Source: a virus
Length of the DNA stretch: 46,626 nucleotides
Virus record (IMG/VR): IMGVR_UViG_3300037851_000404
Coordinates: 1 to 46,626 of that record
Strand: one strand, 5' to 3'
In this document: in pieces, positions 1-46,626 of the stretch
Position numbering within the stretch: position 1 is the first letter of the stretch
Layout: every line of letters starts with the position of its first letter
Position numbers and translations under genes: made by a program
Notes under the pieces: generated by a model
Database searches by the model: none
What the model saw: the letters and a program-made list of their open reading frames with translations, nothing else
What the model was told of the DNA's origin: nothing

Positions 1-127
1 GGGCGGTGCAGAGCAACTAATGCAGATGAAATCCCTCATGATGGGATACGAGAATTGGGCAATCATCACTGACCCAATCATCCACATTGGTCCCTACACT
101 CCGGCAGTAATTCAGACTGGCCAATAC
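1..127. repeat. 127-bp terminal direct overlap, identical to 46500..46626 (circular-assembly signature)
   Basis: Read base by base. gggcggtgcagagcaactaatgcagatg...cagactggccaatac occurs at both window ends. The overlap lies inside an ORF, not in an intergenic region. Confidence 0.95.
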
Positions 128-391
128 AAGTACCGCACCTACTCAGCCAATGGCAACTACCCTCACGGCTTCGGAGTCTTAGTCTCCTACGCAGTCCTCG
201 GAGGCGAAGATGGCTACAAGCATGCTAAACTTGGAGAGCAGCAATTTACTAATCGTCACAAGATTCGCGTCGACGACTACTGGGCAAAAGCGATGGAAGT
301 TGGCAAAGCTGAACATGAATGGCTTAATGAACGCAAGAAGTACGACTACCTAGAAATTCTTTCAACTAAACCTTGGGAACAAGTTACTTAA
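1..391 (+). CDS. GT-A glycosyltransferase, C-terminal part (same gene as 45919..46626, continued across the junction)
   Basis: Frame of 45919 is continuous with the 20..391 ORF (46519 corresponds to 20). No stop until TAA at 389-391. Carries ...WGGAEQLMQMKSLMMGYENWAIITDPIIHIG... Confidence 0.8.
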   Translation, partial: GGAEQLMQMKSLMMGYENWAIITDPIIHIGPYTPAVIQTGQYKYRTYSANGNYPHGFGVLVSYAVLGGEDGYKHAKLGEQQFTNRHKIRVDDYWAKAMEVGKAEHEWLNERKKYDYLEILSTKPWEQVT

Positions 392-405
392 ATCATTTAA
401 TCATC
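383..405. repeat. 23-bp AT-rich palindromic boundary motif, copy 1
   Basis: GTTACTTAAATCATTTAATCATC. Contains the TAA stop of the glycosyltransferase (389-391) and ends 1 nt before the terL ATG at 407. Confidence 0.85.
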
Positions 406-406
406 T

Positions 407-1972
407 ATGCTAAACGGAATAGAAAATACTGAGCCTATTAGAGACTCTCTCGAGTCTAACCTCTTAGGTCTTTGCAGCTTCAGCACTCGCATGTGCGCTC
501 AGACATTCTTTCCTGAGCGCTTCACTATGCCATTTGCCGAGAATGTCCATGGAGAAATCTTCAAACTCATTGACTCCACTCACAACAAAATAGCCATCGC
601 TGCACCTCGTGGATGGGGAAAGACTTCAATTGTCGCCCTTGCTCTAATGTCTCGTTACATCCTCTTCCACCACACTCACTTCATCTGCTACATCAACAAG
701 TCTCATGATGCCGCTTCACTTCAAACTGAAAACCTTCGTCGTGAACTTGTAACCAACAAGATGATCAAACACTACTTCGGCTCCTTCAAAGAGCGCGATG
801 TGAACAAGCATGAATTTGAAGAAGTTTTCAGCAAAAAGGCCTGGGTCGCCTACAACACCTTAGTCTGGCCTCGAGGCGCTGGTCAGCAAGTCCGTGGTGT
901 CCTCTTTAAAAATGACCGCCCTGGACTCATAATCATAGACGACCTTGAAGACCCTGAGAAGATCGAAAATGAAGAGATTCGCAAGGGCTGGTACCAGTGG
1001 CTCTACGCAGACGTAATTAAGGCAGTTCCTCGACTCCACAGAAATTGGAAAATCGTCTACATTGACACCTTAAAACATGAAGACTCTGTATTGCAAAAAC
1101 TTCTGGATTCTCCAGAGTGGCAAAGTGTTCGTCTCGAAGCGTGCGACGACAACTTCAATCCAACCGCTCCACAATTCATGTCTAAGGATGACATCTCGCG
1201 TGAATGGCAGGAGCACGTCGACGCTGGTCAAACCGACGTCTTCTTCCGAGAACTCCGAAATCTCCCAATCTCCACCAAAGATTCTGCATTTCGTAGAGAG
1301 TATTTCCACTACTACAATCTACCTCCTGATAGAGCTAAGTCTGAAAGCGATCTATCTCTCACCGACGCTGATGTTCAAAATGACAGGAATATTGAGACAG
1401 TTGTCATCCTCGATCCAGCAAAGACTGTCAAAATTCACTCTGCCGAGTCTGCTATTATAAGCGTAGGAATAGACATCAATAGCGCCAGACTCTTCATTAG
1501 GGATGCAATCTCAGAAAAACTATACCCTGATGAAATTTACAAAGCTCTCTTCGGAATGGCTATTCGCCACAATGCTAAGGTAATAGGCATTGAAGAAACT
1601 TCTCTCAATGAGTTTATCAAACAGCCTATCAAAAATGAGATGTTTAAGCGTGGCAAGTTCTTTGAACTAGTCTGGCTTAAAGCTCGCGGCGGGATGAAGA
1701 AAGAACTTCGTGTCAAGGAACTGGTCCCTTACTACCGTCTTGGCTACATCTATCACAACGCTAGATGTGAACCAATCAAAAAGCTTGAGTCCCAACTCCT
1801 AATGTTCCCTCGATCAGCCCTCTGGGATTTAATGGACTGTGAGGCATACATAGTGGAAATGCTCGAACTTGGTGAGCGCTATTTCAGTCCCACTATGGAC
1901 CCTGAAGACTCAGAAGCTGAATTCAAAGAACTCGAATACGACGATCCTATGGACAATTGGAGAGTAGTTTGA
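407..1972 (+). CDS. terL: Terminase large subunit
   Basis: 521 aa. Walker A AAPRGWGKTS, Walker B LIIIDDLED, and a C-terminal nuclease-like region (VVILDPAK...). Lies upstream of the portal gene. Confidence 0.85.
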   Translation: MLNGIENTEPIRDSLESNLLGLCSFSTRMCAQTFFPERFTMPFAENVHGEIFKLIDSTHNKIAIAAPRGWGKTSIVALALMSRYILFHHTHFICYINKSHDAASLQTENLRRELVTNKMIKHYFGSFKERDVNKHEFEEVFSKKAWVAYNTLVWPRGAGQQVRGVLFKNDRPGLIIIDDLEDPEKIENEEIRKGWYQWLYADVIKAVPRLHRNWKIVYIDTLKHEDSVLQKLLDSPEWQSVRLEACDDNFNPTAPQFMSKDDISREWQEHVDAGQTDVFFRELRNLPISTKDSAFRREYFHYYNLPPDRAKSESDLSLTDADVQNDRNIETVVILDPAKTVKIHSAESAIISVGIDINSARLFIRDAISEKLYPDEIYKALFGMAIRHNAKVIGIEETSLNEFIKQPIKNEMFKRGKFFELVWLKARGGMKKELRVKELVPYYRLGYIYHNARCEPIKKLESQLLMFPRSALWDLMDCEAYIVEMLELGERYFSPTMDPEDSEAEFKELEYDDPMDNWRVV

Positions 1973-2379
1973 GAACTGAAGCTGATTATATAGAAAGGAA
2001 GGGTTTCGGACGAAGGGCTACCGATGGCACTTGTCCACTGCACAATCTAGTCCACGATGACAATGAGAAGGACCACACTCATATGTGTGGAAAGATTGCT
2101 AAGGTCGATTCTAAAATGGATCACAAGGTTGACAAGAGTGATTTCTACTGGCTAATTGGAGTTGTAATAGTAGTCATCTCAACAGTGGTTGGCGCAACCA
2201 ATTTATGGCTCAGATCAGACATCAAGGATGGCCTAACAGTAATTGACCGACGAGTAACTGAAAACGCTGAAGAACGTAAACAAGACATAAAAGCTATAAC
2301 TTCAGAACTCAAGTCAATCTCATCTGATCAGCAAGTCATTAAGCATCGAGTAGGTGAGATTGAGAGTAAGGTGAAATAA
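1957..2379 (+). CDS. Hypothetical membrane protein with C-terminal coiled coil
   Basis: 140 aa from a TTG start overlapping the terL end; start uncertain. One TM segment FYWLIGVVIVVISTVVGATNLWL. Confidence 0.45.
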   Translation: MESSLRTEADYIERKGFGRRATDGTCPLHNLVHDDNEKDHTHMCGKIAKVDSKMDHKVDKSDFYWLIGVVIVVISTVVGATNLWLRSDIKDGLTVIDRRVTENAEERKQDIKAITSELKSISSDQQVIKHRVGEIESKVK

Positions 2380-2402
2380 GATGATTAAATCATTTAAATA
2401 TC
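2380..2402. repeat. 23-bp AT-rich palindromic boundary motif, copy 2 (degenerate)
   Basis: GATGATTAAATCATTTAAATATC. Contains the ATG at 2381 and encodes the first residues MIKSFKY. Confidence 0.7.
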
Positions 2403-3964
2403 TGGTTTTTGCACTCCTTCTCTTAATAACTCCAGCTTATGCAGCTAACTACTATTTCAACCTCGCAAGTGGAAATGACACAACTGGCGATGGCACAGCT
2501 GGAAATCCCTGGAAGACCATCGACAAGTGTACTACCTCAAGGTCAGCTGGTGATGAGTGCCGCGGAGCTAAGACGGCAATCACAACTCTCTCCGGCACTC
2601 TCACCTTCACAGACGGAAGCACCAGCGTTGCGACTTCGGTTGACCAAACTGGAACCGTTGCGGCAGGTGACGTAATTGGAAAGAACTCCGGCCTTGAGGG
2701 ATGGTGGCAGGTTGCTTCACTTACTTCAACTACAATCACCTTAACTGCTCAATATTGGGGCCTTTCTGGCTCCGGAGATGCTGTAACAGGATATAGTATT
2801 GCCCCAATTACAGCAACTGAGGAATATGATCTTAACTCGTCTGGGTCAGAAGGTAATTTAATCAAGGTATCTGGTGGCTGGGACCTTGCTGGTGGTCCAA
2901 CACAGGACGGACTTACTTATGTTTCAACAGCTTATAATGGTATAGATGCAAATGCAAAAAGTTACGTTGAAGTAAGTAAATTTATCTTTCGGCCTACAAC
3001 AGGCAACTGCATGGGTGGGACAGGTACAAATATATCATTTACAGATATATTTTGTGTGGGTGGAACTTCAAGTAATCAATATGCGCTTAATTTGCATAGT
3101 TACACAACACTAACGCGATGTGTGGGAACTGGAGGTGTAGCAAGTACTTTTGTTTTTCTTGGGCCAGTGGTTGCAACAGATTGTTATAGCTTTAGTTCAG
3201 GTAATAGCTCTTCTGACTGTGGTATTGAGGCTGGATTTTCTGGTGTATACGAGAATGCAAGAGTCTATAATTCATATGGAAATGGATTCTGCTTTCCTAT
3301 AAGATCTGGCAACAACCATTTTAATGATCCTGTCTCAGTAAAAACAAGGGCAAGCTCAAATTTTTATTTCTTAGGGACAGGAAATAATTGGTTTTACAAT
3401 GCAACTGCTTCTGATGCAGCGACTTATGCGGTTCAAGTGTACACTGGTGATTGTTTCAATAATTACTTTATAGAGTCATCTTTAACAGCTGGGAGCAGTG
3501 GTTTATTTAATAATCCGGTAAGTTTTCAAAGTACACTTTTACCAGCTGCAGTTATTAAACCCCCAGGTAGTGATGCTATATATTATTATTATGATGGTAA
3601 AATAGAGCATGACTCTTCATCAGAATGCCGGTCTGGTAAATGCTTAAAATTTACTCCTACATCAGCTACTGTTCCGCTCGCCTATAAGGTTGGAAATGTA
3701 AAAATACCAAGTGCATCAAGCGATTTAACTCTTTATATCTATCTCAAGGATGATTCCAGTTTTAATGGAGTTGTTAGTTTTATTGTAGATAGGAATGGAG
3801 AATTTATATCAATAACTTACAAGACTCCAAGTACTTCGTGGGTACAGCAGTCTATTGTTGTAGGTTCAAGTGATTTAGTAGCTAATGAATATTTGGATCT
3901 TTATGTTATTGTATCTGGTACAGCTGGAAACATCTACGTTGACGACTTCAGCGCGGATCAGTAA
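2381..3964 (+). CDS. Right-handed beta-helix (pectate-lyase-like) protein with N-terminal signal peptide; candidate depolymerase or tailspike
   Basis: 527 aa. N-terminus MIKSFKYLVFALLLLITPAYA/ANYY looks like a Sec signal. SGNDTTGDGTAGNPWKTI is the typical start of parallel beta-helix proteins. Gly/Ser/Thr/Asn-rich repeats follow. Confidence 0.55.
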   Translation: MIKSFKYLVFALLLLITPAYAANYYFNLASGNDTTGDGTAGNPWKTIDKCTTSRSAGDECRGAKTAITTLSGTLTFTDGSTSVATSVDQTGTVAAGDVIGKNSGLEGWWQVASLTSTTITLTAQYWGLSGSGDAVTGYSIAPITATEEYDLNSSGSEGNLIKVSGGWDLAGGPTQDGLTYVSTAYNGIDANAKSYVEVSKFIFRPTTGNCMGGTGTNISFTDIFCVGGTSSNQYALNLHSYTTLTRCVGTGGVASTFVFLGPVVATDCYSFSSGNSSSDCGIEAGFSGVYENARVYNSYGNGFCFPIRSGNNHFNDPVSVKTRASSNFYFLGTGNNWFYNATASDAATYAVQVYTGDCFNNYFIESSLTAGSSGLFNNPVSFQSTLLPAAVIKPPGSDAIYYYYDGKIEHDSSSECRSGKCLKFTPTSATVPLAYKVGNVKIPSASSDLTLYIYLKDDSSFNGVVSFIVDRNGEFISITYKTPSTSWVQQSIVVGSSDLVANEYLDLYVIVSGTAGNIYVDDFSADQ

Positions 3965-4639
3965 ATGGCAGAAATTAAATCTGACAACTTAGATGATCAG
4001 AATTTAGGGCAGCCAGTAGTAGGCCCTCGAGACACTACCGGCTCGCTCGACGATCAACATCTTGGCCAGCCAGTTGTTGGATTTGAGTTTGGAACAACCA
4101 CTGCTCCGACAACCTTAGGAGGTACCACAAGTGCTCCTACTACGGCTCCTCCAACTACTTTGGCTCCTACTTCTCTGGCTCCTACAACACTTACTCCCTC
4201 AACAAGCGCCCCTACGACGGCAGCGCCTACGACTCCAGAGCCGACAACTCTTCCACCTACAACACCTGAGCCGACATCGCTAGCTCCCACTACCCTTGCA
4301 CCTACAACTCAAGCGCCGACTACAGGGGCGCCAACAACAGTCACTCCTACGACTCAAGCTCCGACGACACTAGCTCCAACAACTATTGCACCTACAACCT
4401 TAGCACCTACTACAGCAGTTCCAACTACATCTGTTCCAACAACAGTTCTACCTACAACACTTGGCCCGACTACCATTCTAGGCTCGACTGTTCCACCTAC
4501 TACCGAATACCCTGCATGTCCAGTAGCGGAACTATCTACAATCAATGATGAGATTCTCATCTACTCTCTCATCAAAGATGCCTGGGAAGCCGACTCACTA
4601 ATCGAGGACTCTATAACAGTCTACTCATTGGTGTGCTAA
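3965..4639 (+). CDS. Mucin-like Pro/Thr-repeat protein
   Basis: 224 aa. Residues 43-180 hold 25 x-x-P-T-[TS] pentads (APTT, VPTT, EPTT...). N-terminal duplicated LDDQ[NH]LGQPVVG and C-terminal [IV]YSL[IV] repeats. Confidence 0.7.
   Translation: MAEIKSDNLDDQNLGQPVVGPRDTTGSLDDQHLGQPVVGFEFGTTTAPTTLGGTTSAPTTAPPTTLAPTSLAPTTLTPSTSAPTTAAPTTPEPTTLPPTTPEPTSLAPTTLAPTTQAPTTGAPTTVTPTTQAPTTLAPTTIAPTTLAPTTAVPTTSVPTTVLPTTLGPTTILGSTVPPTTEYPACPVAELSTINDEILIYSLIKDAWEADSLIEDSITVYSLVC
4091..4504 (+). repeat. 15-nt-period coding repeat (x-x-Pro-Thr-Thr)x25
   Basis: GCNCCNACNACN-type units with synonymous third-position variation between units, read directly. Confidence 0.85.
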
Positions 4640-4640
4640 A

Positions 4641-4961
4641 ATGTCTGACAAAGTATTCGTAAACGATACTGTGCTACTCACACTTGCAACAGGCAAAGTG
4701 TTGAGTGGCTTCACAGACTGCAAGATAAAATTTGAAAAGCCTAATGGTGTTAGGGGACTTTGGGCATCTGCAATCCACCCCTCAAATTCCCAAGCCATTC
4801 GATCCTCTGTTTCCTTTGACCTTGCTGGAGTTTGGAAGGTCCAAGCTTTTGTATCTAAAGTGGGTGAAAAGTACCATGGAATGAAGGTCGACATAAGAGT
4901 ATTTGAACCACTTGGTCCTGATACAACTGTTCCACCCACCACAGTTCCACCAACAACTTAG
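4641..4961 (+). CDS. Small beta-sandwich-like protein with C-terminal TTVPPTTVPPTT tail
   Basis: 106 aa, starts 2 nt after the previous stop. The C-terminal Pro/Thr tract is encoded at about 4918-4958. Confidence 0.55.
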   Translation: MSDKVFVNDTVLLTLATGKVLSGFTDCKIKFEKPNGVRGLWASAIHPSNSQAIRSSVSFDLAGVWKVQAFVSKVGEKYHGMKVDIRVFEPLGPDTTVPPTTVPPTT

Positions 4962-4970
4962 GAGGATTAG

Positions 4971-5384
4971 ATGAAGAAATTAGCTTGCTTATTCATGGCT
5001 TTGTTACTCTTGACTCCACTCAACTTGATTGCTGCATCTGTTAATCAGTCAATCAAGGTTGAATGGCAGCAGGAAGCATCTGACTATCCACTGATTGCTA
5101 GCTGGACCCTTTACTGGGCTGATAGTGAAGTCGGTCCATGGCAGCCTGCTCTGACTATTGATCATGTTGGAAGTGACCCACTTAATTCTGCTCAGGGTAC
5201 TCTAACTATTATTGGAAATCCAGGGCAGTCAATTACTAAATACTTTCGCTTGACGGCATGGAGCCGAACATCAACTGGTGAAACTGCTCCTAGTAATGTC
5301 GCCCAAGCTACTTTCAAAATTCCTGATGTTGGTCCTAAGGTTCCAAGTTCCTTGACCATTCAGGTGATTATTCAAGCTCAATGA
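4971..5384 (+). CDS. Signal-peptide protein, FN3/Ig-like
   Basis: 137 aa. MKKLACLFMALLLLTPLNLIAAS looks like a Sec signal. RBS AGGAGG lies upstream. W-rich beta-strand pattern. Confidence 0.55.
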   Translation: MKKLACLFMALLLLTPLNLIAASVNQSIKVEWQQEASDYPLIASWTLYWADSEVGPWQPALTIDHVGSDPLNSAQGTLTIIGNPGQSITKYFRLTAWSRTSTGETAPSNVAQATFKIPDVGPKVPSSLTIQVIIQAQ

Positions 5385-5956
5385 GCAAGAAAGTTTGCAT
5401 AGTCGGCTGCAACGCCAACAATGTTGAAGCTCCCTTCAGTGAAAAGGGCTGGGAGTTCTGGGGAATAAATTGCTTGTACCTATACCTAAATTCCAGCCCT
5501 TTCACTCGATGGTTTGAGATTCATAAGTTCTCAGTAACACTAGGTGGAACTTGGCTTAGGAAGGGCAAACGAGAGTACATGGGAACTTCGGTTAACCTAT
5601 ATCTCTCTGGGCTTAACTCACTGGAAATCCCAGTCTACATGCAGCACAAGATTCCACTTATTTGGAAATCTATTGCATTCCCAAAGGCTGAAATTACTAA
5701 CAAATTTGGAAACTATTTCACATCCTCAGCTGCATGGATGATGGCTTTAGCGATTCACGAGGGCTTTGATACAATAGGTCTGTATGGCCTCAACATGGAT
5801 CATGAGAGCGAATATCACTTTCAAAAGCCCTGTCTCGAATACTACATAGGACTGGCAAAAGGATTAGGAATAGAAATACTGACGCCTGAAAACTGTGGAC
5901 TACTTCATAGTGACCATCTTTATGGATTTGATGAGATAATTAAATCATTTAATTAA
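5381..5956 (+). CDS. Putative CstII/Maf (GT42/DUF115)-like glycosyltransferase
   Basis: 191 aa. KKVCIVGCNANN N-terminus and FTSSAAWMMALAIHEGFDTIGLYGLNMD resemble, from memory, the CstII motifs KKVIIAGNGPSL and ITSGVYMCAVAIALGYKEIYLSGIDFY. ATGA overlap with the upstream gene. Confidence 0.35.
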   Translation: MSKKVCIVGCNANNVEAPFSEKGWEFWGINCLYLYLNSSPFTRWFEIHKFSVTLGGTWLRKGKREYMGTSVNLYLSGLNSLEIPVYMQHKIPLIWKSIAFPKAEITNKFGNYFTSSAAWMMALAIHEGFDTIGLYGLNMDHESEYHFQKPCLEYYIGLAKGLGIEILTPENCGLLHSDHLYGFDEIIKSFN

Positions 5957-5957
5957 C
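5935..5957. repeat. 23-bp AT-rich palindromic boundary motif, copy 3
   Basis: GATAATTAAATCATTTAATTAAC. Supplies the TAA stop at 5954-5956 and lies 16 nt upstream of the portal ATG. Confidence 0.9.
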
Positions 5958-5973
5958 TATTCGAGGTCACAAG

Positions 5974-7929
5974 ATGCCTTACATAGTAACTGGAGAACCT
6001 GGTGGAAATTCTAAGACCTTCAGCTCTGCCTACTCTAGGCTCAACTTCGACTACAAATACCCTGAAGGTCTAGACTTAAAACCAGGTAGCGAACTCCACG
6101 ATGATCTTAGAAACAAAATCTGGCAGCGTGCGAGAGAATCTAGAAACGTAATGACTAAAAGATTCTCTTCCTGGAATGAGGTAGATAAAATCCTCACTAC
6201 CTACATTCCAACTAGTCAGAAGGAAAAAGACCTTAAAAAGAAGGACCCTAGAAAACCTATTTCCATAGTATTTCCCTACACCTATTCCATGCTCGAGGCA
6301 TTGCTCACTTACATGTCAATGGCTTTCTTTCAAGACCCTATGTTCCAGTATGAAGGGGTTGAAGATGATGACACTGTAGGTGCAATGCTTCTTGAATTGA
6401 TAGTTAGACTTCACTGCTACAAGACCAAAGTCCCTCTTGCAATCCACACTGCGATCAGAGACAACTTTGCATATGGTGTAGGGATTGGACTCCCTGGGTG
6501 GAAAAGAATTTACGGAAAAGTTCCTGTCAAATCATCTGTGATTGATGAAAGTGGACTAGGCACTAGCAATCAGAGCTTTGTCAACTTCGTCGAATCAATG
6601 ATCTTTGAGGGCAATGATCTATCCAATATCGACCCTTATATGTGGCTCCCTGATCCATCTGTCTCTAGCAATAACATCCAAGATGGTGAATTCGTAGGAT
6701 GGATTGACAGAGATAACTACATGAACTTGTTGAACGAAGAACTTAATGACGAAACCTTGTTCAACGTAAAGTATCTTCGTGAAAAGCGAGATAAGCGATC
6801 TGCATTTTCCATAGACCCTAGCCAGCGTCAACTTAAGTACGGCGGATCTAATGACCTTCACAGAGGGATGACCACTTCAACTCATCCAATAGACAAAATC
6901 AATATGTATGTCACCTTGATTCCAAATGAGTGGAAACTTGGTGATGGTGAGTATCCTGAGAAGTGGTTCTTCACACTGGGTGCAGATGATGTAATCATTA
7001 GGTGCCATCGAGCTAACCACAATCATGGGATGTATCCACTTGCAGTTGCATCTTCCGAATTCGACGGTTACTCTATCACTCCAATGAGTAGACTTGAAAT
7101 CCTCTACGGGCTTCAAGGGGTCCTAGACTTCCTCTTCAACTCTCACGTGGAGAATGTTCGCAAGGCGATCAATGACATGCTAATTGTTGATCCCTTCTTA
7201 GTCAACATCAAAGACCTTGAAGATCCAAACCCAGGCAAGCTCATTCGACTTCGGCGCCCTGCCTGGGGACATGGAGTTGATAAGGTTGTTCAGCAGTTAG
7301 CAGTCCAAGACATCACTCGAGCTAACATTGCAGACAGTGGATACATCACTCAGTGGATGGATCGAATTGCTGGTGCCGATCAATCTATGCAGGGCATGGT
7401 TAGACTTGGTGGCCCTGAGCGTCTCACCAAGGGTGAATTCCAAGGCACTCGAGGCTCTGCAATCAGTCGTCTTCAGCGTCTTGCAATGATTATTGGAATG
7501 CAGTTTATGCAAGACACTGGAACAATGTTCGCAGTTCATACCCAACAATATATGTCTAAGGAAACCTACGTAAAGGTTGTTGGAAGATACAAAGATCAAC
7601 TTCGGGCAACCTTTGGAAACAAAGCTAGTATCAAAGTAACTCCCTACGATCTAGCCATAAACTATGATGTGATCGTTAGGGATGGCTCAATCCCTGGTGG
7701 AAACTTCTCTGAAGCTTGGATGCAGATGTTTTCAACCATAGCTAGCACACCTGAACTTTATCAACAATTCGACATATTTAGAATCTTCACCTACATAGCT
7801 CAGCAACTTGGAGCCAAAAACGTTGAAGATTTTAGAAGGGTTGCGAACAACACTAATGTAACAACTATGCCTGACAACCAGGTAATTGACCAAGTTAACA
7901 AAGGAAACTTAGTCCCTGCAGGTGTGTGA
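5974..7929 (+). CDS. Portal protein
   Basis: 651 aa. Size and position (after terL, before scaffold and capsid). RBS GAGG upstream. Confidence 0.7.
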   Translation: MPYIVTGEPGGNSKTFSSAYSRLNFDYKYPEGLDLKPGSELHDDLRNKIWQRARESRNVMTKRFSSWNEVDKILTTYIPTSQKEKDLKKKDPRKPISIVFPYTYSMLEALLTYMSMAFFQDPMFQYEGVEDDDTVGAMLLELIVRLHCYKTKVPLAIHTAIRDNFAYGVGIGLPGWKRIYGKVPVKSSVIDESGLGTSNQSFVNFVESMIFEGNDLSNIDPYMWLPDPSVSSNNIQDGEFVGWIDRDNYMNLLNEELNDETLFNVKYLREKRDKRSAFSIDPSQRQLKYGGSNDLHRGMTTSTHPIDKINMYVTLIPNEWKLGDGEYPEKWFFTLGADDVIIRCHRANHNHGMYPLAVASSEFDGYSITPMSRLEILYGLQGVLDFLFNSHVENVRKAINDMLIVDPFLVNIKDLEDPNPGKLIRLRRPAWGHGVDKVVQQLAVQDITRANIADSGYITQWMDRIAGADQSMQGMVRLGGPERLTKGEFQGTRGSAISRLQRLAMIIGMQFMQDTGTMFAVHTQQYMSKETYVKVVGRYKDQLRATFGNKASIKVTPYDLAINYDVIVRDGSIPGGNFSEAWMQMFSTIASTPELYQQFDIFRIFTYIAQQLGAKNVEDFRRVANNTNVTTMPDNQVIDQVNKGNLVPAGV

Positions 7930-8252
7930 TGAAATTAGAAAACATTCAAGTAAGAGCATCCAAGGGTGACCTGCAAGAGTTCAAGCGCTCCATTATTTGG
8001 GGAGATATGAAGCGCGAACTTCATGCATGGAGAAAAGCATTTGAAACTGAGATGCGATCCATAGTTGATAATGCATCTAAAGAAAATCCATCTACCGCCA
8101 ACGTCTTAATGCACATCGGAGACATCAATGGAAGGATCAAGGCAGTCGACTACATGATGTCTCTTCTAGATGTCTTCATAGATATATTAGACGTAGAAGA
8201 GCGCAAAAGCACTCAACCAATAACTCAGGAGGATGAACCAGATGGGAACTAA
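7926..8252 (+). CDS. Hypothetical head-module protein
   Basis: 108 aa, ATGA overlap with the portal stop. Confidence 0.5.
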   Translation: MMKLENIQVRASKGDLQEFKRSIIWGDMKRELHAWRKAFETEMRSIVDNASKENPSTANVLMHIGDINGRIKAVDYMMSLLDVFIDILDVEERKSTQPITQEDEPDGN

Positions 8253-9057
8253 AGAAGAAATCAATAAGATGTTTGAATCGCTGGAAAAAGTGATCGAGGA
8301 GAAAACTACGCCTCTTTCAACTGATCCGCCTAAGGCAGATGATCTGAAAACAGATCCGCCGGCAACTAATCCGCCTTCAGATGACGGTAACAAGACTGAT
8401 CCTCCATCCACTGACCCGCCGGAGGATGAGGCTACTAAGTACAAAAGGGAGGCAGACGAGCTCAGGCAAAAACTCGCTGAGATGGAATCTTCCAAGGACA
8501 AACCTCCGAAGACGAAACCTCCTACAACAGACCCTCCTGTGTCTGATGAAGATTTCGTCAAGGATCTTGACTTGGATGATCTTACGTCCGACAAGTCTGC
8601 GCTCAATAAGGTACTCAATGAAATCTATCGTAAGGCAGTAGTAACTGCCAGGCAAGATCTCAAGCGTTCATCTGAAACCCTTGCCAAAGCAGTTCCTGCT
8701 GAAACAGCTGATCTCATCAAAAAGCAGGAAGCCCTTGCTGATATTAGCAAGAAGTTTTACGAATCTAACCCTGACCTCAAGTCCTTCAACAAGGTAGTTG
8801 GAGTTGTCTTTGAGGACATTGCAACAAAGAATCTGGATAAAACCTATCCGCAGATTCTGGAAATGGTAGGTGAAGAAACTAGAAAGCGACTAAACCTTCC
8901 CAAACCGAAGGCTCAACCTGACTCCAAGCCTAATGATAATGACAAACCACCTCCGCTCCCTCGTAAGAAAGGGGCGAAGGTATCTCAGCAACCTAAACCT
9001 GAACCTGGTTCTGTTTTCTCTCAGATCGAGGAAATGAACAAGGTTCTAAATTCCTAG
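8242..9057 (+). CDS. Putative scaffolding protein with TDPP repeats
   Basis: Lies between portal and capsid. Acidic and coiled-coil with TDPP/KPP repeats. GGAGG lies 9 nt before the ATG at 8242 (the ATG at 8233 abuts the RBS). Confidence 0.5.
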   Translation: MGTKEEINKMFESLEKVIEEKTTPLSTDPPKADDLKTDPPATNPPSDDGNKTDPPSTDPPEDEATKYKREADELRQKLAEMESSKDKPPKTKPPTTDPPVSDEDFVKDLDLDDLTSDKSALNKVLNEIYRKAVVTARQDLKRSSETLAKAVPAETADLIKKQEALADISKKFYESNPDLKSFNKVVGVVFEDIATKNLDKTYPQILEMVGEETRKRLNLPKPKAQPDSKPNDNDKPPPLPRKKGAKVSQQPKPEPGSVFSQIEEMNKVLNS

Positions 9058-9068
9058 GAGGTAACAAA

Positions 9069-9515
9069 ATGTCTCTTGAGGACAGAGGTGCTCAGCACGA
9101 CAAGGTTGTGGTCGATAAGTACCACGACCCTATCGCGAACTATGTCATGTCTACCAGGGACTACGTCATGCGCCCTACGGCGACCCCTGGTACCGGCGCA
9201 ATCACTATCACCCTCCCTCCGGTGGCTGAAGCCAAGGGCCGCTGGTACAGCATCATTGCTCGCCAGGCTGATGCTGTCAACACTATCACCATCGAAGACA
9301 ACAATGACGACAGCGAGTGCTGGATGGGAGACATTGTTCTCGATGGGAAGTGCGATCGCTGCCTGCTCTACAGCGATGGCCTCGCCTGGCATGTCATGGG
9401 GAATCCTGGTGAGTGGCCTGGCCTTAGCAGCACTCCGGCTCCTGGAACTTCTCAGGCTCCGACTACTGCTGCTCCGCAGACTACTGTCGCACCTACCACT
9501 GGGACTGGTGCATAA
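9069..9515 (+). CDS. Hypothetical capsid-module protein with C-terminal Pro/Thr tail
   Basis: 148 aa, AGGAGG RBS, GC-rich codon usage. C-terminus SSTPAPGTSQAPTTAAPQTTVAPTTGTGA. Confidence 0.6.
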   Translation: MSLEDRGAQHDKVVVDKYHDPIANYVMSTRDYVMRPTATPGTGAITITLPPVAEAKGRWYSIIARQADAVNTITIEDNNDDSECWMGDIVLDGKCDRCLLYSDGLAWHVMGNPGEWPGLSSTPAPGTSQAPTTAAPQTTVAPTTGTGA

Positions 9516-9524
9516 CCAATAACA

Positions 9525-9547
9525 GTTGATTAAATGATTTAATCAAC
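9525..9547. repeat. 23-bp AT-rich palindromic boundary motif, copy 4 (perfect palindrome)
   Basis: GTTGATTAAATGATTTAATCAAC, 24 nt upstream of the capsid ATG. Confidence 0.9.
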
Positions 9548-9571
9548 TTTCGCAAATAGGAGGCTCAAAAA

Positions 9572-10876
9572 ATGTTTCTTGGAATGAGAGGTACTCTGGA
9601 TTGGGTCACGAACGAGCGCCCCGAGTCTTGGCGGCAGCAGATTCTTTACCTCTACCCGAACGGCATGGCTCCGCTTACTGCCCTTCTCTCCATGATGGGA
9701 AGTGAGCGAATCACTGATCCTCGTTTCCACTGGTGGACTCAGGAACAGACTCCTGTTCAGGGAGCTGTTGCTGCTATCGCCACTGTTGCCGACATGAGTG
9801 TGGCCTACGCAGGTGGTGGTGTCGCTGGTGATACCATCTTCGTGCAGGTCACCACTGTCCTCGCCAATCGCATCCGTCAGGGGCATCAGATCCTTCTTCG
9901 CGATGCTTCTGACTACCGAGTCGATGTGGTCGGCAAGGTCACCAGCGTCACTCGCGGGGCAGTCAACTCTGTCCTCGCCGTTCGCCTTCTCGAGGCCGAC
10001 GACAATTCCCCTGCCAATGATCTGACCGATTGCGATAACTTCAAGATCATCGGCAACATCAACCCGGAAGGTGGCGAGATGCCCGATGCCATCGCCTTGA
10101 ATCCGGTTGAGATCTACAACCTCGCCCAGATCTTCCGGACTCCTCTGTCCATCACCCGCACTGCGAAGCGCACCTCTCTCCGTACGCCTGATTCCTACCA
10201 GCGTGCGAAGTCCGAAGCGCTGGAGATGCACTCCTGGGAAATGGAGCTCGCCTTCCTCTGGGGTATTCGCTCCCAGAACATCGGGGACAATGGGAAGGCT
10301 GAGCGCACCACTCTCGGTGTGATCAACTTCATCCGCCAGTACGCTGCTGCCAACTGCGACGACTACACCCTGAATGCCACCTATGCCGGCCTCGCCTGGA
10401 ATGCTGCAGGCGGTGGCGGCACCTGGCTTCGTGCCATGCTGGAGCAGATCTTCCGTTACGGAGCCGAGGAGAAACTCGCCCTCGTCGGTTCTGGCGCTCT
10501 GCTCGGCATCGAAGCCCTTGCCATGGCTGAAGGCCAGATGAATCTCAACACTGGCCAGAAAGCCTACGGCATGCAGATTCGCGAGTGGGTCACTCCGTTC
10601 GGGTCCATCTACATGAAGACTCATCCCATGTTCAGCCACGATGCCACGACTCGCAACATGATGGTGATTCTGGAGCCGAAGGAGCTGAAGTACAAATACA
10701 TCGACGACACCACCTTCTTCGGCGAGAGCCAGGCGACCCAGCATCCGTCTGGCTACGGTGCTCGACGTATTGATGGGACTAATGAGGAGTACCTGACTGA
10801 GTGTGGTCTCGAATTTGGGCTGCCTCAGAAGTGTGCTGTCCTCAACGGGGTTGGTCTGAATAATACTCTGCCGTAA
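9572..10876 (+). CDS. Major capsid protein (HK97-fold candidate)
   Basis: 434 aa, strong AGGAGG RBS, lies after the scaffold gene, GC-rich codon usage. The longer antisense ORF 9539..10900 is low-complexity Arg/Gly/Val-rich. Confidence 0.7.
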   Translation: MFLGMRGTLDWVTNERPESWRQQILYLYPNGMAPLTALLSMMGSERITDPRFHWWTQEQTPVQGAVAAIATVADMSVAYAGGGVAGDTIFVQVTTVLANRIRQGHQILLRDASDYRVDVVGKVTSVTRGAVNSVLAVRLLEADDNSPANDLTDCDNFKIIGNINPEGGEMPDAIALNPVEIYNLAQIFRTPLSITRTAKRTSLRTPDSYQRAKSEALEMHSWEMELAFLWGIRSQNIGDNGKAERTTLGVINFIRQYAAANCDDYTLNATYAGLAWNAAGGGGTWLRAMLEQIFRYGAEEKLALVGSGALLGIEALAMAEGQMNLNTGQKAYGMQIREWVTPFGSIYMKTHPMFSHDATTRNMMVILEPKELKYKYIDDTTFFGESQATQHPSGYGARRIDGTNEEYLTECGLEFGLPQKCAVLNGVGLNNTLP

Positions 10877-10901
10877 GGCAGATATCCTCCTGCAGGCCAA
10901 C

Positions 10902-10933
10902 AGGCTGGGCTTGGAATGGGCCAGGCCCAGCCT
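10902..10933 (+). terminator. GC-rich hairpin downstream of the capsid gene (no U-tract)
   Basis: AGGCTGGGC ... GCCCAGCCT, a 9-bp stem, followed 8 nt later by motif copy 5. Confidence 0.35.
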
Positions 10934-10940
10934 CCCAACA

Positions 10941-10963
10941 GTTAATTAAATGATTTAATTATC
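10941..10963. repeat. 23-bp AT-rich palindromic boundary motif, copy 5
   Basis: GTTAATTAAATGATTTAATTATC, the exact reverse complement of copy 3. Lies 11 nt upstream of the ATG at 10975. Confidence 0.9.
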
Positions 10964-10974
10964 TCGAGGTCAAG

Positions 10975-11706
10975 ATGAACTTCTTCGATATCAAAAGGCG
11001 GTTTAGAGAACTCTCAGGTCGTCATGATCTTGCAGATGATGATTCTACGAATACTCTAGACTTCATAATCAACGAAGCGTGCAAGAATCTTGATCGCCTT
11101 ACTGAGCATCAAAAGTCGCCTGGGATTCACTTTGTCCAATGCGCTGTGGATGCTTATAGTGTTAGTATCCCATACTGCAGATCAATCAAGGAAGTATGGG
11201 TGACTAGCACTACCGAGCGATGGCAACTTGAGAAGAAGAATCTTCAAGACCTAGTTTATTCATATCTTACTTCTCAACCTGACTCAGGCTCTCCGTTGTA
11301 CTACGCTCCTACAATCACTAGAAGAATCCCTGAAGGTGTAGATGTGTCTGCGTTTTCTGCATACATGACCTTCATGGATACGTCTACAGACCTAGACCAC
11401 AATCATAATGCTATTTTGCTTCTTCCTCCAACAAGTGAAATCTTACTGGTTGAAGTAAAGGGCTTGTTCTATTCAGCTGCCCTTGTGGAGGATGCAGATG
11501 AGAACTACTGGACAGTTGTTCATCCACTGACTTTGCTCAAAGCTACTATGCGTGAACTCGAGGTGTTCAACCAGAACAAATCCAAAGTCGACGCATGGGA
11601 TCAGGCACTAGCCAGTGAAATAGCTAACATTGGAAAAGACTTGGTCGAAGAGGAAATTGCTGAAGTTGATCAAATGGAAGGATCTGTTGAAAAAGATGTA
11701 TCTTAA
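10975..11706 (+). CDS. Hypothetical; candidate head-tail adaptor
   Basis: 243 aa. First gene after the capsid gene, with a GAGG RBS. Assigned by position only. Confidence 0.4.
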   Translation: MNFFDIKRRFRELSGRHDLADDDSTNTLDFIINEACKNLDRLTEHQKSPGIHFVQCAVDAYSVSIPYCRSIKEVWVTSTTERWQLEKKNLQDLVYSYLTSQPDSGSPLYYAPTITRRIPEGVDVSAFSAYMTFMDTSTDLDHNHNAILLLPPTSEILLVEVKGLFYSAALVEDADENYWTVVHPLTLLKATMRELEVFNQNKSKVDAWDQALASEIANIGKDLVEEEIAEVDQMEGSVEKDVS

Positions 11707-11752
11707 TAGATCAACTTCAAGGTGAGGCAATCAACCTTGCCAGGAGGCAGGA

Positions 11753-12085
11753 ATGGATAAGGACGAACGCGAAGGGATCATCAACGAAGCTGTTGAAAGG
11801 GCTTTGTTGAAAATCCCTGAAATCATAGGAAATCTTATAACTGATCATGCTTCGAAGCTCAGGGCGAACAAGCAGTTCTATGCCAAGTATCCTGAGTTCA
11901 AAGAGCACAAGGATGTAGTAGCTGCAATCCTTGAATCGATCGAGAGTGATGACATCACTAAACCTCTCGACAAGATGATAGAGGAAGCAGTTCCTAAAAT
12001 CCGTAGGAGAATTACTGAGGTCAAGCAACTTAATCTGAAATCAGTAAGTCGTCCTAACCTCTCAATTGGTCATGGAGAGCTGTGA
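11753..12085 (+). CDS. Hypothetical structural-module protein
   Basis: 110 aa, co-oriented and tightly packed with its neighbours. Confidence 0.45.
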   Translation: MDKDEREGIINEAVERALLKIPEIIGNLITDHASKLRANKQFYAKYPEFKEHKDVVAAILESIESDDITKPLDKMIEEAVPKIRRRITEVKQLNLKSVSRPNLSIGHGEL

Positions 12086-12573
12086 TGGAAGTTCTACGTG
12101 ACGGAACTTTTGTTGACATCATAGATGGTCAATCGCTTGGAAGGGGAATTAGGCCTTCTATGAGAGCTCCTAGGAATTCAAAGTTCCTTGTTAAAAGTCA
12201 AGGAGCTGTTGGATTAGATGGAGTTCTCCAAGTGATTGATGACTTAGAACTCAGTCGAATAGATACATCACTGGACATCACTGACGCCTTCCCATATCCT
12301 CAAGTCTTCACCTTTATTAATGTAGTACTTATATGTGGAAGGCAAGACATCTACGAGTATGATGGAACTCTGAATCACATGCTCGGGCCAGTTACTGCTG
12401 GAAGTCTTTGGTCTGCAGTTGATTTCTTTGACTTTATCTATTTGACCAATGGATCAGTTGGGGTAGTAAGGTCAGCCAACACTGGACTCTATTCACTAAC
12501 TACCGACTATCCAATTGGTGAGTCTGTATGCAACTTCAATGGCCAAGCTCTGGTTGGAGGAGTTTCTGAATAA
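12082..12573 (+). CDS. Hypothetical tail-module protein
   Basis: 163 aa, with ATGA-type overlaps on both sides. Confidence 0.5.
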   Translation: MMEVLRDGTFVDIIDGQSLGRGIRPSMRAPRNSKFLVKSQGAVGLDGVLQVIDDLELSRIDTSLDITDAFPYPQVFTFINVVLICGRQDIYEYDGTLNHMLGPVTAGSLWSAVDFFDFIYLTNGSVGVVRSANTGLYSLTTDYPIGESVCNFNGQALVGGVSE

Positions 12574-14156
12574 TGGATTGGAAGACTTACAAAGGCGAAG
12601 GTCCATGGCCCTTTGCTCAGCAGCCTAATAAGTGGGGATATCTTAACAACCCAAGATGGGTTCCTGCTCAGACTGCTCCTGTTAACTATGATTCCAATCC
12701 AGAGGATGAGCCTCAAGTTTGGACACCTGAAGGAAATAACATTAGAGGCTCAGATAAACACTTCCCTTGTGGGCATTGGCATAAAGTTGGAAATACCCCT
12801 GAGCCTAGATTCTTTGATCTACTTGAACTTGAATACTATCAACAGTCAGTAGATGTATACAAGGGAAGAATTGCTCTCTGTGGAATGAGTAATGATGGAG
12901 ATGATGGTTATCTTGTATGCGCTATTAGGGAGGTCAATGGACAGTGGTATGCTCTTGGAGCTGTTGAAAATATATCTCAGTTTAGTGAGCCTAGTACATT
13001 AAGAATAACTGATGACTGGGTATTCTACTACACAGTTCACTATCTATGGAATGATCCAGGAACTTGGTATTCCTATGCATCTCTTTGGAGGTTCGGCCAT
13101 CAAGATTATCCTAGACAGACTGTAGTCTGGCTTGGAGATGTAAGTGGAACACCTTACATGCTTGATGACTATGAGATAAAAGATAAGATGGATGCTTATG
13201 GAAGTCGAGTTGCTTGCATAGCTCATATAATCGAAGAAGGTGGAGTTGTAAATAAGCGGTGGCAGGTAAAGGTTTCAGACGACTACGGCCAGACATTTTC
13301 AAAGACATATGATTTTCCTGCTGCATCTACTAATGAAAGTGATGTGGCATTCTTAAGGATGTCTGAGGATGGTAGAGTCTGGGTTGCTTATGCTAGACTT
13401 CCATCTGTTGGGAATCACACTATAGAACTCTGGAGATCTAACTCAACCGCCACGTCTTTTACTAAGGTCTTAGATAGAGACATAACAGTTGACATGGGTG
13501 GAAGTTTTCGAATATCATTTCATTTTGACTGTCTTGAATCTGATGGAGAAAAGTGTACTCTGAGAATTAGGTACTTCAGTGACCCTATATCCCCAGGTAC
13601 CTTTGACAATATAATTTATGAAGTGTCGAACTATGGCTCATCAGTTGACATGCATCACTCTTCCAGAAACTTTCCTCCATCCCCATATAGAAATGGATGG
13701 GTGATGTCTTCTGATGGTCAGCACTATGTAACTCCATTTGCTGACGGATTTGAAGTTAGTGCTGATGGTGGAGATACTATAAATCAAGTAAATCCGACAG
13801 TAGCTGACTTCTTATACCAATATCCAGATATTCAGAAGTACCACAATCAGATTGCCTACACTGAATGTGGGATGGACTTTAATCCAGAATATCTAGACAG
13901 AGAGTTTTTATCTATCTTATATTCAGAAGACTATGGTCAATCCTGGGAGGTAATTCATAGTCCTATTCCTTGTTGGACAGCTAGTCCTGGATTAATAGAT
14001 CCAATGGAATTAGATCCAACATATACTGATGAAATAATTGATGTTCCTGGTGGAACTACAATTAACATAATTCCGATAGTTGGTCCAACTTATACATGGA
14101 ATACTGCTCCAACATTAGACTGGGCCCATAGAGCTAGATGGGTAAGGATACTATAA
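12573..14156 (+). CDS. BNR/Asp-box repeat (beta-propeller, sialidase-like) tail protein
   Basis: 527 aa. Asp-box-like motifs SDDYGQTF, SEDYGQSW, SADGGDTI, SEDGRVW and SSDGQHY. Confidence 0.55.
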   Translation: MDWKTYKGEGPWPFAQQPNKWGYLNNPRWVPAQTAPVNYDSNPEDEPQVWTPEGNNIRGSDKHFPCGHWHKVGNTPEPRFFDLLELEYYQQSVDVYKGRIALCGMSNDGDDGYLVCAIREVNGQWYALGAVENISQFSEPSTLRITDDWVFYYTVHYLWNDPGTWYSYASLWRFGHQDYPRQTVVWLGDVSGTPYMLDDYEIKDKMDAYGSRVACIAHIIEEGGVVNKRWQVKVSDDYGQTFSKTYDFPAASTNESDVAFLRMSEDGRVWVAYARLPSVGNHTIELWRSNSTATSFTKVLDRDITVDMGGSFRISFHFDCLESDGEKCTLRIRYFSDPISPGTFDNIIYEVSNYGSSVDMHHSSRNFPPSPYRNGWVMSSDGQHYVTPFADGFEVSADGGDTINQVNPTVADFLYQYPDIQKYHNQIAYTECGMDFNPEYLDREFLSILYSEDYGQSWEVIHSPIPCWTASPGLIDPMELDPTYTDEIIDVPGGTTINIIPIVGPTYTWNTAPTLDWAHRARWVRIL

Positions 14157-14329
14157 TGAAAGATAGAAAGTTTAAAACTGTAAAAGATTTGATTAAGGAA
14201 TTAAAGGAATTTGATCCAGACATCAAAATCTTCATGTGTCAGATTTTGATGAGTAATGGTGATAGGGTTATGTTTATAAGGGACAAAACTAGAAAGATCA
14301 AAGATCGAGTGGAGGTCAGAAATGGCTAA
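14156..14329 (+). CDS. Hypothetical small protein
   Basis: 57 aa from the ATG in a TAATG overlap with the upstream stop. The track ORF starts at 14138. Confidence 0.4.
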   Translation: MKDRKFKTVKDLIKELKEFDPDIKIFMCQILMSNGDRVMFIRDKTRKIKDRVEVRNG

Positions 14330-14747
14330 TGCTGCTCCTAATCACATCAAGTATCTCTTGGCGACTAAGGCGATAGATTTTGCTAACGACACTTTCAAGA
14401 TCATCCTCATGGAGTCGGGCTTTGTGTTCGACAAGGATGCACATGAGGAGTATTCAGATGTATCTGGCAATGAACTTGCCACTGCTAATGGCTACACAGC
14501 TGGCGGTGCTACGCTTGCTGGAGTCGCTGTAACCGAAGATGATATTGACGATAGGTGTGAAATCACCTGGAACAATATCACCTGGACGGCTGTCGGTGGA
14601 GCGATTGGACCTGCCAGTGGTGCGATCATCTACGACGACACAGTTGCCAATGATCCTATCGTTGGCTACCTCGATTTCGGAGCTGACTACACTCAGCCTG
14701 ATGGTGGAACTGCCACGGTTATTGGAATCGAAGTTCGCATTTCATAG
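14322..14747 (+). CDS. Hypothetical virion-module protein
   Basis: 141 aa, Gly/Ala/Thr-rich, overlaps the upstream gene by 8 nt. Confidence 0.5.
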   Translation: MANAAPNHIKYLLATKAIDFANDTFKIILMESGFVFDKDAHEEYSDVSGNELATANGYTAGGATLAGVAVTEDDIDDRCEITWNNITWTAVGGAIGPASGAIIYDDTVANDPIVGYLDFGADYTQPDGGTATVIGIEVRIS

Positions 14748-14756
14748 GAGCTAGAG

Positions 14757-16451
14757 ATGGCTTGGAACCAGCCAGATAGTTTCCACATAACAGATGGGGC
14801 AGTAGCTAGCGGTGTCATAACTGATACCTACACAGACAATGGCATCAAGCATGTGTTGGAAGAAGTTACTGGCACCCCTGGGATGGACTACGAGTACTGG
14901 TTTGCCACTGTTCCAGCCTACAACTGGATCAGAGTTCATGTTAATGGTTACTATGAAGGCAATCCAGCTCATGATGTAGAGATTAGCGTCTGGAACTTTA
15001 CCTCGTCTGCATGGGATCACTTTGATACCATGTTAGATGCCTCAGCTGATGCTGATTTTTACTCACCTGATCTCCCAGGTGCTGACTACATCAGCGGTGG
15101 AGTTGTTAAGGTTAGATTTCATCATCCTGATTCTGGAAACACTTCACATAGGCTATACCTTGATGCTGTGTTGCTTGAGGATAGGTCTAGTTTTCACACC
15201 ACAGTGGCTCCGACAACTGTGCCTCCCACAACAGTGGCTCCATCAACTCCGGTTCCAACCACTACCTTAACCACTCCAGTTCCAACTACTACATTAACAA
15301 CAGCTCCGCCAACAACTCCTTGGGGCGAAGACATCTACGTCGATCCGATAGAATTAACTCTATCTAGCAAGCATGTTTTTCACTACAATCCGCCTGCTCC
15401 TGTCAATCCAGGGCTTGATCGAACTTGGACGTTTGAAGATCTTCCAATTGAAATAACTTTGTCCATTCAAGGACAGAACCAGTATGCAGGAATTCTAGTT
15501 GATCCAATCGAGATCATTATCACTCCTGTCCATTCGCAGTTTAGCGAAGGCCAAACGATTGAAGTAGATCCAATCGACCTTGTTATAGTCCCAACCTTTG
15601 ATGACATTCTTAAGTCATTCGACAGATGCAATTTTATCAAGTGGTCCAAGGTCGGAAGGTTTGACTTTACCATAGATGAAAGTAATGAAGCTGGAGAGCG
15701 TCCTGTAGATTGGAATGGATGCATCTGGCATGTGGCAAAGCTTGGATCAGCAGTAGGTGTGTACGGAACTAATGGCGTTACACTACTTAAGCCAAGTGGT
15801 GTTAACTGGGGAATGGACACTATTTATCGAATAGGGCTTAAGAACAAAGGAGCGTTTGCTGGAAGTGAGAGCAGACACTTCTTCGTTGACAACCTTGGGC
15901 AGCTATTCCAAGTTGATGAGACTTTGACTAGGCTTGACTATTCTGAATTTATCAGTAGAATGAGCACAGTTATACTTAGTCTTGACATTGAAAAGAACTT
16001 ACTCTACATCTGCGATGGAACCCTTGGATTTGTCTACAGCATTGAATCTAAAAGCTTTGGTGAAGGCCCAGTTAATGTCACGGGGTTTGGGGCTCAAAGT
16101 GGAAACATCTACGTAGTTAGCTACGGAGACATCATTACACCGAAGCTTGAAATCTGCACTGACATCTATGATTTTGAAACTAGGCGTCAGAAAACAATTA
16201 AGTCAATTGAAATAGGAACTGACTCAACTCAGTTCTTGTATGCATCGCTAGATTATCGAACTAGCTACAAAGATGACTTTAAGCAAATAGGATGGTTCTT
16301 AGTCAATCCAGATGGAAAGGCTTATCCTAAGTGCTACGGAGTTGAATTCAGATTCAGAATCAAATCTTTGATTTATGAGTATTTGGAAATAGATTATTTG
16401 AAAGTAAGAGGCCACATCCATGGCTTCTCGTATCTTGATTCAGTTGGATAG
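14757..16451 (+). CDS. Tail protein with internal Pro/Thr linker and DPIE repeats
   Basis: 564 aa. TTVAPTTVPPTTVAPSTPVPTTTLTTPVPTTTLTTAPPTTP at about 15196-15320, followed by four [VL][DP][PI][IE]...-type units (VDPIELTL, LPIEITL, VDPIEIII, VDPIDLVI). Confidence 0.55.
   Translation: MAWNQPDSFHITDGAVASGVITDTYTDNGIKHVLEEVTGTPGMDYEYWFATVPAYNWIRVHVNGYYEGNPAHDVEISVWNFTSSAWDHFDTMLDASADADFYSPDLPGADYISGGVVKVRFHHPDSGNTSHRLYLDAVLLEDRSSFHTTVAPTTVPPTTVAPSTPVPTTTLTTPVPTTTLTTAPPTTPWGEDIYVDPIELTLSSKHVFHYNPPAPVNPGLDRTWTFEDLPIEITLSIQGQNQYAGILVDPIEIIITPVHSQFSEGQTIEVDPIDLVIVPTFDDILKSFDRCNFIKWSKVGRFDFTIDESNEAGERPVDWNGCIWHVAKLGSAVGVYGTNGVTLLKPSGVNWGMDTIYRIGLKNKGAFAGSESRHFFVDNLGQLFQVDETLTRLDYSEFISRMSTVILSLDIEKNLLYICDGTLGFVYSIESKSFGEGPVNVTGFGAQSGNIYVVSYGDIITPKLEICTDIYDFETRRQKTIKSIEIGTDSTQFLYASLDYRTSYKDDFKQIGWFLVNPDGKAYPKCYGVEFRFRIKSLIYEYLEIDYLKVRGHIHGFSYLDSVG
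15196..15320 (+). repeat. Pro/Thr-coding repeat including a tandem 27-nt duplication (PVPTTTLTT x2)
   Basis: ccggttccaaccactaccttaaccact / ccagttccaactactacattaacaaca read directly; acagtggctcc also occurs twice. Confidence 0.75.
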
Positions 16452-16473
16452 ATAATTAAACCATTTAATTAAC
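16451..16473. repeat. 23-bp AT-rich palindromic boundary motif, copy 6
   Basis: GATAATTAAACCATTTAATTAAC. Begins at the last base of the TAG stop at 16449-16451 and lies 9 nt upstream of the ATG at 16483. Confidence 0.9.
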
Positions 16474-16482
16474 TGGTGGAAA

Positions 16483-16914
16483 ATGAGAGTAATAATCACA
16501 GCTAGTGAAATTCCTAAATTTTGGGAAGCTATCAAATACGCAGTAGCTAATTCAGATATGATTAGTGGTGAAGATGTTGGATCGATGTCTAATCATATTC
16601 TCTATTTGCTGCTAAGTGGAAAAGCTTCCTGCATGGTCAGAATCAGTGACGACAGAATGCTTCAGGCTGTCTTCATATTACAGATTCTTGAGGACCTAAT
16701 AAGCGGCAAAAGAACTCTGTTCATTCGCAACCTTTATTCATTCTCAAAGGTCGATGATCAGATTTGGGCTAAGGACTTAGATGAAGTCGTTAGGTATGCG
16801 AAAAGTGTAGGATGCAAAACTATCACTTGCATGTCTAACAATGAAAAGGTGTTTAGGATTTGTGAAGCACTTAATTTCAATGAGCGGTTTAGATCCTTCG
16901 TGATGGAGGTATAG
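16483..16914 (+). CDS. Hypothetical protein
   Basis: 143 aa, co-oriented. A possible small alpha/beta fold, but I recognise no motif. Confidence 0.45.
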   Translation: MRVIITASEIPKFWEAIKYAVANSDMISGEDVGSMSNHILYLLLSGKASCMVRISDDRMLQAVFILQILEDLISGKRTLFIRNLYSFSKVDDQIWAKDLDEVVRYAKSVGCKTITCMSNNEKVFRICEALNFNERFRSFVMEV

Positions 16915-16916
16915 AT

Positions 16917-17753
16917 ATGAATGGCGGAGGTGGAGATAGCAAAACTGAGGTCAGGTATGCTAAGTACGTCGAGACTCATCACAAGGAGTTTCTGGACATA
17001 GTTGCAGCAAAACGAGCTGAGACCATAGACGATTCACCTTTCGCTGGATTCACTACGATAGATTACCTAGATGGATTCTTCGGAGCTGGGTATGCGATAT
17101 CTAGCTTCCCATCACTTTACGATATGTATGGGAAGTTCATGGCTGGACTTGATGTTGAGACTTTGTTCAGCCAGATATTGGACGATAGCATTAACAATCC
17201 AGTTATTGGCAATCGAGTTAGCCAACATGCTATTGAGCTCGAAGATGATATCATCCAGAATGCAACTCCCAGGTTTGTGACTGGAATGAGGGACATTAAT
17301 GCAGTCATTAGCAGCTCCTTCGTAATTGGCAGAGCACTGATGGAGACTGCTCGAACTAAGGCAATTGCCAAGTACGATGCTGAGCTTAGGGCTGCAATGC
17401 TTCCTATTGCTGTTAGTAGGTGGCAGACCCACTTGGAGTGGAATAAAGCTGTAATCAATATGTATGCGGAGATTATGAAGCTTTATTTCTCCAGTGCGAT
17501 GGATCTTGAAAATCACAACTACTCAATGGCAGCTAAGGACAAGCTCTGGCCATTCACTGTTCTTGAATACGAGCGTGCTGCACTTGGTGCCCTCCAAGGT
17601 GCGATGAATACTAAGACAGACGTAGCTGGTGCATCAACAGCTCAGAAGGCAATAGGTGGAGCACTTGTAGGTGCTGGTGCTGGATATATGATTGGAGGTC
17701 CTTGGGGAGCTGCTATTGGTGGAGTTCTTGGTGCAGCATCTGCTTTCTTATAA
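16917..17753 (+). CDS. Putative internal virion or ejection protein with Gly-rich C-terminal hydrophobic segment
   Basis: 278 aa. C-terminus GGALVGAGAGYMIGGPWGAAIGGVLGAASAFL. Lies before the giant ejection protein. Confidence 0.5.
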   Translation: MNGGGGDSKTEVRYAKYVETHHKEFLDIVAAKRAETIDDSPFAGFTTIDYLDGFFGAGYAISSFPSLYDMYGKFMAGLDVETLFSQILDDSINNPVIGNRVSQHAIELEDDIIQNATPRFVTGMRDINAVISSSFVIGRALMETARTKAIAKYDAELRAAMLPIAVSRWQTHLEWNKAVINMYAEIMKLYFSSAMDLENHNYSMAAKDKLWPFTVLEYERAALGALQGAMNTKTDVAGASTAQKAIGGALVGAGAGYMIGGPWGAAIGGVLGAASAFL

Positions 17754-17755
17754 CA

Positions 17756-17778
17756 GATAATTAAACCATTTAATTAAC
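17756..17778. repeat. 23-bp AT-rich palindromic boundary motif, copy 7
   Basis: GATAATTAAACCATTTAATTAAC, identical to copy 6. Lies 16 nt upstream of the ATG at 17795. Confidence 0.9.
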
Positions 17779-17794
17779 TCATTGGAGGTTTGAG

Positions 17795-18892
17795 ATGGCT
17801 AGTCTAATGGATAATAACTTGCTCTGGCAATATCTGAGCGCTGCAGGTATGGACATTGGGGCTGGGAAGCCCATAGGTGCCAATGTCAACGCTGTGACTC
17901 AGCAGCAGATTTCATCCAGAAACTATGTCAAGCTGCTGCAGAAGCTCCTTGAAAATGGCGGAAAGATGAACATCGACAAGGACAACTTCAGCATCAAAGC
18001 TCCGACCAATGCTCTTGGCGGTAGCGGAGGGAGTCCAGCTTCACAGGAAATGCAAGATATGGCTGATGCACTTTCTGGCGGCCCTATGGAAGGTGGCAGT
18101 GGGCCGATTCCCAAAGTGCAGGCTCCAAGCACTACCAACAACAACAGCATGAACACTGACCTTGTGAAACTTCTCATGGGTGGGAGCCTTGGTTCCATAA
18201 ACCCTTCCGCTAGTCCTCTAGGTGACCTTTCTGGTGCCGACCTAGCTGGGCTGACTCCTAACGACATTTCGCAGGCACTGCAATTTAAGTTCACCAAGGA
18301 CGAGCTGGAGCGTAGGTCTATTGGTGAGGTCCTTGATTACGATGCTAAGATGGCTAAGCTATCTAAGGAGAAAGAAACTAACGACATCACCAACTACGAA
18401 TACGCAGTGGCTCGTGGATACACAGGTAGTTTCGAGGAATTTAGGAGATCCACTGACACATCTAAGTACAATGATTATCTGAAGGTCAAGAGCGAGGGAT
18501 ACAAAGGTAGCTATCAAGATTGGCTCGTTGAGATGGCTACACTTGCTAGACCTCATACTGAAATTAACATTGGTGATAAGGTTGAGACCAAGAAGGCTCT
18601 TGCAAAGGTTGAGGGTCAGACTCATTTCACCAGTGGTGAGTTCACTAAGGATGTGGAGAAGTTCAAGAGCAGTGATGAATATCAGAACATGCTGTTTAAG
18701 GCTTCTATAGGTGGAGGCGACAAGGGTCAAGCTGCAACTACTGCTCTTGGAAACTACGTCCAGAATCTCATAGAATCCAAAGGTGGTAATGTCCAAAGGG
18801 TTGAATGGGATCAGGATGGCAAGACTGCTGTTTGGACTGTTAAATGGGAAAGTGGTGACACTACCAAAGTCAGATATCGAGTGAGGGACTAA
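17795..18892 (+). CDS. Putative internal virion protein
   Basis: 365 aa, GGAGG RBS, Gly/Ser/Pro-rich N-terminal half, ATGA-type junction with the next gene. Confidence 0.5.
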   Translation: MASLMDNNLLWQYLSAAGMDIGAGKPIGANVNAVTQQQISSRNYVKLLQKLLENGGKMNIDKDNFSIKAPTNALGGSGGSPASQEMQDMADALSGGPMEGGSGPIPKVQAPSTTNNNSMNTDLVKLLMGGSLGSINPSASPLGDLSGADLAGLTPNDISQALQFKFTKDELERRSIGEVLDYDAKMAKLSKEKETNDITNYEYAVARGYTGSFEEFRRSTDTSKYNDYLKVKSEGYKGSYQDWLVEMATLARPHTEINIGDKVETKKALAKVEGQTHFTSGEFTKDVEKFKSSDEYQNMLFKASIGGGDKGQAATTALGNYVQNLIESKGGNVQRVEWDQDGKTAVWTVKWESGDTTKVRYRVRD

Positions 18893-21800
18893 TGGCTTCT
18901 TTTGAAGATCTTGTCAAAAATCCTGGTGTTAAGAGCACTGATGAGATTAGTCGGAAGGCTGCTCCTTCAACTGCGAGCAATTTCAAGTCTATGGTTGGCC
19001 CAGGTGGATTTCCATCTACTCCATTCGATGACTTGATGAAGGGCGCCTCTGACCAACATCAGGTTCCTTACGATATCTTGTATAATACGCTTAAGGCCGA
19101 ATCTGGATTCAATCCTAAGGCTAGAAACAAAACTTCAACTGCCAAGGGAATAGCTCAGTTTATTGATAGTACTGCAAAGGAAATGGGCATAGATCCACTC
19201 GATCCAAAGCAAGCTATTCCCGCGGCAGCTAAGTATTTGAAAAGTCATTATGATAGATTCGGATCATGGAAGTTGGCAGTCGCTGCTTATAATCAAGGGC
19301 CTGGAGCAGTTGCTAAGAAGAAAGGAATCCCTGATGAGGCAATAGATTATGTGGCTAAGATTGTTCAAGGTAGAGATAATGAGCCTGATACAATAGCTGA
19401 TGATGTTGAGCTTGTTGCTAGCGAGAGTAGGTTTGCAGACTCATTTGAATCCTTGATGAAGATGTCAAATTCAAAACCTCAGCCTCAGCCGGCTGCTGTG
19501 AAGCCATCTATTACAAAGCCTGCTCAGGTCAAGTCTACTGAGATCAGTGAATCTAGGTTCCTCAACAAAACTGAAGATCCAGTTCGTGAGTACTTTACTC
19601 AGAAAGCTTACGGCGTTGGAGCATGGCATCCTGCGTTCTCAGCTGAAATGGCAAAGAAAGGCTTTGGACCTAAGCCTGCTGGTGGATGGGATGAGCTTGG
19701 AAGGCCTATTGATGAGAAAGGTATTCCTTACTTTGAAGAACCAGCAGTTAGCAAGAATGCAGTAGTTGAATCCACAGCTCAGATGCTAAAGGGACTTTCA
19801 GGGCTAGCAACTCGCCCTATGGAAGCGATCAAGGGTGGACTGGACTTTTTCTTCTCCTTACCTGCATTTAAAGTTGGGCTGTTAGGCGCTGCAGGGAGAG
19901 GTACAGGTGAGTTGATTGATCAGCTTGCTTATGGCACCCTTGACCTCGACAAAATCTATAGTGCCATGGTCAAGGGAATGCAGGAGTCTTTTGAATTCTT
20001 CGAGCCTGGCAAGGAAGCTCTGATTGGTAAGCCGACTGAAGAATCTCAACTTGTTGGTCAAATTGCTATGGCTCCGCTGAATGCAATCAGTGCTGCAGGT
20101 CAGCAGATTGCTGCACTTGATACATTCAAAGATTATCCGAATGTAAGGGGTGCAACTAAGATCATTGGTGACTTGACTGGGCTAATAGCTATAGGATTGA
20201 TAGTCAAGGGTCCGTCTGCTAAGGCTGAGTTTTCGAAGGTACTTGAAGACATTACCAATGATGCTTCGAATATAGTCAAGCGTGAAACTCAGATTCTTCA
20301 GAATGTTGATTCGCTGGTTAGAGCAGCTGAGTTGAAAAAACTCGAAATTGATAAGCAGAGACTCGAGAACAAAGCTGCTGAGTTTGCTAGGAAGTTTCAA
20401 GATGATGTTGTGATGACTGAGGAAATGGGCAGGTTGAATGAGCAACTTGCAAAAGAAAAGCTACGTCCAGTAGTTGAGTCTCGACCTGAGATGGCTGAGG
20501 GATATGTAGAGAAGCCTGTGAAGTTGACGAAGAAAGAGGCTGAGAAGGTTGCTAAAAGAGAAGCGAAAGAAGCAGAGCCAACAGTTGAATTCGAGCCTGA
20601 GTTTCAAAAAGTAAAAGAATCAATCGAATCTAATCCTGAACTATCTGGACTTGTTAGGGTAGATGCAATTGGAGCTGAGGGTACTTCACTTAAGCCAGGA
20701 AGTGTTCAAGTCACAGTCATCGGTGAACACCCTGCGAAGGGAGGAAGCTTCACAGTAGATGCTGAGCCTGGGAGTATAGTCAAGAGGCTTGAAGAAGAAG
20801 CTGTTAAGTGGAGTAAGGGGAAGAAAGAACCTGTTGTTGTTAAGAAGAGGAAGAAAGTAGAGGAACCTCCCAAGGTTGAGGAACCTACATCAATCGAAGA
20901 GGAGATGCCTGAATCGCATCTTAGGGCCTTAGATGGATTGATTGAAGATGCTGAAAGGCCTGAGGTTACTAGTCCTAAGAGAGAAGTAGTTACTGAAATA
21001 GATCGCGATGCTGGAGCTGAACTTCCTGGTGTTGATGTAGATAATGGAATGTTCTTTCAAAACGCTAAGAAGGCAAAGAAGCTCGGTGACATATTTGATA
21101 GCAAAAGAGAGAAAGTTCTCGAAGACCCTGAAGTGTTTGTACAGAAACTAATCAATGATACTAATAGATGGTATCATGGAGATAGTTCAGTAGATATTAC
21201 TAAGGTTAGAGATTTGCTTAGCCAAATGGCTTCGAGGGCTAGTGAGCTTAGAGACTTTTTCATAACTGGAGTTGATCATCTTCAGTTTACTGAACTCACT
21301 CATGAAGCTGCTAAGTGGGCAAGAAGTGTTGAGAGACCTAACTTGGGAGGTAAGGGAGTTAGGCTCAACATGATGGTGCCGATAGATCAGATTCCTGAGA
21401 CTGTTAAACAGTTTATTAGGTACACTAGGGGAGCGATTAAAAGTATCAGAGCTAGTGAAGTTGCTAGGGATAAAAATCTTTGGAAGTCCACTGGGTATTG
21501 GCTTGGAAGGGATGGGAAGTGGAGGTATGAATTAGATACTTCTAAGGCTAAGTATAGTCCCAGTTTGTATCATACTGATAAAGTCATGAAGGATGGAGTC
21601 ACTGAAGGGCCTCTTACTGACTTCCTTAATTATCGAGAACTATATGAAGCCGTTCCTCAAACCAAGTCCTTGGTATTGAAGGTAGATAAAAAACTTTCAG
21701 CTGATGCTAGCTACAATCAAGGAATTATAACGCTCAGAGACATGGATGATGTTATAAGTTTATTTCATGAGCTTCAACATGCAGTCAATGAATTCACTGG

Positions 21801-24800
21801 TTCGGTGTTTATAGGGACTAATGAATTCACTGAGCATTCAAAGATAATGGCTGAAAGACTTAGGAAAATATCTGACAGGATGGCTGGTGAGGGAAAGACT
21901 TATGAATCAACTGTGTTGAATAAGTATGTTGATGCTCTTAATGATGGATTTAGGATAAATAATATAGAAGGTCAATTGGCTAAGGCCAATGTTAGACTTG
22001 AGCCTAGAGACATTCAAGATATTAATTTCCCTACTGGAGCATTTGAAAAGTATGTGAGAAATCCAGGAGAAATGGAAGCTAGGCTGGCTGAGAAAAGACT
22101 TAGAATGTCTAAGGATCAGAAAGCCAGTGAAGCTCCCTGGGAGACACTTGATAAGATGTTGGTGGAGGAGCTTAGGCCAACTGGGGTTGGGAGGACTCTC
22201 TACACTGGAACTGAATTTGAAGCTGGAATGAGGGCAGCTATTGCAGGTGCTCGTAAGGTTGCTGAATATACTTCAAAGGCCAGAGGACTTAAGAAGGTTA
22301 ATCTAAAGGAAGCTGCTAAGGTTATTAGAGAGGAGTTCAACAGGGCGTTTGTTGATAAGTCTGGGAACATTAGGAAGGAAATGCTTGACAAACTCAAAGA
22401 TGAAGGATTTGAGGTTGTTAAGAAGATGTACTTGGCAAAGGGAGCTTCTTCGCTTGCTGCCGCTAAGCTGAGGCAAATGAGGAAGGAAGTCTATCATGGG
22501 CTTACCAAGAGCGAGAAGAAAATTCTCGATGATGTTATTCTTGATGATAGAATGATTGATATTGCTAAGTACAAAAGTCCTAGTGAATTTAAGTTTCCTA
22601 AGGGAGTTAGTATAGAAAACTTTATTCAACATAGGATTGGGTTTCATATAATTGAGAAACTCAGCCCATCTCGAGCTGCGCTGATTGAAGCCAGAGCAGC
22701 TGCATATTATGAGTGGATGAAGAGACCACTTATGGATATGCTTGAGTCTGGGCTGATTAGTAAGAAGGAATTTGATGATCTTTCTTCTCACAACTATCGG
22801 CGCCTTGAGCAGGTTGAGAAGATTTTTGATTCCAAGTATAGGGCCAAAGTAGGTGGAAAGAAGATCACTGTCTATGACTCAGGTGTTGAGGCTTTGAGGC
22901 GTGGTAAGGAGACTGACATCTATGAGCCATCGTCAGAGATTATGGCCCTTGAGGTTTTCAATAGGGCATATGGCAGGATTTTGAAGAATGAGGCTAATAA
23001 GTCTCTGGTTGAACTTGCAAGGAGGGATCCAACTAATCCATTTGTTAGAATTCGAGACAAGTCAAAGGGAGACGCTGGGAAGATTCCTGAAGGATGGACT
23101 AGGATATTTGCATTCGAAGATGGAACCAGAAAATCTATCCACATCTCACCTGAGGTGGCTAAGGAATGGGTTAGTAGTGGGCCTGAGGTTTCTTACAGAT
23201 TGGGACAGTTCCTTCGCTATGCAAGTGGGTCTCCAGTGTTGAGGACATTTGCTACTGGGATCAACTGGGGATTTGCTCTTGCTAATATTCCCAGGGACGT
23301 GATGCATTCTTGGTTCACATCTAGATCATATGAGAATGGGAAGTGGAAGCCTGTTTATAATCCTAATCTTCCAGTCTTCATGGCTCAGATGGGGAGAGAC
23401 ATAGCTACTGTCCTTCCTGATGCGCTGACCAGAGGAAAGAGATACCAAGACTATCTCAACGAAGGTGGAGGGATGGAGTTCTTGGTTCATCAAGGTAGAC
23501 TGTTCCAGAGAGGTAGGCACCTTGAGAGTTGGTATGATAGGGTGATGGACTTCATGGGGTATCTTGGTGAAACAAGTGAGATAATGACTCGGCTGGCTAT
23601 CAGAGAAAGAATGCTTAGGAAAGGTAAGAGTGGCAGTGACGCTACATTTGCTGCTAGGGACTACATGGACTTTGGACAGGGAGGTGGAATCTCTAAGGCC
23701 CTTGATAATGCGCTTCCTTATCTGAATGCAAGTATTCAAGGCACAAGGGGAATGTTCAGAGCATTTAAACCTGGAAGTGGAAGTGCCTTGAGTTCGACTT
23801 ATAAACTGACTCAGTTTGCAGCGCTGATTACTGGTCTAACTATTGCAATGCAGAAGATGCATCCTGAGACGGCTAAGAACCTGGTTGGGAATATAGATGC
23901 ACAGAACAACTTGATCATTCCACTTGGAGATCAGTTTGGTTTTGAGGATGCTGAAGGGCAGATGCATTATCCTTATCTGAAGATTCCTCTTGACCCTGCT
24001 CAAAAGTTCTTCAAAACATTCTTTGAGGCAGCCACTAATAAATGGTTAGGGAAGGATGTAGATGTTGATGCAGTTACTGGTACCTTGACTGCTCAATCTC
24101 CAGTTGGGATATCCCAGCTTCCACCTACCATTAGTGGAGCACTTGGATATCTCACCAACAAAGACTTCTGGCTGAATGAAGATATCTGGAAGGAAACTGA
24201 TAGGCCATTTAGTTATCCAAAAAGTGCTGAGGAATTTACTAGGACAACTCCAGAGTTTTACAAAGATCTTGGGGCTAAGACTGGACTAAGTCCTGAAAGA
24301 ACAAGATATGCAGTAGAGGAATTAGTTACTGGTGGAACAGTTTGGTCTTACTTGCTGGGCCAAGGCTATGATGCAATGTTTAGGGATGTTCCGAAAAGTG
24401 CAAAGCAACAGCATTTAGCTGAGACAATTAGTAAAGTGCCTATGATTAAAAGGTTTATTGGAATCACTAATCCATACTCCAAGCATGCAACTAAGATCAA
24501 CACTGCTCAGGAAAACGCTGTGATTGATCAGTTTGTGCAAGACAGAGGAATGGATACTTTGGTCTATAGATTCTTGTATGATAAGAATGTAGATTCAAAG
24601 GAACTGTTTGATTACGCAAGTTCGTTTGGCGACAAGCCTACGTATGATAGATTGATTGATAGGTTTAAGTGGGAAGTAGCAATTAAGGACTTGCCTGAGA
24701 AATCTTTCTGGCGAAGGATGAAGGGGCTTAGGCTTGAAGCTAAAGCTAATGTGTTTGTAGATAGGCTTAGTGCTGCTAGTGAAGATGAGAAGGTAAAGTT

Positions 24801-24894
24801 AATGAATGAACTTGAAATAGTTGGAAGCGCCAAAGGCATTGTGTCTAAGGAGTTCAAGAATGAAGTTATGAAGGTGTTGGAATCGAAAAGATAA
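18892..24894 (+). CDS. Giant polyvalent ejection protein: N-terminal lytic transglycosylase (SLT) domain plus HExxH zincin-like motif
   Basis: 2000 aa. SLT-like LKAESGFNPKARNKTSTAKGIAQF...AAYNQGPGAV at about 19060-19330. HELQH encoded at 21766-21780. Long charged linkers. Confidence 0.75.
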   Translation: MASFEDLVKNPGVKSTDEISRKAAPSTASNFKSMVGPGGFPSTPFDDLMKGASDQHQVPYDILYNTLKAESGFNPKARNKTSTAKGIAQFIDSTAKEMGIDPLDPKQAIPAAAKYLKSHYDRFGSWKLAVAAYNQGPGAVAKKKGIPDEAIDYVAKIVQGRDNEPDTIADDVELVASESRFADSFESLMKMSNSKPQPQPAAVKPSITKPAQVKSTEISESRFLNKTEDPVREYFTQKAYGVGAWHPAFSAEMAKKGFGPKPAGGWDELGRPIDEKGIPYFEEPAVSKNAVVESTAQMLKGLSGLATRPMEAIKGGLDFFFSLPAFKVGLLGAAGRGTGELIDQLAYGTLDLDKIYSAMVKGMQESFEFFEPGKEALIGKPTEESQLVGQIAMAPLNAISAAGQQIAALDTFKDYPNVRGATKIIGDLTGLIAIGLIVKGPSAKAEFSKVLEDITNDASNIVKRETQILQNVDSLVRAAELKKLEIDKQRLENKAAEFARKFQDDVVMTEEMGRLNEQLAKEKLRPVVESRPEMAEGYVEKPVKLTKKEAEKVAKREAKEAEPTVEFEPEFQKVKESIESNPELSGLVRVDAIGAEGTSLKPGSVQVTVIGEHPAKGGSFTVDAEPGSIVKRLEEEAVKWSKGKKEPVVVKKRKKVEEPPKVEEPTSIEEEMPESHLRALDGLIEDAERPEVTSPKREVVTEIDRDAGAELPGVDVDNGMFFQNAKKAKKLGDIFDSKREKVLEDPEVFVQKLINDTNRWYHGDSSVDITKVRDLLSQMASRASELRDFFITGVDHLQFTELTHEAAKWARSVERPNLGGKGVRLNMMVPIDQIPETVKQFIRYTRGAIKSIRASEVARDKNLWKSTGYWLGRDGKWRYELDTSKAKYSPSLYHTDKVMKDGVTEGPLTDFLNYRELYEAVPQTKSLVLKVDKKLSADASYNQGIITLRDMDDVISLFHELQHAVNEFTGSVFIGTNEFTEHSKIMAERLRKISDRMAGEGKTYESTVLNKYVDALNDGFRINNIEGQLAKANVRLEPRDIQDINFPTGAFEKYVRNPGEMEARLAEKRLRMSKDQKASEAPWETLDKMLVEELRPTGVGRTLYTGTEFEAGMRAAIAGARKVAEYTSKARGLKKVNLKEAAKVIREEFNRAFVDKSGNIRKEMLDKLKDEGFEVVKKMYLAKGASSLAAAKLRQMRKEVYHGLTKSEKKILDDVILDDRMIDIAKYKSPSEFKFPKGVSIENFIQHRIGFHIIEKLSPSRAALIEARAAAYYEWMKRPLMDMLESGLISKKEFDDLSSHNYRRLEQVEKIFDSKYRAKVGGKKITVYDSGVEALRRGKETDIYEPSSEIMALEVFNRAYGRILKNEANKSLVELARRDPTNPFVRIRDKSKGDAGKIPEGWTRIFAFEDGTRKSIHISPEVAKEWVSSGPEVSYRLGQFLRYASGSPVLRTFATGINWGFALANIPRDVMHSWFTSRSYENGKWKPVYNPNLPVFMAQMGRDIATVLPDALTRGKRYQDYLNEGGGMEFLVHQGRLFQRGRHLESWYDRVMDFMGYLGETSEIMTRLAIRERMLRKGKSGSDATFAARDYMDFGQGGGISKALDNALPYLNASIQGTRGMFRAFKPGSGSALSSTYKLTQFAALITGLTIAMQKMHPETAKNLVGNIDAQNNLIIPLGDQFGFEDAEGQMHYPYLKIPLDPAQKFFKTFFEAATNKWLGKDVDVDAVTGTLTAQSPVGISQLPPTISGALGYLTNKDFWLNEDIWKETDRPFSYPKSAEEFTRTTPEFYKDLGAKTGLSPERTRYAVEELVTGGTVWSYLLGQGYDAMFRDVPKSAKQQHLAETISKVPMIKRFIGITNPYSKHATKINTAQENAVIDQFVQDRGMDTLVYRFLYDKNVDSKELFDYASSFGDKPTYDRLIDRFKWEVAIKDLPEKSFWRRMKGLRLEAKANVFVDRLSAASEDEKVKLMNELEIVGSAKGIVSKEFKNEVMKVLESKR

Positions 24895-24912
24895 TTAAAT
24901 GGTTTAATCATC
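24890..24912. repeat. 23-bp AT-rich palindromic boundary motif, copy 8 (at the convergence point)
   Basis: GATAATTAAATGGTTTAATCATC. Contains the stop of the + gene (24892-24894) and of the - gene (24904-24906). Confidence 0.9.
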
Positions 24913-26109
24913 TGATCCAATAAACTTTATATACATTCCATCTCCAGGTCTGGATATAGATTGAACTATCTTCGCAGCTTCAAGAGTTGCAATGACTCGA
25001 TCTATTGTAGCCTTATCCATATCATTCTCGAATCGTCTAGCGAACTTCCACAAAGGCATTTCGTTAACTTTGGACATCTTAAGAAATGTAGTAGCTTGAT
25101 GAACCAACTCAGCAATATCACTCTTCCCAACTCCTTTAAAGACCATTCCCATCTTGTTTTCAACTTCGGTCAGTGTATCTATTGCCTCGTTCAGATTGTC
25201 CTCAGTCAAAATTAGTAATCCATCTTTTGATCTAGAAACAGAATGAACCATTGCTAACTTCATCAAGTGTCCACGTCTACGTCCATTATAGCCGTCGAAT
25301 CTTCTATCACGAAACGGAGGGTTGTTGAACTGATCTCTGCACCAAGTATCCCATCTCTCCATGAATTTAGAAGTCCATCTAAATCCGCCTGACAGTAAGC
25401 TTATCTGCTCAAGGTCATGAACTAGGTCAATGAATAGTTCTCGCTCAGCTGCAGTTTCAGTTGGAAGGGTTACAAGTTTTTCTGGCTTTTCTTCAAATAC
25501 GAAGATGATTCGACTGGTTAAACCACCTCCGATTGACTCTATCGGCAGCGATGAGCGGATTAAATCTGGAGTTGTTCCTGCAATCAAGTTGACCCAAACA
25601 CCTATGATTTCTTCCTTTGATCTTGAAATAGTTTCATAAACCCACCTTGGATCACAGTCATACCAGTCACAGAGGGCTGACATTAGTTCTCTATTCTGAT
25701 ATCCCAAGAATACGGTGAACTCTTTAGAGAAGATTGTCATAGATGCATGGAATGACTGCTGGCCAGTCACTAAGTCAATGTCATTTAAGTTGGTTTCTTT
25801 CAACTTTCTAATTAGTGCTTGAAGTGATGTGGCTTGAGCAGCCATGTGGACTGAAGGAATTTCTCGAAGGATGTTTAATCCAGGATTCATGGCAGTGCCT
25901 TTGCCAGTTGCACTTGGGCCAACAAGGACTATGTAGAAGTTAGGGTAGAATGTTAAGTTGCTTCCCCATTCTATCTTCACCTTCCTTTGAAGTGCTGAGG
26001 CTATGCATGAAATAGCTGTCCATTTTCTGAAGAGCCTAGGAGGTTCAGAATTTTCTGTATAGCACATGAAGCCAGAAATCCAGTCGTTGAGATTCCTTTC
26101 GTAGGACAT
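24904..26109 (-). CDS. DUF3987-like P-loop ATPase (candidate replicative helicase or helicase-like)
   Basis: 401 aa. Walker A LVGPSATGKGTA. GGGLTSRIIFVFEE is Walker B-like. The architecture is reminiscent of DUF3987/primase-associated helicase C-terminal domains. Confidence 0.5.
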   Translation of the reverse strand: MSYERNLNDWISGFMCYTENSEPPRLFRKWTAISCIASALQRKVKIEWGSNLTFYPNFYIVLVGPSATGKGTAMNPGLNILREIPSVHMAAQATSLQALIRKLKETNLNDIDLVTGQQSFHASMTIFSKEFTVFLGYQNRELMSALCDWYDCDPRWVYETISRSKEEIIGVWVNLIAGTTPDLIRSSLPIESIGGGLTSRIIFVFEEKPEKLVTLPTETAAERELFIDLVHDLEQISLLSGGFRWTSKFMERWDTWCRDQFNNPPFRDRRFDGYNGRRRGHLMKLAMVHSVSRSKDGLLILTEDNLNEAIDTLTEVENKMGMVFKGVGKSDIAELVHQATTFLKMSKVNEMPLWKFARRFENDMDKATIDRVIATLEAAKIVQSISRPGDGMYIKFIGSDD

Positions 26110-26111
26110 AG

Positions 26112-26492
26112 CTATTCACCAGTCAACTGCTTGAGCAGGATAGGTTTGAGATCAGCTGGGGAGTATGATGAGGGTTTGATCCACTTTCCAAATTCATTCT
26201 TGTAGCCACCTACTTTGGACATATTAGATCGGTGGACTTCATTGAAGATCGGTTCGATGTCTATGCCGCATTCAACTGCGGTACCAAGGACTACGTAAAG
26301 CAAGTCAGCGATCCCATCTGCAATTCCAATTAGATCGCCCCTAGTCATTGCCACAATGAGTTCATCAAACTCCTCAAGGATTAGTCTGCTTCGTCTATGA
26401 ATTATTTCGTCAGTTGGTCTAGTTGGTTTGTCCTCGCAGTGGATGTCAAACGCTTTGTGGAATTCCCTTACTTTGTTTTGACTTGAGTTCAT
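26112..26492 (-). CDS. mazG: MazG-like nucleoside triphosphate pyrophosphohydrolase
   Basis: 126 aa. EEFDELIVA ... DGIADLLYVVLG, the all-alpha NTP-PPase pattern. Confidence 0.65.
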   Translation of the reverse strand: MNSSQNKVREFHKAFDIHCEDKPTRPTDEIIHRRSRLILEEFDELIVAMTRGDLIGIADGIADLLYVVLGTAVECGIDIEPIFNEVHRSNMSKVGGYKNEFGKWIKPSSYSPADLKPILLKQLTGE

Positions 26493-28983
26493 TGTAAATG
26501 GTCTCCAATCTTTCAGCTAGTTTAAACTTGTCAACTGGGAAGTCTTTGTGCTTGATCTCGATCATTTCTTCCTTGCACATATTGAAGCTGATGGATAGGT
26601 CGGCTGGAGTGTCGATTCTAGTTTCGTGCCAATAGAGTGGGCGCTCAAGTGATTGCTTGATTAGCATTAGGATTCTAGCATGTTCGATTAGTGGAAGTGA
26701 TATAGGAATTTGAAACACTATTGAGTCATGAATCTGAGCAAGAAGTTCAACTGGACGAAAGATTTCTTGGTTGTAATAGACGTATTCAAGCCCATGTTCA
26801 TTGATCTTGTCAGCGGTGGTTGATTGAGGAAGCTGGGCATATCCTTCACGCCAAGTATTCTGGCAAGCACTTAGTGGGACATTAGGATAGGAAGGTACAA
26901 CAGGGCCTAGGAACAAACGCTTTCGACCCATTAAGTTTACAACCATTCTATTTTTCTTAAGCATGTTTTGAATCAAGATGTGAAAGCCACCTCTAATTTG
27001 AGGATACCCTCGGTGGATTTTCTCGAGTGTATACTTGGCTTCACTCTCAGGCATTTCATTCTTAAGTGCAAATGTCTTATATCCAACATCGTAGTTGGTA
27101 GCGTGGTTGCCTTTCTTGCCCCAATAGCGTTCACTCTGGCGTCCGTCACCTAGGGTTGATGATCCGTCTTTGGAGGAGATTTCGTCGTAAGGCTTTCCAA
27201 AGATAATCGAAGCGGTAAGTCTATGTAAGTCAACTCCTGACTCGAAAGCCTTAATTTGCTCAATAACTCCTCCAACATATGCAACAAGCCTATTTTCGAT
27301 TTGGCTAAGGTCGAAGGAGTATCCAATATAACCCTCGTCGAATACAAAGAATCTAAGTAAATCGTGAGGCCAATTCTGTTGGTTTCCTCCAGTTCCAAAT
27401 ATAGTTTCACCAGACGAGAGTCTTCCTGTCTCAGCTCCAACAGGCTTATAGGATGATCTGTAACGTCCATCTTCGTCAACCTTTCCTATGTTAAGGTAAG
27501 TTGAAATACGCTTGGACAATGAGCGAATGTCGAGCATTAGACGAGCTGCTTCAGACCCAGGTCCGCCCTTGCGAAAGATGCGCTTGAGTGCATCAACGTC
27601 TGAGGTTTCAGTATATTGGCCTTTGGTATTTTTCTTCTTATATGGTTTTAAGCCGAGTTCTTTGTAGAAGTAATTCATCAGCTGAGCTGGCGAATTGTGA
27701 TTGATCTCGTAGCCGACTTCTCTGTTAAGTGCTTCTGTTAATTCATCAAGTTTCTTTTGCTCCTTATCTTTGAAGTCTATCATCCCTTGAACGTCAATCT
27801 TGATTCCTCTCTCAGCCATATAAATTAGTGGCTTGATTAACTTCCTCTGACGTTCGTAGGTTTCTAGATTCTCCTGCTTTATGAGTTCTTGGATTTGCTT
27901 AGGGAAAGCATCTGAGGCAGTGATAGAATCCATAGCATTGTAATGCCACCACTCGTCCCAAGAACCTGCTCCAAGTTTCATCCACTGCTTGCCGTCTTCC
28001 TTGTAGTATGGAATGTCTGTGTGCATGGAAGTTACGAATGCAAGCCCAGCGTTGAAGTCTGGATAGGAAATTTTTTGAGCTATTTGGGTGCAGTGAAGGT
28101 TGCCCCTTGGACGCATCCCATACTTGTGGAATAGAAACTGCATATCAAAGATGAAGTTTGCACCTACTTTGTTGATTTCTCTGGATTCAATAATCCTAGA
28201 GAGAAGCAATAGAATTTCGAGCTCTTGGTCGGGAGTGAAGTAGTCACCTTGAGACCATCTAAATGGTATAGAAGCTGAGTCCGTTGCTGACCATCCAACT
28301 GAGAAACAATCAACTTCTCCGTTAATGACTTCAATGTCGATAGCAATAGTTTGACCTCTTTTTCCGACCTCGAAGCAATGATCAAGGATTCCTTTGGCCT
28401 GAGTAAAAGATGGCTTAGTAATGATATTGCGAGAGATTCGATGGATCTTCTTGAATTCCCCTTCATCTTTAGCCCTCAGCAAGTCATTGACTATGAGTGG
28501 TTTGTTTAGGAAGTTGAACTTTGGAGGGATGAATGTAGCTGGGTGAAATGTAGGAATTACTTTAAGGCCTGGGACAATAGTTGATTCAATAACTGACCCA
28601 CGCCACTTGGTTATGCCAATTCTTGAGGTTAGTGCTAGGAGTGGAATGTTTCCAGTAGCAATCACAATGTTGAGGTTTGGAAGAAGGGACAACTCACGTC
28701 CGAGTTCGCGGATGTAAGTCATCCCATCTTCAGATATTGAGGACTTTCCTCGATTGTCTATTCTGATGTAATGTTCGAGAGGTGCGTCGAGATCCTTTAT
28801 CACGTTGGTGAGGTAGAGGGATTGCCTAGGGATTCTTGCCATCACTAGACATTCATCAAGACCTTGCCCAGCAGGTCCGACGAAAGGTTTTCTTGACCTA
28901 ACTTCTTGATGCCCAGGCTGTTCACCACAGATGGCTATCTTTGCAGTTAGGTCCCCAGAGGGCGGAACATAGGTTCGACGCAT
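26446..28983 (-). CDS. Family A DNA polymerase with N-terminal UDG-like (family 4/5) domain and 3'-5' exonuclease domain
   Basis: 845 aa. UDG motifs CGEQPG...PFVGPAG and FHPA. ExoI IAIDIE. Pol motif A DLSQIENRL, motif B KKGNHATNYDVG, motif C QIHDS. GGAGG RBS. Confidence 0.85.
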   Translation of the reverse strand: MRRTYVPPSGDLTAKIAICGEQPGHQEVRSRKPFVGPAGQGLDECLVMARIPRQSLYLTNVIKDLDAPLEHYIRIDNRGKSSISEDGMTYIRELGRELSLLPNLNIVIATGNIPLLALTSRIGITKWRGSVIESTIVPGLKVIPTFHPATFIPPKFNFLNKPLIVNDLLRAKDEGEFKKIHRISRNIITKPSFTQAKGILDHCFEVGKRGQTIAIDIEVINGEVDCFSVGWSATDSASIPFRWSQGDYFTPDQELEILLLLSRIIESREINKVGANFIFDMQFLFHKYGMRPRGNLHCTQIAQKISYPDFNAGLAFVTSMHTDIPYYKEDGKQWMKLGAGSWDEWWHYNAMDSITASDAFPKQIQELIKQENLETYERQRKLIKPLIYMAERGIKIDVQGMIDFKDKEQKKLDELTEALNREVGYEINHNSPAQLMNYFYKELGLKPYKKKNTKGQYTETSDVDALKRIFRKGGPGSEAARLMLDIRSLSKRISTYLNIGKVDEDGRYRSSYKPVGAETGRLSSGETIFGTGGNQQNWPHDLLRFFVFDEGYIGYSFDLSQIENRLVAYVGGVIEQIKAFESGVDLHRLTASIIFGKPYDEISSKDGSSTLGDGRQSERYWGKKGNHATNYDVGYKTFALKNEMPESEAKYTLEKIHRGYPQIRGGFHILIQNMLKKNRMVVNLMGRKRLFLGPVVPSYPNVPLSACQNTWREGYAQLPQSTTADKINEHGLEYVYYNQEIFRPVELLAQIHDSIVFQIPISLPLIEHARILMLIKQSLERPLYWHETRIDTPADLSISFNMCKEEMIEIKHKDFPVDKFKLAERLETIYNELKSKQSKGIPQSV

Positions 28984-29000
28984 CTCGATTTCCTCCGAAA

Positions 29001-29023
29001 GATGATTAAATGATTTAATTAAC
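29001..29023. repeat. 23-bp AT-rich palindromic boundary motif, copy 9
   Basis: GATGATTAAATGATTTAATTAAC. Contains the stop of the ParB-MTase gene (29015-29017) and lies 18 nt upstream of the polymerase start at 28983. Confidence 0.9.
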
Positions 29024-30331
29024 TTTCATATTGTGCAACTTGACAAGGAATGAGTCTCGATAGGATTTGCTAAGTTCGAATCCAACAGGGGTCATACCAA
29101 GATTGTTCGCCGCTATGATTCCAGACCCAGAGCCGAGGAAGGGAATTAGAACTCTAGAGCCAGTAAAAGCGAAGGTATCATAGATGTCGGTCATCAGATC
29201 AACCGGACGCTCAGTCGGATGAGATTTCTGCTGTGGAGATACCGGAGGATATGTAAAGACATTAGCGCGACCTTCTTTATTAAGAACAGGACGACCTTTC
29301 CAGGCGTAGAAGAACATTTCATAGGAGTTAGCGAGATACAGCTCCGGCCTTTTAGCTTGACCGTACCCTTTGTTCCAAATTCCACACATCCGAGTTGTAG
29401 TGAATCCTGCATTATGAAGCTCCTGATAAATGATCTCGAACCAAGGTTCTGGGGCAAACCAGCAGAGAAGCCATGAGTGCTCAGTCATGACTCGGTAGCA
29501 TTCGTGAAAGAGTTTTGAGAGGAATACTTGGTATTGATCTGAAGGAATTTCGTTGTACTGATCTTGGACATAGATGGACTCGCCATCTGTTTTCTTCATA
29601 GCGTTGAGATCTATGGCATATGGAGGGTCGATTTCAACCAGGTGGATTACATTGTCAGGGATTTTCTTAACGCCTTCAAAGAAGTCTGCAATGATGTAGG
29701 ACTTGGCAAGTTGATTGATCTTGCTATCAGAGCGATTGGACTCGAGTTTGCGAGCAATCTCTTCCTTTGTGATCATCTCGTCAATTTTCTTAATGATCTT
29801 AGTTGCGTCCTTCTGAGTCTTGCATTCTTCGAACAATTCAGGGAAGGCCTCTCTTGCTTCCGACCGCTTGATGGCGGTAGAGACTGAGGCATCAGTGACA
29901 CCAGCCATAGCTGCTGTGTCCTTCAATGTCCAGCCTTGGTGCCCAGGGCCAGGAGCAGCTACGCCATGGATAGATTGTTGAAGTTCGTGAATTTCCCTGA
30001 TGAGGTTGTCAGTTTCCCAATACTCGAAATCCTTGCGATAGAAATTTTCAGCGAGCTCGATTGACTTCATTTCGAGATCTGTGATTCCATCAGGGTAGAT
30101 ACGAACAGGGATGAGTTCGACTTTGTTACGCTCGAGGACAATGAACCTACGTTCTCCAGCAAGGAGTCGATAGGTCCCATTGTCAGACTGTTTCACAGCG
30201 AGAGGGGATATAAGACCTCTCTCGTGCATTGACTTCTCCATCCCATCAAGGTCGCCCATTTCCTTACGAGCTCTGTCACTGATAGAAATGGAGTTGAGGG
30301 GAACCATCTTTACTTCACCTACGTTAATCAT
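29015..30331 (-). CDS. ParB-like nuclease domain fused to a DNA methyltransferase (DPPY; N6-A or N4-C class)
   Basis: 438 aa. ParB N-terminal pattern LLAGERRF. MTase motif IV EIDPPY and motif I-like LIPFLGSGSG. Confidence 0.8.
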   Translation of the reverse strand: MINVGEVKMVPLNSISISDRARKEMGDLDGMEKSMHERGLISPLAVKQSDNGTYRLLAGERRFIVLERNKVELIPVRIYPDGITDLEMKSIELAENFYRKDFEYWETDNLIREIHELQQSIHGVAAPGPGHQGWTLKDTAAMAGVTDASVSTAIKRSEAREAFPELFEECKTQKDATKIIKKIDEMITKEEIARKLESNRSDSKINQLAKSYIIADFFEGVKKIPDNVIHLVEIDPPYAIDLNAMKKTDGESIYVQDQYNEIPSDQYQVFLSKLFHECYRVMTEHSWLLCWFAPEPWFEIIYQELHNAGFTTTRMCGIWNKGYGQAKRPELYLANSYEMFFYAWKGRPVLNKEGRANVFTYPPVSPQQKSHPTERPVDLMTDIYDTFAFTGSRVLIPFLGSGSGIIAANNLGMTPVGFELSKSYRDSFLVKLHNMKVN

Positions 30332-30540
30332 TTGACCTCCAGAGATTTGAGAATTTCCAAAGCTTGTTCGGCTGTTAGTTTGGGAGTCTCCTTTGCTTTA
30401 GCCCTTTTGGATGTAGTTGACTTGCTCACTTGTTTGACTGGAGTCCTTCGAGACAGGCGAATTTGTCTGATATGCTCGAGGGCTTCATCAGTTCCCATTT
30501 CGGAAAGTGGAGGAATCTGGATGTCGTCTAGATCAGCCAT
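30328..30540 (-). CDS. Hypothetical small basic protein
   Basis: 70 aa, ATGA overlap with the downstream gene. Confidence 0.45.
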   Translation of the reverse strand: MADLDDIQIPPLSEMGTDEALEHIRQIRLSRRTPVKQVSKSTTSKRAKAKETPKLTAEQALEILKSLEVK

Positions 30541-30802
30541 CGTTAGCCTCCTTGCTGCGCTTGTCGGCTTCTTTCAGCGACTTGATTATGTCTCTTGGTT
30601 TAGCAGCTTGATCGAGGAGGATTCCGATGACTATTTGACCATGCTCCTCGATCAAATCAAGAAGGTCCTCAAGAATCGGAGTCATTATAGCCTTGCGAAC
30701 TCCATGAGTTGATAGCAGGACATTGGCTCGATTCTTTAGTTCCTCGCTAATTTCAAACGCAAAGCGAGGAATGTAAGGGGTGGTGTCTAGCTTGCTCATC
30801 AT
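30533..30802 (-). CDS. Hypothetical; possible ribbon-helix-helix DNA-binding protein
   Basis: 89 aa. IPRFAFEISEELKNRANVLL resembles an RHH beta-strand plus helix. Weak call. Confidence 0.3.
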   Translation of the reverse strand: MMSKLDTTPYIPRFAFEISEELKNRANVLLSTHGVRKAIMTPILEDLLDLIEEHGQIVIGILLDQAAKPRDIIKSLKEADKRSKEANDG

Positions 30803-31983
30803 CTCCTCCAGGTTGTAGTTGGCATTATTACTTCCTTGATTATTCTATCATGATATGGATAGATGGTTTTGATTAAAGTAGATATTTCTCCGCCAATGTC
30901 GGTAGTTGGGATGTAGCCGAGATCGAATAGTTTCTGATGAGCTGGGTTGTAGTAATGATTGTAGGATTCTGACCTAACATTTGGAAGGTTTTGGACTCTA
31001 GTTGAGATGCCTAGTTCAGATGAAGCTGTAATGACTTCAGATGCAAGCTGGGATATTGAGTAGATGTTTTCGAACTGGTTGAGTGTTCTGTATTCGCCAA
31101 GTTGGGGTGGATTATCTATGACGATATTAAGGCATTGGATTGAATCTTTGAGCGGCAAGTAGCCACGCGTCTGAGATCCATTGCCGTAGATTGTCAATGG
31201 AATGTTGGATAGAGATTGGACACAGAAGCGGTTGATAACTGTGCCAAAGTACTGATCGTAATCAAAGCGGGTGATTAGGTACTCGTCGTCATCTGTGGTA
31301 TTCAGACCGAAGACTACGCCCTGCATGATGTCAGTTGAGCGAAGTCCCCAGAGCTTGCAGGTGAAGATGATGTTGTGAGTGTCGTGGACTTTGGATAGGT
31401 GATAGAAGGACCAAGGGGAGCGAGGGAAAGGGAGGCCAGCCATAGGACAGTCCATAGTAGATGCATATCCATCGTAGTTGCCAAGGCATTCTGGAATCTC
31501 CCCTTCAGGAATGTCACAGTTAGGTGTCCCATACTCTCCCATTGTTCCGAGTTTGACCAAGTGAGCATTTGGACAGTGATCATGCATAGCCCAGAGGAGG
31601 GCTAAGGTTCCAGAAATATTGTGATGTTGGGTAGTGATAGCATGTCTCACGTTGACCATTGAGTAGGGTGCTGAAGGTTGCTCGGCCAAGTGGACAATTG
31701 TATCAGGCTTGTATTCCCTAAGGACTCTGGAAACCAGGTACTCATCATGAAGATTGATGAAGGCTATGGAGTCGATGAAGTTAGGGAATTTCTTAAGGTA
31801 TTCATTCCTTTGATCGTGAGACTTGATTGGGGTTAGAGAAGTACTCCCAGTTGTTTTAACTCTCAGACGTCGACTAAGATTGTCTAGTCCACAGACTTCG
31901 TATTTATCAGGTTGACGAAGCAGATGGTTAGCAAGTGCCCATCCAATATAGCCGTCTATTCCAAGAATCAGGACTCTATTCAA
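30799..31983 (-). CDS. sqdB: UDP-sulfoquinovose synthase (SQD1/SqdB)-like extended SDR
   Basis: 394 aa from TTG, with GGAGG 7 nt upstream. GIDGYIGW Rossmann motif. VKLGTMGEYGTPN, FYHLSKVHDTHN, NRFCVQS and GSQTRGYL match the SQD1 signature blocks as I recall them, including the SQD1-type Thr, Tyr-His and Lys. Confidence 0.7.
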   Translation of the reverse strand: MNRVLILGIDGYIGWALANHLLRQPDKYEVCGLDNLSRRLRVKTTGSTSLTPIKSHDQRNEYLKKFPNFIDSIAFINLHDEYLVSRVLREYKPDTIVHLAEQPSAPYSMVNVRHAITTQHHNISGTLALLWAMHDHCPNAHLVKLGTMGEYGTPNCDIPEGEIPECLGNYDGYASTMDCPMAGLPFPRSPWSFYHLSKVHDTHNIIFTCKLWGLRSTDIMQGVVFGLNTTDDDEYLITRFDYDQYFGTVINRFCVQSLSNIPLTIYGNGSQTRGYLPLKDSIQCLNIVIDNPPQLGEYRTLNQFENIYSISQLASEVITASSELGISTRVQNLPNVRSESYNHYYNPAHQKLFDLGYIPTTDIGGEISTLIKTIYPYHDRIIKEVIMPTTTWRR

Positions 31984-32524
31984 GGTCGAACCTCCTTAAG
32001 GTGACATTTCCGAAGTCGGCAATTTCTAGAGATTTCTCGTGGTAAGGGATAGATTCGAGGGTGACTAGCTCAGTGATTCCTGCGTTGACTATTGCAATCA
32101 TGCAGTCTTTGCAAGAGATTTCCTTAGTGTTCATGTACATAGTGCAGCCTAGCACTGAGGTGCCTAGACGAGCTGCATTGATGATAGCATTTACTTCTCC
32201 GTGGGCTGCAGGACATTCATGTAGACCTTCACCGCTTTTGTAGCCTTTAGATCGTCGAGGGCAGGAGTTAACTGTTACGACTTGAGGTTCACCTTTGCAT
32301 CTAATAATCTTTCCTGGGGCAATACTTGTTGCTGAGATTGGTCTGGCAGATATGATTGCTTGGACTGAACTGCAGTGAGGGAATCCTCGTGGAGGGCCAT
32401 TGTAGCCTGTTGAGACTATCGAATGGTCTCTCACGAGGATCACACCTACTTGCCGGGACAAGCAGGGAGATTTAGCAGCCACTGCATTGCAGATGTCGAA
32501 GAAGTACTTGTCCCAGCGGTCCAT
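31976..32524 (-). CDS. dCMP deaminase (zinc-dependent CDA family)
   Basis: 182 aa from the internal ATG at 32524, with a GGAGAA RBS directly after the upstream stop. HGEVNA (HxE) and SCKDC (CxxC) zinc motifs. Confidence 0.8.
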   Translation of the reverse strand: MDRWDKYFFDICNAVAAKSPCLSRQVGVILVRDHSIVSTGYNGPPRGFPHCSSVQAIISARPISATSIAPGKIIRCKGEPQVVTVNSCPRRSKGYKSGEGLHECPAAHGEVNAIINAARLGTSVLGCTMYMNTKEISCKDCMIAIVNAGITELVTLESIPYHEKSLEIADFGNVTLRRFDLE

Positions 32525-32525
32525 G

Positions 32526-32867
32526 TTAGAATTTCTCCTCTCGGATGCAGGCATATAGTTTGAAGAGATAGTTGAAGGTATCGACGAACTTTTCTTCCCA
32601 CAGCTCGATTGGAAGCTGTTCCTCGCTGATCTTCGTTGTCGTCTGGCCGCCGAACTCAGCATTGATCATATCACTGAGGGACATGATAGGTTTGGACACA
32701 AGGTCCATGATCATCTGCGGAGTTTCCTTGTTGCGGAACCTGGCGAGGTTGCGAAGGCTGAGGAGAACATCTTGCTCGCTGAAGTATTCCTTCTCCTTCT
32801 CCCTGCGCTTTGCAGCGGCCTTGGCGAGGATAACTCGGTAGTACTTTTCGAAGAGCTCTTTATCCAT
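32526..32867 (-). CDS. Hypothetical; possible all-alpha NTP-PPase/DUF1599-like protein
   Basis: 113 aa. The C-terminal EKFVDTFNYLFKLYA resembles the D..NY helix of DUF1599/MazG-like proteins. Weak call. Confidence 0.3.
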   Translation of the reverse strand: MDKELFEKYYRVILAKAAAKRREKEKEYFSEQDVLLSLRNLARFRNKETPQMIMDLVSKPIMSLSDMINAEFGGQTTTKISEEQLPIELWEEKFVDTFNYLFKLYACIREEKF

Positions 32868-33030
32868 TTGCAGCCTCCATTTCTTTTACCTTGAGTTTGG
32901 TTTGCCACTTCTTCAATCGCTTCTCCCCAACATCTTTTACAAGACGCTGAAGGGCATTGGAAGGAGAAAGGAACAGAACTTCCTCCTTGAAGAAGTCTCT
33001 ATGGGCCTTTTCGATTTCGTCCAGAGACAT
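32860..33030 (-). CDS. Hypothetical small protein
   Basis: 56 aa from the ATG at 33030. The track ORF extends to 33105 only by reading through motif copy 10. Confidence 0.4.
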   Translation of the reverse strand: MSLDEIEKAHRDFFKEEVLFLSPSNALQRLVKDVGEKRLKKWQTKLKVKEMEAANG

Positions 33031-33053
33031 ACAAATTCCCACTTCAGCCTCCA

Positions 33054-33076
33054 GATAATTAAATGGTTTAATTAAC
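33054..33076. repeat. 23-bp AT-rich palindromic boundary motif, copy 10
   Basis: GATAATTAAATGGTTTAATTAAC, between the stop at 33114 and the start at 33030. Confidence 0.9.
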
Positions 33077-33113
33077 TTATGCGTGATATAGTATGCGCAT
33101 CCCACTTTGCGAT

Positions 33114-33530
33114 CTAGCGCTTCACCACGTAGCGCTTCACGCTGTTCTGGTCGCCATACTCGTCGGACTTCTTCACGCCGAGAACGACCCAGCCTTCCTT
33201 CCCAGGCAGGTCATCCTCCCAACTGAAGGGGCGGGAGTAGTCGACGCCGAAGCAGGCAGCAAACTGCTTGAACTGGTACATGGAACGCTGGAACTGCTTC
33301 GCGTTGAGCTTGGATCGATCGAGTTCCCAGAAGAAATCGCTGAACTCGATCACCATCGGGTCAGCGGGAACGTCGTAGACGACGCTGTACCAGGTGCAGT
33401 CGTTCTTGTCGCTGATGCCAGTGCGGACGCTGACGATGCGGGCTTTGACTTCCGCTCCGACGTTGAGGGTCTTAGGCTCAGGCGCTCCGCTGATTTCCTT
33501 CTCCAGATCGCTGTAGTCGGACATAGTCAT
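33114..33530 (-). CDS. DUF669-like protein (candidate phage ssDNA-binding protein)
   Basis: 138 aa from the ATG at 33530 (AAAGGAA RBS). GC-rich. Lies next to the AAA_24 ATPase, which is the usual DUF669 context. The architecture resembles DUF669. Confidence 0.45.
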   Translation of the reverse strand: MTMSDYSDLEKEISGAPEPKTLNVGAEVKARIVSVRTGISDKNDCTWYSVVYDVPADPMVIEFSDFFWELDRSKLNAKQFQRSMYQFKQFAACFGVDYSRPFSWEDDLPGKEGWVVLGVKKSDEYGDQNSVKRYVVKR

Positions 33531-33574
33531 TTGTAGATTCCTTTCTGTTGAGTGGTTTGGGTTAGGGTTTTTGG

Positions 33575-33727
33575 TTATGCTTGATTTTTGTCTTCTTTGT
33601 TCACCTCCTTCTTGGTTGGAGTTAGTACATCTGAAGCGAACACACACTCAGGTTCGCTGCAGCGGTCACGCTTTCCACCTTGTCTAACGTCGTGGAAAGG
33701 GCATCCAATTTCAGTGCAGGCGTTCAT
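33575..33727 (-). CDS. Small Cys4 zinc-ribbon-like protein (below the track size cutoff)
   Basis: My own translation gives 50 aa, MNACTEIGCPFHDVRQGGKRDRCSEPECVF..., with a C-x4-C-x13-C-x4-C pattern. It starts 2 nt after the upstream stop. Confidence 0.4.
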   Translation of the reverse strand: MNACTEIGCPFHDVRQGGKRDRCSEPECVFASDVLTPTKKEVNKEDKNQA

Positions 33728-33729
33728 AG

Positions 33730-34548
33730 TTAGAGCTCCAGCTTAGGTTTGTCCTCCCATGACAGGCCAACTTTTTTCAGAATCTTCTTGATGTTAGGCT
33801 CCTCCTTTTCCAAGAGTTTTCCACCAGCTTTCAACCGAGACCTTGCGACGTACTTACCTTGGGCATCAGTGACCAGTTCACGCCTGACGCCGCTAGAGGT
33901 TTCCTCGCCTCGGAGGACATAGAGTTCGTCGAACTGCATTGGGATAGTTACCATCGCCTGGCCGGTGGTGAAGAAGCGATAGTAAACTCGCTTGATGTCA
34001 GAGCCGTCCTTGGTCTGGCCGACAACTTCATCAAGCTGTCTGAGGTGGCCGGTTAAGATAAAGTCGCAAGGAAGATTCATCAGCTTCTTGATGTAGTTAA
34101 TCATCAAGGTCTTCTGCGGAGTGTAGTCTTTGGTGAACTTTGGAGCCTCGCCAGCGCGATCTGCTTTTCCAAGTTGATAGTTCATAACTGCATCGCCCCA
34201 GCTTGAGGCGCTGTCTAGGACATAAGTCCCAAACATTTCGAAGTAGCCTGTCTGAAGACGGATGTCGACTGTCTTCATCCACTCTCCGAAGACTTTAGGA
34301 TCGAAAGGATCTTCACGCTCCCACTGGGTATCTGCGATGATATCTCCAGACTTAATCCACTCACGAACGGACTTACTTCCGCCTGGATCAAAGCTGTCAA
34401 TGTGGACAGGGAAGCGAGCAGTTGAGACGAGGAAAGTTTTTCCACTGCCACTTTCGCCAGTAACAAGTGCCGAGAATCGCTTTTGGAGATTATCTTGATT
34501 GTAATAATCTCGTACTCGTTTGAGTTCTGCAAGTTTGTCATAGGGCAT
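33730..34548 (-). CDS. AAA_24 (Sak4-like, RecA-fold) ATPase
   Basis: 272 aa. Walker A TGESGSGKT. The size and context are typical of phage AAA_24 recombination ATPases. Confidence 0.65.
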   Translation of the reverse strand: MPYDKLAELKRVRDYYNQDNLQKRFSALVTGESGSGKTFLVSTARFPVHIDSFDPGGSKSVREWIKSGDIIADTQWEREDPFDPKVFGEWMKTVDIRLQTGYFEMFGTYVLDSASSWGDAVMNYQLGKADRAGEAPKFTKDYTPQKTLMINYIKKLMNLPCDFILTGHLRQLDEVVGQTKDGSDIKRVYYRFFTTGQAMVTIPMQFDELYVLRGEETSSGVRRELVTDAQGKYVARSRLKAGGKLLEKEEPNIKKILKKVGLSWEDKPKLEL

Positions 34549-34591
34549 TTTTAGACCTCCTTACTATCATTAGGGTTTGTTAATCTCGGCG

Positions 34592-35122
34592 TCAGTCGGC
34601 ATCGTTTTTTTTTTCTTTCCTATTCCCCATCGCTTGGTCTATAGCTTGCCTCAATGTCCGGCCAGTATGTTTTAGCCCGAGCCCGAGCCGCCCAGTGCCT
34701 TCAGGGTTGCTATGCAGTAACAAGCCTTCCTTGGTGTTGCCCATCTTTTCGAGCCAGTCGAGTCGATCTTTGTCAGTCGGCATCTTCGGCCTCCGTCTCG
34801 ATTGCGCGAGTTGTCCCTTCAGTTTTGCGTTCTCGGCCTTGAGCCGGTCGTGCTCTGCTTCGAACTGATCGCGCTCGGCCTCGGTAGCGGTAAGCTTCCG
34901 CGCCATGTTGTCCAGGGCGCTGTCTCGCAATCCAAGCTCGGCCTCAAGCACCGCGATGCGGTTCAACATCCATCTGCGGCATGACAAGCAACTGCATGGA
35001 TGGTCCTCTTGCCATGTGTCAGTCCCACACGGATTACCTGTGATTTGACAGCGCAACTCCATCGCCTTTATCCTCCTATCCGTGGCTTCGTAACCTTCCC
35101 AGAAATACGGTAGCCAGCGCAT
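34592..35122 (-). CDS. Hypothetical coiled-coil protein (GC-rich island)
   Basis: 176 aa. N-terminal Cys cluster, a central coiled coil, and a C-terminal DRLDWLEK...RQAIDQAM. An A10 run sits near the 3' end. Confidence 0.55.
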   Translation of the reverse strand: MRWLPYFWEGYEATDRRIKAMELRCQITGNPCGTDTWQEDHPCSCLSCRRWMLNRIAVLEAELGLRDSALDNMARKLTATEAERDQFEAEHDRLKAENAKLKGQLAQSRRRPKMPTDKDRLDWLEKMGNTKEGLLLHSNPEGTGRLGLGLKHTGRTLRQAIDQAMGNRKEKKNDAD

Positions 35123-35167
35123 TTTACCCCCCTTCGTTCTCGCGGCCAGGTTGCTGCACTGGAGTGT

Positions 35168-35293
35168 TTACTTCTTCGAGCCCGTCCACCGTTCGAACGC
35201 CCATTCCAGCAAAAGCGCAACGATGAGCAAAACGATGAAAACCGCCATGAACTGCACATCGGGCAGCAAATCAATCTGATCCCAAAGGTTCAT
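35168..35293 (-). CDS. Small single-pass membrane peptide
   Basis: 41 aa, MNLWDQIDLLPDVQFMAVFIVLLIVALLLEWAFERWTGSKK. The ATG lies 1 nt after the nuclease stop. Confidence 0.4.
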   Translation of the reverse strand: MNLWDQIDLLPDVQFMAVFIVLLIVALLLEWAFERWTGSKK

Positions 35294-35294
35294 C

Positions 35295-36260
35295 TTACTT
35301 TCTCCACTCGAGATTTCTCTTATGAGTAGTCTCGATTTTCGAAGGATCCCAAAACTCCTCATGGAATCCCAAAGGTGGCTCGTAACACCTTTGAAGTGGA
35401 TTCTGCCACGAGATGCAGAAGTCGTGATAGATGCAGCCGAAGTAGTCTGAACACGAACTTCCATTCATAGGAAAGGCCATCATTACTTTGTCATTCTCAG
35501 AAGATTCTGAAAGCCTTTCCATTTCAAAGACGACCTCGGAGTAGAGATTGTTAACTGTCCAGAGCCACGAGTTCATCTGATCAGGAGGTTTAAATGCAGG
35601 AACGCGCATGAGGTCGATGTTGTAACCTTGGGGACGATTCTTTGAGCCGCGAACTAGGTAATCAAAAGCGCAGCCGCAGAATTCGACTCCGAGGACTTGG
35701 TCGATAGGAAACATACAGTACATGCAGTGAGTGTAAGTTCCATTCTGAATGGATAGTTGAAACTGCTCACTCCATTGTCGGTTGAAGGATTTCTTTTTCG
35801 ACTTGTGATCCCAAGAAAAGATCATTCCATCGAAGCGGCGGAGAACTGAGTCTATGCGATAGTGAATGACTCGATCTTCGACTATTGGGACTGTGCCACT
35901 TGTCTCGGTGAGGAGAAGCTCATTGTCAACCAGATCAGCGGCCCTGTCGGTGTAGAACTTTTCAAGGGCCATTAAGACGGCTTCGGGAGTCTTGGGGATG
36001 TAAAGCTCGTCGGTCTCAACTGGGAATTCCTTACGATAGTGATCTTGGAATACTACGTAGGCTTCGAGGAACTTATCGTAGCCGTTTAGGAGCTGATACT
36101 CCCTAGCCTTGTGCCAACACTCGCCAAAGTAAAGGTCGTGAGCTGGAAGATCAGATCTCCATCCAAGGACGTATTCGAAGAAGTACTTCCTTCGACATTG
36201 TTGGAAGGTGTCAAGTTTGGATGAATCTAGGATACTCCATGACTCATGAGATTTTAGCAT
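35295..36260 (-). CDS. PD-(D/E)XK exonuclease, Cas4/RecB-like with Cys cluster
   Basis: 321 aa. N-terminal Cys (FQQCRRKYFF), a DHK motif, and a C-terminal C-x5-C-x5-C (CSDYFGCIYHDFC). Confidence 0.65.
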   Translation of the reverse strand: MLKSHESWSILDSSKLDTFQQCRRKYFFEYVLGWRSDLPAHDLYFGECWHKAREYQLLNGYDKFLEAYVVFQDHYRKEFPVETDELYIPKTPEAVLMALEKFYTDRAADLVDNELLLTETSGTVPIVEDRVIHYRIDSVLRRFDGMIFSWDHKSKKKSFNRQWSEQFQLSIQNGTYTHCMYCMFPIDQVLGVEFCGCAFDYLVRGSKNRPQGYNIDLMRVPAFKPPDQMNSWLWTVNNLYSEVVFEMERLSESSENDKVMMAFPMNGSSCSDYFGCIYHDFCISWQNPLQRCYEPPLGFHEEFWDPSKIETTHKRNLEWRK

Positions 36261-36441
36261 TTTCTTTCACCTCTCTGAGAAGATTGATGTCAAGGAGTTC
36301 CTGGGTCAGGTGAAGGATTATATTGCATTGGCGCCTTCGGTGGATGGTTAGTTCGTTGGAACTGTCCCAACCCTTGAGGTCCTCAATTTCCTCCAACGCC
36401 TCAGCTCGCCAACTTCGAAGTGTTCTCTCGTTTATGTCCAT
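36244..36441 (-). CDS. Hypothetical small protein
   Basis: 65 aa, overlaps the downstream nuclease start. Confidence 0.4.
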   Translation of the reverse strand: MDINERTLRSWRAEALEEIEDLKGWDSSNELTIHRRRQCNIILHLTQELLDINLLREVKENAKIS

Positions 36442-36458
36442 TCTTATCCTCCCGATGA

Positions 36459-36481
36459 GATAATTAAATGGTTTAATTAAC
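36459..36481. repeat. 23-bp AT-rich palindromic boundary motif, copy 11
   Basis: GATAATTAAATGGTTTAATTAAC, identical to copies 10 and 12. Contains the stop at 36477-36479. Confidence 0.9.
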
Positions 36482-36773
36482 TGAATACGATGTTTCTTTC
36501 GATATACTTCCCTTGCTTAAAAAGTAAGAGGTTCAATCTTTTGTGCTTTGTAGCGAACACGGAGCAGATGATTGAGTTGAGAGTGTTGAGAGAGCAGAGG
36601 ACTATGTGATCCCTTGGAGAGGAATCTTTCATAGCCTCTGCAGTCTGCCTGTGCATATCGTTGACGTTGAAGCGGTTTAGCTTACCTCCGGTTACAAAGA
36701 CCAGTTCACCAAACCTTTCTGCATCTGAGAAATCATGCGCGCTCTTGTTTGCGATAAAGACCTTTGATTTCAC
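36477..36773 (-). CDS. Hypothetical protein
   Basis: 98 aa, tightly packed with its neighbours. Confidence 0.45.
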   Translation of the reverse strand: MKSKVFIANKSAHDFSDAERFGELVFVTGGKLNRFNVNDMHRQTAEAMKDSSPRDHIVLCSLNTLNSIICSVFATKHKRLNLLLFKQGKYIERNIVFS

Positions 36774-37093
36774 TTTAGAATCCTTTCGAGAAGGACAGAT
36801 GGAGCGGTTGAAGTTGGTTCCTTCTTCTTATGTTCCGCAGCCCTAGCATCAGTCATGTTGAAGTCGTCAGGATTCATGATGTTAGGACGGCATTCGAGAT
36901 CTTCCTCAGGCCTTGGTGTTGGGGAGACGAATGACTCCTTAGTTGGCTTGTCTGAGTCGGTGATGTTCTCGATTTGCGAACTGTCGCATTCGTGAGGTTT
37001 GATGATGTCTACTATGATGCCCTTATTTTTGAGCACCTTACGAATGATCGACAGTTCGACTCCACACTCTGAACAGTAATAGCGTCTTGGCAT
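36770..37093 (-). CDS. Hypothetical zinc-ribbon protein
   Basis: 107 aa. CSEC ... HEC Cys/His pattern at the N-terminus. Confidence 0.45.
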   Translation of the reverse strand: MPRRYYCSECGVELSIIRKVLKNKGIIVDIIKPHECDSSQIENITDSDKPTKESFVSPTPRPEEDLECRPNIMNPDDFNMTDARAAEHKKKEPTSTAPSVLLERILK

Positions 37094-37398
37094 TAGCTGA
37101 TCCTCACCAGCAGCCGATTCCAGGGCTGCCTTTCAAAGTTTACTTCGACCACTTCGCACTTCAGCGAACCGTCGTCAGTTTCGATCATGGCAGTTGCCTG
37201 GGCACTCAGTTTTCCAGGCACGTAGCCGACCATCACATCGAGGTTGTGAATCTGCGAGTGGTAGATGATCTTCACAGCGTTGGGATCGTACTTGTTGGTA
37301 GGTTCCTTTTCCAACTTGAGAAGATCACCTACTTCGATTTCATTCTCGACCGAGTCCAGCTTGTGGAACTTGACTCCTGCTACGAAGAATTCCTTCAT
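37093..37398 (-). CDS. HIRAN domain protein
   Basis: 101 aa. VAGVKFH...VGDLLKLEKEPTNKYDPNAVKI...VGYVP is the classic HIRAN pattern. Confidence 0.7.
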   Translation of the reverse strand: MKEFFVAGVKFHKLDSVENEIEVGDLLKLEKEPTNKYDPNAVKIIYHSQIHNLDVMVGYVPGKLSAQATAMIETDDGSLKCEVVEVNFERQPWNRLLVRIS

Positions 37399-37411
37399 TT
37401 TAGTTTCCTCC

Positions 37412-38272
37412 TTAAGGGTTTTGGATTACTTCTACGAATACAGGAAAACGTGGAACTTTGCGCTCTGTTGTTAAATGCTGATATTTTACCCTAGCAACCA
37501 TTCCAGGAAGGATACCTCGAATATCCCAAAGACTCTCCCTAACCTCGTCAGTAAATCCAGAGCCAACATTGAATAGGGAGCCATTGCCACTATCGAGCAC
37601 CAGAGCACCCAGTCTATTCTTTGGGATTCCATCTATTGATACCTCCTCTATGGTGTCGACTATGAGGTATTCGTCTTCTTTTTTAGGCTTGAACTTCATC
37701 ATCCAAGTAGAACGCTTCCTCTCATATTGGGCGTTTAGATGACGAACTATAATTCCCTCATAGCCTTGCTTGGTTAGGTTTTCGTAGACCTTTGTGATTT
37801 CATCTAATGATTCACAGATCCAGAATGGAGATACTTTGATGCAAGGGTTGATGGCTCTTAAGTTCTCGATCAAGATAGTTCGCTTCATTTGAGGGAGGTC
37901 GTTAACTATGTCGAATACATAGAAGCTAACATCTTGATGGTTTGGATGAAGGTTGACGGTTCGAGAGGTGATACTGTAGATTTCTTCGAATGACTTGCCA
38001 TGACAATAGAGTTCACCATCTAGTTCAGCATTTAATCCTGCCATTGACAAAGCGTGGTTGATGTGAGGGACAGAGAAGATAACTTCTTCGCTGCTTGAGA
38101 GGAGCAGATAGTTTCCATGCTCGAGGCTGGAAGGTACAGCACGACAGCGGACGCCATCGTACTTTGGTTGGACTATGTATGGAGGAGACCATTTCATAAG
38201 GCGCTTTTCCTCGAAGGGATAAGCCTTCATGATCCCCTTCCACCGTTGCCAGCGAGGAGAAGTCTCAGTCAT
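37412..38272 (-). CDS. ATP-dependent DNA ligase
   Basis: Adenylation motif KYDGVRC. Start chosen at the ATG at 38272 (GAGGAG RBS, 1 nt after the upstream stop). The track ORF starts at 38287. Confidence 0.8.
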   Translation of the reverse strand: MTETSPRWQRWKGIMKAYPFEEKRLMKWSPPYIVQPKYDGVRCRAVPSSLEHGNYLLLSSSEEVIFSVPHINHALSMAGLNAELDGELYCHGKSFEEIYSITSRTVNLHPNHQDVSFYVFDIVNDLPQMKRTILIENLRAINPCIKVSPFWICESLDEITKVYENLTKQGYEGIIVRHLNAQYERKRSTWMMKFKPKKEDEYLIVDTIEEVSIDGIPKNRLGALVLDSGNGSLFNVGSGFTDEVRESLWDIRGILPGMVARVKYQHLTTERKVPRFPVFVEVIQNP

Positions 38273-38273
38273 G

Positions 38274-38699
38274 TTAGTTCTCCTCACACATCAGCATGAA
38301 TACTTTGTCTTTGACTTCGATGAAGCGAGTTTTGCTCAAGACTTCGACTAACCTGCATGAAGATGCACCTGCCACCCGAACCCAGATTCGGAAGTATCCG
38401 AATTCCTTTCTGTATTTGAATAGAATTCCAAGATCTCGGTTGTCCAGAGTTTCTGAATCAACTTCAAATATTGAAAGAAGGTCAAACAGGACTTCGTCTA
38501 TGGATATTGAAAGATCCTTGGCTGAGATCTTCTTATTGACTGGAATAACAGACATTGAAGTCTCTGAGACGTATTCTATAGTGAAATCAGGAGAGTTTTC
38601 GAAGGCTTCAATGACTGGTCTTATTGTCTTAAGCCGTTTGATGTTTGAGAGGTAGGTGCTGGTGAGATCTTTTAGAGCTTCGTAGTATTTCTCGCTCAT
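38274..38699 (-). CDS. Hypothetical early protein
   Basis: 141 aa, AAGGAGAAA RBS, preceded by the TGTACA operator-like repeat. Confidence 0.5.
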   Translation of the reverse strand: MSEKYYEALKDLTSTYLSNIKRLKTIRPVIEAFENSPDFTIEYVSETSMSVIPVNKKISAKDLSISIDEVLFDLLSIFEVDSETLDNRDLGILFKYRKEFGYFRIWVRVAGASSCRLVEVLSKTRFIEVKDKVFMLMCEEN

Positions 38700-38715
38700 T
38701 GCTTTTTCTCCTTAT

Positions 38716-38735
38716 AATGTACAAAATTGTACATT
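38716..38735. promoter_or_regulatory. Operator-like element TGTACA-N4-TGTACA within a 20-nt near-palindrome
   Basis: AATGTACAAAATTGTACATT, immediately upstream of the RBS of 38274..38699. Confidence 0.4.
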
Positions 38736-38748
38736 TTAGAGTTTTAGA

Positions 38749-38782
38749 AATGGAGCCCTGGCTACCGCACCAAGGCTCCATT
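38749..38782 (-). terminator. Hairpin downstream of GC-rich gene 38814..39203 (weak U-tract)
   Basis: AATGGAGCC ... GGCTCCATT, a 9-bp stem with a 16-nt loop. Confidence 0.3.
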
Positions 38783-38813
38783 CATTGCAGATGATGGATA
38801 GAGCCTTGCCCTG

Positions 38814-39203
38814 TTAGGCGCCAGCCGCCATCTTCTTCAGCTGCTCGATCATCCGCTTCTGCTCCTCCGGCGTAGCGGAGACGAACTTCGCACGGAAGGC
38901 AGCCTCAGGGTCGACCTTGACGCCGGCCTGTGCGACACCCATCTTGGCGGCCGAGAGGCGGGACTTAATAACGGAGGGGTCTTCCCCCCGCTTCAGCGCT
39001 CCCCGAATGTTGGCCTGCAGGGTCACGCGCCAGTTGGCGAAAGCATTGGAAAGAACGGCTTCGGCACCGAACAGTTTTTCGGCCTCAGCCAAAGTTTCCG
39101 CATACTGGACCTCGACCTCCACGGGACCGAGCTGCTTTTGCAGAACCTTGCCAGACGCATCCTTCTTCTCCGGAACCAGGGCACTGACTTTTTCCTTCTT
39201 CAT
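38814..39203 (-). CDS. Hypothetical protein (GC-rich island)
   Basis: 129 aa, Ala/Lys/Glu-rich. Codon usage is clearly GC3-rich compared with its neighbours. Confidence 0.55.
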   Translation of the reverse strand: MKKEKVSALVPEKKDASGKVLQKQLGPVEVEVQYAETLAEAEKLFGAEAVLSNAFANWRVTLQANIRGALKRGEDPSVIKSRLSAAKMGVAQAGVKVDPEAAFRAKFVSATPEEQKRMIEQLKKMAAGA

Positions 39204-39325
39204 GAAAACCTCCTTATGATGATGTAGGGTGATTGAAACGCCAGCCCTATGCTGGCTATGTGAGAAATAATTTAATTGAAGTTGGCCATGTTGTCAATGG
39301 AAAAATTGGGGAAATTAATCCCCAG

Positions 39326-39646
39326 TCAATTCAGATTCACTTTTTCGGTTTTAACTTCAGCGAGTTCAGTTGAGGGCTCGATGTTTTCCTTGAAGCAGAC
39401 GATGAGATCAGCCAAGATTTCAGCTGAGCATGTATTGCAAAGGGTGTTGAAGATCTCACTGATCATGGTCTGCTTGAAGTCATCAGAAGAAACTGATCTG
39501 AAGGTTCCACGACAGGTGCCTTTAGGTCCTTCTCCAACCTCGCGCACTCCAAAGATGTACTCGAGTTTTTTTCCAAGAGCCTCTTCCGAGATCTTGATGA
39601 CCTCTTCTATCCATTCTGTGATCCTGTCTGCGAATTCTCTTTCCAT
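39326..39646 (-). CDS. Hypothetical acidic early protein
   Basis: 106 aa, GAGGAG RBS. Confidence 0.5.
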   Translation of the reverse strand: MEREFADRITEWIEEVIKISEEALGKKLEYIFGVREVGEGPKGTCRGTFRSVSSDDFKQTMISEIFNTLCNTCSAEILADLIVCFKENIEPSTELAEVKTEKVNLN

Positions 39647-39661
39647 AATGCTATCTCCTCA

Positions 39662-39684
39662 GATAATTAAATGGTTTAATTAAC
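39662..39684. repeat. 23-bp AT-rich palindromic boundary motif, copy 12
   Basis: GATAATTAAATGGTTTAATTAAC. Lies 15 nt upstream of the start at 39646 and abuts the stop at 39684-39686. Confidence 0.9.
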
Positions 39685-39977
39685 TAACTCACTATCAAAC
39701 CCTCAAGCTCAGCAATCAAGTCGTTGATTTGATCCTGGGTCATCTGCCTCCTTTTCTTGGGTTCAGTTGATTTGCCGCCCTGGATGACCTTCAAGCGGCC
39801 ATCTCGAAGTGCCCATTCCTTGTCGATTGCTTCATAGCGCCTCTTGCGATCGACATAGATCTCATGCAGACGGAGGTAGATCTGCCTAAGTGCATCCATT
39901 TCCTTGCGAAGTTCCTTCATCTCACGTTTGAGTTCCATCTTACCATCCGTTAGCAGCAATGGACAGGGCTTTTCCAT
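39684..39977 (-). CDS. Hypothetical coiled-coil protein
   Basis: 97 aa, charged heptad-like sequence. Confidence 0.45.
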   Translation of the reverse strand: MEKPCPLLLTDGKMELKREMKELRKEMDALRQIYLRLHEIYVDRKRRYEAIDKEWALRDGRLKVIQGGKSTEPKKRRQMTQDQINDLIAELEGLIVS

Positions 39978-39991
39978 TTGCTAGTCCTTTC

Positions 39992-40165
39992 TTAAAGTAC
40001 GATTATTTTCCAGTTTGAGTTTCCAAGATTCTCGACTCCGTATTGCTCAGCGTCTTCGAAGGTTTCAAAGACCTTTGTAATGAACAGTTCCTCCTCCACA
40101 ACTTGGGCTGTTTGAAGAATGTCAACTTCCCACTGGATGATGATGAACTTTTTTTGACCTGTCAT
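39992..40165 (-). CDS. Hypothetical small protein (below the track cutoff)
   Basis: My own translation gives 57 aa, MTGQKKFIIIQWEVDILQ.... GGAGG RBS and an ATGA overlap with the upstream stop. Confidence 0.5.
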   Translation of the reverse strand: MTGQKKFIIIQWEVDILQTAQVVEEELFITKVFETFEDAEQYGVENLGNSNWKIIVL

Positions 40166-40404
40166 TTGTCCTCCTTCAGAATTTTGACCCGAAGGTAGCA
40201 GAAATGGAATGGAGTTGGATCGATAACTACTTCATCCAACTTCACCCATCCATGATGGAACTTGTTGTCTTTCCACTGCTCAAGCCCTTTGTCTCCAAAG
40301 ACGACACCAGTTTTTCCTACAATCTGGTGGCCGTAAAAGGAATTCTTATGAGGACATTTACGCCCTAGTCCGATGATCTTGATTCTTGTACCTTTGGGAA
40401 TCAT
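40162..40404 (-). CDS. Hypothetical small protein
   Basis: 80 aa, AGGAG RBS. Confidence 0.5.
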   Translation of the reverse strand: MIPKGTRIKIIGLGRKCPHKNSFYGHQIVGKTGVVFGDKGLEQWKDNKFHHGWVKLDEVVIDPTPFHFCYLRVKILKEDK

Positions 40405-40417
40405 CTTAGTTCTCCTT

Positions 40418-40549
40418 CTATTGAAGTGCGGTGATTAAGATTCTGAATGAGTTGCTAGATTGAATCCAGCAGGATAAGTGCCATCCAAGATAGCAGATGG
40501 TCACTAGGCAGACGAAAATAGTTATTATGTCCCAGAGTTTGTCAGACAT
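40418..40549 (-). CDS. Small hydrophobic peptide
   Basis: 43 aa, MSDKLWDIITIFVCLVTICYLGWHLSCW.... GGAGG RBS 6 nt upstream. Confidence 0.4.
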   Translation of the reverse strand: MSDKLWDIITIFVCLVTICYLGWHLSCWIQSSNSFRILITALQ

Positions 40550-40561
40550 TTTAGACCTCCG

Positions 40562-40639
40562 CTAAATGGTATTTAGCCACATGCAAAACAAGGTCCAGAT
40601 GGTAGCTGAAATGATTAAGATTATGTCTGATAGTTTCAT
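40562..40639 (-). CDS. Small hydrophobic peptide
   Basis: 25 aa, MKLSDIILIISATIWTLFCMWLNTI. AGGTG RBS. Confidence 0.3.
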   Translation of the reverse strand: MKLSDIILIISATIWTLFCMWLNTI

Positions 40640-40684
40640 TTAGCACCTTACATGTTGATAGAAACTTTTTCATCCAGACATAAT

Positions 40685-40837
40685 CTACTCCCACATATGT
40701 CTGAAGTGATCCCTAACTGAAGGGAGCCAAACTAGTCCAATAGACATCTCAATGTCTATGATTTGGACTAGGCAAAACTCGGCCAGGTTTTGCACTAAAG
40801 GATGATTATGAGATAGTTTCTGTATAATCTTATGCAT
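40685..40837 (-). CDS. Possible 50-aa ORF, or a structured leader
   Basis: GGAGG RBS 7 nt upstream of the ATG at 40837. However, the body contains two strong inverted repeats (40732-40771 and 40772-40793). Confidence 0.3.
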   Translation of the reverse strand: MHKIIQKLSHNHPLVQNLAEFCLVQIIDIEMSIGLVWLPSVRDHFRHMWE

Positions 40838-40896
40838 AATAGTTCCTCCTTTCTAGTTTTTTCCAGTTTTTGTTTGATATCTGCCATTGGACCCCC

Positions 40897-40925
40897 ACTA
40901 TAACATACCCAAAACGGAATGTCAA
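40897..40925 (-). promoter_or_regulatory. Sigma70-type promoter with extended -10
   Basis: The minus strand reads TTGACA-N17-TATAGT, with TGt immediately before the -10. It lies 54 nt downstream of motif copy 13. Confidence 0.6.
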
Positions 40926-40978
40926 CAAGCCAATCCATGTTATTTTAAATTACAGTTGCGTCCATAGCCATAGCACCA

Positions 40979-41001
40979 GTTAATTAAATCATTTAATCAT
41001 C
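40979..41001. repeat. 23-bp AT-rich palindromic boundary motif, copy 13
   Basis: GTTAATTAAATCATTTAATCATC, the exact reverse complement of copy 9. Contains the stop at 40993-40995. Confidence 0.9.
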
Positions 41002-41871
41002 TCGATCCTCAACCAAGCCATCAGGCCTAGGACATTCATTAAGCTGTCTCAAATACTCTTCGTCCTTCCTCTTAATCCTCTCCTCTTCAGCATCCATCTC
41101 TTCAGAACTCTTAGGTCTAATAACTTCTTCAATCTTCTTCTTCTTCTCCTTCAAAGCATTAATCTTCTCTTCAATCCTACTAGCCTTCCTCAATCCTTTA
41201 ACCCTTTCCTTCTCAGCTAACTCTTTCTCCAACTGCTCCTTCTTCACCTTCTCAGCATATTCCATTCTTCTTCTATTAAACTCTTCAACCTCTCTCTTTT
41301 GCTCAGCCAGTTTCTCAGCCGAAATCTCTTTCCTCTCAACCTTATATCCTTCATCTTTATTCACCTTCTTACTAACCTCCAAGCTTTTACTCGTAAGCGC
41401 TGCAATCCACTTCATCCTCTCCCTCGATCCAATCGGAGGCCCTTCAGGTCCCCACTTGCTGAAATCAACTTCATCTCCATCACTCTCAACTTCCTCCTTC
41501 TTCACTTCACTCAACTGCATATTATTCAGCAAGTTCTTCTTCCCTCTCCCTCTCGGATTTAGATCTATCCTAAACCTCGACTCAATCCAAAACCTTGCAT
41601 CACTAGTCTCAATCTCTTCAACCTTCCCTTCTTCTTCCAACCTCTCCACTAACATCTCCAGCGGAACTCTAACCAACTCACTCATAAACCTCAACCTAAT
41701 CCCTTCCCTCTCCATCCACATCCCTATCTTCGCCAACATTCTACTATCCATCCAAACTTGCACACAACTATCTCCCTTCCAACTTCTAGCCATCATCAAG
41801 CTCTTCCCTTTCGTACTCCCTTCCACATACTCTCCCTTCCTCCACTTATACTTCCCTCCACTCTCTCCCAT
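40993..41871 (-). CDS. Highly charged Lys/Glu/Arg-rich early protein
   Basis: 292 aa. The coding strand is extremely purine-rich. The + strand ORFs over this region are Ser/Leu/Phe/Pro-rich artefacts. Confidence 0.55.
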   Translation of the reverse strand: MGESGGKYKWRKGEYVEGSTKGKSLMMARSWKGDSCVQVWMDSRMLAKIGMWMEREGIRLRFMSELVRVPLEMLVERLEEEGKVEEIETSDARFWIESRFRIDLNPRGRGKKNLLNNMQLSEVKKEEVESDGDEVDFSKWGPEGPPIGSRERMKWIAALTSKSLEVSKKVNKDEGYKVERKEISAEKLAEQKREVEEFNRRRMEYAEKVKKEQLEKELAEKERVKGLRKASRIEEKINALKEKKKKIEEVIRPKSSEEMDAEEERIKRKDEEYLRQLNECPRPDGLVEDRDD

Positions 41872-41924
41872 CTCTACCTATCTCCCTTCATCTTGTTTAT
41901 TGTCATTATTGTTATTAATGTTTA

Positions 41925-41996
41925 TTGTTAAACCCTATATGTTATTGTCGTTATTTTTTTTTTTTTTTTTTTAACAAGGCATATAGGGTCTAACAA
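41925..41996. repeat. 17-bp inverted repeat (1 mismatch) enclosing a T19 tract
   Basis: TTGTTAAACCCTATATG (41925-41941) pairs with CATATAGGGTCTAACAA (41980-41996). Confidence 0.85.
41954..41972. repeat. T19 homopolymer (A19 on the minus strand)
   Basis: Counted directly as 7+10+2 T across the numbered lines. Confidence 0.9.
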
Positions 41997-42085
41997 TATG
42001 TATTAACGACACGAACGACAATAAAATTGATGATGGATGATCTAGATAGGATGGTCAATGAAATAATTGGTGAAATTGAGATTGA

Positions 42086-42108
42086 GTTAATTAAATCATT
42101 TAATTAAC
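42086..42108. repeat. 23-bp AT-rich palindromic boundary motif, copy 14 (perfect palindrome)
   Basis: GTTAATTAAATCATTTAATTAAC, inside the 446-bp noncoding region 41872-42317. Confidence 0.9.
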
Positions 42109-42245
42109 TAATTGCTGTCATCTCCCTAGATTGAACTATCAATCTGTCCCCGGACCCCCTAACCTAGGTGATTTAGCTATCTATTTCAATTGCAACTTTG
42201 TAGTTTCCCCTAATAGAGCGTTAGTTAGAATGCCTCAACCACTGG

Positions 42246-42280
42246 AAACAAAAAAGCCCTAGAGCAATCACTCTAGGGCT
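42246..42280 (-). terminator. Rho-independent terminator of gene 42318..42683
   Basis: The minus strand reads AGCCCTAGAG-tgattg-CTCTAGGGCT followed by TTTTTGTTT. Perfect 10-bp stem. Confidence 0.75.
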
Positions 42281-42292
42281 TAGTTGTTAGGT

Positions 42293-42315
42293 GCTAGTTG
42301 CTAGCTGCTAGTTGC
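42293..42315. repeat. Tandem heptamers (GCTAGYT)x3
   Basis: GCTAGTT GCTAGCT GCTAGTT GC, between the stop codon and the terminator. Confidence 0.6.
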
Positions 42316-42317
42316 TT

Positions 42318-42683
42318 TTACTCGTTCTCGTTCTCGGACTCTTCGAGCTTCTTCTCGAGTTCGTCTGCCTGATCGTCCATGCCCATTTCTCGCAACACCT
42401 TGATTCCGGCAAGAATCTTCTCCCGCTTGGACACAATTTTCTTGCCCGCATCACCGGCTTGAATTGTTGTTCCGTCTAAGGCCTCGAGTTCCGCAACCGA
42501 CAGACCCCGCGCCGGACGCTGGAACGCAATTACCCGGTTGGAAACGAGCCACGCTTTAACCTCGTTATCCGGCACGTTTGCAAAGTCAAATCCCATTTTG
42601 ATAGTGACGGATTCGCCATTGTCCAAGGTGGTTTTAAACGAGTGGTAAACTACGCCGATCATTTTGCCGATGGTATTAGCCAT
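42318..42683 (-). CDS. Hypothetical first leftward early protein (GC-rich, acidic C-terminus)
   Basis: 121 aa from the ATG at 42683 (AGGTG RBS); the track ORF starts at GTG 42692. It has its own promoter candidate and terminator. Confidence 0.55.
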   Translation of the reverse strand: MANTIGKMIGVVYHSFKTTLDNGESVTIKMGFDFANVPDNEVKAWLVSNRVIAFQRPARGLSVAELEALDGTTIQAGDAGKKIVSKREKILAGIKVLREMGMDDQADELEKKLEESENENE

Positions 42684-42815
42684 AAGATTCACCTACCCTT
42701 TCAATTAGTTACGGTTGAATCGGATGGCTAGCATCTAGCACCGTTTCGGCACAACCCCCTAGGCCTAAACGTCCTAGGGCTTCAAATTGTCAAAGAACAT
42801 CAAAATTTTGATTCA

Positions 42816-42844
42816 ATCATCGCATATCAATATCTAGTTGTCAA
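42816..42844 (-). promoter_or_regulatory. Candidate leftward early promoter
   Basis: The minus strand reads TTGACA-N17-GATGAT with TGc just before the -10. It has the same architecture as the other two promoters. Confidence 0.4.
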
Positions 42845-42990
42845 TAAAAATCGTAAGTCATTGAAATCATTACGAATTATCTAGCCCACAATTTCGATGG
42901 GGGAGTTTTTCGCCAAAGTCCGCGCGGTTAGCCCCAAAACATTTTGTCCCAAAAAACTAATCTAAATTCCCAAATTTTCCCAATTATCGA

Positions 42991-43018
42991 TCACTGCTCA
43001 CTGCTCACTAATCATTGA
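42991..43018. repeat. Four tandem heptamers TCACTGC TCACTGC TCACTAA TCATTGA
   Basis: Read directly in the divergent control region. Confidence 0.7.
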
Positions 43019-43064
43019 TTGGAGTGGGAATGGGAGAAAGGGATTGAGATGGGGAAATGGAGGA

Positions 43065-43087
43065 GTTGATTAAATTGTTTAATTAAC
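43065..43087. repeat. 23-bp AT-rich palindromic boundary motif, copy 15
   Basis: GTTGATTAAATTGTTTAATTAAC, 28 nt upstream of the -35 of the rightward promoter. Confidence 0.8.
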
Positions 43088-43114
43088 TGGAATACTTTTT
43101 CGAAAATTATTACG

Positions 43115-43143
43115 TTGACAACTAGGAACTAAAATGTTATGAT
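43115..43143 (+). promoter_or_regulatory. Sigma70-type rightward early promoter with extended -10
   Basis: TTGACA-N17-TATGAT with TGt before the -10. It lies about 48 nt upstream of the ATG at 43191. Confidence 0.65.
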
Positions 43144-43190
43144 GATGTTGGTTTAGGTGCAAGGTGTACTTAGTAGATTGAGGTCAAGAG

Positions 43191-43712
43191 ATGTCAGAGC
43201 GAACTTCATTATACGGGTTTGAGTTTAGGGAAGTCGACGAACGGAGGGTCGAGAATCGCTCTTTTGACATCAAACAGCTTTGGCAGCGATCTCATGAAAT
43301 CATTGGCTTGGCCCTCCAAGGGTTGAAACAAACTGAGATTGCAAAAATCTTAAACGTCACTCCTGCAACTGTCAGCAATACGCTCAACTCGCAGCTCGGC
43401 AAGGAGAAACTTTCTCTAATGCGCGAAGAGAAAGACGAGCACTATAAAAAGGTCAATGAGGAGATTAGAAAGCTCACTATCAAAGCTCTCGACACTTACC
43501 ACAAGCTCTTTGACTCTCCTTCCATCGACGCTGAGTTGAAAAAAGAAACTGCTGACACAGTCTTGATGGACATAGCTGGAATGCGTGCTCCGACCAAAGT
43601 CGACACTCGCACTCTCCACGCTCATGCCACGCTTGAGGAAATTCAGGAATTCAAAGAAAGAGGAATCAGAGCAGCTAGAGAAGCAGGGCTTTTGGTTGAC
43701 ATAGATGCTTAA
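43191..43712 (+). CDS. HTH DNA-binding protein (LuxR / sigma70 region 4-like); candidate regulator or small terminase
   Basis: 173 aa. GLKQTEIAKILNVTPATVSNTL helix-turn-helix motif. It is the first gene after the strong promoter. Confidence 0.5.
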   Translation: MSERTSLYGFEFREVDERRVENRSFDIKQLWQRSHEIIGLALQGLKQTEIAKILNVTPATVSNTLNSQLGKEKLSLMREEKDEHYKKVNEEIRKLTIKALDTYHKLFDSPSIDAELKKETADTVLMDIAGMRAPTKVDTRTLHAHATLEEIQEFKERGIRAAREAGLLVDIDA

Positions 43713-43726
43713 ATCATTTAATCGTC
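43704..43726. repeat. 23-bp AT-rich palindromic boundary motif, copy 16 (degenerate)
   Basis: GATGCTTAAATCATTTAATCGTC. Contains the stop at 43710-43712 and lies 12 nt upstream of the ATG at 43739. Confidence 0.75.
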
Positions 43727-43738
43727 TGGAGGCCTAAG

Positions 43739-44131
43739 ATGAAAAAGCAAAGTTATCTCTTAATAGCTCTGGCAACAATCCTCTCCATTTCCTGCACTGC
43801 TTCCTTCAACAAGAATTCCTTTCGCTCCCTCGGCACAATGGCTATCACCTACGATACTGCCCTTCGCTCTGCTGCAGACCTTCACAAGCGAGGATTTATC
43901 TCAGAAGCGGGCAAGCAAAAGATCATTGAAGTCGCTAATTCCTACCAACGAGCTCATAACAACTCCGTCATTGCATTCCAGGAATACCTAACTGCACCTC
44001 CTGAAACCAAAGACTCTGCCAAGCAACACTTTATCACCCTCTCTAGAGTCGCCGTCAGTGCATATACAGAACTAATTTCAATCCTTTCTGCCAATGGCAT
44101 CTATGGCGAACCTGTCGAGCCTTGGTTCTAG
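43739..44131 (+). CDS. Signal-peptide protein, possible lipoprotein
   Basis: 130 aa. MKKQSYLLIALATILSISC, with Cys19 after a non-canonical lipobox. The mature part looks all-alpha. Confidence 0.45.
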   Translation: MKKQSYLLIALATILSISCTASFNKNSFRSLGTMAITYDTALRSAADLHKRGFISEAGKQKIIEVANSYQRAHNNSVIAFQEYLTAPPETKDSAKQHFITLSRVAVSAYTELISILSANGIYGEPVEPWF

Positions 44132-44140
44132 GAGGTCACA

Positions 44141-44311
44141 ATGTCTAACGACGATCAAAGATTAATCGCAGTCCTGGCCATCACTGAGCTGATCCTCCGC
44201 TATGGTGTTCCAGCAGCTCTCCAAATCATCACTGCGTGGAATGTCGAGGAGCCAACTCAGGAGGATTGGGAGACTTTGAAACTCAAAGCTGCTGAGGAAT
44301 ACTTCAAATGA
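44141..44311 (+). CDS. Hypothetical small protein (below the track cutoff)
   Basis: My own translation gives 56 aa, MSNDDQRLIAVLAITELILRYG.... AGGAGG RBS and an ATGA overlap with the next gene. Confidence 0.45.
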   Translation: MSNDDQRLIAVLAITELILRYGVPAALQIITAWNVEEPTQEDWETLKLKAAEEYFK

Positions 44312-44490
44312 TCACCAAGTCCAAAGTCGAAGCAGCCCTTGAACTCCTAAAGCAACCTAGCACCTACAAAGGAATCGTAGGTCTGCTTGGTCTCGCTGGC
44401 GTCACTATTCAGCCTCCCTACTGGGAGTCAATCGTAGCTGGTCTCTCTGCCCTATACTTCCTCATAGCTATCTTCTGGCAGGAGTCCTAA
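44308..44490 (+). CDS. Two-TM small membrane protein (holin-like)
   Basis: 60 aa. Hydrophobic segments GIVGLLGLAGVTI and IVAGLSALYFLIAIFW. Confidence 0.35.
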   Translation: MITKSKVEAALELLKQPSTYKGIVGLLGLAGVTIQPPYWESIVAGLSALYFLIAIFWQES

Positions 44491-44491
44491 G

Positions 44492-45328
44492 ATGATTGAC
44501 TACCTGATCACCGGAGGTAATGGATTCATAGGGAGGAACCTAACTCATTCCCTCTCTACCTCCGGTAAATCTTTCATCGTAGTCGATCTTCGCGCTAACG
44601 GCTTTGCCGTCGAATATACTTACGATGTCACTTATCAAATCCCAAGGATTCAATCCAACACTATCATCCATCTCGCTTCAGAGACCAATGTCCGAGAGTC
44701 CATCAAGCTCCCACTTCACACCTTTCGCAGAAACTGCGAAGGTGTTTTAAATTGCTTAGAAATGATCAGAGACCTAAACCTCTCATCCAGACTCATCTTC
44801 ACCTCGTCAGCAAGTTCATTCAACTCATCTTCACCCTACCTAGCATCCAAACAATCTTGTGAATCCATCTGTAAGGCCTACAAAGAATCCTTCGGCATAG
44901 ACACTCGAATCCTCAAGCTCTCCAACGTCTATGGCCCCTTCTCTGTCCACAAACACAGCGTAATCCCTAAATTCATCAAATCTTGTCTACTCTTCAAGCC
45001 ACTCCAAATCTTTGGCGATGGGACTCAGCAACGAGACTTTGTCCATGTCAGAGATGTCATCAGCTCAATCATAAACGGCCAAGAAGGATTCATCACCTCA
45101 GGCATTGGCACCAGGATCATCGACCTAGCTGAGATGATTTCTTCAATCTCAGACAAGCTCCTCAACTACCGTCCCAAAATAGTCTTCGAAAACTCCATAA
45201 GCGGAGAGGTAAAAGTCCCTAGATTCCTCTCCTCAATAACTCCCTCCATCAATCTCGAAGATGGACTACTCTCAACCTTCAAATGGTTTAAAGAGAACTA
45301 TGAAACTAAACTGCTGGTCAATGCCTGA
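44492..45328 (+). CDS. NAD-dependent sugar-nucleotide epimerase/dehydratase (extended SDR)
   Basis: 278 aa. TGGNGFIG Rossmann motif and catalytic Y-x3-K in SSPYLASK. Confidence 0.75.
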   Translation: MIDYLITGGNGFIGRNLTHSLSTSGKSFIVVDLRANGFAVEYTYDVTYQIPRIQSNTIIHLASETNVRESIKLPLHTFRRNCEGVLNCLEMIRDLNLSSRLIFTSSASSFNSSSPYLASKQSCESICKAYKESFGIDTRILKLSNVYGPFSVHKHSVIPKFIKSCLLFKPLQIFGDGTQQRDFVHVRDVISSIINGQEGFITSGIGTRIIDLAEMISSISDKLLNYRPKIVFENSISGEVKVPRFLSSITPSINLEDGLLSTFKWFKENYETKLLVNA

Positions 45329-45917
45329 AGTCAATCGTGCCGAGAGCACTTGGGGTCAAAAGACTCCTCCATACACTTTGGACATGTTCAACTTTGCAAT
45401 CACCCAGTGCAATAGTTGGCTTGACCTAGGCTGCGGCTTCGGACGATTTCTATCTTACCTCACTTCAGGCATCGAAGATCCAGACTACATCGGCTATGAC
45501 TCTTCAGATTCAATGCTGGAGCGCGTCAAAGAAAATTTCCCCCACTTCAGTCCACGAATCTTCAACCATCCTATAACCAACCCTATCACCAACATCCAAG
45601 AGTCAATCATCTGCAGCGCAGTCTTCATCCACATCACTCTCGAAGACCAGCAAAAGGTCCTAAATAACATCCTAAAAGCCAATCCGAAGCGCTTCACCTT
45701 CGACATTAACTCTCCAGCTGAATCAACTATAATCAAAACTCCCCACTTCGAACGCTTTGTGAGGGGTGCCGAGGGTGCTTTTCGCATGACTTGGCAATCT
45801 CACTACGAAATGACCAGAAAAATCCTTTCAATGTTCAAGTCTTACTCACTCTCAGTCAAATTCTACACTATCAACACCAACAGAATCAAAGCAGTTTACA
45901 TGCTCGAAAGGGCCTAA
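45300..45917 (+). CDS. Class I SAM-dependent methyltransferase
   Basis: Motif I LDLGCGFGR. Start uncertain: ATG at 45300 or 45321, while the track ORF starts at 45261 inside the epimerase gene. Confidence 0.6.
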   Translation: MKLNCWSMPEVNRAESTWGQKTPPYTLDMFNFAITQCNSWLDLGCGFGRFLSYLTSGIEDPDYIGYDSSDSMLERVKENFPHFSPRIFNHPITNPITNIQESIICSAVFIHITLEDQQKVLNNILKANPKRFTFDINSPAESTIIKTPHFERFVRGAEGAFRMTWQSHYEMTRKILSMFKSYSLSVKFYTINTNRIKAVYMLERA

Positions 45918-45918
45918 A

Positions 45919-46626
45919 TTGAAACTTTCAATCATCATCTCTAACCGCAACGACATAGTAATGCTCAATGTCACCCTCAACAATGCCATTGAGATGCTCA
46001 AGACCTTCGATGGCGGTGGTGAGATCATCATCTGTGACAATTCAGACCCTAAGTTCTACGAACTAATGCCTATCGCCTATCCTCTTGGCTGGTTAAAGCA
46101 GGGCCTAGTAAAAGTCATTCGTCAGGAAGAACCCTGTTTCACCAGTGCAAGAATGAAAGCCGCAGAACATGCTCAAGGTGAATACATCTTCTGTATTGAC
46201 TCTCATGTGCTCTTTGGTCTTAACACTCTACGCGATAGTATCTCTTTTATGGATCGCCATGCAGATAATGCCAGACTCGGTTTTGGCCATCCTCCAATAC
46301 GCTGGGCTCACCAAGGTCCAGCCGCCATCAAACATACACTTAAAATAAGCGACAAGGGCCTTCCAAATGGAGGTTGGGACTGCGCTTACAAAACCGAGCG
46401 GAAGATGTTCTGGAAATTCATGCCTTGGATCTGCAGGCGAAGTTGGTTCCTAAACACCCTCCAAGGCTACGGAACTCACGCTACATCTGGTCTTTCTTGG
46501 GGCGGTGCAGAGCAACTAATGCAGATGAAATCCCTCATGATGGGATACGAGAATTGGGCAATCATCACTGACCCAATCATCCACATTGGTCCCTACACTC
46601 CGGCAGTAATTCAGACTGGCCAATAC
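45919..46626 (+). CDS. GT-A glycosyltransferase with ppGalNAc-T-like DxH and WGG-x-E motifs (N-terminal part; continues at 1..391)
   Basis: TTG at 45919, 1 nt after the upstream stop. I translated the frame and it stays open to the window end. KLSIIISNRND, ICDNSD, CIDSH (46198-46206) and SWGGAE (46498-46512). Confidence 0.7.
   Translation, partial: MKLSIIISNRNDIVMLNVTLNNAIEMLKTFDGGGEIIICDNSDPKFYELMPIAYPLGWLKQGLVKVIRQEEPCFTSARMKAAEHAQGEYIFCIDSHVLFGLNTLRDSISFMDRHADNARLGFGHPPIRWAHQGPAAIKHTLKISDKGLPNGGWDCAYKTERKMFWKFMPWICRRSWFLNTLQGYGTHATSGLSWGGAEQLMQMKSLMMGYENWAIITDPIIHIGPYTPAVIQTGQY
46500..46626. repeat. 127-bp terminal direct overlap, identical to 1..127
   Basis: See feature 1..127. Confidence 0.95.

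Follow-up and report, generated by a model that had tools for sequence, protein, structure and literature searches.

Sixteen copies of a 25-bp palindrome are spread over the genome of this phage, and we believe that they are probably parS/NBS-like sites at which a ParB/Noc-family fusion protein of the phage itself binds duplex DNA, a reading that comes from comparing sequences across related phages. The window, by which we mean the whole 46,626-nt stretch of viral DNA analysed, encodes this protein as a ParB-like N-terminal domain and a helix-turn-helix (HTH) joined to a DNA methyltransferase. The specific evidence for this protein is that the recognition helix of its HTH changes together with the core of the palindrome.

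A palindrome spread over the genome

Thirteen places in the window match GWTRATTAAANNNTTTAATYRWC exactly. Allowing up to three mismatches gives exactly 16 starts against 0.05 expected, the same 16 that a first-pass annotation made from the letters alone had listed; the remaining copies (383, 2380 and 43704) carry one or two mismatches each. Dinucleotide-preserving shuffles held 0.00 exact-consensus matches, so the repeat is enriched over a compositional null, with 0 expected and 16 seen. An A precedes and a T follows in all 16 copies, which makes the element a palindrome of 25 bp, A-GWTRATTAAA-NNN-TTTAATYAWC-T (Table 1; in the text a copy is named by the base after its leading A). Mean spacing is about 2.9 kb. 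The finer relationships that had been described hold as well: 33054, 36459 and 39662 are identical, as are 16451 and 17756; 10941 is the reverse complement of 5935 and 40979 that of 29001; and 9525 and 42086 are perfect palindromes, the centre base excepted. A partial core pointed out at 45281 is present but it is not a site.

All copies lie at gene boundaries, as claimed, and those at 383, 5935, 16451, 24890, 40979 and 43704 share bases with the stop codon of the ORF before them. It is important to realize that stop codons within the motif close two or three frames of each strand, so the motif's absence from gene bodies is partly forced, and the intergenic placement is largely a consequence of these stop codons. 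The copy at 24890 does mark the convergence of the two arms. The strand bias suspected in the central triplet is a bias of the centre base, which on the coding strand is C and not G in 9 of the 10 orientable copies of the window and stands at 16:2 (C:G) across the clade.

Table 1. Palindrome copies, domains of the proposed reader, variant cores, and pairings of recognition helix with motif base
Feature	Position in window or motif	Strand or base	Remarks
Copy 1	382..406		AGTTACTTAAATCATTTAATCATCT, 1 mismatch; overlaps stop of ORF 20-391; TerL ATG at 407 directly after
Copy 2	2379..2403		1 mismatch; contains ATG (2381) of signal-peptide protein
Copy 3	5934..5958		portal gene 15 nt downstream; overlaps upstream ORF's stop
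Copy 4	9524..9548		perfect palindrome; major capsid gene 23 nt downstream
Copy 5	10940..10964		just past GC-rich hairpin 3' of capsid gene; next gene 10 nt on
Copy 6	16450..16474		overlaps stop of ORF 14757-16451; gene 16483 is 8 nt on
Copy 7	17755..17779		gene 17795 is 15 nt on
Copy 8	24889..24913		arm convergence point; overlaps stops of 2000-aa virion protein and primase genes
Copy 9	29000..29024		between ParB-methyltransferase and DNA polymerase genes; polymerase ATG 16 nt on
Copy 10	33053..33077		exact consensus match
Copy 11	36458..36482		16 nt before gene 36441
Copy 12	39661..39685		14 nt before gene 39646
Copy 13	40978..41002		overlaps stop of gene 40993-41871
Copy 14	42085..42109		perfect palindrome; downstream of intrinsic terminator 42281-42254
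Copy 15	43064..43088		between divergent early promoters
Copy 16	43703..43727		2 mismatches; overlaps small terminase gene's stop; gene 43739 is 11 nt on
ParB-CTPase-fold + HTH + N6/N4 DNA methyltransferase fusion gene	29015..30331	-	438 aa; proposed palindrome reader
ParB N-terminal (CTPase-fold) domain	30041..30274	-	residues 20-97; contains GERR (Box II-like)
HTH	29864..29935	-	residues 133-156, GWTLKDTAAMAGVTDASVSTAIKR
N6_N4 DNA methyltransferase domain	29054..29647	-	residues 229-426; DPPY motif
Variant cores			GTTTAAA-W-TTTAAAC; GTTCAAA-T-TTTGAAC; GTCCCAA-N-TTGGGAC
Recognition-helix residue 2 = D	motif position 5	A	6/6
Recognition helix TNAS	motif position 5	A	2/2
Recognition-helix residue 2 = K	motif position 5	G	32/32
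Recognition helix DAS or NAS	motif position 8	A	8/8
Recognition helix KGG	motif position 8	C	4/4
Recognition helix KAT	motif position 8	T	9/10
Recognition helix TKAA	motif position 8	A	3/3

The frame is conserved and the core varies

In IMG/VR the exact 25-bp pattern is found again and again, on contigs of dozens of metagenomic phages, and the genes that motif-bearing contigs share with the window are 66-74% identical in DNA. A search of 185,579 bacterial and archaeal genomes gave just 16 scattered single matches. Part of the relatives keep the sites in the same position: before the portal gene (5935) in 3 of 6, before the major capsid gene (9525) in 7 of 8 and before the polymerase gene (29001) in 4 of 5. 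Distant relatives have lineage-specific variants in the same 25-bp frame, and L159, L161, L179, L180, L181 and Desulfofustis phage MD01 combine the 5+7+1+7+5 arrangement with a different core. Their sites are partly at equivalent positions too, after the primase gene at the convergence (L159, which has two, L179 and MD01) and before the polymerase, portal and TerS genes. A more distant relative, MW202489, has a ParB-methylase and about six intergenic GTTTAC-N6-GTAAAC palindromes. Mel-JY34 and Vibrio phage VS-ABTNL-3 encode ParB-methylase homologs (23-25% identity) without a comparable multi-copy palindrome, which counts against reading the sites as ParB-type.

The candidate reader and its recognition helix

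The fusion protein matches ParB_N (E = 1e-9) and N6_N4_Mtase (E = 6e-17) in Pfam, and its PDB sequence matches are Noc, ParB and Spo0J together with CcrM and N4C methylases. A Box III-like ENFYRKD follows just downstream of the ParB N-terminal domain, and the methyltransferase stands where the usual C-terminal dimerisation domain would be. The Box II arginines R61 and R62 and the Box III ENxxRKD are invariant in a seven-member alignment, and L159 and MD01 have Gly in place of the Box II glutamate (GGRR vs GERR). In HMMER the family profile aligns to ParB and Noc over the N-terminal domain alone; hhalign extends the match over the N-terminal domain and HTH with 96% probability, in a comparison with a single Noc sequence that is the basis for the HTH equivalence.

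The first-pass annotation had offered three options for the repeats, the first of which was sites for a dimeric phage DNA-binding protein. We support this option, since the HTH covaries with the core and the sites bear the signature of a dimer on duplex DNA. Three proteins had been put forward, and the ParB-domain protein at 29015 is the sole candidate with specific evidence. The HTH protein at 43191 is instead an ortholog of the small terminase of MD01. The RHH-like protein at 30533 was rejected as reader: its putative DNA-reading strand is unchanged across lineages with different motifs, and Pfam, a PDB sequence search and Foldseek gave it no support. The word operator may be too narrow given that the candidate reader is a ParB-CTPase-methyltransferase fusion; the sites may instead serve for loading or targeting and not as classical repressor operators.

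The specific evidence comes from 45 distinct HTH variants with at least three stringent sites each. In the recognition helix, residue 147 changes with the first core base: D, or N in a TNAS-type helix, goes with A in 8 of 8 and K with G in 32 of 32, where the counts are raw and ignore kinship. Relatedness was taken from a quick neighbour-joining tree: D/N-type and K-type proteins are interleaved outside the HTH, and the nearest neighbours of the TNAS protein of L188 are K-types at 72-74% identity. There is one exception, the SNAT helix of L241, which pairs with G, so the D/N rule is context-dependent. D147 aligns in hhalign with Q158 of Noc, which reads adenine 1 of NBS, and with the equivalent R173 of ParB, which reads guanine 1 of parS (PMC7383237). 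Judged by this alignment, the covarying residue falls where ParB and Noc have the residue that decides between parS and NBS.

How the sites might work

If the palindromes are indeed ParB-type sites, the two HTH domains of a dimer would each take one half-site, whose core (A/G)TT(A/T/C)AA(A/T) is enclosed by the conserved AG...CT frame. If the protein behaves as ParB, Noc and KorB do, nucleation on the palindrome would be followed by nucleotide-dependent closure of the clamp and movement onto flanking DNA. With sixteen sites about 2.9 kb apart, the fused methylase would then be enriched over the entire phage genome and kept away from host DNA, and sites 25-26 bp upstream of sigma-70 promoters may additionally modulate transcription in the style of KorB operators. 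Binding might serve to load a sliding methylase, to methylate locally or to regulate in the manner of KorB. Several observations sit awkwardly with this. The HTH alone does not account for the invariant outer AG/CT, the centre-base preference for C is left over by the model, and so is the conserved spacing to the TerS promoter, which a purely regulatory role fits equally well. If the reading is true, these would be the first candidate DNA targets for a common phage ParB-methylase class, going by the accessible part of the literature on it, and the clade offers a candidate site array and specificity code for such fusions.

Other readings

It is possible, but in our opinion unlikely, that the fused methylase simply has the palindrome as its long recognition sequence, with the HTH as target-recognition module and no clamp or spreading. 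The methylated base would be in each of the 16 palindromes or beside it, perhaps within the invariant AG/CT ends, and the marks would be epigenetic signals for transcription, replication or packaging. The link between protein and site is common to this reading and to ParB loading. The outer AG...CT stays constant across HTH types, so it could be read by another conserved region of the protein, for instance the methylase, and GGRR for GERR in L159 and MD01 would fit a lost hydrolysis cycle. However, the CTPase-fold motifs are otherwise strictly conserved, which is hard to explain for a mere tether, and 16 methylated sites would give no restriction protection.

Somewhat more doubtful is the proposal that a global transcription regulator, the ParB fusion or another phage protein, uses the sites as KorB- or stoperator-like operators. 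The dimer would activate or repress adjoining sigma-70 promoters and, within operons, block elongating RNA polymerase, and such blocking would set the temporal programme and insulate the converging arms. The first-pass annotation had placed sites upstream of the early promoters, and this is correct for 43065, which is 26 bp upstream of the -35 of a strong promoter (43115-43143), and for 40979, which is 52 bp upstream of the -35 of a sigma-70-like promoter on the minus strand (40925-40897); 42086 precedes a weaker match (42058-42030), with a similar 26 bp to the weak -35-like hexamer at 42058. Strong sigma-70-like promoters are found in the window only within 39.2-43.2 kb. The strong TerS promoter has the motif 25-26 bp before its -35, both in the window and in two diverged lineages (near-duplicate contigs A and B, and contig C), with the sequence in between differing among them, and the convergence-point site is conserved and doubled in L159. 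Against this, a scan of about 50 proteins found no integrase or repressor, which makes the phage look lytic; roadblocks just before the highest-expressed genes, capsid and portal, would come at a high cost; stoperators are asymmetric and transcription-oriented (PMC6550527), unlike the symmetric sites of this phage; and the fusion of the reader to a methylase is left unaccounted for.

We consider it very improbable that the element acts at the RNA or single-strand level, be it as a processing hairpin, terminator, translational operator or N4-type hairpin promoter with an unrecognised polymerase. The motif does stand just before the Shine-Dalgarno sequence, with an ATG 0-2 nt after it in about a dozen cases, the centre base is strand-biased as described, the inner 6-7 bp are always able to pair, and the 2000-aa virion protein has a large region without an assigned domain. 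However, among 112 non-redundant sites mirror positions 2/22 are paired in 54 (56.6 expected under independence) and 4/20 in 57 (60.3 expected), so the variable mirror positions lack compensatory change, and the left and right halves have equal base composition in gene orientation. As RNA the copies fold at 0 to -8.4 kcal/mol, mostly near -2 and for most between 0 and -2.4, and two do not fold at all. The missing covariation and the weak or absent folding argue for a protein dimer on duplex DNA and not for a hairpin; as far as sequences can tell, the palindromes are symmetric without being under selection for base pairing. This disfavours the other two options of the first-pass annotation, cruciform or N4-type promoters and RNA stem-loops, for mirror pairing is not above chance, folding is weak or absent, and no RNA polymerase was detected among the window's scanned proteins (the annotation had recognised none either). 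Moreover, no U-tracts follow the elements, the capsid gene already has a separate GC-rich hairpin behind it, the element has no Rfam match, Pfam and a PDB sequence search find no polymerase domain in the giant virion protein, and a promoter at the convergence point would have no gene to serve.

We give hardly any credence to the repeats being mainly recombination linkers for cassette exchange between related phages with no dedicated binding protein, a role like that reportedly proposed for the PeSL elements of T4-type phages: sites do bound variable modules (the tail/host-range block 1957-5956, where 1 of 6 genes has matches in relatives and orthologs are thus nearly absent, ends at 5935, and TerS and TerL, adjacent in MD01, are separated in the window by a 3.3-kb accessory block flanked by 43704 and 383), but the two-fold symmetry, the 25-bp frame with lineage-specific cores and the HTH covariation are unaccounted for, and exchange is probably a by-product and not what the repeats are for.

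Comparison with known systems

KorB of IncP-1 plasmids is a ParB-family protein with about a dozen palindromic operators (OB) of 13 bp, some adjacent to promoters and some far from them; it has its own dimerisation domain, a partner KorA and no fused enzyme. Like the proposed phage system it joins a ParB-family protein to palindromic sites spread over the genome of a mobile element, but the candidate phage reader is fused to an enzyme and no KorA equivalent was identified in the phage. The KorB system is among those cited in PMC13229309.

The SAS and ESAS repeats of Cluster K mycobacteriophages also stand directly before start codons, and ESAS are inverted repeats with a lineage-specific consensus and unknown function (PMC3203893). 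SAS differ in being asymmetric and including the Shine-Dalgarno core, ESAS in having 17-bp arms, a variable spacer and a place only among non-structural genes, and no reader was proposed for either (PMC3203893). Cluster A stoperators occur in 20-30 copies on both arms, mostly in short intergenic gaps, and are 13-bp asymmetric, transcription-oriented sites bound by the monomeric immunity repressor of temperate phages (PMC6550527, PMC9283540). Their consensus likewise varies by lineage and co-evolves with the binding protein, but our sites are symmetric, our phage looks lytic and our candidate reader is a ParB-methylase. Fusions of the ParB-CTPase fold with an N6_N4 methyltransferase, the same architecture as the 29015-30331 protein, are among the commonest phage ParB fusions and of unknown function according to the accessible part of PMC12704722, which describes no cognate DNA sites for them.

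Compared with Noc-NBS and ParB-parS, the phage protein has a methyltransferase in place of the C-terminal dimerisation domain, no ParA was found among the phage proteins scanned, the element that carries the system is a lytic-looking phage, and nucleotide binding and sliding are only putative for the phage protein. At 25 bp the phage site is longer than parS (16 bp), and it has a 7+1+7 core between conserved AG/CT ends. Noc has about 70 sites per genome. As in the phage, these are scattered over the genome (PMC8429893). All these systems have a CTPase-fold N-terminal domain followed by an HTH that reads (in the phage, would read) a palindrome as a dimer, and half-sites that start (G/A)TT. The helix residue that goes with G or A is at the same aligned position in each, R173 with G1 in ParB and Q158 with A1 in Noc (PMC7383237), K with G and D/N with A here.

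The palindrome array and its conservation

The first-pass annotation described sixteen copies of an AT-rich palindrome, and its consensus holds up well: 13 copies match it exactly, all 16 match with at most two mismatches, and dinucleotide-preserving shuffles contain virtually none. Its remarks on which copies are identical, reverse-complementary or perfect are correct in every case. Every copy also has an A at its 5' flank and a T at its 3' flank, so the element is a 25-bp palindrome, A-GWTRATTAAA-NNN-TTTAATYAWC-T, rather than the 23 bp proposed. Its sole asymmetry is the centre base, which on the coding strand is C versus G in a ratio of 16:2 across the clade. All copies do lie at gene boundaries, as had been claimed. 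Since stop codons occur in two or three frames of the motif on either strand, its absence from gene bodies is partly automatic. Of the 25 window gaps between adjacent genes that measure 8 nt or more, 15 have a site, and the short ones among these consist almost entirely of the motif and a Shine-Dalgarno sequence. The mean spacing of the 16 sites is 2.9 kb and the largest gap is 7.1 kb.

Related contigs share the motif. The exact 25-bp pattern is repeated in many IMG/VR contigs that have genes in common with the window at a DNA identity of only 66-74%, and a site sits directly upstream of the orthologous major capsid gene in 7/8 relatives, of the DNA polymerase gene in 4/5 and of the portal gene in 3/6. 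The closest named relative, Desulfofustis phage LS06-2018-MD01 (51% amino acid identity in the capsid, 46% in the polymerase), lacks this motif and has instead nine intergenic copies of another 25-bp palindrome, GCTAT-GTCCCAA-N-TTGGGAC-ATAGC, partly at equivalent places: 3' of the primase gene and 5' of the portal and TerS genes. In other relatives the core differs within the same AG...CT frame and 25-bp length: it is GTTTAAA-W-TTTAAAC in relative L159, GTTCAAA-T-TTTGAAC in L180 and, more loosely, GTTYAAW in L161, L179 and L181. From lineage to lineage the sequence changes, yet length, symmetry and placement do not, which argues for a co-evolving reader encoded by the phage.

The distant relative MW202489.1 (62% GC) encodes a homolog of the ParB-methylase, the ParB-methyltransferase fusion protein discussed below, and its own palindrome array may be a second, independent instance of this system. 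Two further distant relatives with a homolog, Mel-JY34 and Vibrio phage VS-ABTNL-3, show no obvious site array. MD01 has a second repeated sequence besides its palindrome, CTTAAATCATAAGAAGTA, in 5-6 copies. We found no prior description of these repeats in the literature, including the pink-berry phage paper.

The ParB-methylase as candidate reader

Among the operator proteins originally put forward, the one with a ParB domain is the candidate that gains ground, through its alignment to Noc and the covariation of its helix-turn-helix (HTH) with the motif. The N-terminal domain matches Pfam PF02195 with E = 1e-9, over the curated cutoff, and the family profile matches ParB, Spo0J and Noc structures with E ~1e-11. 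The sequence hallmarks of the ParB CTPase fold, Box II (GERR in the window) and Box III (ENxxR), are both there. In our family alignment (A3) the Box II arginines, R61 and R62, and the ENxxRKD residues, E95, N96 and R99 among them, are invariant; in L159 and MD01 a Gly replaces the Box II glutamate. The other, C-terminal half of the protein is not a dimerisation domain but an N6_N4 methyltransferase that carries a DPPY motif.

The HTH, GWTLKDTAAMAGVTDASVSTAIKR, is of the classic kind and occupies residues 133-156. Aligning A3 to Noc with hhalign (the 7OL9 sequence, one sequence only) gives 96% probability over 111 columns that include KDTAAMAGVTDASVSTAIKR; the HTH falls within it, with D147 opposite Noc Q158. 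With HMMER and the family profile the alignment stops short of the HTH. We therefore hold with moderate confidence that the HTH directly following the N-terminal domain is homologous to that of ParB and Noc.

Further evidence comes from comparing proteins with the sites beside which they occur. The HTH sequence was scored against the sites of the same locus in 80 further loci with ParB-methylase relatives, and we counted the distinct HTH variants that came with three or more stringent sites, 45 in all; the figures are raw counts, uncorrected for phylogeny. Where residue 147 is D, motif position 5, the first core base of the half-site, is A (6/6); the same base goes with the helix T-N-A-S (2/2), and where residue 147 is K the base is G (32/32). 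Position 8 is A with the helices DAS or NAS (8/8) and with TKAA (3/3), C with KGG (4/4) and T with KAT (9/10). Outside the HTH the D/N- and K-type proteins are interleaved at 65-74% identity, the nearest neighbours of the N-type protein of L188 being K-type, so the association of residue and base is not just one deep split.

This pattern has a close counterpart. In ParB, R173 hydrogen-bonds guanine 1 of parS, and the equivalent Q158 of Noc reads adenine 1 of NBS; specificity is set by four positions, of which this is one (Jalal et al., PMC7383237). In the phage family G accompanies a basic residue at the homologous position, and A an acidic or amide one; the base concerned is homologous to position 1 of parS and NBS and is followed by TT. 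Such a parallel is what one would expect if the HTH reads the palindrome, and we regard the covariation as strong indirect evidence at the level of sequence. From the covariation we infer that the ParB-methylase would bind the palindromes.

What the sites may do

The function of the protein at its sites is argued by analogy. ParB, Noc and KorB use palindromes as nucleation sites, from which they form a CTP-dependent clamp that moves onto adjacent DNA (PMC12704722, PMC8429893). The reading we prefer is that the sites would recruit the ParB-methylase to phage DNA and, by this analogy, probably load it as a sliding clamp. It would nucleate at the roughly 16 phage-specific parS-like sites, close around the DNA and slide, and the whole phage genome could be methylated soon after replication with the host chromosome spared. 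The specificity code, helix residue 147 together with the first core base, would be readable and diversifying between phage lineages. We advance the full proposal only tentatively, namely that the palindromes are loading sites of a nucleotide-switch clamp carrying a methyltransferase, a self-addressed anti-restriction or epigenetic marking system.

Two narrower roles have to be weighed against loading. The sites may serve a regulatory role like that of KorB, and here the placement is suggestive: both the window and two diverged relative lineages have a site 25-26 bp away from the -35 of the strong TerS promoter, and a site is conserved where the two arms converge. Alternatively, methylation may take place at the sites only. 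If the sliding methylase is real, it would be a new viral means of confining the action of an enzyme to the virus's own DNA, and a compact, programmable DNA-targeting system.

Other readers and other kinds of element

The RHH-like protein at 30533 had also been named as a possible regulator, and we demote it: its putative DNA-reading strand, PRF(S/A/T)FEIS, is unchanged across motif types. It has 63 homologs, and its profile is present alongside palindrome-bearing lineages and absent from four outgroups. Its AlphaFold model (pLDDT 77) has no Foldseek match, and Pfam and PDB sequence searches lend it no support. The gene is one of two small ones that always lie just 5' of the ParB-methylase gene in palindrome-bearing lineages, the first encoding 80-90 aa with the conserved PRFSFEIS N-terminal strand and the second a basic protein of ~70 aa; a palindrome abuts the start codon of the first in 6/8 relatives. 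The two proteins could be partners of the ParB-methylase. The third candidate, the HTH protein at 43191, drops out as a regulator, being the ortholog of the MD01 small terminase, whose gene is adjacent to TerL there; its Pfam matches are only sub-threshold, to HTH and sigma-region-4.

The early, site-flanked protein 40993 matched only itself in a large protein database, and the conserved protein 38814 has a confident model (pLDDT 88) and no fold match. Orthologs of 40993 in relatives are only 31-41% identical. Its N-terminal segment is strand-helix-helix-like, and the protein also has a long coiled coil rich in K and E; the coding strand of its gene is very purine-rich, and GC skew is -0.38 over 40-42 kb.

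RNA stem-loops and cruciforms, the remaining options of the first-pass annotation, fare poorly. In 112 non-redundant clade sites (matches with at most three mismatches) there is hardly any variation in the inner bases or in the outer AG/CT, and it is positions 2/22 (W/W) and 4/20 (R/Y) that vary. Watson-Crick pairs number 54 at 2/22 and 57 at 4/20, against 56.6 and 60.3 expected if the positions were independent, and G-C occurs at these variable mirror positions in only 4 cases. Half-site composition is the same left and right when sites are oriented by the downstream gene. Folded as RNA, six of nine copies reach an MFE of only 0 to -2.4 kcal/mol, two of the six being unfolded. There is thus no excess of pairing at mirror positions and folding is weak; as judged from these sites, the signature is that of a protein dimer on duplex DNA, with each of the two half-sites read independently, and not of an RNA or cruciform.

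More specific versions fail too. Most of the copies folded lack the stable stem-loop that an RNase III-type processing hairpin or, with a U-tract, an intrinsic terminator would need, the terminator consensus scan does not pick the sites, and no Rfam family was found in the window. N4-type hairpin promoters are countered by variable stem positions without covariation and by the failure to find an RNA polymerase domain; the giant virion protein, where a polymerase might hide, yielded only SLT and LPD23 domains. A sigma-70 promoter within the motif, we reason, has unfit spacing and no -35. We discount the likeness of the outer GATAAT...ATTATC to the Fur box, given its different spacing and the GTTAAT present in half of the copies. 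Mimicry of a host regulon is dismissed by 185,579 bacterial and archaeal GTDB representative genomes, where the exact pattern turns up just 16 times, as scattered singletons.

The surrounding genome

The whole window, 46,626 bp, is one complete contig and belongs to a podovirus-like phage. No tRNA genes were found in it, and a DNA search of the phage collection returned nothing near-identical. The hairpin upstream of palindrome 10941 is probably the capsid terminator, and relative L153 has the same order of hairpin and palindrome. The 19-nt homopolymer lies within the long 5' leader of gene 40993-41871; it may be prone to slippage, may be regulatory, or may have arisen as an artefact of assembly. 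The leader of the first leftward gene contains a second hairpin. In MD01 the small and large terminase genes stand side by side. The nucleotide- and sugar-modifying genes may serve modified DNA bases or surface-sugar remodelling; in relatives ThyX is also present, and their DNA polymerase bears a UDG-like domain.

Coordinates of features in the window and in two relatives
Feature	Position	Strand	Content or context
Structural arm	43191 through window end to 24894	+	TerS, TerL, portal, capsid gene, 2000-aa internal virion protein
Replication arm	~42700 down to 24904	-	primase, DNA polymerase A, ParB-methyltransferase, Sak4, exonuclease, ligase
ParB-methylase gene	29015-30331	-	438 aa
Two small genes	30533-30802, 30328-30540	-	just 5' of ParB-methylase gene
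Equivalent small-gene pair, MD01	9872-10337
Early gene	40993-41871	-	292-aa protein
19-nt homopolymer	41954-41972		T19 on plus strand, A19 on coding minus strand; loop of inverted repeat AGACCCTATATG ... CATATAGGGTTT
GC-rich hairpin	10900-10935		GGCTGGGC...GCCCAGCC; directly 3' of capsid gene, directly 5' of palindrome 10941
Strong intrinsic terminator	42281-42254	-	3' of first leftward gene
Early control region	42254-42330, 42700-42790, 42985-43015		short direct repeats
Direct repeat	after gene 42318-42692		CAACTAGCAGCTAGCAACTAGCACCTAACAACTA
Direct repeat	near 43000		GTGAGCAGTGAGCAGTGA
TerS-TerL block, ~3.3 kb	43713-46626 and 1-406		between TerS and TerL genes; includes NAD-dependent epimerase/dehydratase and SAM methyltransferase; flanked by palindromes 43704 and 383
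Variable tail module	1957-5956		one end is site 5935
Nucleotide/sugar-modifying genes	26112-26492, 30799-31983, 31976-32662, 44492-45328, 45261-45917		MazG-like pyrophosphatase, two epimerase/GDP-mannose-dehydratase-like proteins, dCMP deaminase, class I methyltransferase
Palindromes of MW202489.1	474, 10270, 18882, 31466, 36645, 38793		ccgGTTTAC-N6-GTAAACcgg, ~6 intergenic copies

Comparison with known systems

Fusions of the ParB CTPase fold to N6_N4 methylases are counted among the commonest phage ParB fusions in PMC12704722, which gives their function and DNA targets as unknown. PMC13229309 mentions the idea that ParB homologs guide DNA-modifying enzymes to specific loci and calls it experimentally unconfirmed. 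What this clade provides is a candidate array, 16 sites to a genome, together with dozens of protein/site variants found in nature and a simple predicted specificity rule at the very residue that separates ParB from Noc, so the question becomes directly testable with purified protein and short oligonucleotides.

Noc with NBS and KorB with OB resemble the phage pairing in logic and in protein family. The sites differ: parS and NBS are palindromes of 14-16 bp, whereas here a 7+1+7 (15 bp) core lies inside a conserved 25-bp palindrome, and only the (G/A)TT start of the half-site is common to both. The phage palindrome is a variant site architecture. Canonical partition systems have a C-terminal dimerisation domain and ParA; here there is an N6_N4 methyltransferase, and no ParA-like ATPase was found among the ~50 window proteins scanned with PHROGs or Pfam. 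Stoperators (PMC6550527) and SAS/ESAS (PMC3203893) resemble the phage sites only in genomic distribution. Cluster A stoperators are asymmetric, oriented with transcription and bound by the immunity repressor of a temperate phage, whereas these sites are two-fold symmetric and no integrase or repressor was detected among the proteins scanned with PHROGs or Pfam. We classify the pairing of a ParB-family protein with an array of palindromic sites as known, and the fusion partner, the site architecture and the large co-varying series of proteins and sites as new.

Follow-up and report, generated by a model that had tools for sequence, protein, structure and literature searches.

SQD1 and SqdB catalyze the committed step of SQDG synthesis, and among viruses mycobacteriophages reportedly glycosylate capsid and tail proteins by means of phage glycosyltransferases with an O-methyltransferase, while A064R of chlorovirus PBCV-1 is said to be a GT-GT-MTase. 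A putative UDP-sulfoquinovose (UDP-SQ) synthase has been reported as an auxiliary metabolic gene (AMG) of a Mu-like virus from the Cariaco Basin, for which protein glycosylation was proposed, under a hypothesis on N-glycosylation in the host and on how proteins stay stable under pressure (Mara et al. 2020, PMC7785012). The passages of that report on the gene mention neither a partner transferase nor an acceptor and give no survey of lineages, and we liken that gene, from a different type of virus, to the one studied here by annotation and not by sequence. Virus-borne UDP-SQ synthase annotations therefore predate this analysis, both in that report and in the name UDP-sulfoquinovose synthase that JGI gives to homologs of our protein. 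Here we analyze an SQD1-like gene of an uncultured phage and propose that its product would supply a UDP-sulfosugar for the O-glycosylation of phage proteins, a reading to which, taken whole from donor through transferase to acceptor, we give about an even chance.

The window, by which we mean the whole stretch of 46,626 nucleotides, is a complete phage genome of ~46.5 kb with a 127-bp terminal repeat, in which bases 1-127 copy 46500-46626 as an assembly overlap, and a 100% identical Logan contig (L029) spans the window ends, establishing the circular junction. Neither an integrase nor a repressor module turned up in the window, no tRNAs were found in the genome, and the nearest relative is predicted to be lytic (PMC10370329); judged by its genes, this phage looks strictly lytic. 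The SQD1-like gene occupies 30799..31983 on the minus strand and encodes 394 aa, assigned by sequence and fold homology to an SQD1-family (Pro101-type) NAD-dependent UDP-sugar enzyme, a putative UDP-sulfoquinovose synthase. Its TTG start at 31983-31981 has GGAGG 7 nt upstream, and the start of the gene overlaps the stop of the dCMP deaminase gene by 8 nt (TTGAATAG). An earlier note on this DNA had called the same ORF, start and RBS, and these hold together with the overlap, except that the RBS itself, which the note had put across the deaminase stop, sits within the 3′ end of the deaminase gene and off its stop codon. As the note had also said, the gene lies between nucleotide-metabolism and DNA-methylation genes (the dCMP deaminase and a ParB/N6-N4 methyltransferase) and apart from the other sugar genes, which are ~12.5 kb away. 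This placement is not shared by L018 and L019, two relatives in which the SQD1 gene adjoins the capsid gene, inside the structural module.

The bearers of the gene are a widespread group of uncultured phages, a lineage with at least 210 TerL relatives, in which it is accessory. It was present in 29 of 72 relatives, with at least 11 changes on the PolA tree and at least four among the tabulated contigs. The deaminase varies independently of it (SQD1 by deaminase, 21/8/35/8), so a linkage between the two was rejected, as was one to the small ORFs orf89 and orf70, both of which also occur in SQD1-negative relatives. Among GenBank phages, tblastn with the protein returned only SDRs of 23% identity and megablast with 16 kb gave no match; no isolated relative with the gene was found there, and no GenBank cyanophage carries it. 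The nearest deposited phage, MD01 (46% identity in PolA), is CRISPR-linked to the sulfate reducer Desulfofustis and, as the only relative linked to a host, gives an indirect lead on the host of the present phage.

On sequence and modeled fold, the protein is a member of the SQD1 family, set apart from SDRs of the GalE/RmlB type. It is homologous end to end to SQD1/SqdB/Agl3 at 47% identity, phmmer aligned residues 1-394 to Arabidopsis SQD1 (1qrr) with E=4e-107, and the resemblance is far above chance level. With the AF2 model (pLDDT 85), Foldseek returned 1qrr/1i24/1i2b at E~6e-45 and TM 0.87-0.88, and next UDP-glucose 4-epimerases at E~7e-22 and TM 0.65, while the next NCBIfam family scored 46 bits. 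The SQD1 signature blocks quoted in the earlier note are all there (GIDGYIGW, VKLGTMGEYGTPN, FYHLSKVHDTHN, NRFCVQ, GSQTRGYL and a C-terminal IMPTTTWRR), and its assignment of the protein to SQD1, as opposed to generic epimerases or dehydratases, is borne out with the Tyr-His...Lys kept. The score of 451 bits against the NCBIfam model for UDP-sulfoquinovose synthase (NF041015, cut-off 575 bits) was rejected as evidence against membership, since Arabidopsis SQD1 itself (486 bits) and Arg-type bacteria (488-503 bits) also fall below the cut-off, which therefore fails to separate true members; Pro-type proteins scored 505-580 bits.

Most of the active site is retained. In the numbering of the window protein, the key residues are G8xD10G11Y12xG14, H98, P103 (R101 in SQD1), T147, M148, E150, Y151, Y194, H195, K198, Q221 and R337, so that the Thr145/Tyr182/Lys186 triad of SQD1 and the family-specific His183 are present. 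Across a phage clade of ~119 proteins with 57-68% identity, the NAD-binding GxxGxxG, the triad and His183 are kept in 109-119 of 119 members and H96, M146, E148 and Y149 (SQD1 numbering) in at least 118, with Q209 and R327 also conserved, and the persistence of these residues at such divergence points to purifying selection. In Agl3, the equivalents His95, Met145, Glu147 and Tyr148 are essential or important (PMC4388408). The phage enzyme thus shares with SQD1/SqdB/Agl3 the fold (TM 0.87), NAD motif, triad, His183, Met146, Glu148, Tyr149, Gln209 and Arg327, but differs in having Met for Asn208, Pro103 (EQPSAP) for Arg101 (EQRSAP) and, in place of the fixed 34-residue hairpin before Tyr182, a hypervariable loop bracketed by cysteines, as well as in being accessory in a lytic-type phage. 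Cys156, Cys166 and Cys179, which flank this poorly modeled loop, are found only in the phage clade. The description of the enzyme as catalytically intact can accordingly be kept for Thr145, Tyr182, His183 and Lys186, and not for Arg101 or the hairpin.

Proline at position 101 is found in 117/119 phage-clade proteins and 21/21 IMG/VR loci, and also in 63/80 of the closest cellular homologs, which led us to reject it as a phage-specific trait. The cellular Pro101-type homologs come from Chloroflexota, Actinomycetota, Acidobacteriota, Desulfobacterota, Spirochaetia and Thaumarchaeota/Bathyarchaeia, that is, from non-phototroph Bacteria and Archaea, and in a neighbor-joining tree they form one clade with the viral sequences nested within it. 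They are at most 51% identical to the phage protein and carry the canonical hairpin without cysteines, in contrast to the Cys-bracketed loop of the phage enzyme. Their most frequent gene neighbors are GT2 glycosyltransferases (15/106), followed by SDRs (9/106), with GT4 and PAPS reductase, a source of sulfite, at 2/106 each. We know of no Pro-type enzyme that has been characterized. The product is likely UDP-sulfoquinovose on sequence grounds, a wording that we do not strengthen because the Arg101 replacement is common to the phage clade and this uncharacterized cellular subfamily.

Given the change of Arg101 to Pro and the replacement of the flap, sulfite addition may be beyond the Pro-type enzyme. 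In this alternative, which would fit any acceptor, its reaction would end at UDP-4-keto-glucose-5,6-ene or proceed with a different nucleophile, and a partner SDR would complete a different 6-modified sugar. The R101A mutant of Agl3 is inactive and Agl3 makes the 5,6-ene when sulfite is left out (PMC4388408), the proline is nearly universal in the phage clade and common in the cellular homologs, and a second SDR recurs next to the cellular genes and is present in the phage, where it is homologous (E 1e-30 to 1e-39) to the SDRs directly downstream of cellular Pro-type genes. Pulling the other way are the retention of His183 and all other SQD1-specific residues, an NCBI UDP-sulfoquinovose synthase model that scores Pro-type proteins above SQD1, the PAPS reductase beside some cellular Pro-type genes, and the lack of the SDR and methyltransferase in many phages that carry both SQD1 and GT2, from which we conclude that these two are not required for the core reaction. 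We consider such altered chemistry possible, though it is not what we would expect.

The proposed consumer of the sugar was missed by the earlier note since the circular junction splits its gene over the two contig ends. It is a 323-aa GT-A glycosyltransferase (GT2, Pfam Glycos_transf_2) on the plus strand, with the N-terminal part (aa 1-236, including an invariant DSH) at 45919..46626 running across the junction and the C-terminal part at 1..391 (stop 389-391), directly upstream of TerL (407-1972). Two plus-strand genes precede it to complete a cluster directly 5′ of TerL, namely a short extended SDR of 278 aa (SDR278, 44492..45328), a putative nucleotide-sugar epimerase or reductase with TGGNGFIG and Ser...YxxxK in which the Asp-Glu dehydratase motif is absent, and a class-I SAM methyltransferase of 198 aa (45321..45917), a putative sugar O-methyltransferase that is fused to GT2 in P0231 and P0232. 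None of the four enzymes, the SQD1-like one included, has hydrophobic or TM segments.

The GT2 model (pLDDT 94.9) has as its top PDB folds the polypeptide GalNAc-transferases ppGalNAc-T10/T2/T4/T12 (E~1e-12), with TarP and TarS close behind (E~3e-11 to 1e-10), all of them moderate matches at 14-17% identity and TMq ~0.6. The phage enzyme differs from the ppGalNAc-Ts (GT27) in lacking the lectin domain and having a helical C-terminal domain instead. Its motifs DSH, WGG and H222, invariant in relatives, resemble the DxH, WGG(E) and distal-His motifs of ppGalNAc-T/TarP/TarS, which we take to be Mn-binding, a comparison made by motif and not by residue-level alignment. PDB sequence and NCBIfam searches with GT2 gave nothing useful, a BFVD fold search returned only generic uncharacterized phage GT-A proteins, and phmmer found no match between it and the GT2s beside cellular Pro-type genes.

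Although the SQD1 gene and GT2 lie ~14 kb apart, they vary together. On the same contigs the counts of SQD1 by GT2 were 11/1/0/8 (Fisher p=7e-5, without phylogenetic correction, as for the other co-occurrence statistics, and with negative calls based on 7-kb flanks), so that GT2 is found on 11 of 12 SQD1-positive contigs; in the lone exception, GT2 most likely sits ~8.7 kb upstream of TerL, beyond the fetched flank. A third element follows the same pattern. Between TerL and the portal gene, the plus-strand ORF 3965..4639 encodes a mucin-like protein of 224 aa with APTT(x) tandem repeats at residues ~43-175 (22 PTT; DNA repeat periods of 15 and 45 nt at 4133-4445) and no signal peptide evident from its N-terminus, making it a candidate O-glycosylation acceptor. 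A second candidate is a 564-aa structural-module protein (14757..16451, plus strand; Pro/Thr-rich at aa ~148-190, DNA repeats 15197-15298), and a third, weaker one is the 148-aa product of an ORF shortly before the major capsid gene (9069..9515, plus strand), which has an APTT-like C-terminal tail (SSTPAPGTSQAPTTAAPQTTVAPTTGT). PTT-dense repeats occurred in 12/19 GT2-positive and 0/13 GT2-negative loci (p=4e-4), and none were present in the complete genome L028, which lacks both SQD1 and GT2.

These observations suggest a pathway in which the SQD1-like enzyme, as a functional member of a hitherto uncharacterized Pro101-type subfamily expressed in the early/replication operon, would modify host UDP-glucose at C6. 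The most likely product is UDP-6-sulfoquinovose, which would arise through NAD-dependent 4-oxidation, 5,6-dehydration and then sulfite addition. This sugar would be the donor for the soluble, ppGalNAc-T-like (DxH/WGG) GT-A whose gene opens the late operon, the small SDR and SAM methyltransferase may help tailor it in this phage, and the most likely acceptors would be threonines in the APTT mucin-like repeats of structural-module proteins, giving phage proteins an acidic O-glycosylated surface. Product, donor-transferase relation, acceptor and virion location are all inferred, the location of the PTT proteins being assumed from gene position. Glycosylation of phage proteins was one of three roles offered in the earlier note, and the SQD1-GT2 co-variation and the restriction of PTT repeats to GT2-positive relatives make it the favored one. 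Also in its favor are the ConA-like lectin domains borne by PTT proteins of relatives, the capsid-side position of the SQD1 gene in L018 and L019, and a cellular parallel in the GT2 and SDR neighbors of Pro-type genes, whose SDRs match SDR278. As in the mycobacteriophage and PBCV-1 systems, a soluble viral GT-A and a methyltransferase are encoded next to structural genes, GT-MTase fusions occur, and Ser/Thr-rich segments co-occur with the transferase, here as APTT arrays in three ORFs. Unlike those systems, the present one is known from sequence alone, the phage would make its own unusual donor with the SQD1-type enzyme, the putative acceptors are long mucin-like APTT arrays, and the transferase resembles the GT27 family.

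The same two enzymes could instead modify a host surface polymer from the cytoplasmic face, as the prophage-encoded TarP does with wall teichoic acid, with teichoic-acid-like polymers, LPS/CPS intermediates or S-layer proteins as possible targets, superinfection block or changed receptor recognition as the purpose, and the PTT repeats as unrelated linkers. TarP and TarS, which glycosylate teichoic acid, are among the GT2 fold matches; the island around GT2 is variable and in relatives includes a Peptidase_S74 fiber gene and a radical-SAM/GT2 fusion as well, as is typical of host-surface interplay; and 7/19 GT2-positive loci, including L018, showed no PTT repeat over the stretch analyzed. PT-rich linkers are, moreover, frequent in fiber proteins whether glycosylated or not. 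Against this, seroconversion is mostly a trait of temperate phages, so the lytic look of this phage counts against envelope remodeling, the ppGalNAc-T enzymes rank above TarP in the fold search, and PTT repeats are exclusive to GT2-positive genomes. We regard envelope remodeling as rather unlikely.

Still less probable is the classical AMG role that the earlier note had raised, in which the enzyme would raise host UDP-sulfoquinovose for SQDG and so spare phosphate for phage DNA. The place of SQD1/SqdB at the committed step, the early/replication operon and the JGI label agree with it, but the phage genome yielded no GT4 of the SqdX/SQD2 type, linkage of the gene to SqdX/SQD2 or SqdA/C/D is lacking, and the phage clade is nested in a non-phototroph subfamily with hardly any GT4 neighbors. 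The sulfate-reducing host of the one host-linked relative and the lack of cyanophage carriers in GenBank also argue against it, and the co-variation of the gene with a phage GT-A would go unexplained were a host transferase the consumer. The sulfolipid role is thus not supported.

Nor is the remaining role, in which the GT-A would put the sugar on phage DNA bases. Phage GT-As that glycosylate 5hmC exist, sometimes paired with epimerases and near terminase or ParB genes, but sugar hypermodification of DNA needs a 5-hydroxymethyl pyrimidine made by a ThyS-like hydroxymethylase or by C5-MT plus 5mYOX/TET, and JGT-like DNA GT-As carry R...DDD...EDY/F (bioRxiv 10.1101/2023.12.21.572611). Despite that precedent, a TarP-like GT2 fold and a gene in the replication module between dCMP deaminase and DNA methyltransferase, we consider DNA modification highly improbable, as Pfam and PHROGs revealed no 5mYOX/TET, thymidylate-synthase-like hydroxymethylase or C5-MTase in the window or relatives, GT2 has DSH/WGG and is neither JGT-like nor a GT-B of the T4 a/b-GT type, the deaminase link is not conserved, and L018 and L019 carry the gene among structural genes.

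Within the phage-protein O-glycosylation that we favor, a more specific version is a sulfated mucin-like coat, in which phage-made UDP-sulfoquinovose, optionally epimerized and methylated, would be O-linked by the GT27-like transferase to APTT threonines of virion-associated proteins, with the Cys-bracketed loop as a phage-specific regulatory or docking element. We put this forward tentatively and with some doubt. If true, sulfosugar O-glycoproteins would be known for the first time beyond archaeal N-glycans, and a virus would for the first time be seen to make its own sulfonated sugar donor. The favored reading, if correct, would shift the "sulfur AMG" annotation from host metabolism to phage structural biology. 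A self-contained donor-synthase/transferase/acceptor module, small and cloneable, would then give virion or fiber proteins an anionic glycan coat that may affect adsorption, sticking to mucus or exopolymers, protease resistance and host recognition. Beyond phages, a large Pro101-type branch in Chloroflexota, Actinomycetota, Thaumarchaeota and others is labeled UDP-sulfoquinovose synthase without biochemical support, and its links are with GT2, not with sulfolipid synthases, which bears on estimates of which organisms make sulfoquinovose in nature.

The SQD1-like gene occupies 30799..31983 on the minus strand and encodes 394 aa from a TTG start, with GGAGG 7 nt 5′ of the start and an 8-nt overlap between the start and the dCMP deaminase stop upstream (TTGAATAG), exactly as the earlier note had placed it, and every motif block quoted there is found in the protein. 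In a phmmer search of PDB sequences, Arabidopsis SQD1 (1qrr/1i24/1i2b) gave the best matches over the whole length (E~1e-106 to 4e-107), the remaining SDRs reaching only E >= 2e-7. An AlphaFold2 model made with 41 homologs as input (pLDDT 85.1) had its best matches in all three crystal structures of SQD1 (E~6e-45, TM 0.87-0.88, 45% identity), followed by UDP-glucose 4-epimerases and dTDP-glucose dehydratases (E~1e-21, TM ~0.65). Because SQD1 is far ahead in both searches, the protein does not group with these generic enzymes, and the membership proposed earlier holds. The score of 451 bits against the NCBIfam UDP-sulfoquinovose synthase model (cut-off 575) is uninformative, as SQD1 itself scores 486; Arg-type bacterial proteins, with Arg at SQD1 position 101, score 488-503 and Pro-type proteins 505-580. 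Assignment to the SQD1 family is supported, with one defining residue, Arg101, lacking.

The description of the enzyme as catalytically intact stands in part. In an alignment of SQD1 with 119 homologs from metagenomes, which are 57-68% identical and in many cases lie on contigs of 42-53 kb, the NAD motif and His96, Thr145, Met146, Glu148, Tyr149, Tyr182, His183, Lys186, Gln209, Arg263 and Arg327 are conserved, which shows purifying selection on what would be a working active site in the phage clade. Arg101 of SQD1 (EQRSAP), however, is replaced by Pro103 in the window protein, and Pro occurs in 117/119 homologs and 21/21 IMG/VR loci. Agl3, the Sulfolobus UDP-sulfoquinovose synthase, loses its activity with R101A and likewise with H95A, M145A, Y182A or K186A (PMC4388408). 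The Pro is not specific to phages, since 63 of the 80 closest cellular homologs from a scan of GTDB species representatives (at most 51% identical) also carry it, 14 having Arg; the 80 belong to Chloroflexota, Actinomycetota, Acidobacteriota, Desulfobacterota, Spirochaetia and Thaumarchaeota/Bathyarchaeia. In a neighbor-joining tree without bootstrap, Arg-type proteins group with SQD1 and Pro-type proteins form one clade, inside which the viral sequences are nested as a single group. No characterised Pro-type enzyme is known to us. We infer that the product is most likely UDP-sulfoquinovose; the less likely alternative is that Pro101 has changed the chemistry at C6.

The phage clade also differs from its cellular relatives before Tyr182, where 79/80 cellular homologs have a Cys-free hairpin fixed at 34-35 residues. 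The phage proteins have a variable loop in its place, a 40-56-residue segment (window residues ~153-191) bracketed by invariant Cys156, Cys166 and Cys179, which is the sole low-confidence part of the model (pLDDT 39-54). It may hold a metal site or a disulfide, or act as a docking loop.

The window holds the genome of a tailed phage, with TerL at 407-1972, a portal/adaptor protein at 5974-7929, the major capsid protein at 9572-10876 and, 3′ of the tail genes, a 2000-aa protein (18892-24894, plus strand) that is possibly ejected or located inside the virion; homologs of the latter in relatives give weak matches to LPD23/LPD38 (large polyvalent protein) domains. Other genes encode a primase, UDG-PolA, a ParB/N6-N4 methyltransferase, dCMP deaminase, a Sak4-like ATPase, a PD-(D/E)XK exonuclease and an ATP-dependent ligase. 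An N-terminal UDG-like domain is present on PolA throughout the lineage, and in two relatives the match to PolA extends over ~3.4 kb rather than ~2.5 kb (L331:5867-9271, L332:7001-10405), which suggests a ~0.9-kb intein- or homing-endonuclease-like insertion. An exact 127-bp terminal direct repeat (1-127 = 46500-46626) indicates that the assembly, ~46.5 kb long, is complete and either circular or permuted. Among GenBank phages we found neither a nucleotide-level match to the window nor a close homolog of the SQD1 gene. The nearest deposited genome, the metagenome-derived Desulfofustis phage LS06-2018-MD01 (PolA 46%, capsid 51% identity), was assigned to a sulfate reducer via CRISPR spacers (PMC10370329) and has no SQD1 gene.

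The gene does lie inside the replication module, as had been noted, and the order in relatives is ligase, HIRAN, exonuclease, Sak4, (deaminase), SQD1, two small ORFs, ParB-MTase, PolA, primase and giant protein. In a PolA-anchored census of 72 IMG/VR loci spanning the Sak4 to ParB-MTase interval, SQD1 was present in 29 and absent from 43, with at least 11 changes over the 68 tips of the PolA tree. It varies independently of the deaminase (both in 21 loci, SQD1 only in 8, deaminase only in 35, neither in 8), the two small downstream ORFs occur with or without it, and in the more distant loci L018 and L019 it is part of the structural module and directly follows the capsid gene. This accessory status, the independent deaminase and the second site identify the position as an insertion hot-spot, not a functional tie to nucleotide metabolism. 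The deaminase is listed at 31976-32662 (minus strand, 228 aa), overlapping the upstream ORF 32526-32867 by 137 nt; since its homologs have 168-181 aa, it probably starts at an internal ATG at 32524 (182 aa), directly after the stop of that ORF.

The likely partner of SQD1 is a 323-aa Glycos_transf_2 protein (GT2) directly upstream of TerL, following an SDR (44492-45328) and a SAM methyltransferase (45321-45917). Its gene (45919-46626 plus 128-391) is split across the contig ends and is therefore missed when ORFs are listed from the linear window; the ends are joined by Logan contig L029, which is 100% identical. The family has ~210 members, all on phage-sized contigs, and two natural MTase-GT2 fusions (P0231, P0232; 541-547 aa) tie the methyltransferase functionally to GT2. 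Where relatives carry a GT2 of 46% identity (L354:10001-15975, L355:4999-10973), the island is a richer glycan-tailoring and fibre island, which also encodes a 959-aa B12-binding radical-SAM + GT2 fusion and a Peptidase_S74 (fibre chaperone) protein. The AlphaFold2 model of P0128, 81% identical to the window GT2 (pLDDT 94.9), is closest to polypeptide GalNAc-transferases T10, T2, T4 and T12 (E 7e-13 to 1e-11, TMq ~0.6). At the level of motifs, the invariant D94-S95-H96, W194-G195-G196 and H222 resemble the DxH, the WGG(E) and the distal His of GalNAc-transferases and TarP/TarS. None of the four phage enzymes has hydrophobic segments. Prophage TarP and TarS rank next in the fold search, and a TarP-like modification of an envelope glycan is the strongest rival as to the acceptor, albeit an unlikely one.

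Among contigs for which the replication module was available together with the island upstream of TerL, 11 had both SQD1 and GT2, 8 had neither, one had SQD1 only and none had GT2 only (Fisher p = 7e-5, not corrected for phylogeny). On a TerL tree, SQD1 was gained or lost independently at least 4 times among these contigs. In the lone exception, GT2 (P0238) most likely lies ~8.7 kb upstream of TerL, beyond the 7-kb flank fetched, as the longest contig of P0238 and the exception contig are both 42401 bp. The SDR and methyltransferase were found only alongside the closest GT2 variants, so SQD1 and GT2 are the core pair. Cellular Pro-type genes offer a parallel: their commonest immediate neighbours (n=106) are GT2 (15/106) and a second SDR (9/106), with GT4 and PAPS reductase at 2/106 each. 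The phage SDR is homologous to these adjoining SDRs (blastp E 1e-30 to 1e-39, 29-34% identity); the phage GT2 has no detectable similarity to the adjoining GT2s. Thiamine-diphosphate enzymes are also neighbours (8/106; loci L116-L195) and, with the PAPS reductases, possibly link these genes to sulfonate or sulfite metabolism.

Candidate acceptors are encoded in the structural module. Between TerL and the portal gene, ORF 3965-4639 (224 aa) consists over residues ~43-175 of APTT(x) tandem repeats. It contains 22 PTT, its densest 40-aa window is 75% Ser/Thr/Pro, and the DNA at 4133-4445 repeats with periods of 15 nt and 45 nt. A comparable stretch occurs in ORF 14757-16451, and ORF 9069-9515, which immediately precedes the capsid gene, terminates in an APTT-like tail. 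Sequences of this kind resemble mucin-type acceptor peptides. PTT-dense repeats occur in 12/19 GT2-positive and 0/13 GT2-negative TerL loci (p = 4e-4), and none was found in L028, a complete genome without SQD1 or GT2; in relatives they lie within 600-740-aa proteins with ConA-like lectin domains. A distinct, acidic 'TDPP' / 'GTEAP' repeat, unrelated to the PTT arrays, is found in a possible scaffold or decoration protein whose gene (8233-9057, plus strand) separates those of portal and capsid. L070 and L097, where only ~0.3-1.6 kb upstream are covered and no GT2 match was found, carry this repeat too, as does L089, whose GT2 is probably outside the flank.

Of the three roles the earlier note had offered, protein glycosylation is favoured by the co-variation of SQD1 with GT2 and the restriction of PTT repeats to GT2-positive loci; whatever in this functional reading goes beyond homology and co-variation is inferred. 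An auxiliary metabolic gene for host sulfolipid appears distinctly improbable, having no transferase and no phototroph connection and leaving the co-variation with the phage transferase unexplained. Glycosylation of phage DNA is highly improbable, as DNA-modifying phage GT-A enzymes, sometimes accompanied by an epimerase, need a ThyS-like hydroxymethylase or C5-MT + 5mYOX and carry R...DDD...EDY/F motifs (bioRxiv 10.1101/2023.12.21.572611), none of which was found in genome scans and the GT2 alignment.

Several of these phage proteins were already named UDP-sulfoquinovose synthase by the JGI pipeline, and a putative UDP-SQ synthase, with a proposed role in host N-glycosylation, is reported for a Mu-like virus from Cariaco Basin metagenomes (PMC7785012). 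At least 123 viral contigs in IMG/VR carry SQD1-like genes, some in other virus types. Genes of 40-50% identity lie on contigs of very different sizes (L240, 227,725 bp; L244, 110,331 bp; L246, L249, L253, L270), which may be other virus lineages, possibly with independent acquisitions, or cellular contamination. In the titles and abstracts of the literature searched, sulfoquinovose in glycoproteins appeared only in archaeal N-glycan papers, and we found no earlier description of the Pro-type assignment, the Cys-bracketed phage loop or the accessory triad. Protein glycosylation is now sharpened to a testable three-part module, in which an SQD1-like donor synthase would feed a GT27-like transferase (GT2) acting on PTT-repeat proteins.

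Follow-up and report, generated by a model that had tools for sequence, protein, structure and literature searches.

The initiation of mucin-type O-glycosylation by GT27-like enzymes is held to be a eukaryotic trait. Among eukaryotic viruses, PBCV-1 A064R of the chloroviruses and the GT-GT-methyltransferase proteins of giant viruses build the glycans of capsid proteins, with the methyltransferase methylating the sugar. To our knowledge, virion glycosylation by phage-encoded enzymes has been demonstrated only in mycobacteriophages, where it was reportedly described by Freeman et al. in Cell Host Microbe in 2023, and we know of no GT27-like enzyme that takes part in it. The mycobacteriophage glycans decorate capsid and tail-tube subunits at their C-termini (as summarised in PMC12619734).

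The viral DNA considered here (IMG/VR record IMGVR_UViG_3300037851_000404) was analysed as one stretch of 46,626 nt, termed the window. It encodes a transferase which, as judged from alignments and a predicted model, resembles GT27 enzymes in fold and motif layout, a resemblance that by itself does not establish membership. This GT27-like fold and the co-occurrence of the transferase (GT) with PTT tails point to a sugar-coated virus particle. The most likely explanation is a variant of virion glycosylation, namely cytoplasmic O-glycosylation of PTT tracts on proteins of the structural module.

A GT-A transferase gene between terS and terL

The earlier note on this DNA had described three co-oriented, abutting genes just 5' of the gene for the large terminase subunit (terL), an arrangement borne out by the ORF coordinates and motifs: on the plus strand, the terS-terL interval contains genes for an extended-SDR epimerase, a SAM methyltransferase and a 323-aa GT-A glycosyltransferase. 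The join then given for the transferase (45919..46626 plus 1..391) had to be revised. Window bases 1..127 are identical to its last 127 (46500..46626), an overlap of the circular assembly which breaks that reading frame and without which the genome measures 46499 bp. Therefore, the transferase is encoded by 45919..46626 joined to 128..391 (972 nt, 323 aa, plus strand). This join is in frame, its product aligns with homologs over the full length, and both peptide blocks quoted earlier for the enzyme are found in it. The first segment encodes residues 1-236 with the DNS motif, D94-S-H96, WGGAE (194-198) and H222, the second the helical C-terminal part (residues 237-323). The gene starts with a TTG at 45919, 2 nt past the methyltransferase stop, and ends at 391, leaving a gap of 16 nt to terL (407..1972, plus strand); from 44308 to terL, neighboring genes abut or overlap.

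The interval is a variable island. Its upstream edge is the gene of a terS-like HTH protein of 173 aa (43191..43712, plus strand; PHROG 2538, terminase small subunit, 1.6e-5), an ortholog of which lies 5' of the island in nearly all related loci. Its downstream edge is terL, which shows 46.7% identity to the terL of Desulfofustis phage LS06-2018-MD01 in tblastn and a conservation of 45-84% among related loci. In the Desulfofustis phage, the annotated terS abuts terL directly. In the window and in most of 68 related viral loci, the transferase gene occupies the terS-terL interval on the strand of the structural genes. Its family comprises 210 clusters in a set of 5.8 billion proteins, and a single match, on a 6-kb MAG contig, was obtained in 185,579 cellular genomes. 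The family does not extend beyond a single phage lineage and a single genomic position, beside structural genes.

The Pfam and AlphaFold/Foldseek comparisons proposed in the earlier note returned a generic GT2 domain, yet ppGalNAc-Ts as the best PDB structures, with GT27-like motifs aligned. Pfam identified only PF00535 (residues 4-116); PF02709, the domain with the Gal/GalNAc-T motif, was not detected at E <= 1, and no other Pfam domain, hence no ricin-type lectin domain, was found in the 323 residues. A membrane anchor, an N-terminal extension or a hydrophobic segment is likewise absent, as the first beta strand begins the protein. In Foldseek searches of the PDB with the AF2 model (pLDDT 95.2, pTM 0.93; helical after residue 250), the top 14 matches are all ppGalNAc-Ts (E 7e-13 to 1.4e-11; query TM 0.59-0.67, rmsd 4.8-6.9, 330-354 columns), the best being ppGalNAc-T10, T2, T4, PGANT9 and TgGalNAc-T3. 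The next structural family is TarP, at a TM of about 0.5 and an rmsd of 10-11, with a gap in E-values of only about 20-fold, and uncharacterised phage GT-A models match the transferase equally well (TM 0.61-0.62).

The residues D94, S95, H96, G196 and H222 are invariant among 46 homologs, whose identity to the window protein reaches down to 45%, and W194 and G195 are at least 90% conserved in the same set. When the family profile was compared with the PDB, GalNAc-T10 (2d7i) was the sole match aligned beyond the generic N-terminal half (residues 3-223), at marginal E-values of 2e-4 to 3.6e-3. In this HMM alignment, DSH falls on DSH, sWGGae on iWGGEq and PvIH on rVGH, and hhalign of the family against a GalNAc-T10 fragment gave a probability of 89.6% (E 1.9e-6, 173 columns). 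The WGG of the transferase (194-196) aligns to the WGGE of T10 and PGANT9, with the acidic residue one position later (WGGAE/WGGGD), and the invariant H222 aligns with the His of the T10 "VGH", which we take to be a metal ligand in T10. A profile of the C-terminal two-thirds alone yielded no match in the PDB. The likeness to GT27 claimed before holds for the mapping of DSH, WGG and distal His onto GalNAc-T10 and extends to the fold, while membership in the GT27 family is not supported, in view of the marginal E-values, the undetected PF02709 and the missing lectin domain and anchor. The predicted metal-site layout, DxH plus a distal His, is like that of GT27.

At the sequence level, the best PDB matches of the family are GT2 enzymes, namely TarS (4e-7), TarP and chondroitin/heparosan synthases (K4CP), and the weak NCBIfam matches are to exopolysaccharide glycosyltransferases only. 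These matches favor an enzyme that modifies a host glycopolymer (O-antigen, capsule, a teichoic-acid-like polymer or a lipid carrier), like TarP or Gtr seroconversion, blocking superinfection or altering receptor availability; the PTT tracts would then be unmodified linkers sharing ancestry with the GT lineages. This role is rather unlikely. TarS, K4CP and TarP outscore GalNAc-T10 because of the N-terminal half of the transferase: the HMM alignments to TarS and TarP stop at about residue 117, within the generic part, and with TarP at an rmsd of 10-11 there is no likeness to the C-terminal acceptor part of these enzymes. DSH stands where TarS has DSD, and the metal motif is thus DxH plus a distal His and not the DxD of GT2 type. 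The gene lies in a late structural operon, no integrase turned up in the proteins scanned, and the near absence of the family from cellular genomes argues in the same direction.

PTT-tract proteins and their co-occurrence with the transferase

All four PT-tract proteins claimed for this genome were located, including one (9069..9515) previously given without coordinates. Among them, 9069..9515 alone has direct support as a virion-surface protein. This best-supported candidate acceptor is a conserved protein of 148 aa (9069..9515, plus strand), whose gene lies between those for the scaffold and the major capsid protein and which consists of a beta-rich domain followed by a PTT tail with the C-terminal sequence ...QAPTTAAPQTTVAPTT. 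It has 729 homologs; among the best 120 of these, 116 carry PTT in a tail of 13-61 aa and one is tail-less. In the AF2 model, residues 21-110 reach a pLDDT of 88-96 and the tail about 43-55 (predicted disordered). Foldseek matches to tailspike N-terminal domains and to the Pa223 capsid spike make it a candidate capsid spike or decoration protein.

Two further candidate acceptors are encoded by accessory genes. A protein of 224 aa (3965..4639, plus strand) is built almost entirely from (A/P)PTT(L/V/x) pentapeptide repeats (22 PTT, 59 Thr, 35 Pro) and belongs to no PHROG family, with a weak Extensin_1 match as its only Pfam result. Its BLAST relatives are found in many GT+ loci, where they are located 3' of terL, between the transferase gene and terL, or adjoining the transferase gene, and in none of the evaluable GT- loci. 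A protein of 106 aa (4641..4961, plus strand) has the C-terminal tail TTVPPTTVPPTT; its homologs, most of them with PTT tails, occur in 16 GT+ lineages and in zero GT- lineages. The fourth candidate is a fiber-like protein of 564 aa (14757..16451, plus strand) in the distal, putative tail, structural block, for which no PHROG or Pfam family was found. It contains the internal PT linker TTVAPTTVPPTTVAPSTPVPTTTLTTPVPTTTLTT (about residues 157-190), and its P+T content reaches up to 0.73 per 30-aa window. The DNA of the PTT repeats is degenerate (66-81% matches); therefore, the repeat is conserved as a peptide and does not result from recent slippage. Within the repeats, Pro is found at +3 for 49% and at -1 for 41% of the Thr residues. 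These are positions preferred by ppGalNAc-Ts.

The strongest new evidence in this analysis is the co-occurrence of the transferase with PTT tracts in related phages, which the earlier note had suggested examining. A PTT tail is present on the 148-aa ortholog in 13/18 GT+ versus 0/11 GT- lineages (Fisher p = 1.3e-4, uncorrected for phylogeny). Similarly, a long PT tract, scored when an ORF at a distance of up to about 10 kb reaches 60% P+T or more over 30 aa, was identified in 8/13 GT+ versus 0/12 GT- lineages (p = 0.0016, again uncorrected for phylogeny). In L062, L064, L090 and L046, a PT-tract ORF directly adjoins the transferase gene. GT+ and GT- lineages interleave in a terL NJ tree, with most GT- lineages in one part. 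That the statistics ignore phylogeny is a point for the modification of a host glycopolymer, as are the other GT2s in the same terS-terL island of GT- relatives free of PTT tails. Since a radical-SAM-GT fusion and methyltransferases accompany GT2s in this island of GT- relatives, it could serve another target. Against this role stands the observation that the same ortholog is PTT-tailed with the transferase and devoid of PTT without it.

The association has exceptions: the 148-aa protein is without PTT in 5/18 GT+ lineages, the region seen of some deep-branching GT+ loci is free of PT tracts, and a long PT tract is absent from the sequence seen in 5/13 GT+ lineages. The first two of these would fit glycosylation of virion proteins away from PTT, with the major capsid protein or a different tail as possible sites, the PTT tracts as spacers and an indirect link to the enzyme. 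The mycobacteriophage glycans at capsid and tail-tube C-termini provide a precedent (as summarised in PMC12619734). Such a displacement of the glycosylation sites is unlikely, however, as it is specifically PTT or poly-Thr tracts that the transferase associates with, up to direct gene adjacency, a GT27-like fold suits disordered Thr/Pro-rich acceptors, and no further shared feature was seen to separate GT+ from GT- lineages.

Accompanying sugar enzymes

The epimerase-like extended SDR (44492..45328, plus strand; 278 aa) matches PF01370 (1.9e-40) and phrog_540, a nucleotide-sugar epimerase family. It exhibits the GxxGxxG NAD site and the Ser/Thr-YxxxK triad of extended SDRs, in the forms GGNGFIG and S...YLASK; as read from its sequence, it carries SSAS...YLASK and lacks the Asp/Glu typical of 4,6-dehydratases. 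The best PDB match is 6dnt, with UXS, RmlB and GalE close behind (all E 1e-17 to 1e-16), and because the latter three score alike, the comparison does not tell epimerase, decarboxylase and reductase apart. The protein is a putative supplier of a C4-epimer UDP-sugar. The class I SAM methyltransferase (45261..45917, plus strand; at most 218 aa) matches Methyltransf_12/25/11 (5e-9 to 4e-6) and contains the LDLGCGFGR noticed earlier, which includes the class I motif I LDLGCGFG; its PDB comparison was uninformative. The longest ORF overlaps the epimerase gene by 68 nt, and the true start is probably one of the internal ATGs at 45300 and 45321. It is a putative sugar methyltransferase.

The idea of a fixed three-gene cassette did not survive the comparison of loci. 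Only the close relatives of the window have the epimerase and methyltransferase alongside the transferase, the epimerase being found in 17/68 GT loci; elsewhere, extra glycosyltransferases or a B12-radical-SAM-GT fusion replace them. Both are optional, swappable parts of the island. A fusion of B12-rSAM, GT2 and rhamnosyltransferase-like parts adjoins the transferase gene in 23 loci. Homologs of the transferase are themselves found fused to a methyltransferase, which may come first (MT-GT in P0104/P0105) or last (GT-MT in P0136), and GT-GT(-GT) fusions also exist. In the relative L115, the island carries a methylmalonyl-CoA mutase as metabolic cargo. The replication module of the window encodes a homolog of UDP-sulfoquinovose synthase (SQD1; 30799..31983, minus strand; 1.2e-106 to Arabidopsis SQD1, 1i24), which scores 451 bits over the full length of NF041015, below the curated cut-off of 575 bits. 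It is present on 22 viral contigs, 9 of them known GT+ contigs (7/8 contigs of at least 36 kb), and is a possible extra donor-sugar enzyme whose link to the cassette is correlative only.

Viral nucleotide-sugar genes, including UDP-sulfoquinovose synthase, have been read as auxiliary metabolic genes (PMC7785012). Together with the mutase cargo of L115, this would be compatible with the synthesis of a free or lipid-linked methylated oligosaccharide or a small-molecule glycoside unrelated to virion proteins, a very unlikely function as it predicts no tie to PTT tails and the family is limited to one phage lineage and one position beside structural genes. Hardly credible is a hypermodification of the phage DNA with sugars against restriction, as in T-even phages and others with glycosylated hydroxymethyl-pyrimidines: phage glycosyltransferases are generally known to be often DNA-modifying (Pyle et al., 2024, as cited in PMC12619734) and genes for a dCMP deaminase and a DNA methylase are present, but the replication-module ORFs of at least 200 aa yielded no thymidylate-synthase-like hydroxymethylase (all but one match unrelated families; the 291-aa ORF 40993..41871 matches nothing), the cassette belongs to the late structural operon and not to the nucleotide-metabolism module, and the PTT co-variation would be left unexplained.

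Proposed mechanism and comparison with known systems

The genes, the modeled fold, the invariant triad and the way it aligns with GalNAc-T10, the place in the operon, the existence of MT-GT fusions and the GT/PTT co-variation argue for what we consider the probable explanation, a soluble cytoplasmic phage polypeptide O-glycosyltransferase with a GT27-like fold and metal site that sugar-coats PTT-bearing virion proteins. Late in infection, the transferase would be transcribed together with terS, terL and the structural genes and would bind a UDP-sugar and a divalent metal via D94, H96 and H222. A first sugar would be transferred, putatively with anomeric retention, to Thr hydroxyls of disordered (A/P)PTT(L/V/A) repeats in the spike-like tail of 9069..9515, the accessory proteins 3965..4639 and 4641..4961 and the fiber linker of 14757..16451. 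In this genome, the adjacent SDR may provide the C4-epimer nucleotide sugar and the adjacent methyltransferase may methylate the sugar; in relatives, other glycosyltransferases and the B12-radical-SAM enzyme would substitute for them and extend the glycan. The outcome would be a mucin-like glycan brush covering the virion surface, with a putative role in protection, shielding or adhesion.

A more far-reaching version is doubtful, though conceivable. One phage lineage with SU10-like capsid and portal genes might possess a true evolutionary relative of GT27 that acts in the cytoplasm and builds dense methylated, possibly sulfoquinovose-containing, mucin-like virion brushes. The C-terminus of the capsid spike would then be a swappable "glyco-tag" matched to the enzyme set (PTT with the GT27-like enzyme, "GYDY" in relatives with other GT2/radical-SAM enzymes in this island).

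A phage particle sugar-coated via PTT-repeat tails would be of a kind not previously described for phages. If the proposed explanation is true, mucin-like glycoprotein biology would extend to bacterial viruses through a soluble, lectin-free 323-aa enzyme of GT27 layout. Being compact, this enzyme would be a candidate tool of glyco-engineering for attaching O-glycans to a short peptide tag in the bacterial cytoplasm, and it would give studies of GT27 origins a new outgroup from prokaryotic viruses. The finding offers a testable hypothesis on the shielding or anchoring of environmental phage particles, made tractable by a family that is large, yet belongs to one phage lineage with natural GT+/GT- contrasts.

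Among known systems, the S. aureus wall-teichoic-acid GlcNAc transferases TarS and TarP (GT2; 5tze, 6h1j) are closest in the sequence of the N-terminal nucleotide-binding half, and TarP is also prophage-encoded. They differ in their DxD motif, compared with DxH and His here, in their acceptor, a ribitol-phosphate polymer, and in trimerisation or acceptor domains of their own that are absent from the phage transferase. In bacterial O-glycosylation, GalT1 of serine-rich-repeat adhesins (5hea) and Listeria GmaR, both among the weak PDB sequence matches of the transferase, are soluble GT-A enzymes that modify Ser/Thr of proteins in the cytoplasm. However, they are enzymes of cells and not of viruses, act on Ser-rich repeats or folded flagellin, and resemble the transferase only in the N-terminal GT2 core. 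The chlorovirus and giant-virus enzymes are likewise virus-encoded, cytoplasmic and free of host glycosylation machinery, and their GT-methyltransferase fusions are analogous to the MT-GT, GT-MT and GT-GT fusions described here; they belong to eukaryotic viruses, are unrelated in GT sequence and make atypical N-linked glycans on the major capsid protein, with no mucin-like repeat acceptors.

With the mycobacteriophages, this system would share phage-encoded glycosyltransferases, glycosylated C-terminal regions of virion surface subunits and a proposed shielding, and the association of glycosyltransferase genes with structural genes that marks such systems is seen here between terS and terL on the structural strand. 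Mycobacteriophages are siphoviruses of actinobacterial hosts whose acceptors have no tandem PTT repeats, whereas the tracts described here are on a separate spike-like protein and on accessory repeat proteins. In comparison with GT27 (human GalNAc-T10, 2d7i; T2, 2ffu; T4, 5nqa; Toxoplasma GalNAc-T3, 6s24), the phage transferase is only 14-18% identical, has no ricin-type lectin domain, membrane anchor or secretory-pathway location, carries the acidic residue after WGG shifted by one (WGGAE/WGGGD versus WGGEN) and a family-specific helical C-terminal extension (about residues 250-320), and is phage-encoded with a putative action in the bacterial cytoplasm. Nevertheless, the GT-A catalytic domain of GT27 is its best structural match, the DxH, WGG-acid and distal His motifs align, and its predicted acceptors are Thr residues in disordered, tandem Pro/Thr-rich repeats with Pro enriched at +3 and -1.

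Gene order across the genome junction

Bases 1..127 of the window are identical to 46500..46626, and this exact 127-bp terminal duplication is most simply an overlap left by the assembler on a circular or circularly permuted genome, whose true length is 46499 bp once the overlap is removed. Consequently, all junction-spanning coordinates are shifted. The plus strand carries a tightly packed gene run that leads from a terS-like HTH gene (43191..43712; PHROG terminase small subunit) through three small ORFs to the genes of an extended-SDR enzyme of 278 aa (44492..45328), a SAM methyltransferase (45261..45917), a glycosyltransferase (GT; 45919..46626 joined to 128..391) and finally terL (407..1972). 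The earlier note had described a cassette of epimerase, methyltransferase and GT genes ahead of terL; all motifs quoted for it are present, but with the terminal duplication in place the GT join given there, 45919..46626 plus 1..391, runs out of frame. The corrected join yields a protein of 323 aa that aligns end to end with its homologs. Four proteins with Pro/Thr-rich (PT) tracts were confirmed in the window as well: a 224-aa protein (3965..4639), a 106-aa protein (4641..4961), a fibre-like protein of 564 aa (14757..16451) and a spike-like protein of 148 aa, first reported without coordinates and now located at 9069..9515.

Judged by its sequence, the 44492..45328 product looks like an epimerase. 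It hits PF01370 at 1.9e-40 and a PHROG annotated as “nucleotide-sugar epimerase,” and it is regarded as epimerase-like because its triad region, SSAS…YLASK, lacks the Asp/Glu of 4,6-dehydratases. In PDB comparisons, UDP-glucuronate decarboxylases, RmlB and GalE score alike and no single reaction is picked out. The methyltransferase is a generic class I enzyme for which searches of PDB and NCBIfam returned no substrate-specific match. A full-length homolog of the UDP-sulfoquinovose synthase SQD1 is encoded in the replication module beside a dCMP deaminase (30799..31983, minus strand). It scores 1.2e-106 against the Arabidopsis structure 1i24, and its 451 bits with NCBIfam NF041015 fall short of that model's cut-off of 575 bits. 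Of the 22 viral contigs that carry the gene, nine are known to carry the GT (7/8 among contigs of at least 36 kb), and the enzyme could provide the glycosylation system with a sulfo-sugar donor.

Three further features of the genome were recorded. A 7-bp tandem repeat, TAGTTGC, is present in about five copies at 42281..42316, in the intergenic stretch separating the early and late modules, which point in opposite directions; it could serve in regulation or as an origin. In the family A DNA polymerase (26446..28983, minus strand), an N-terminal domain of the uracil-DNA-glycosylase superfamily (PF03167, 2.6e-15) is fused to the exonuclease and polymerase domains. Signal-peptide-like or lipobox-like N-termini (MIKSFKYLVFALLLLITPAYA, MKKLACLFMALLLLTPLNLIA, MKKQSYLLIALATILSISC) can be read in the proteins 2381..3964, 4971..5384 and 43739..44131, in or near the structural block, and on this reading of the residues alone these products may be exported accessory proteins and not virion parts.

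The glycosyltransferase and its family

The GT was proposed to resemble the polypeptide GalNAc-transferases (ppGalNAc-Ts) of CAZy family GT27. Its AlphaFold model has very high confidence (pLDDT 95.2), and the solved structures that match it best are the ppGalNAc-Ts T10, T2, T4, T7 and T12, Drosophila PGANT9 and Toxoplasma T3, with E values of 7e-13 and up and query TM scores of 0.59-0.67 over 330-354 columns. The next structural family, prophage TarP, superposes poorly (TM about 0.5, rmsd 10-11). When the GT profile was compared with PDB, the alignment extended through residue 223 only with GalNAc-T10. Against T10, the DSH of the GT lines up with DSH, its WGG with WGGE and its H222 with the His of “VGH”; in GT27, these are the Mn2+ ligands and the Gal/GalNAc-T motif. 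Within the GT family itself, N41-S42, D94-S95-H96, G196 and H222 are invariant among 46 aligned sequences, and W194 and G195 are at least 90% conserved. Aligned by hhalign, the family profile matches the T10 fragment with a probability of 89.6% and an E value of 1.9e-6 over 173 columns.

Other searches set bounds on this assignment. Pfam assigns PF00535 alone (residues 4-116) and does not detect PF02709, and the acidic residue after WGG is displaced by one position relative to GT27. Neither a lectin domain nor a membrane anchor is found in the GT. In sequence searches, TarS, chondroitin synthase and TarP outscore T10 through the generic N-terminal half of the protein. Single-sequence phmmer against PDB gave a non-significant TarS match and nothing else, a profile of the C-terminal two-thirds gave no PDB match, and a BFVD fold search returned only unannotated phage GT-A models. 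The proposed likeness to GT27 is partly supported, with DSH, WGG and the distal His aligned to T10 and ppGalNAc-Ts as the top structures, while the generic Pfam assignment and the better sequence scores of the teichoic-acid enzymes TarS and TarP speak against a firm family placement. From sequence and model, the GT is assigned a GT27 fold and active-site layout, short of established GT27 membership. An activity on envelope glycans, as in the teichoic-acid enzymes, is less well supported.

Neither the GT nor the PT-tract proteins belong to any PHROG family, and tblastn with the GT against 50,697 GenBank phage records gave no match. The GT family is nonetheless large, comprising 210 clusters in a set of 5.8 billion proteins; only 68 representative clusters occur among 1.84 billion representative proteins, and the family is therefore compact and self-contained. 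Among 185,579 cellular genomes scanned, the one match lay on a 6-kb contig assigned to a MAG and offered no clue to a host; the family appears to be phage-restricted. IMG/VR holds 68 GT loci, many on contigs of 36-52 kb and the remainder on fragments, and at least 512 contigs with a related terL. In these relatives the GT gene is almost always flanked by a terS-like gene and terL and shares the strand of the structural genes. The terS-terL interval is a variable island whose length ranges from 0 to 9.5 kb; in Desulfofustis phage LS06-2018-MD01, the closest phage in GenBank (terL 46.7% identical), terS abuts terL and the island is absent. Even distant GT members (27-35% identity) keep the terS-GT-terL setting with an SU10-type portal adjacent; the few kb covered around them hold no PT tract and do not include the region of the spike-like gene.

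The arrangement of epimerase, methyltransferase and GT is limited to closer relatives of the window. Elsewhere, the GT occurs alone, as a tandem duplicate or followed by an epimerase or GT4-like protein, and at 23 loci by a 965-aa protein in which a B12-binding radical-SAM domain is fused to a GT2 and a rhamnosyltransferase-like domain. Fusions of the types MT-GT, GT-MT and GT-GT(-GT), where MT is a methyltransferase, are found within the GT family and couple methylation and additional glycosyl transfer to one and the same pathway. In relatives without the GT, the same island holds GT2s, a radical-SAM-GT fusion and methyltransferases, and the island, taken together, may not be confined to a single target. 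One such relative, L115, encodes a full-length methylmalonyl-CoA mutase in the island (2538..4079; PF01642, 1.3e-147), a B12-dependent cargo unusual for such a phage.

Pro/Thr tracts as candidate acceptors

Co-occurrence of the GT with PTT proteins in related phages, which the earlier note had put forward for checking, was borne out. Lineages were defined as terL clusters at 97% identity or more and kept if at least 8 kb upstream and 5 kb downstream of terL were seen, and a PT tract was scored as an ORF with at least 60% Pro+Thr within 30 aa. Such an ORF was present in 8/13 GT-positive and 0/12 GT-negative lineages (Fisher p = 0.0016, uncorrected for phylogeny), or in 14/21 against 0/12 when the upstream requirement was relaxed for GT-positive lineages only. 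In a neighbour-joining tree of terL, the two kinds of lineage interleave; most GT-negative ones lie in one part. The 106-aa PTT-tailed protein was found in GT-positive lineages only. Some GT-positive lineages show no visible PTT tract; glycosylation at other virion sites is the less well supported reading.

The tracts consist of pentapeptides, (A/P)PTT(L/V/x), that are strikingly uniform. At two divergent GT-positive loci, long and near-pure poly-Thr/Ser tracts take their place (L046 15993..16742 and L090 7702..10185; up to 97% Pro+Thr in 30 aa) beside a GT gene of the same family, and at these two and two other divergent loci, L062 and L064, the GT gene is the immediate neighbour of the PT-tract gene. 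At the DNA level the repeats are degenerate (66-81% matches), indicating that the periodicity is kept at the peptide level. Pro is located at +3 of 49% and at -1 of 41% of the repeat Thr residues, and both positions are favoured by ppGalNAc-Ts.

The 148-aa protein, a single ortholog, allows the most stringent test of the association. It is a conserved core gene product with 729 homologs, and its gene is flanked by those for the scaffold and the SU10-type major capsid protein. Among its best 120 homologs, 116 carry PTT within a C-terminal tail of 13-61 aa (pattern STTAPPGTT…PTT…APTT) and one has no tail. At terL-anchored loci, the tail of the ortholog contains PTT in 13/18 GT-positive and 0/11 GT-negative lineages (p = 1.3e-4, likewise uncorrected for phylogeny), the 13 including four scored negative by the coarse PT scan. 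Most GT-negative orthologs stop right after the domain or end in a short “GYDY…” tail. The AlphaFold model comprises a beta domain (residues 21-110, pLDDT 88-96), which resembles phage tailspike N-terminal domains and the Pseudomonas phage Pa223 capsid spike, and a disordered tail. Among the PT-tract proteins, this one alone has structural support, from its model, as a putative virion-surface component.

A “GYDY(D/T/V)Y” tail replaces the PTT repeats in GT-negative L086, L088, L093, L106, L115, L122, L133 and others, whose islands hold a B12-radical-SAM and GT2 fusion, tandem GT2s and methyltransferases. This may be an alternative pairing of tag and enzyme.

Proposed pathway and known virion glycosylation

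Two independent computational lines, active-site and fold similarity on the one hand and comparative co-variation on the other, make O-glycosylation of the PTT tracts by a GT27-like enzyme the best-supported reading, in which acceptor, sugar, stereochemistry, methyltransferase substrate and biological role are predictions. In this model, the GT, cytoplasmic and expressed late, would start O-glycosylation on Thr of disordered PTT tracts in structural-module proteins; the epimerase would feed the donor-sugar pool and the methyltransferase would cap the sugar, while in relatives other GTs and the radical-SAM enzyme would elaborate the glycan. Set against these two lines, an auxiliary metabolic role of the cassette is less well supported. 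DNA glycosylation is unlikely, as no hydroxymethylase was found among replication-module ORFs of at least 200 aa, one of which, of 291 aa, matched no family. The predicted glycosylation of PTT tracts is directly testable.

In giant viruses, methylated glycans of the capsid are made by GT-GT-MT fusion proteins. In phages, virion glycosylation is documented in mycobacteriophages, where the C-termini of capsid and tail-tube proteins carry the glycans (summary in PMC12619734). In the literature searched, neither a GT27-like enzyme nor mucin-type glycosylation was connected with phages. Therefore, what is new here within virus-encoded virion glycosylation would be the predicted combination of a GT27-like initiating enzyme with mucin-like tandem-repeat acceptors.
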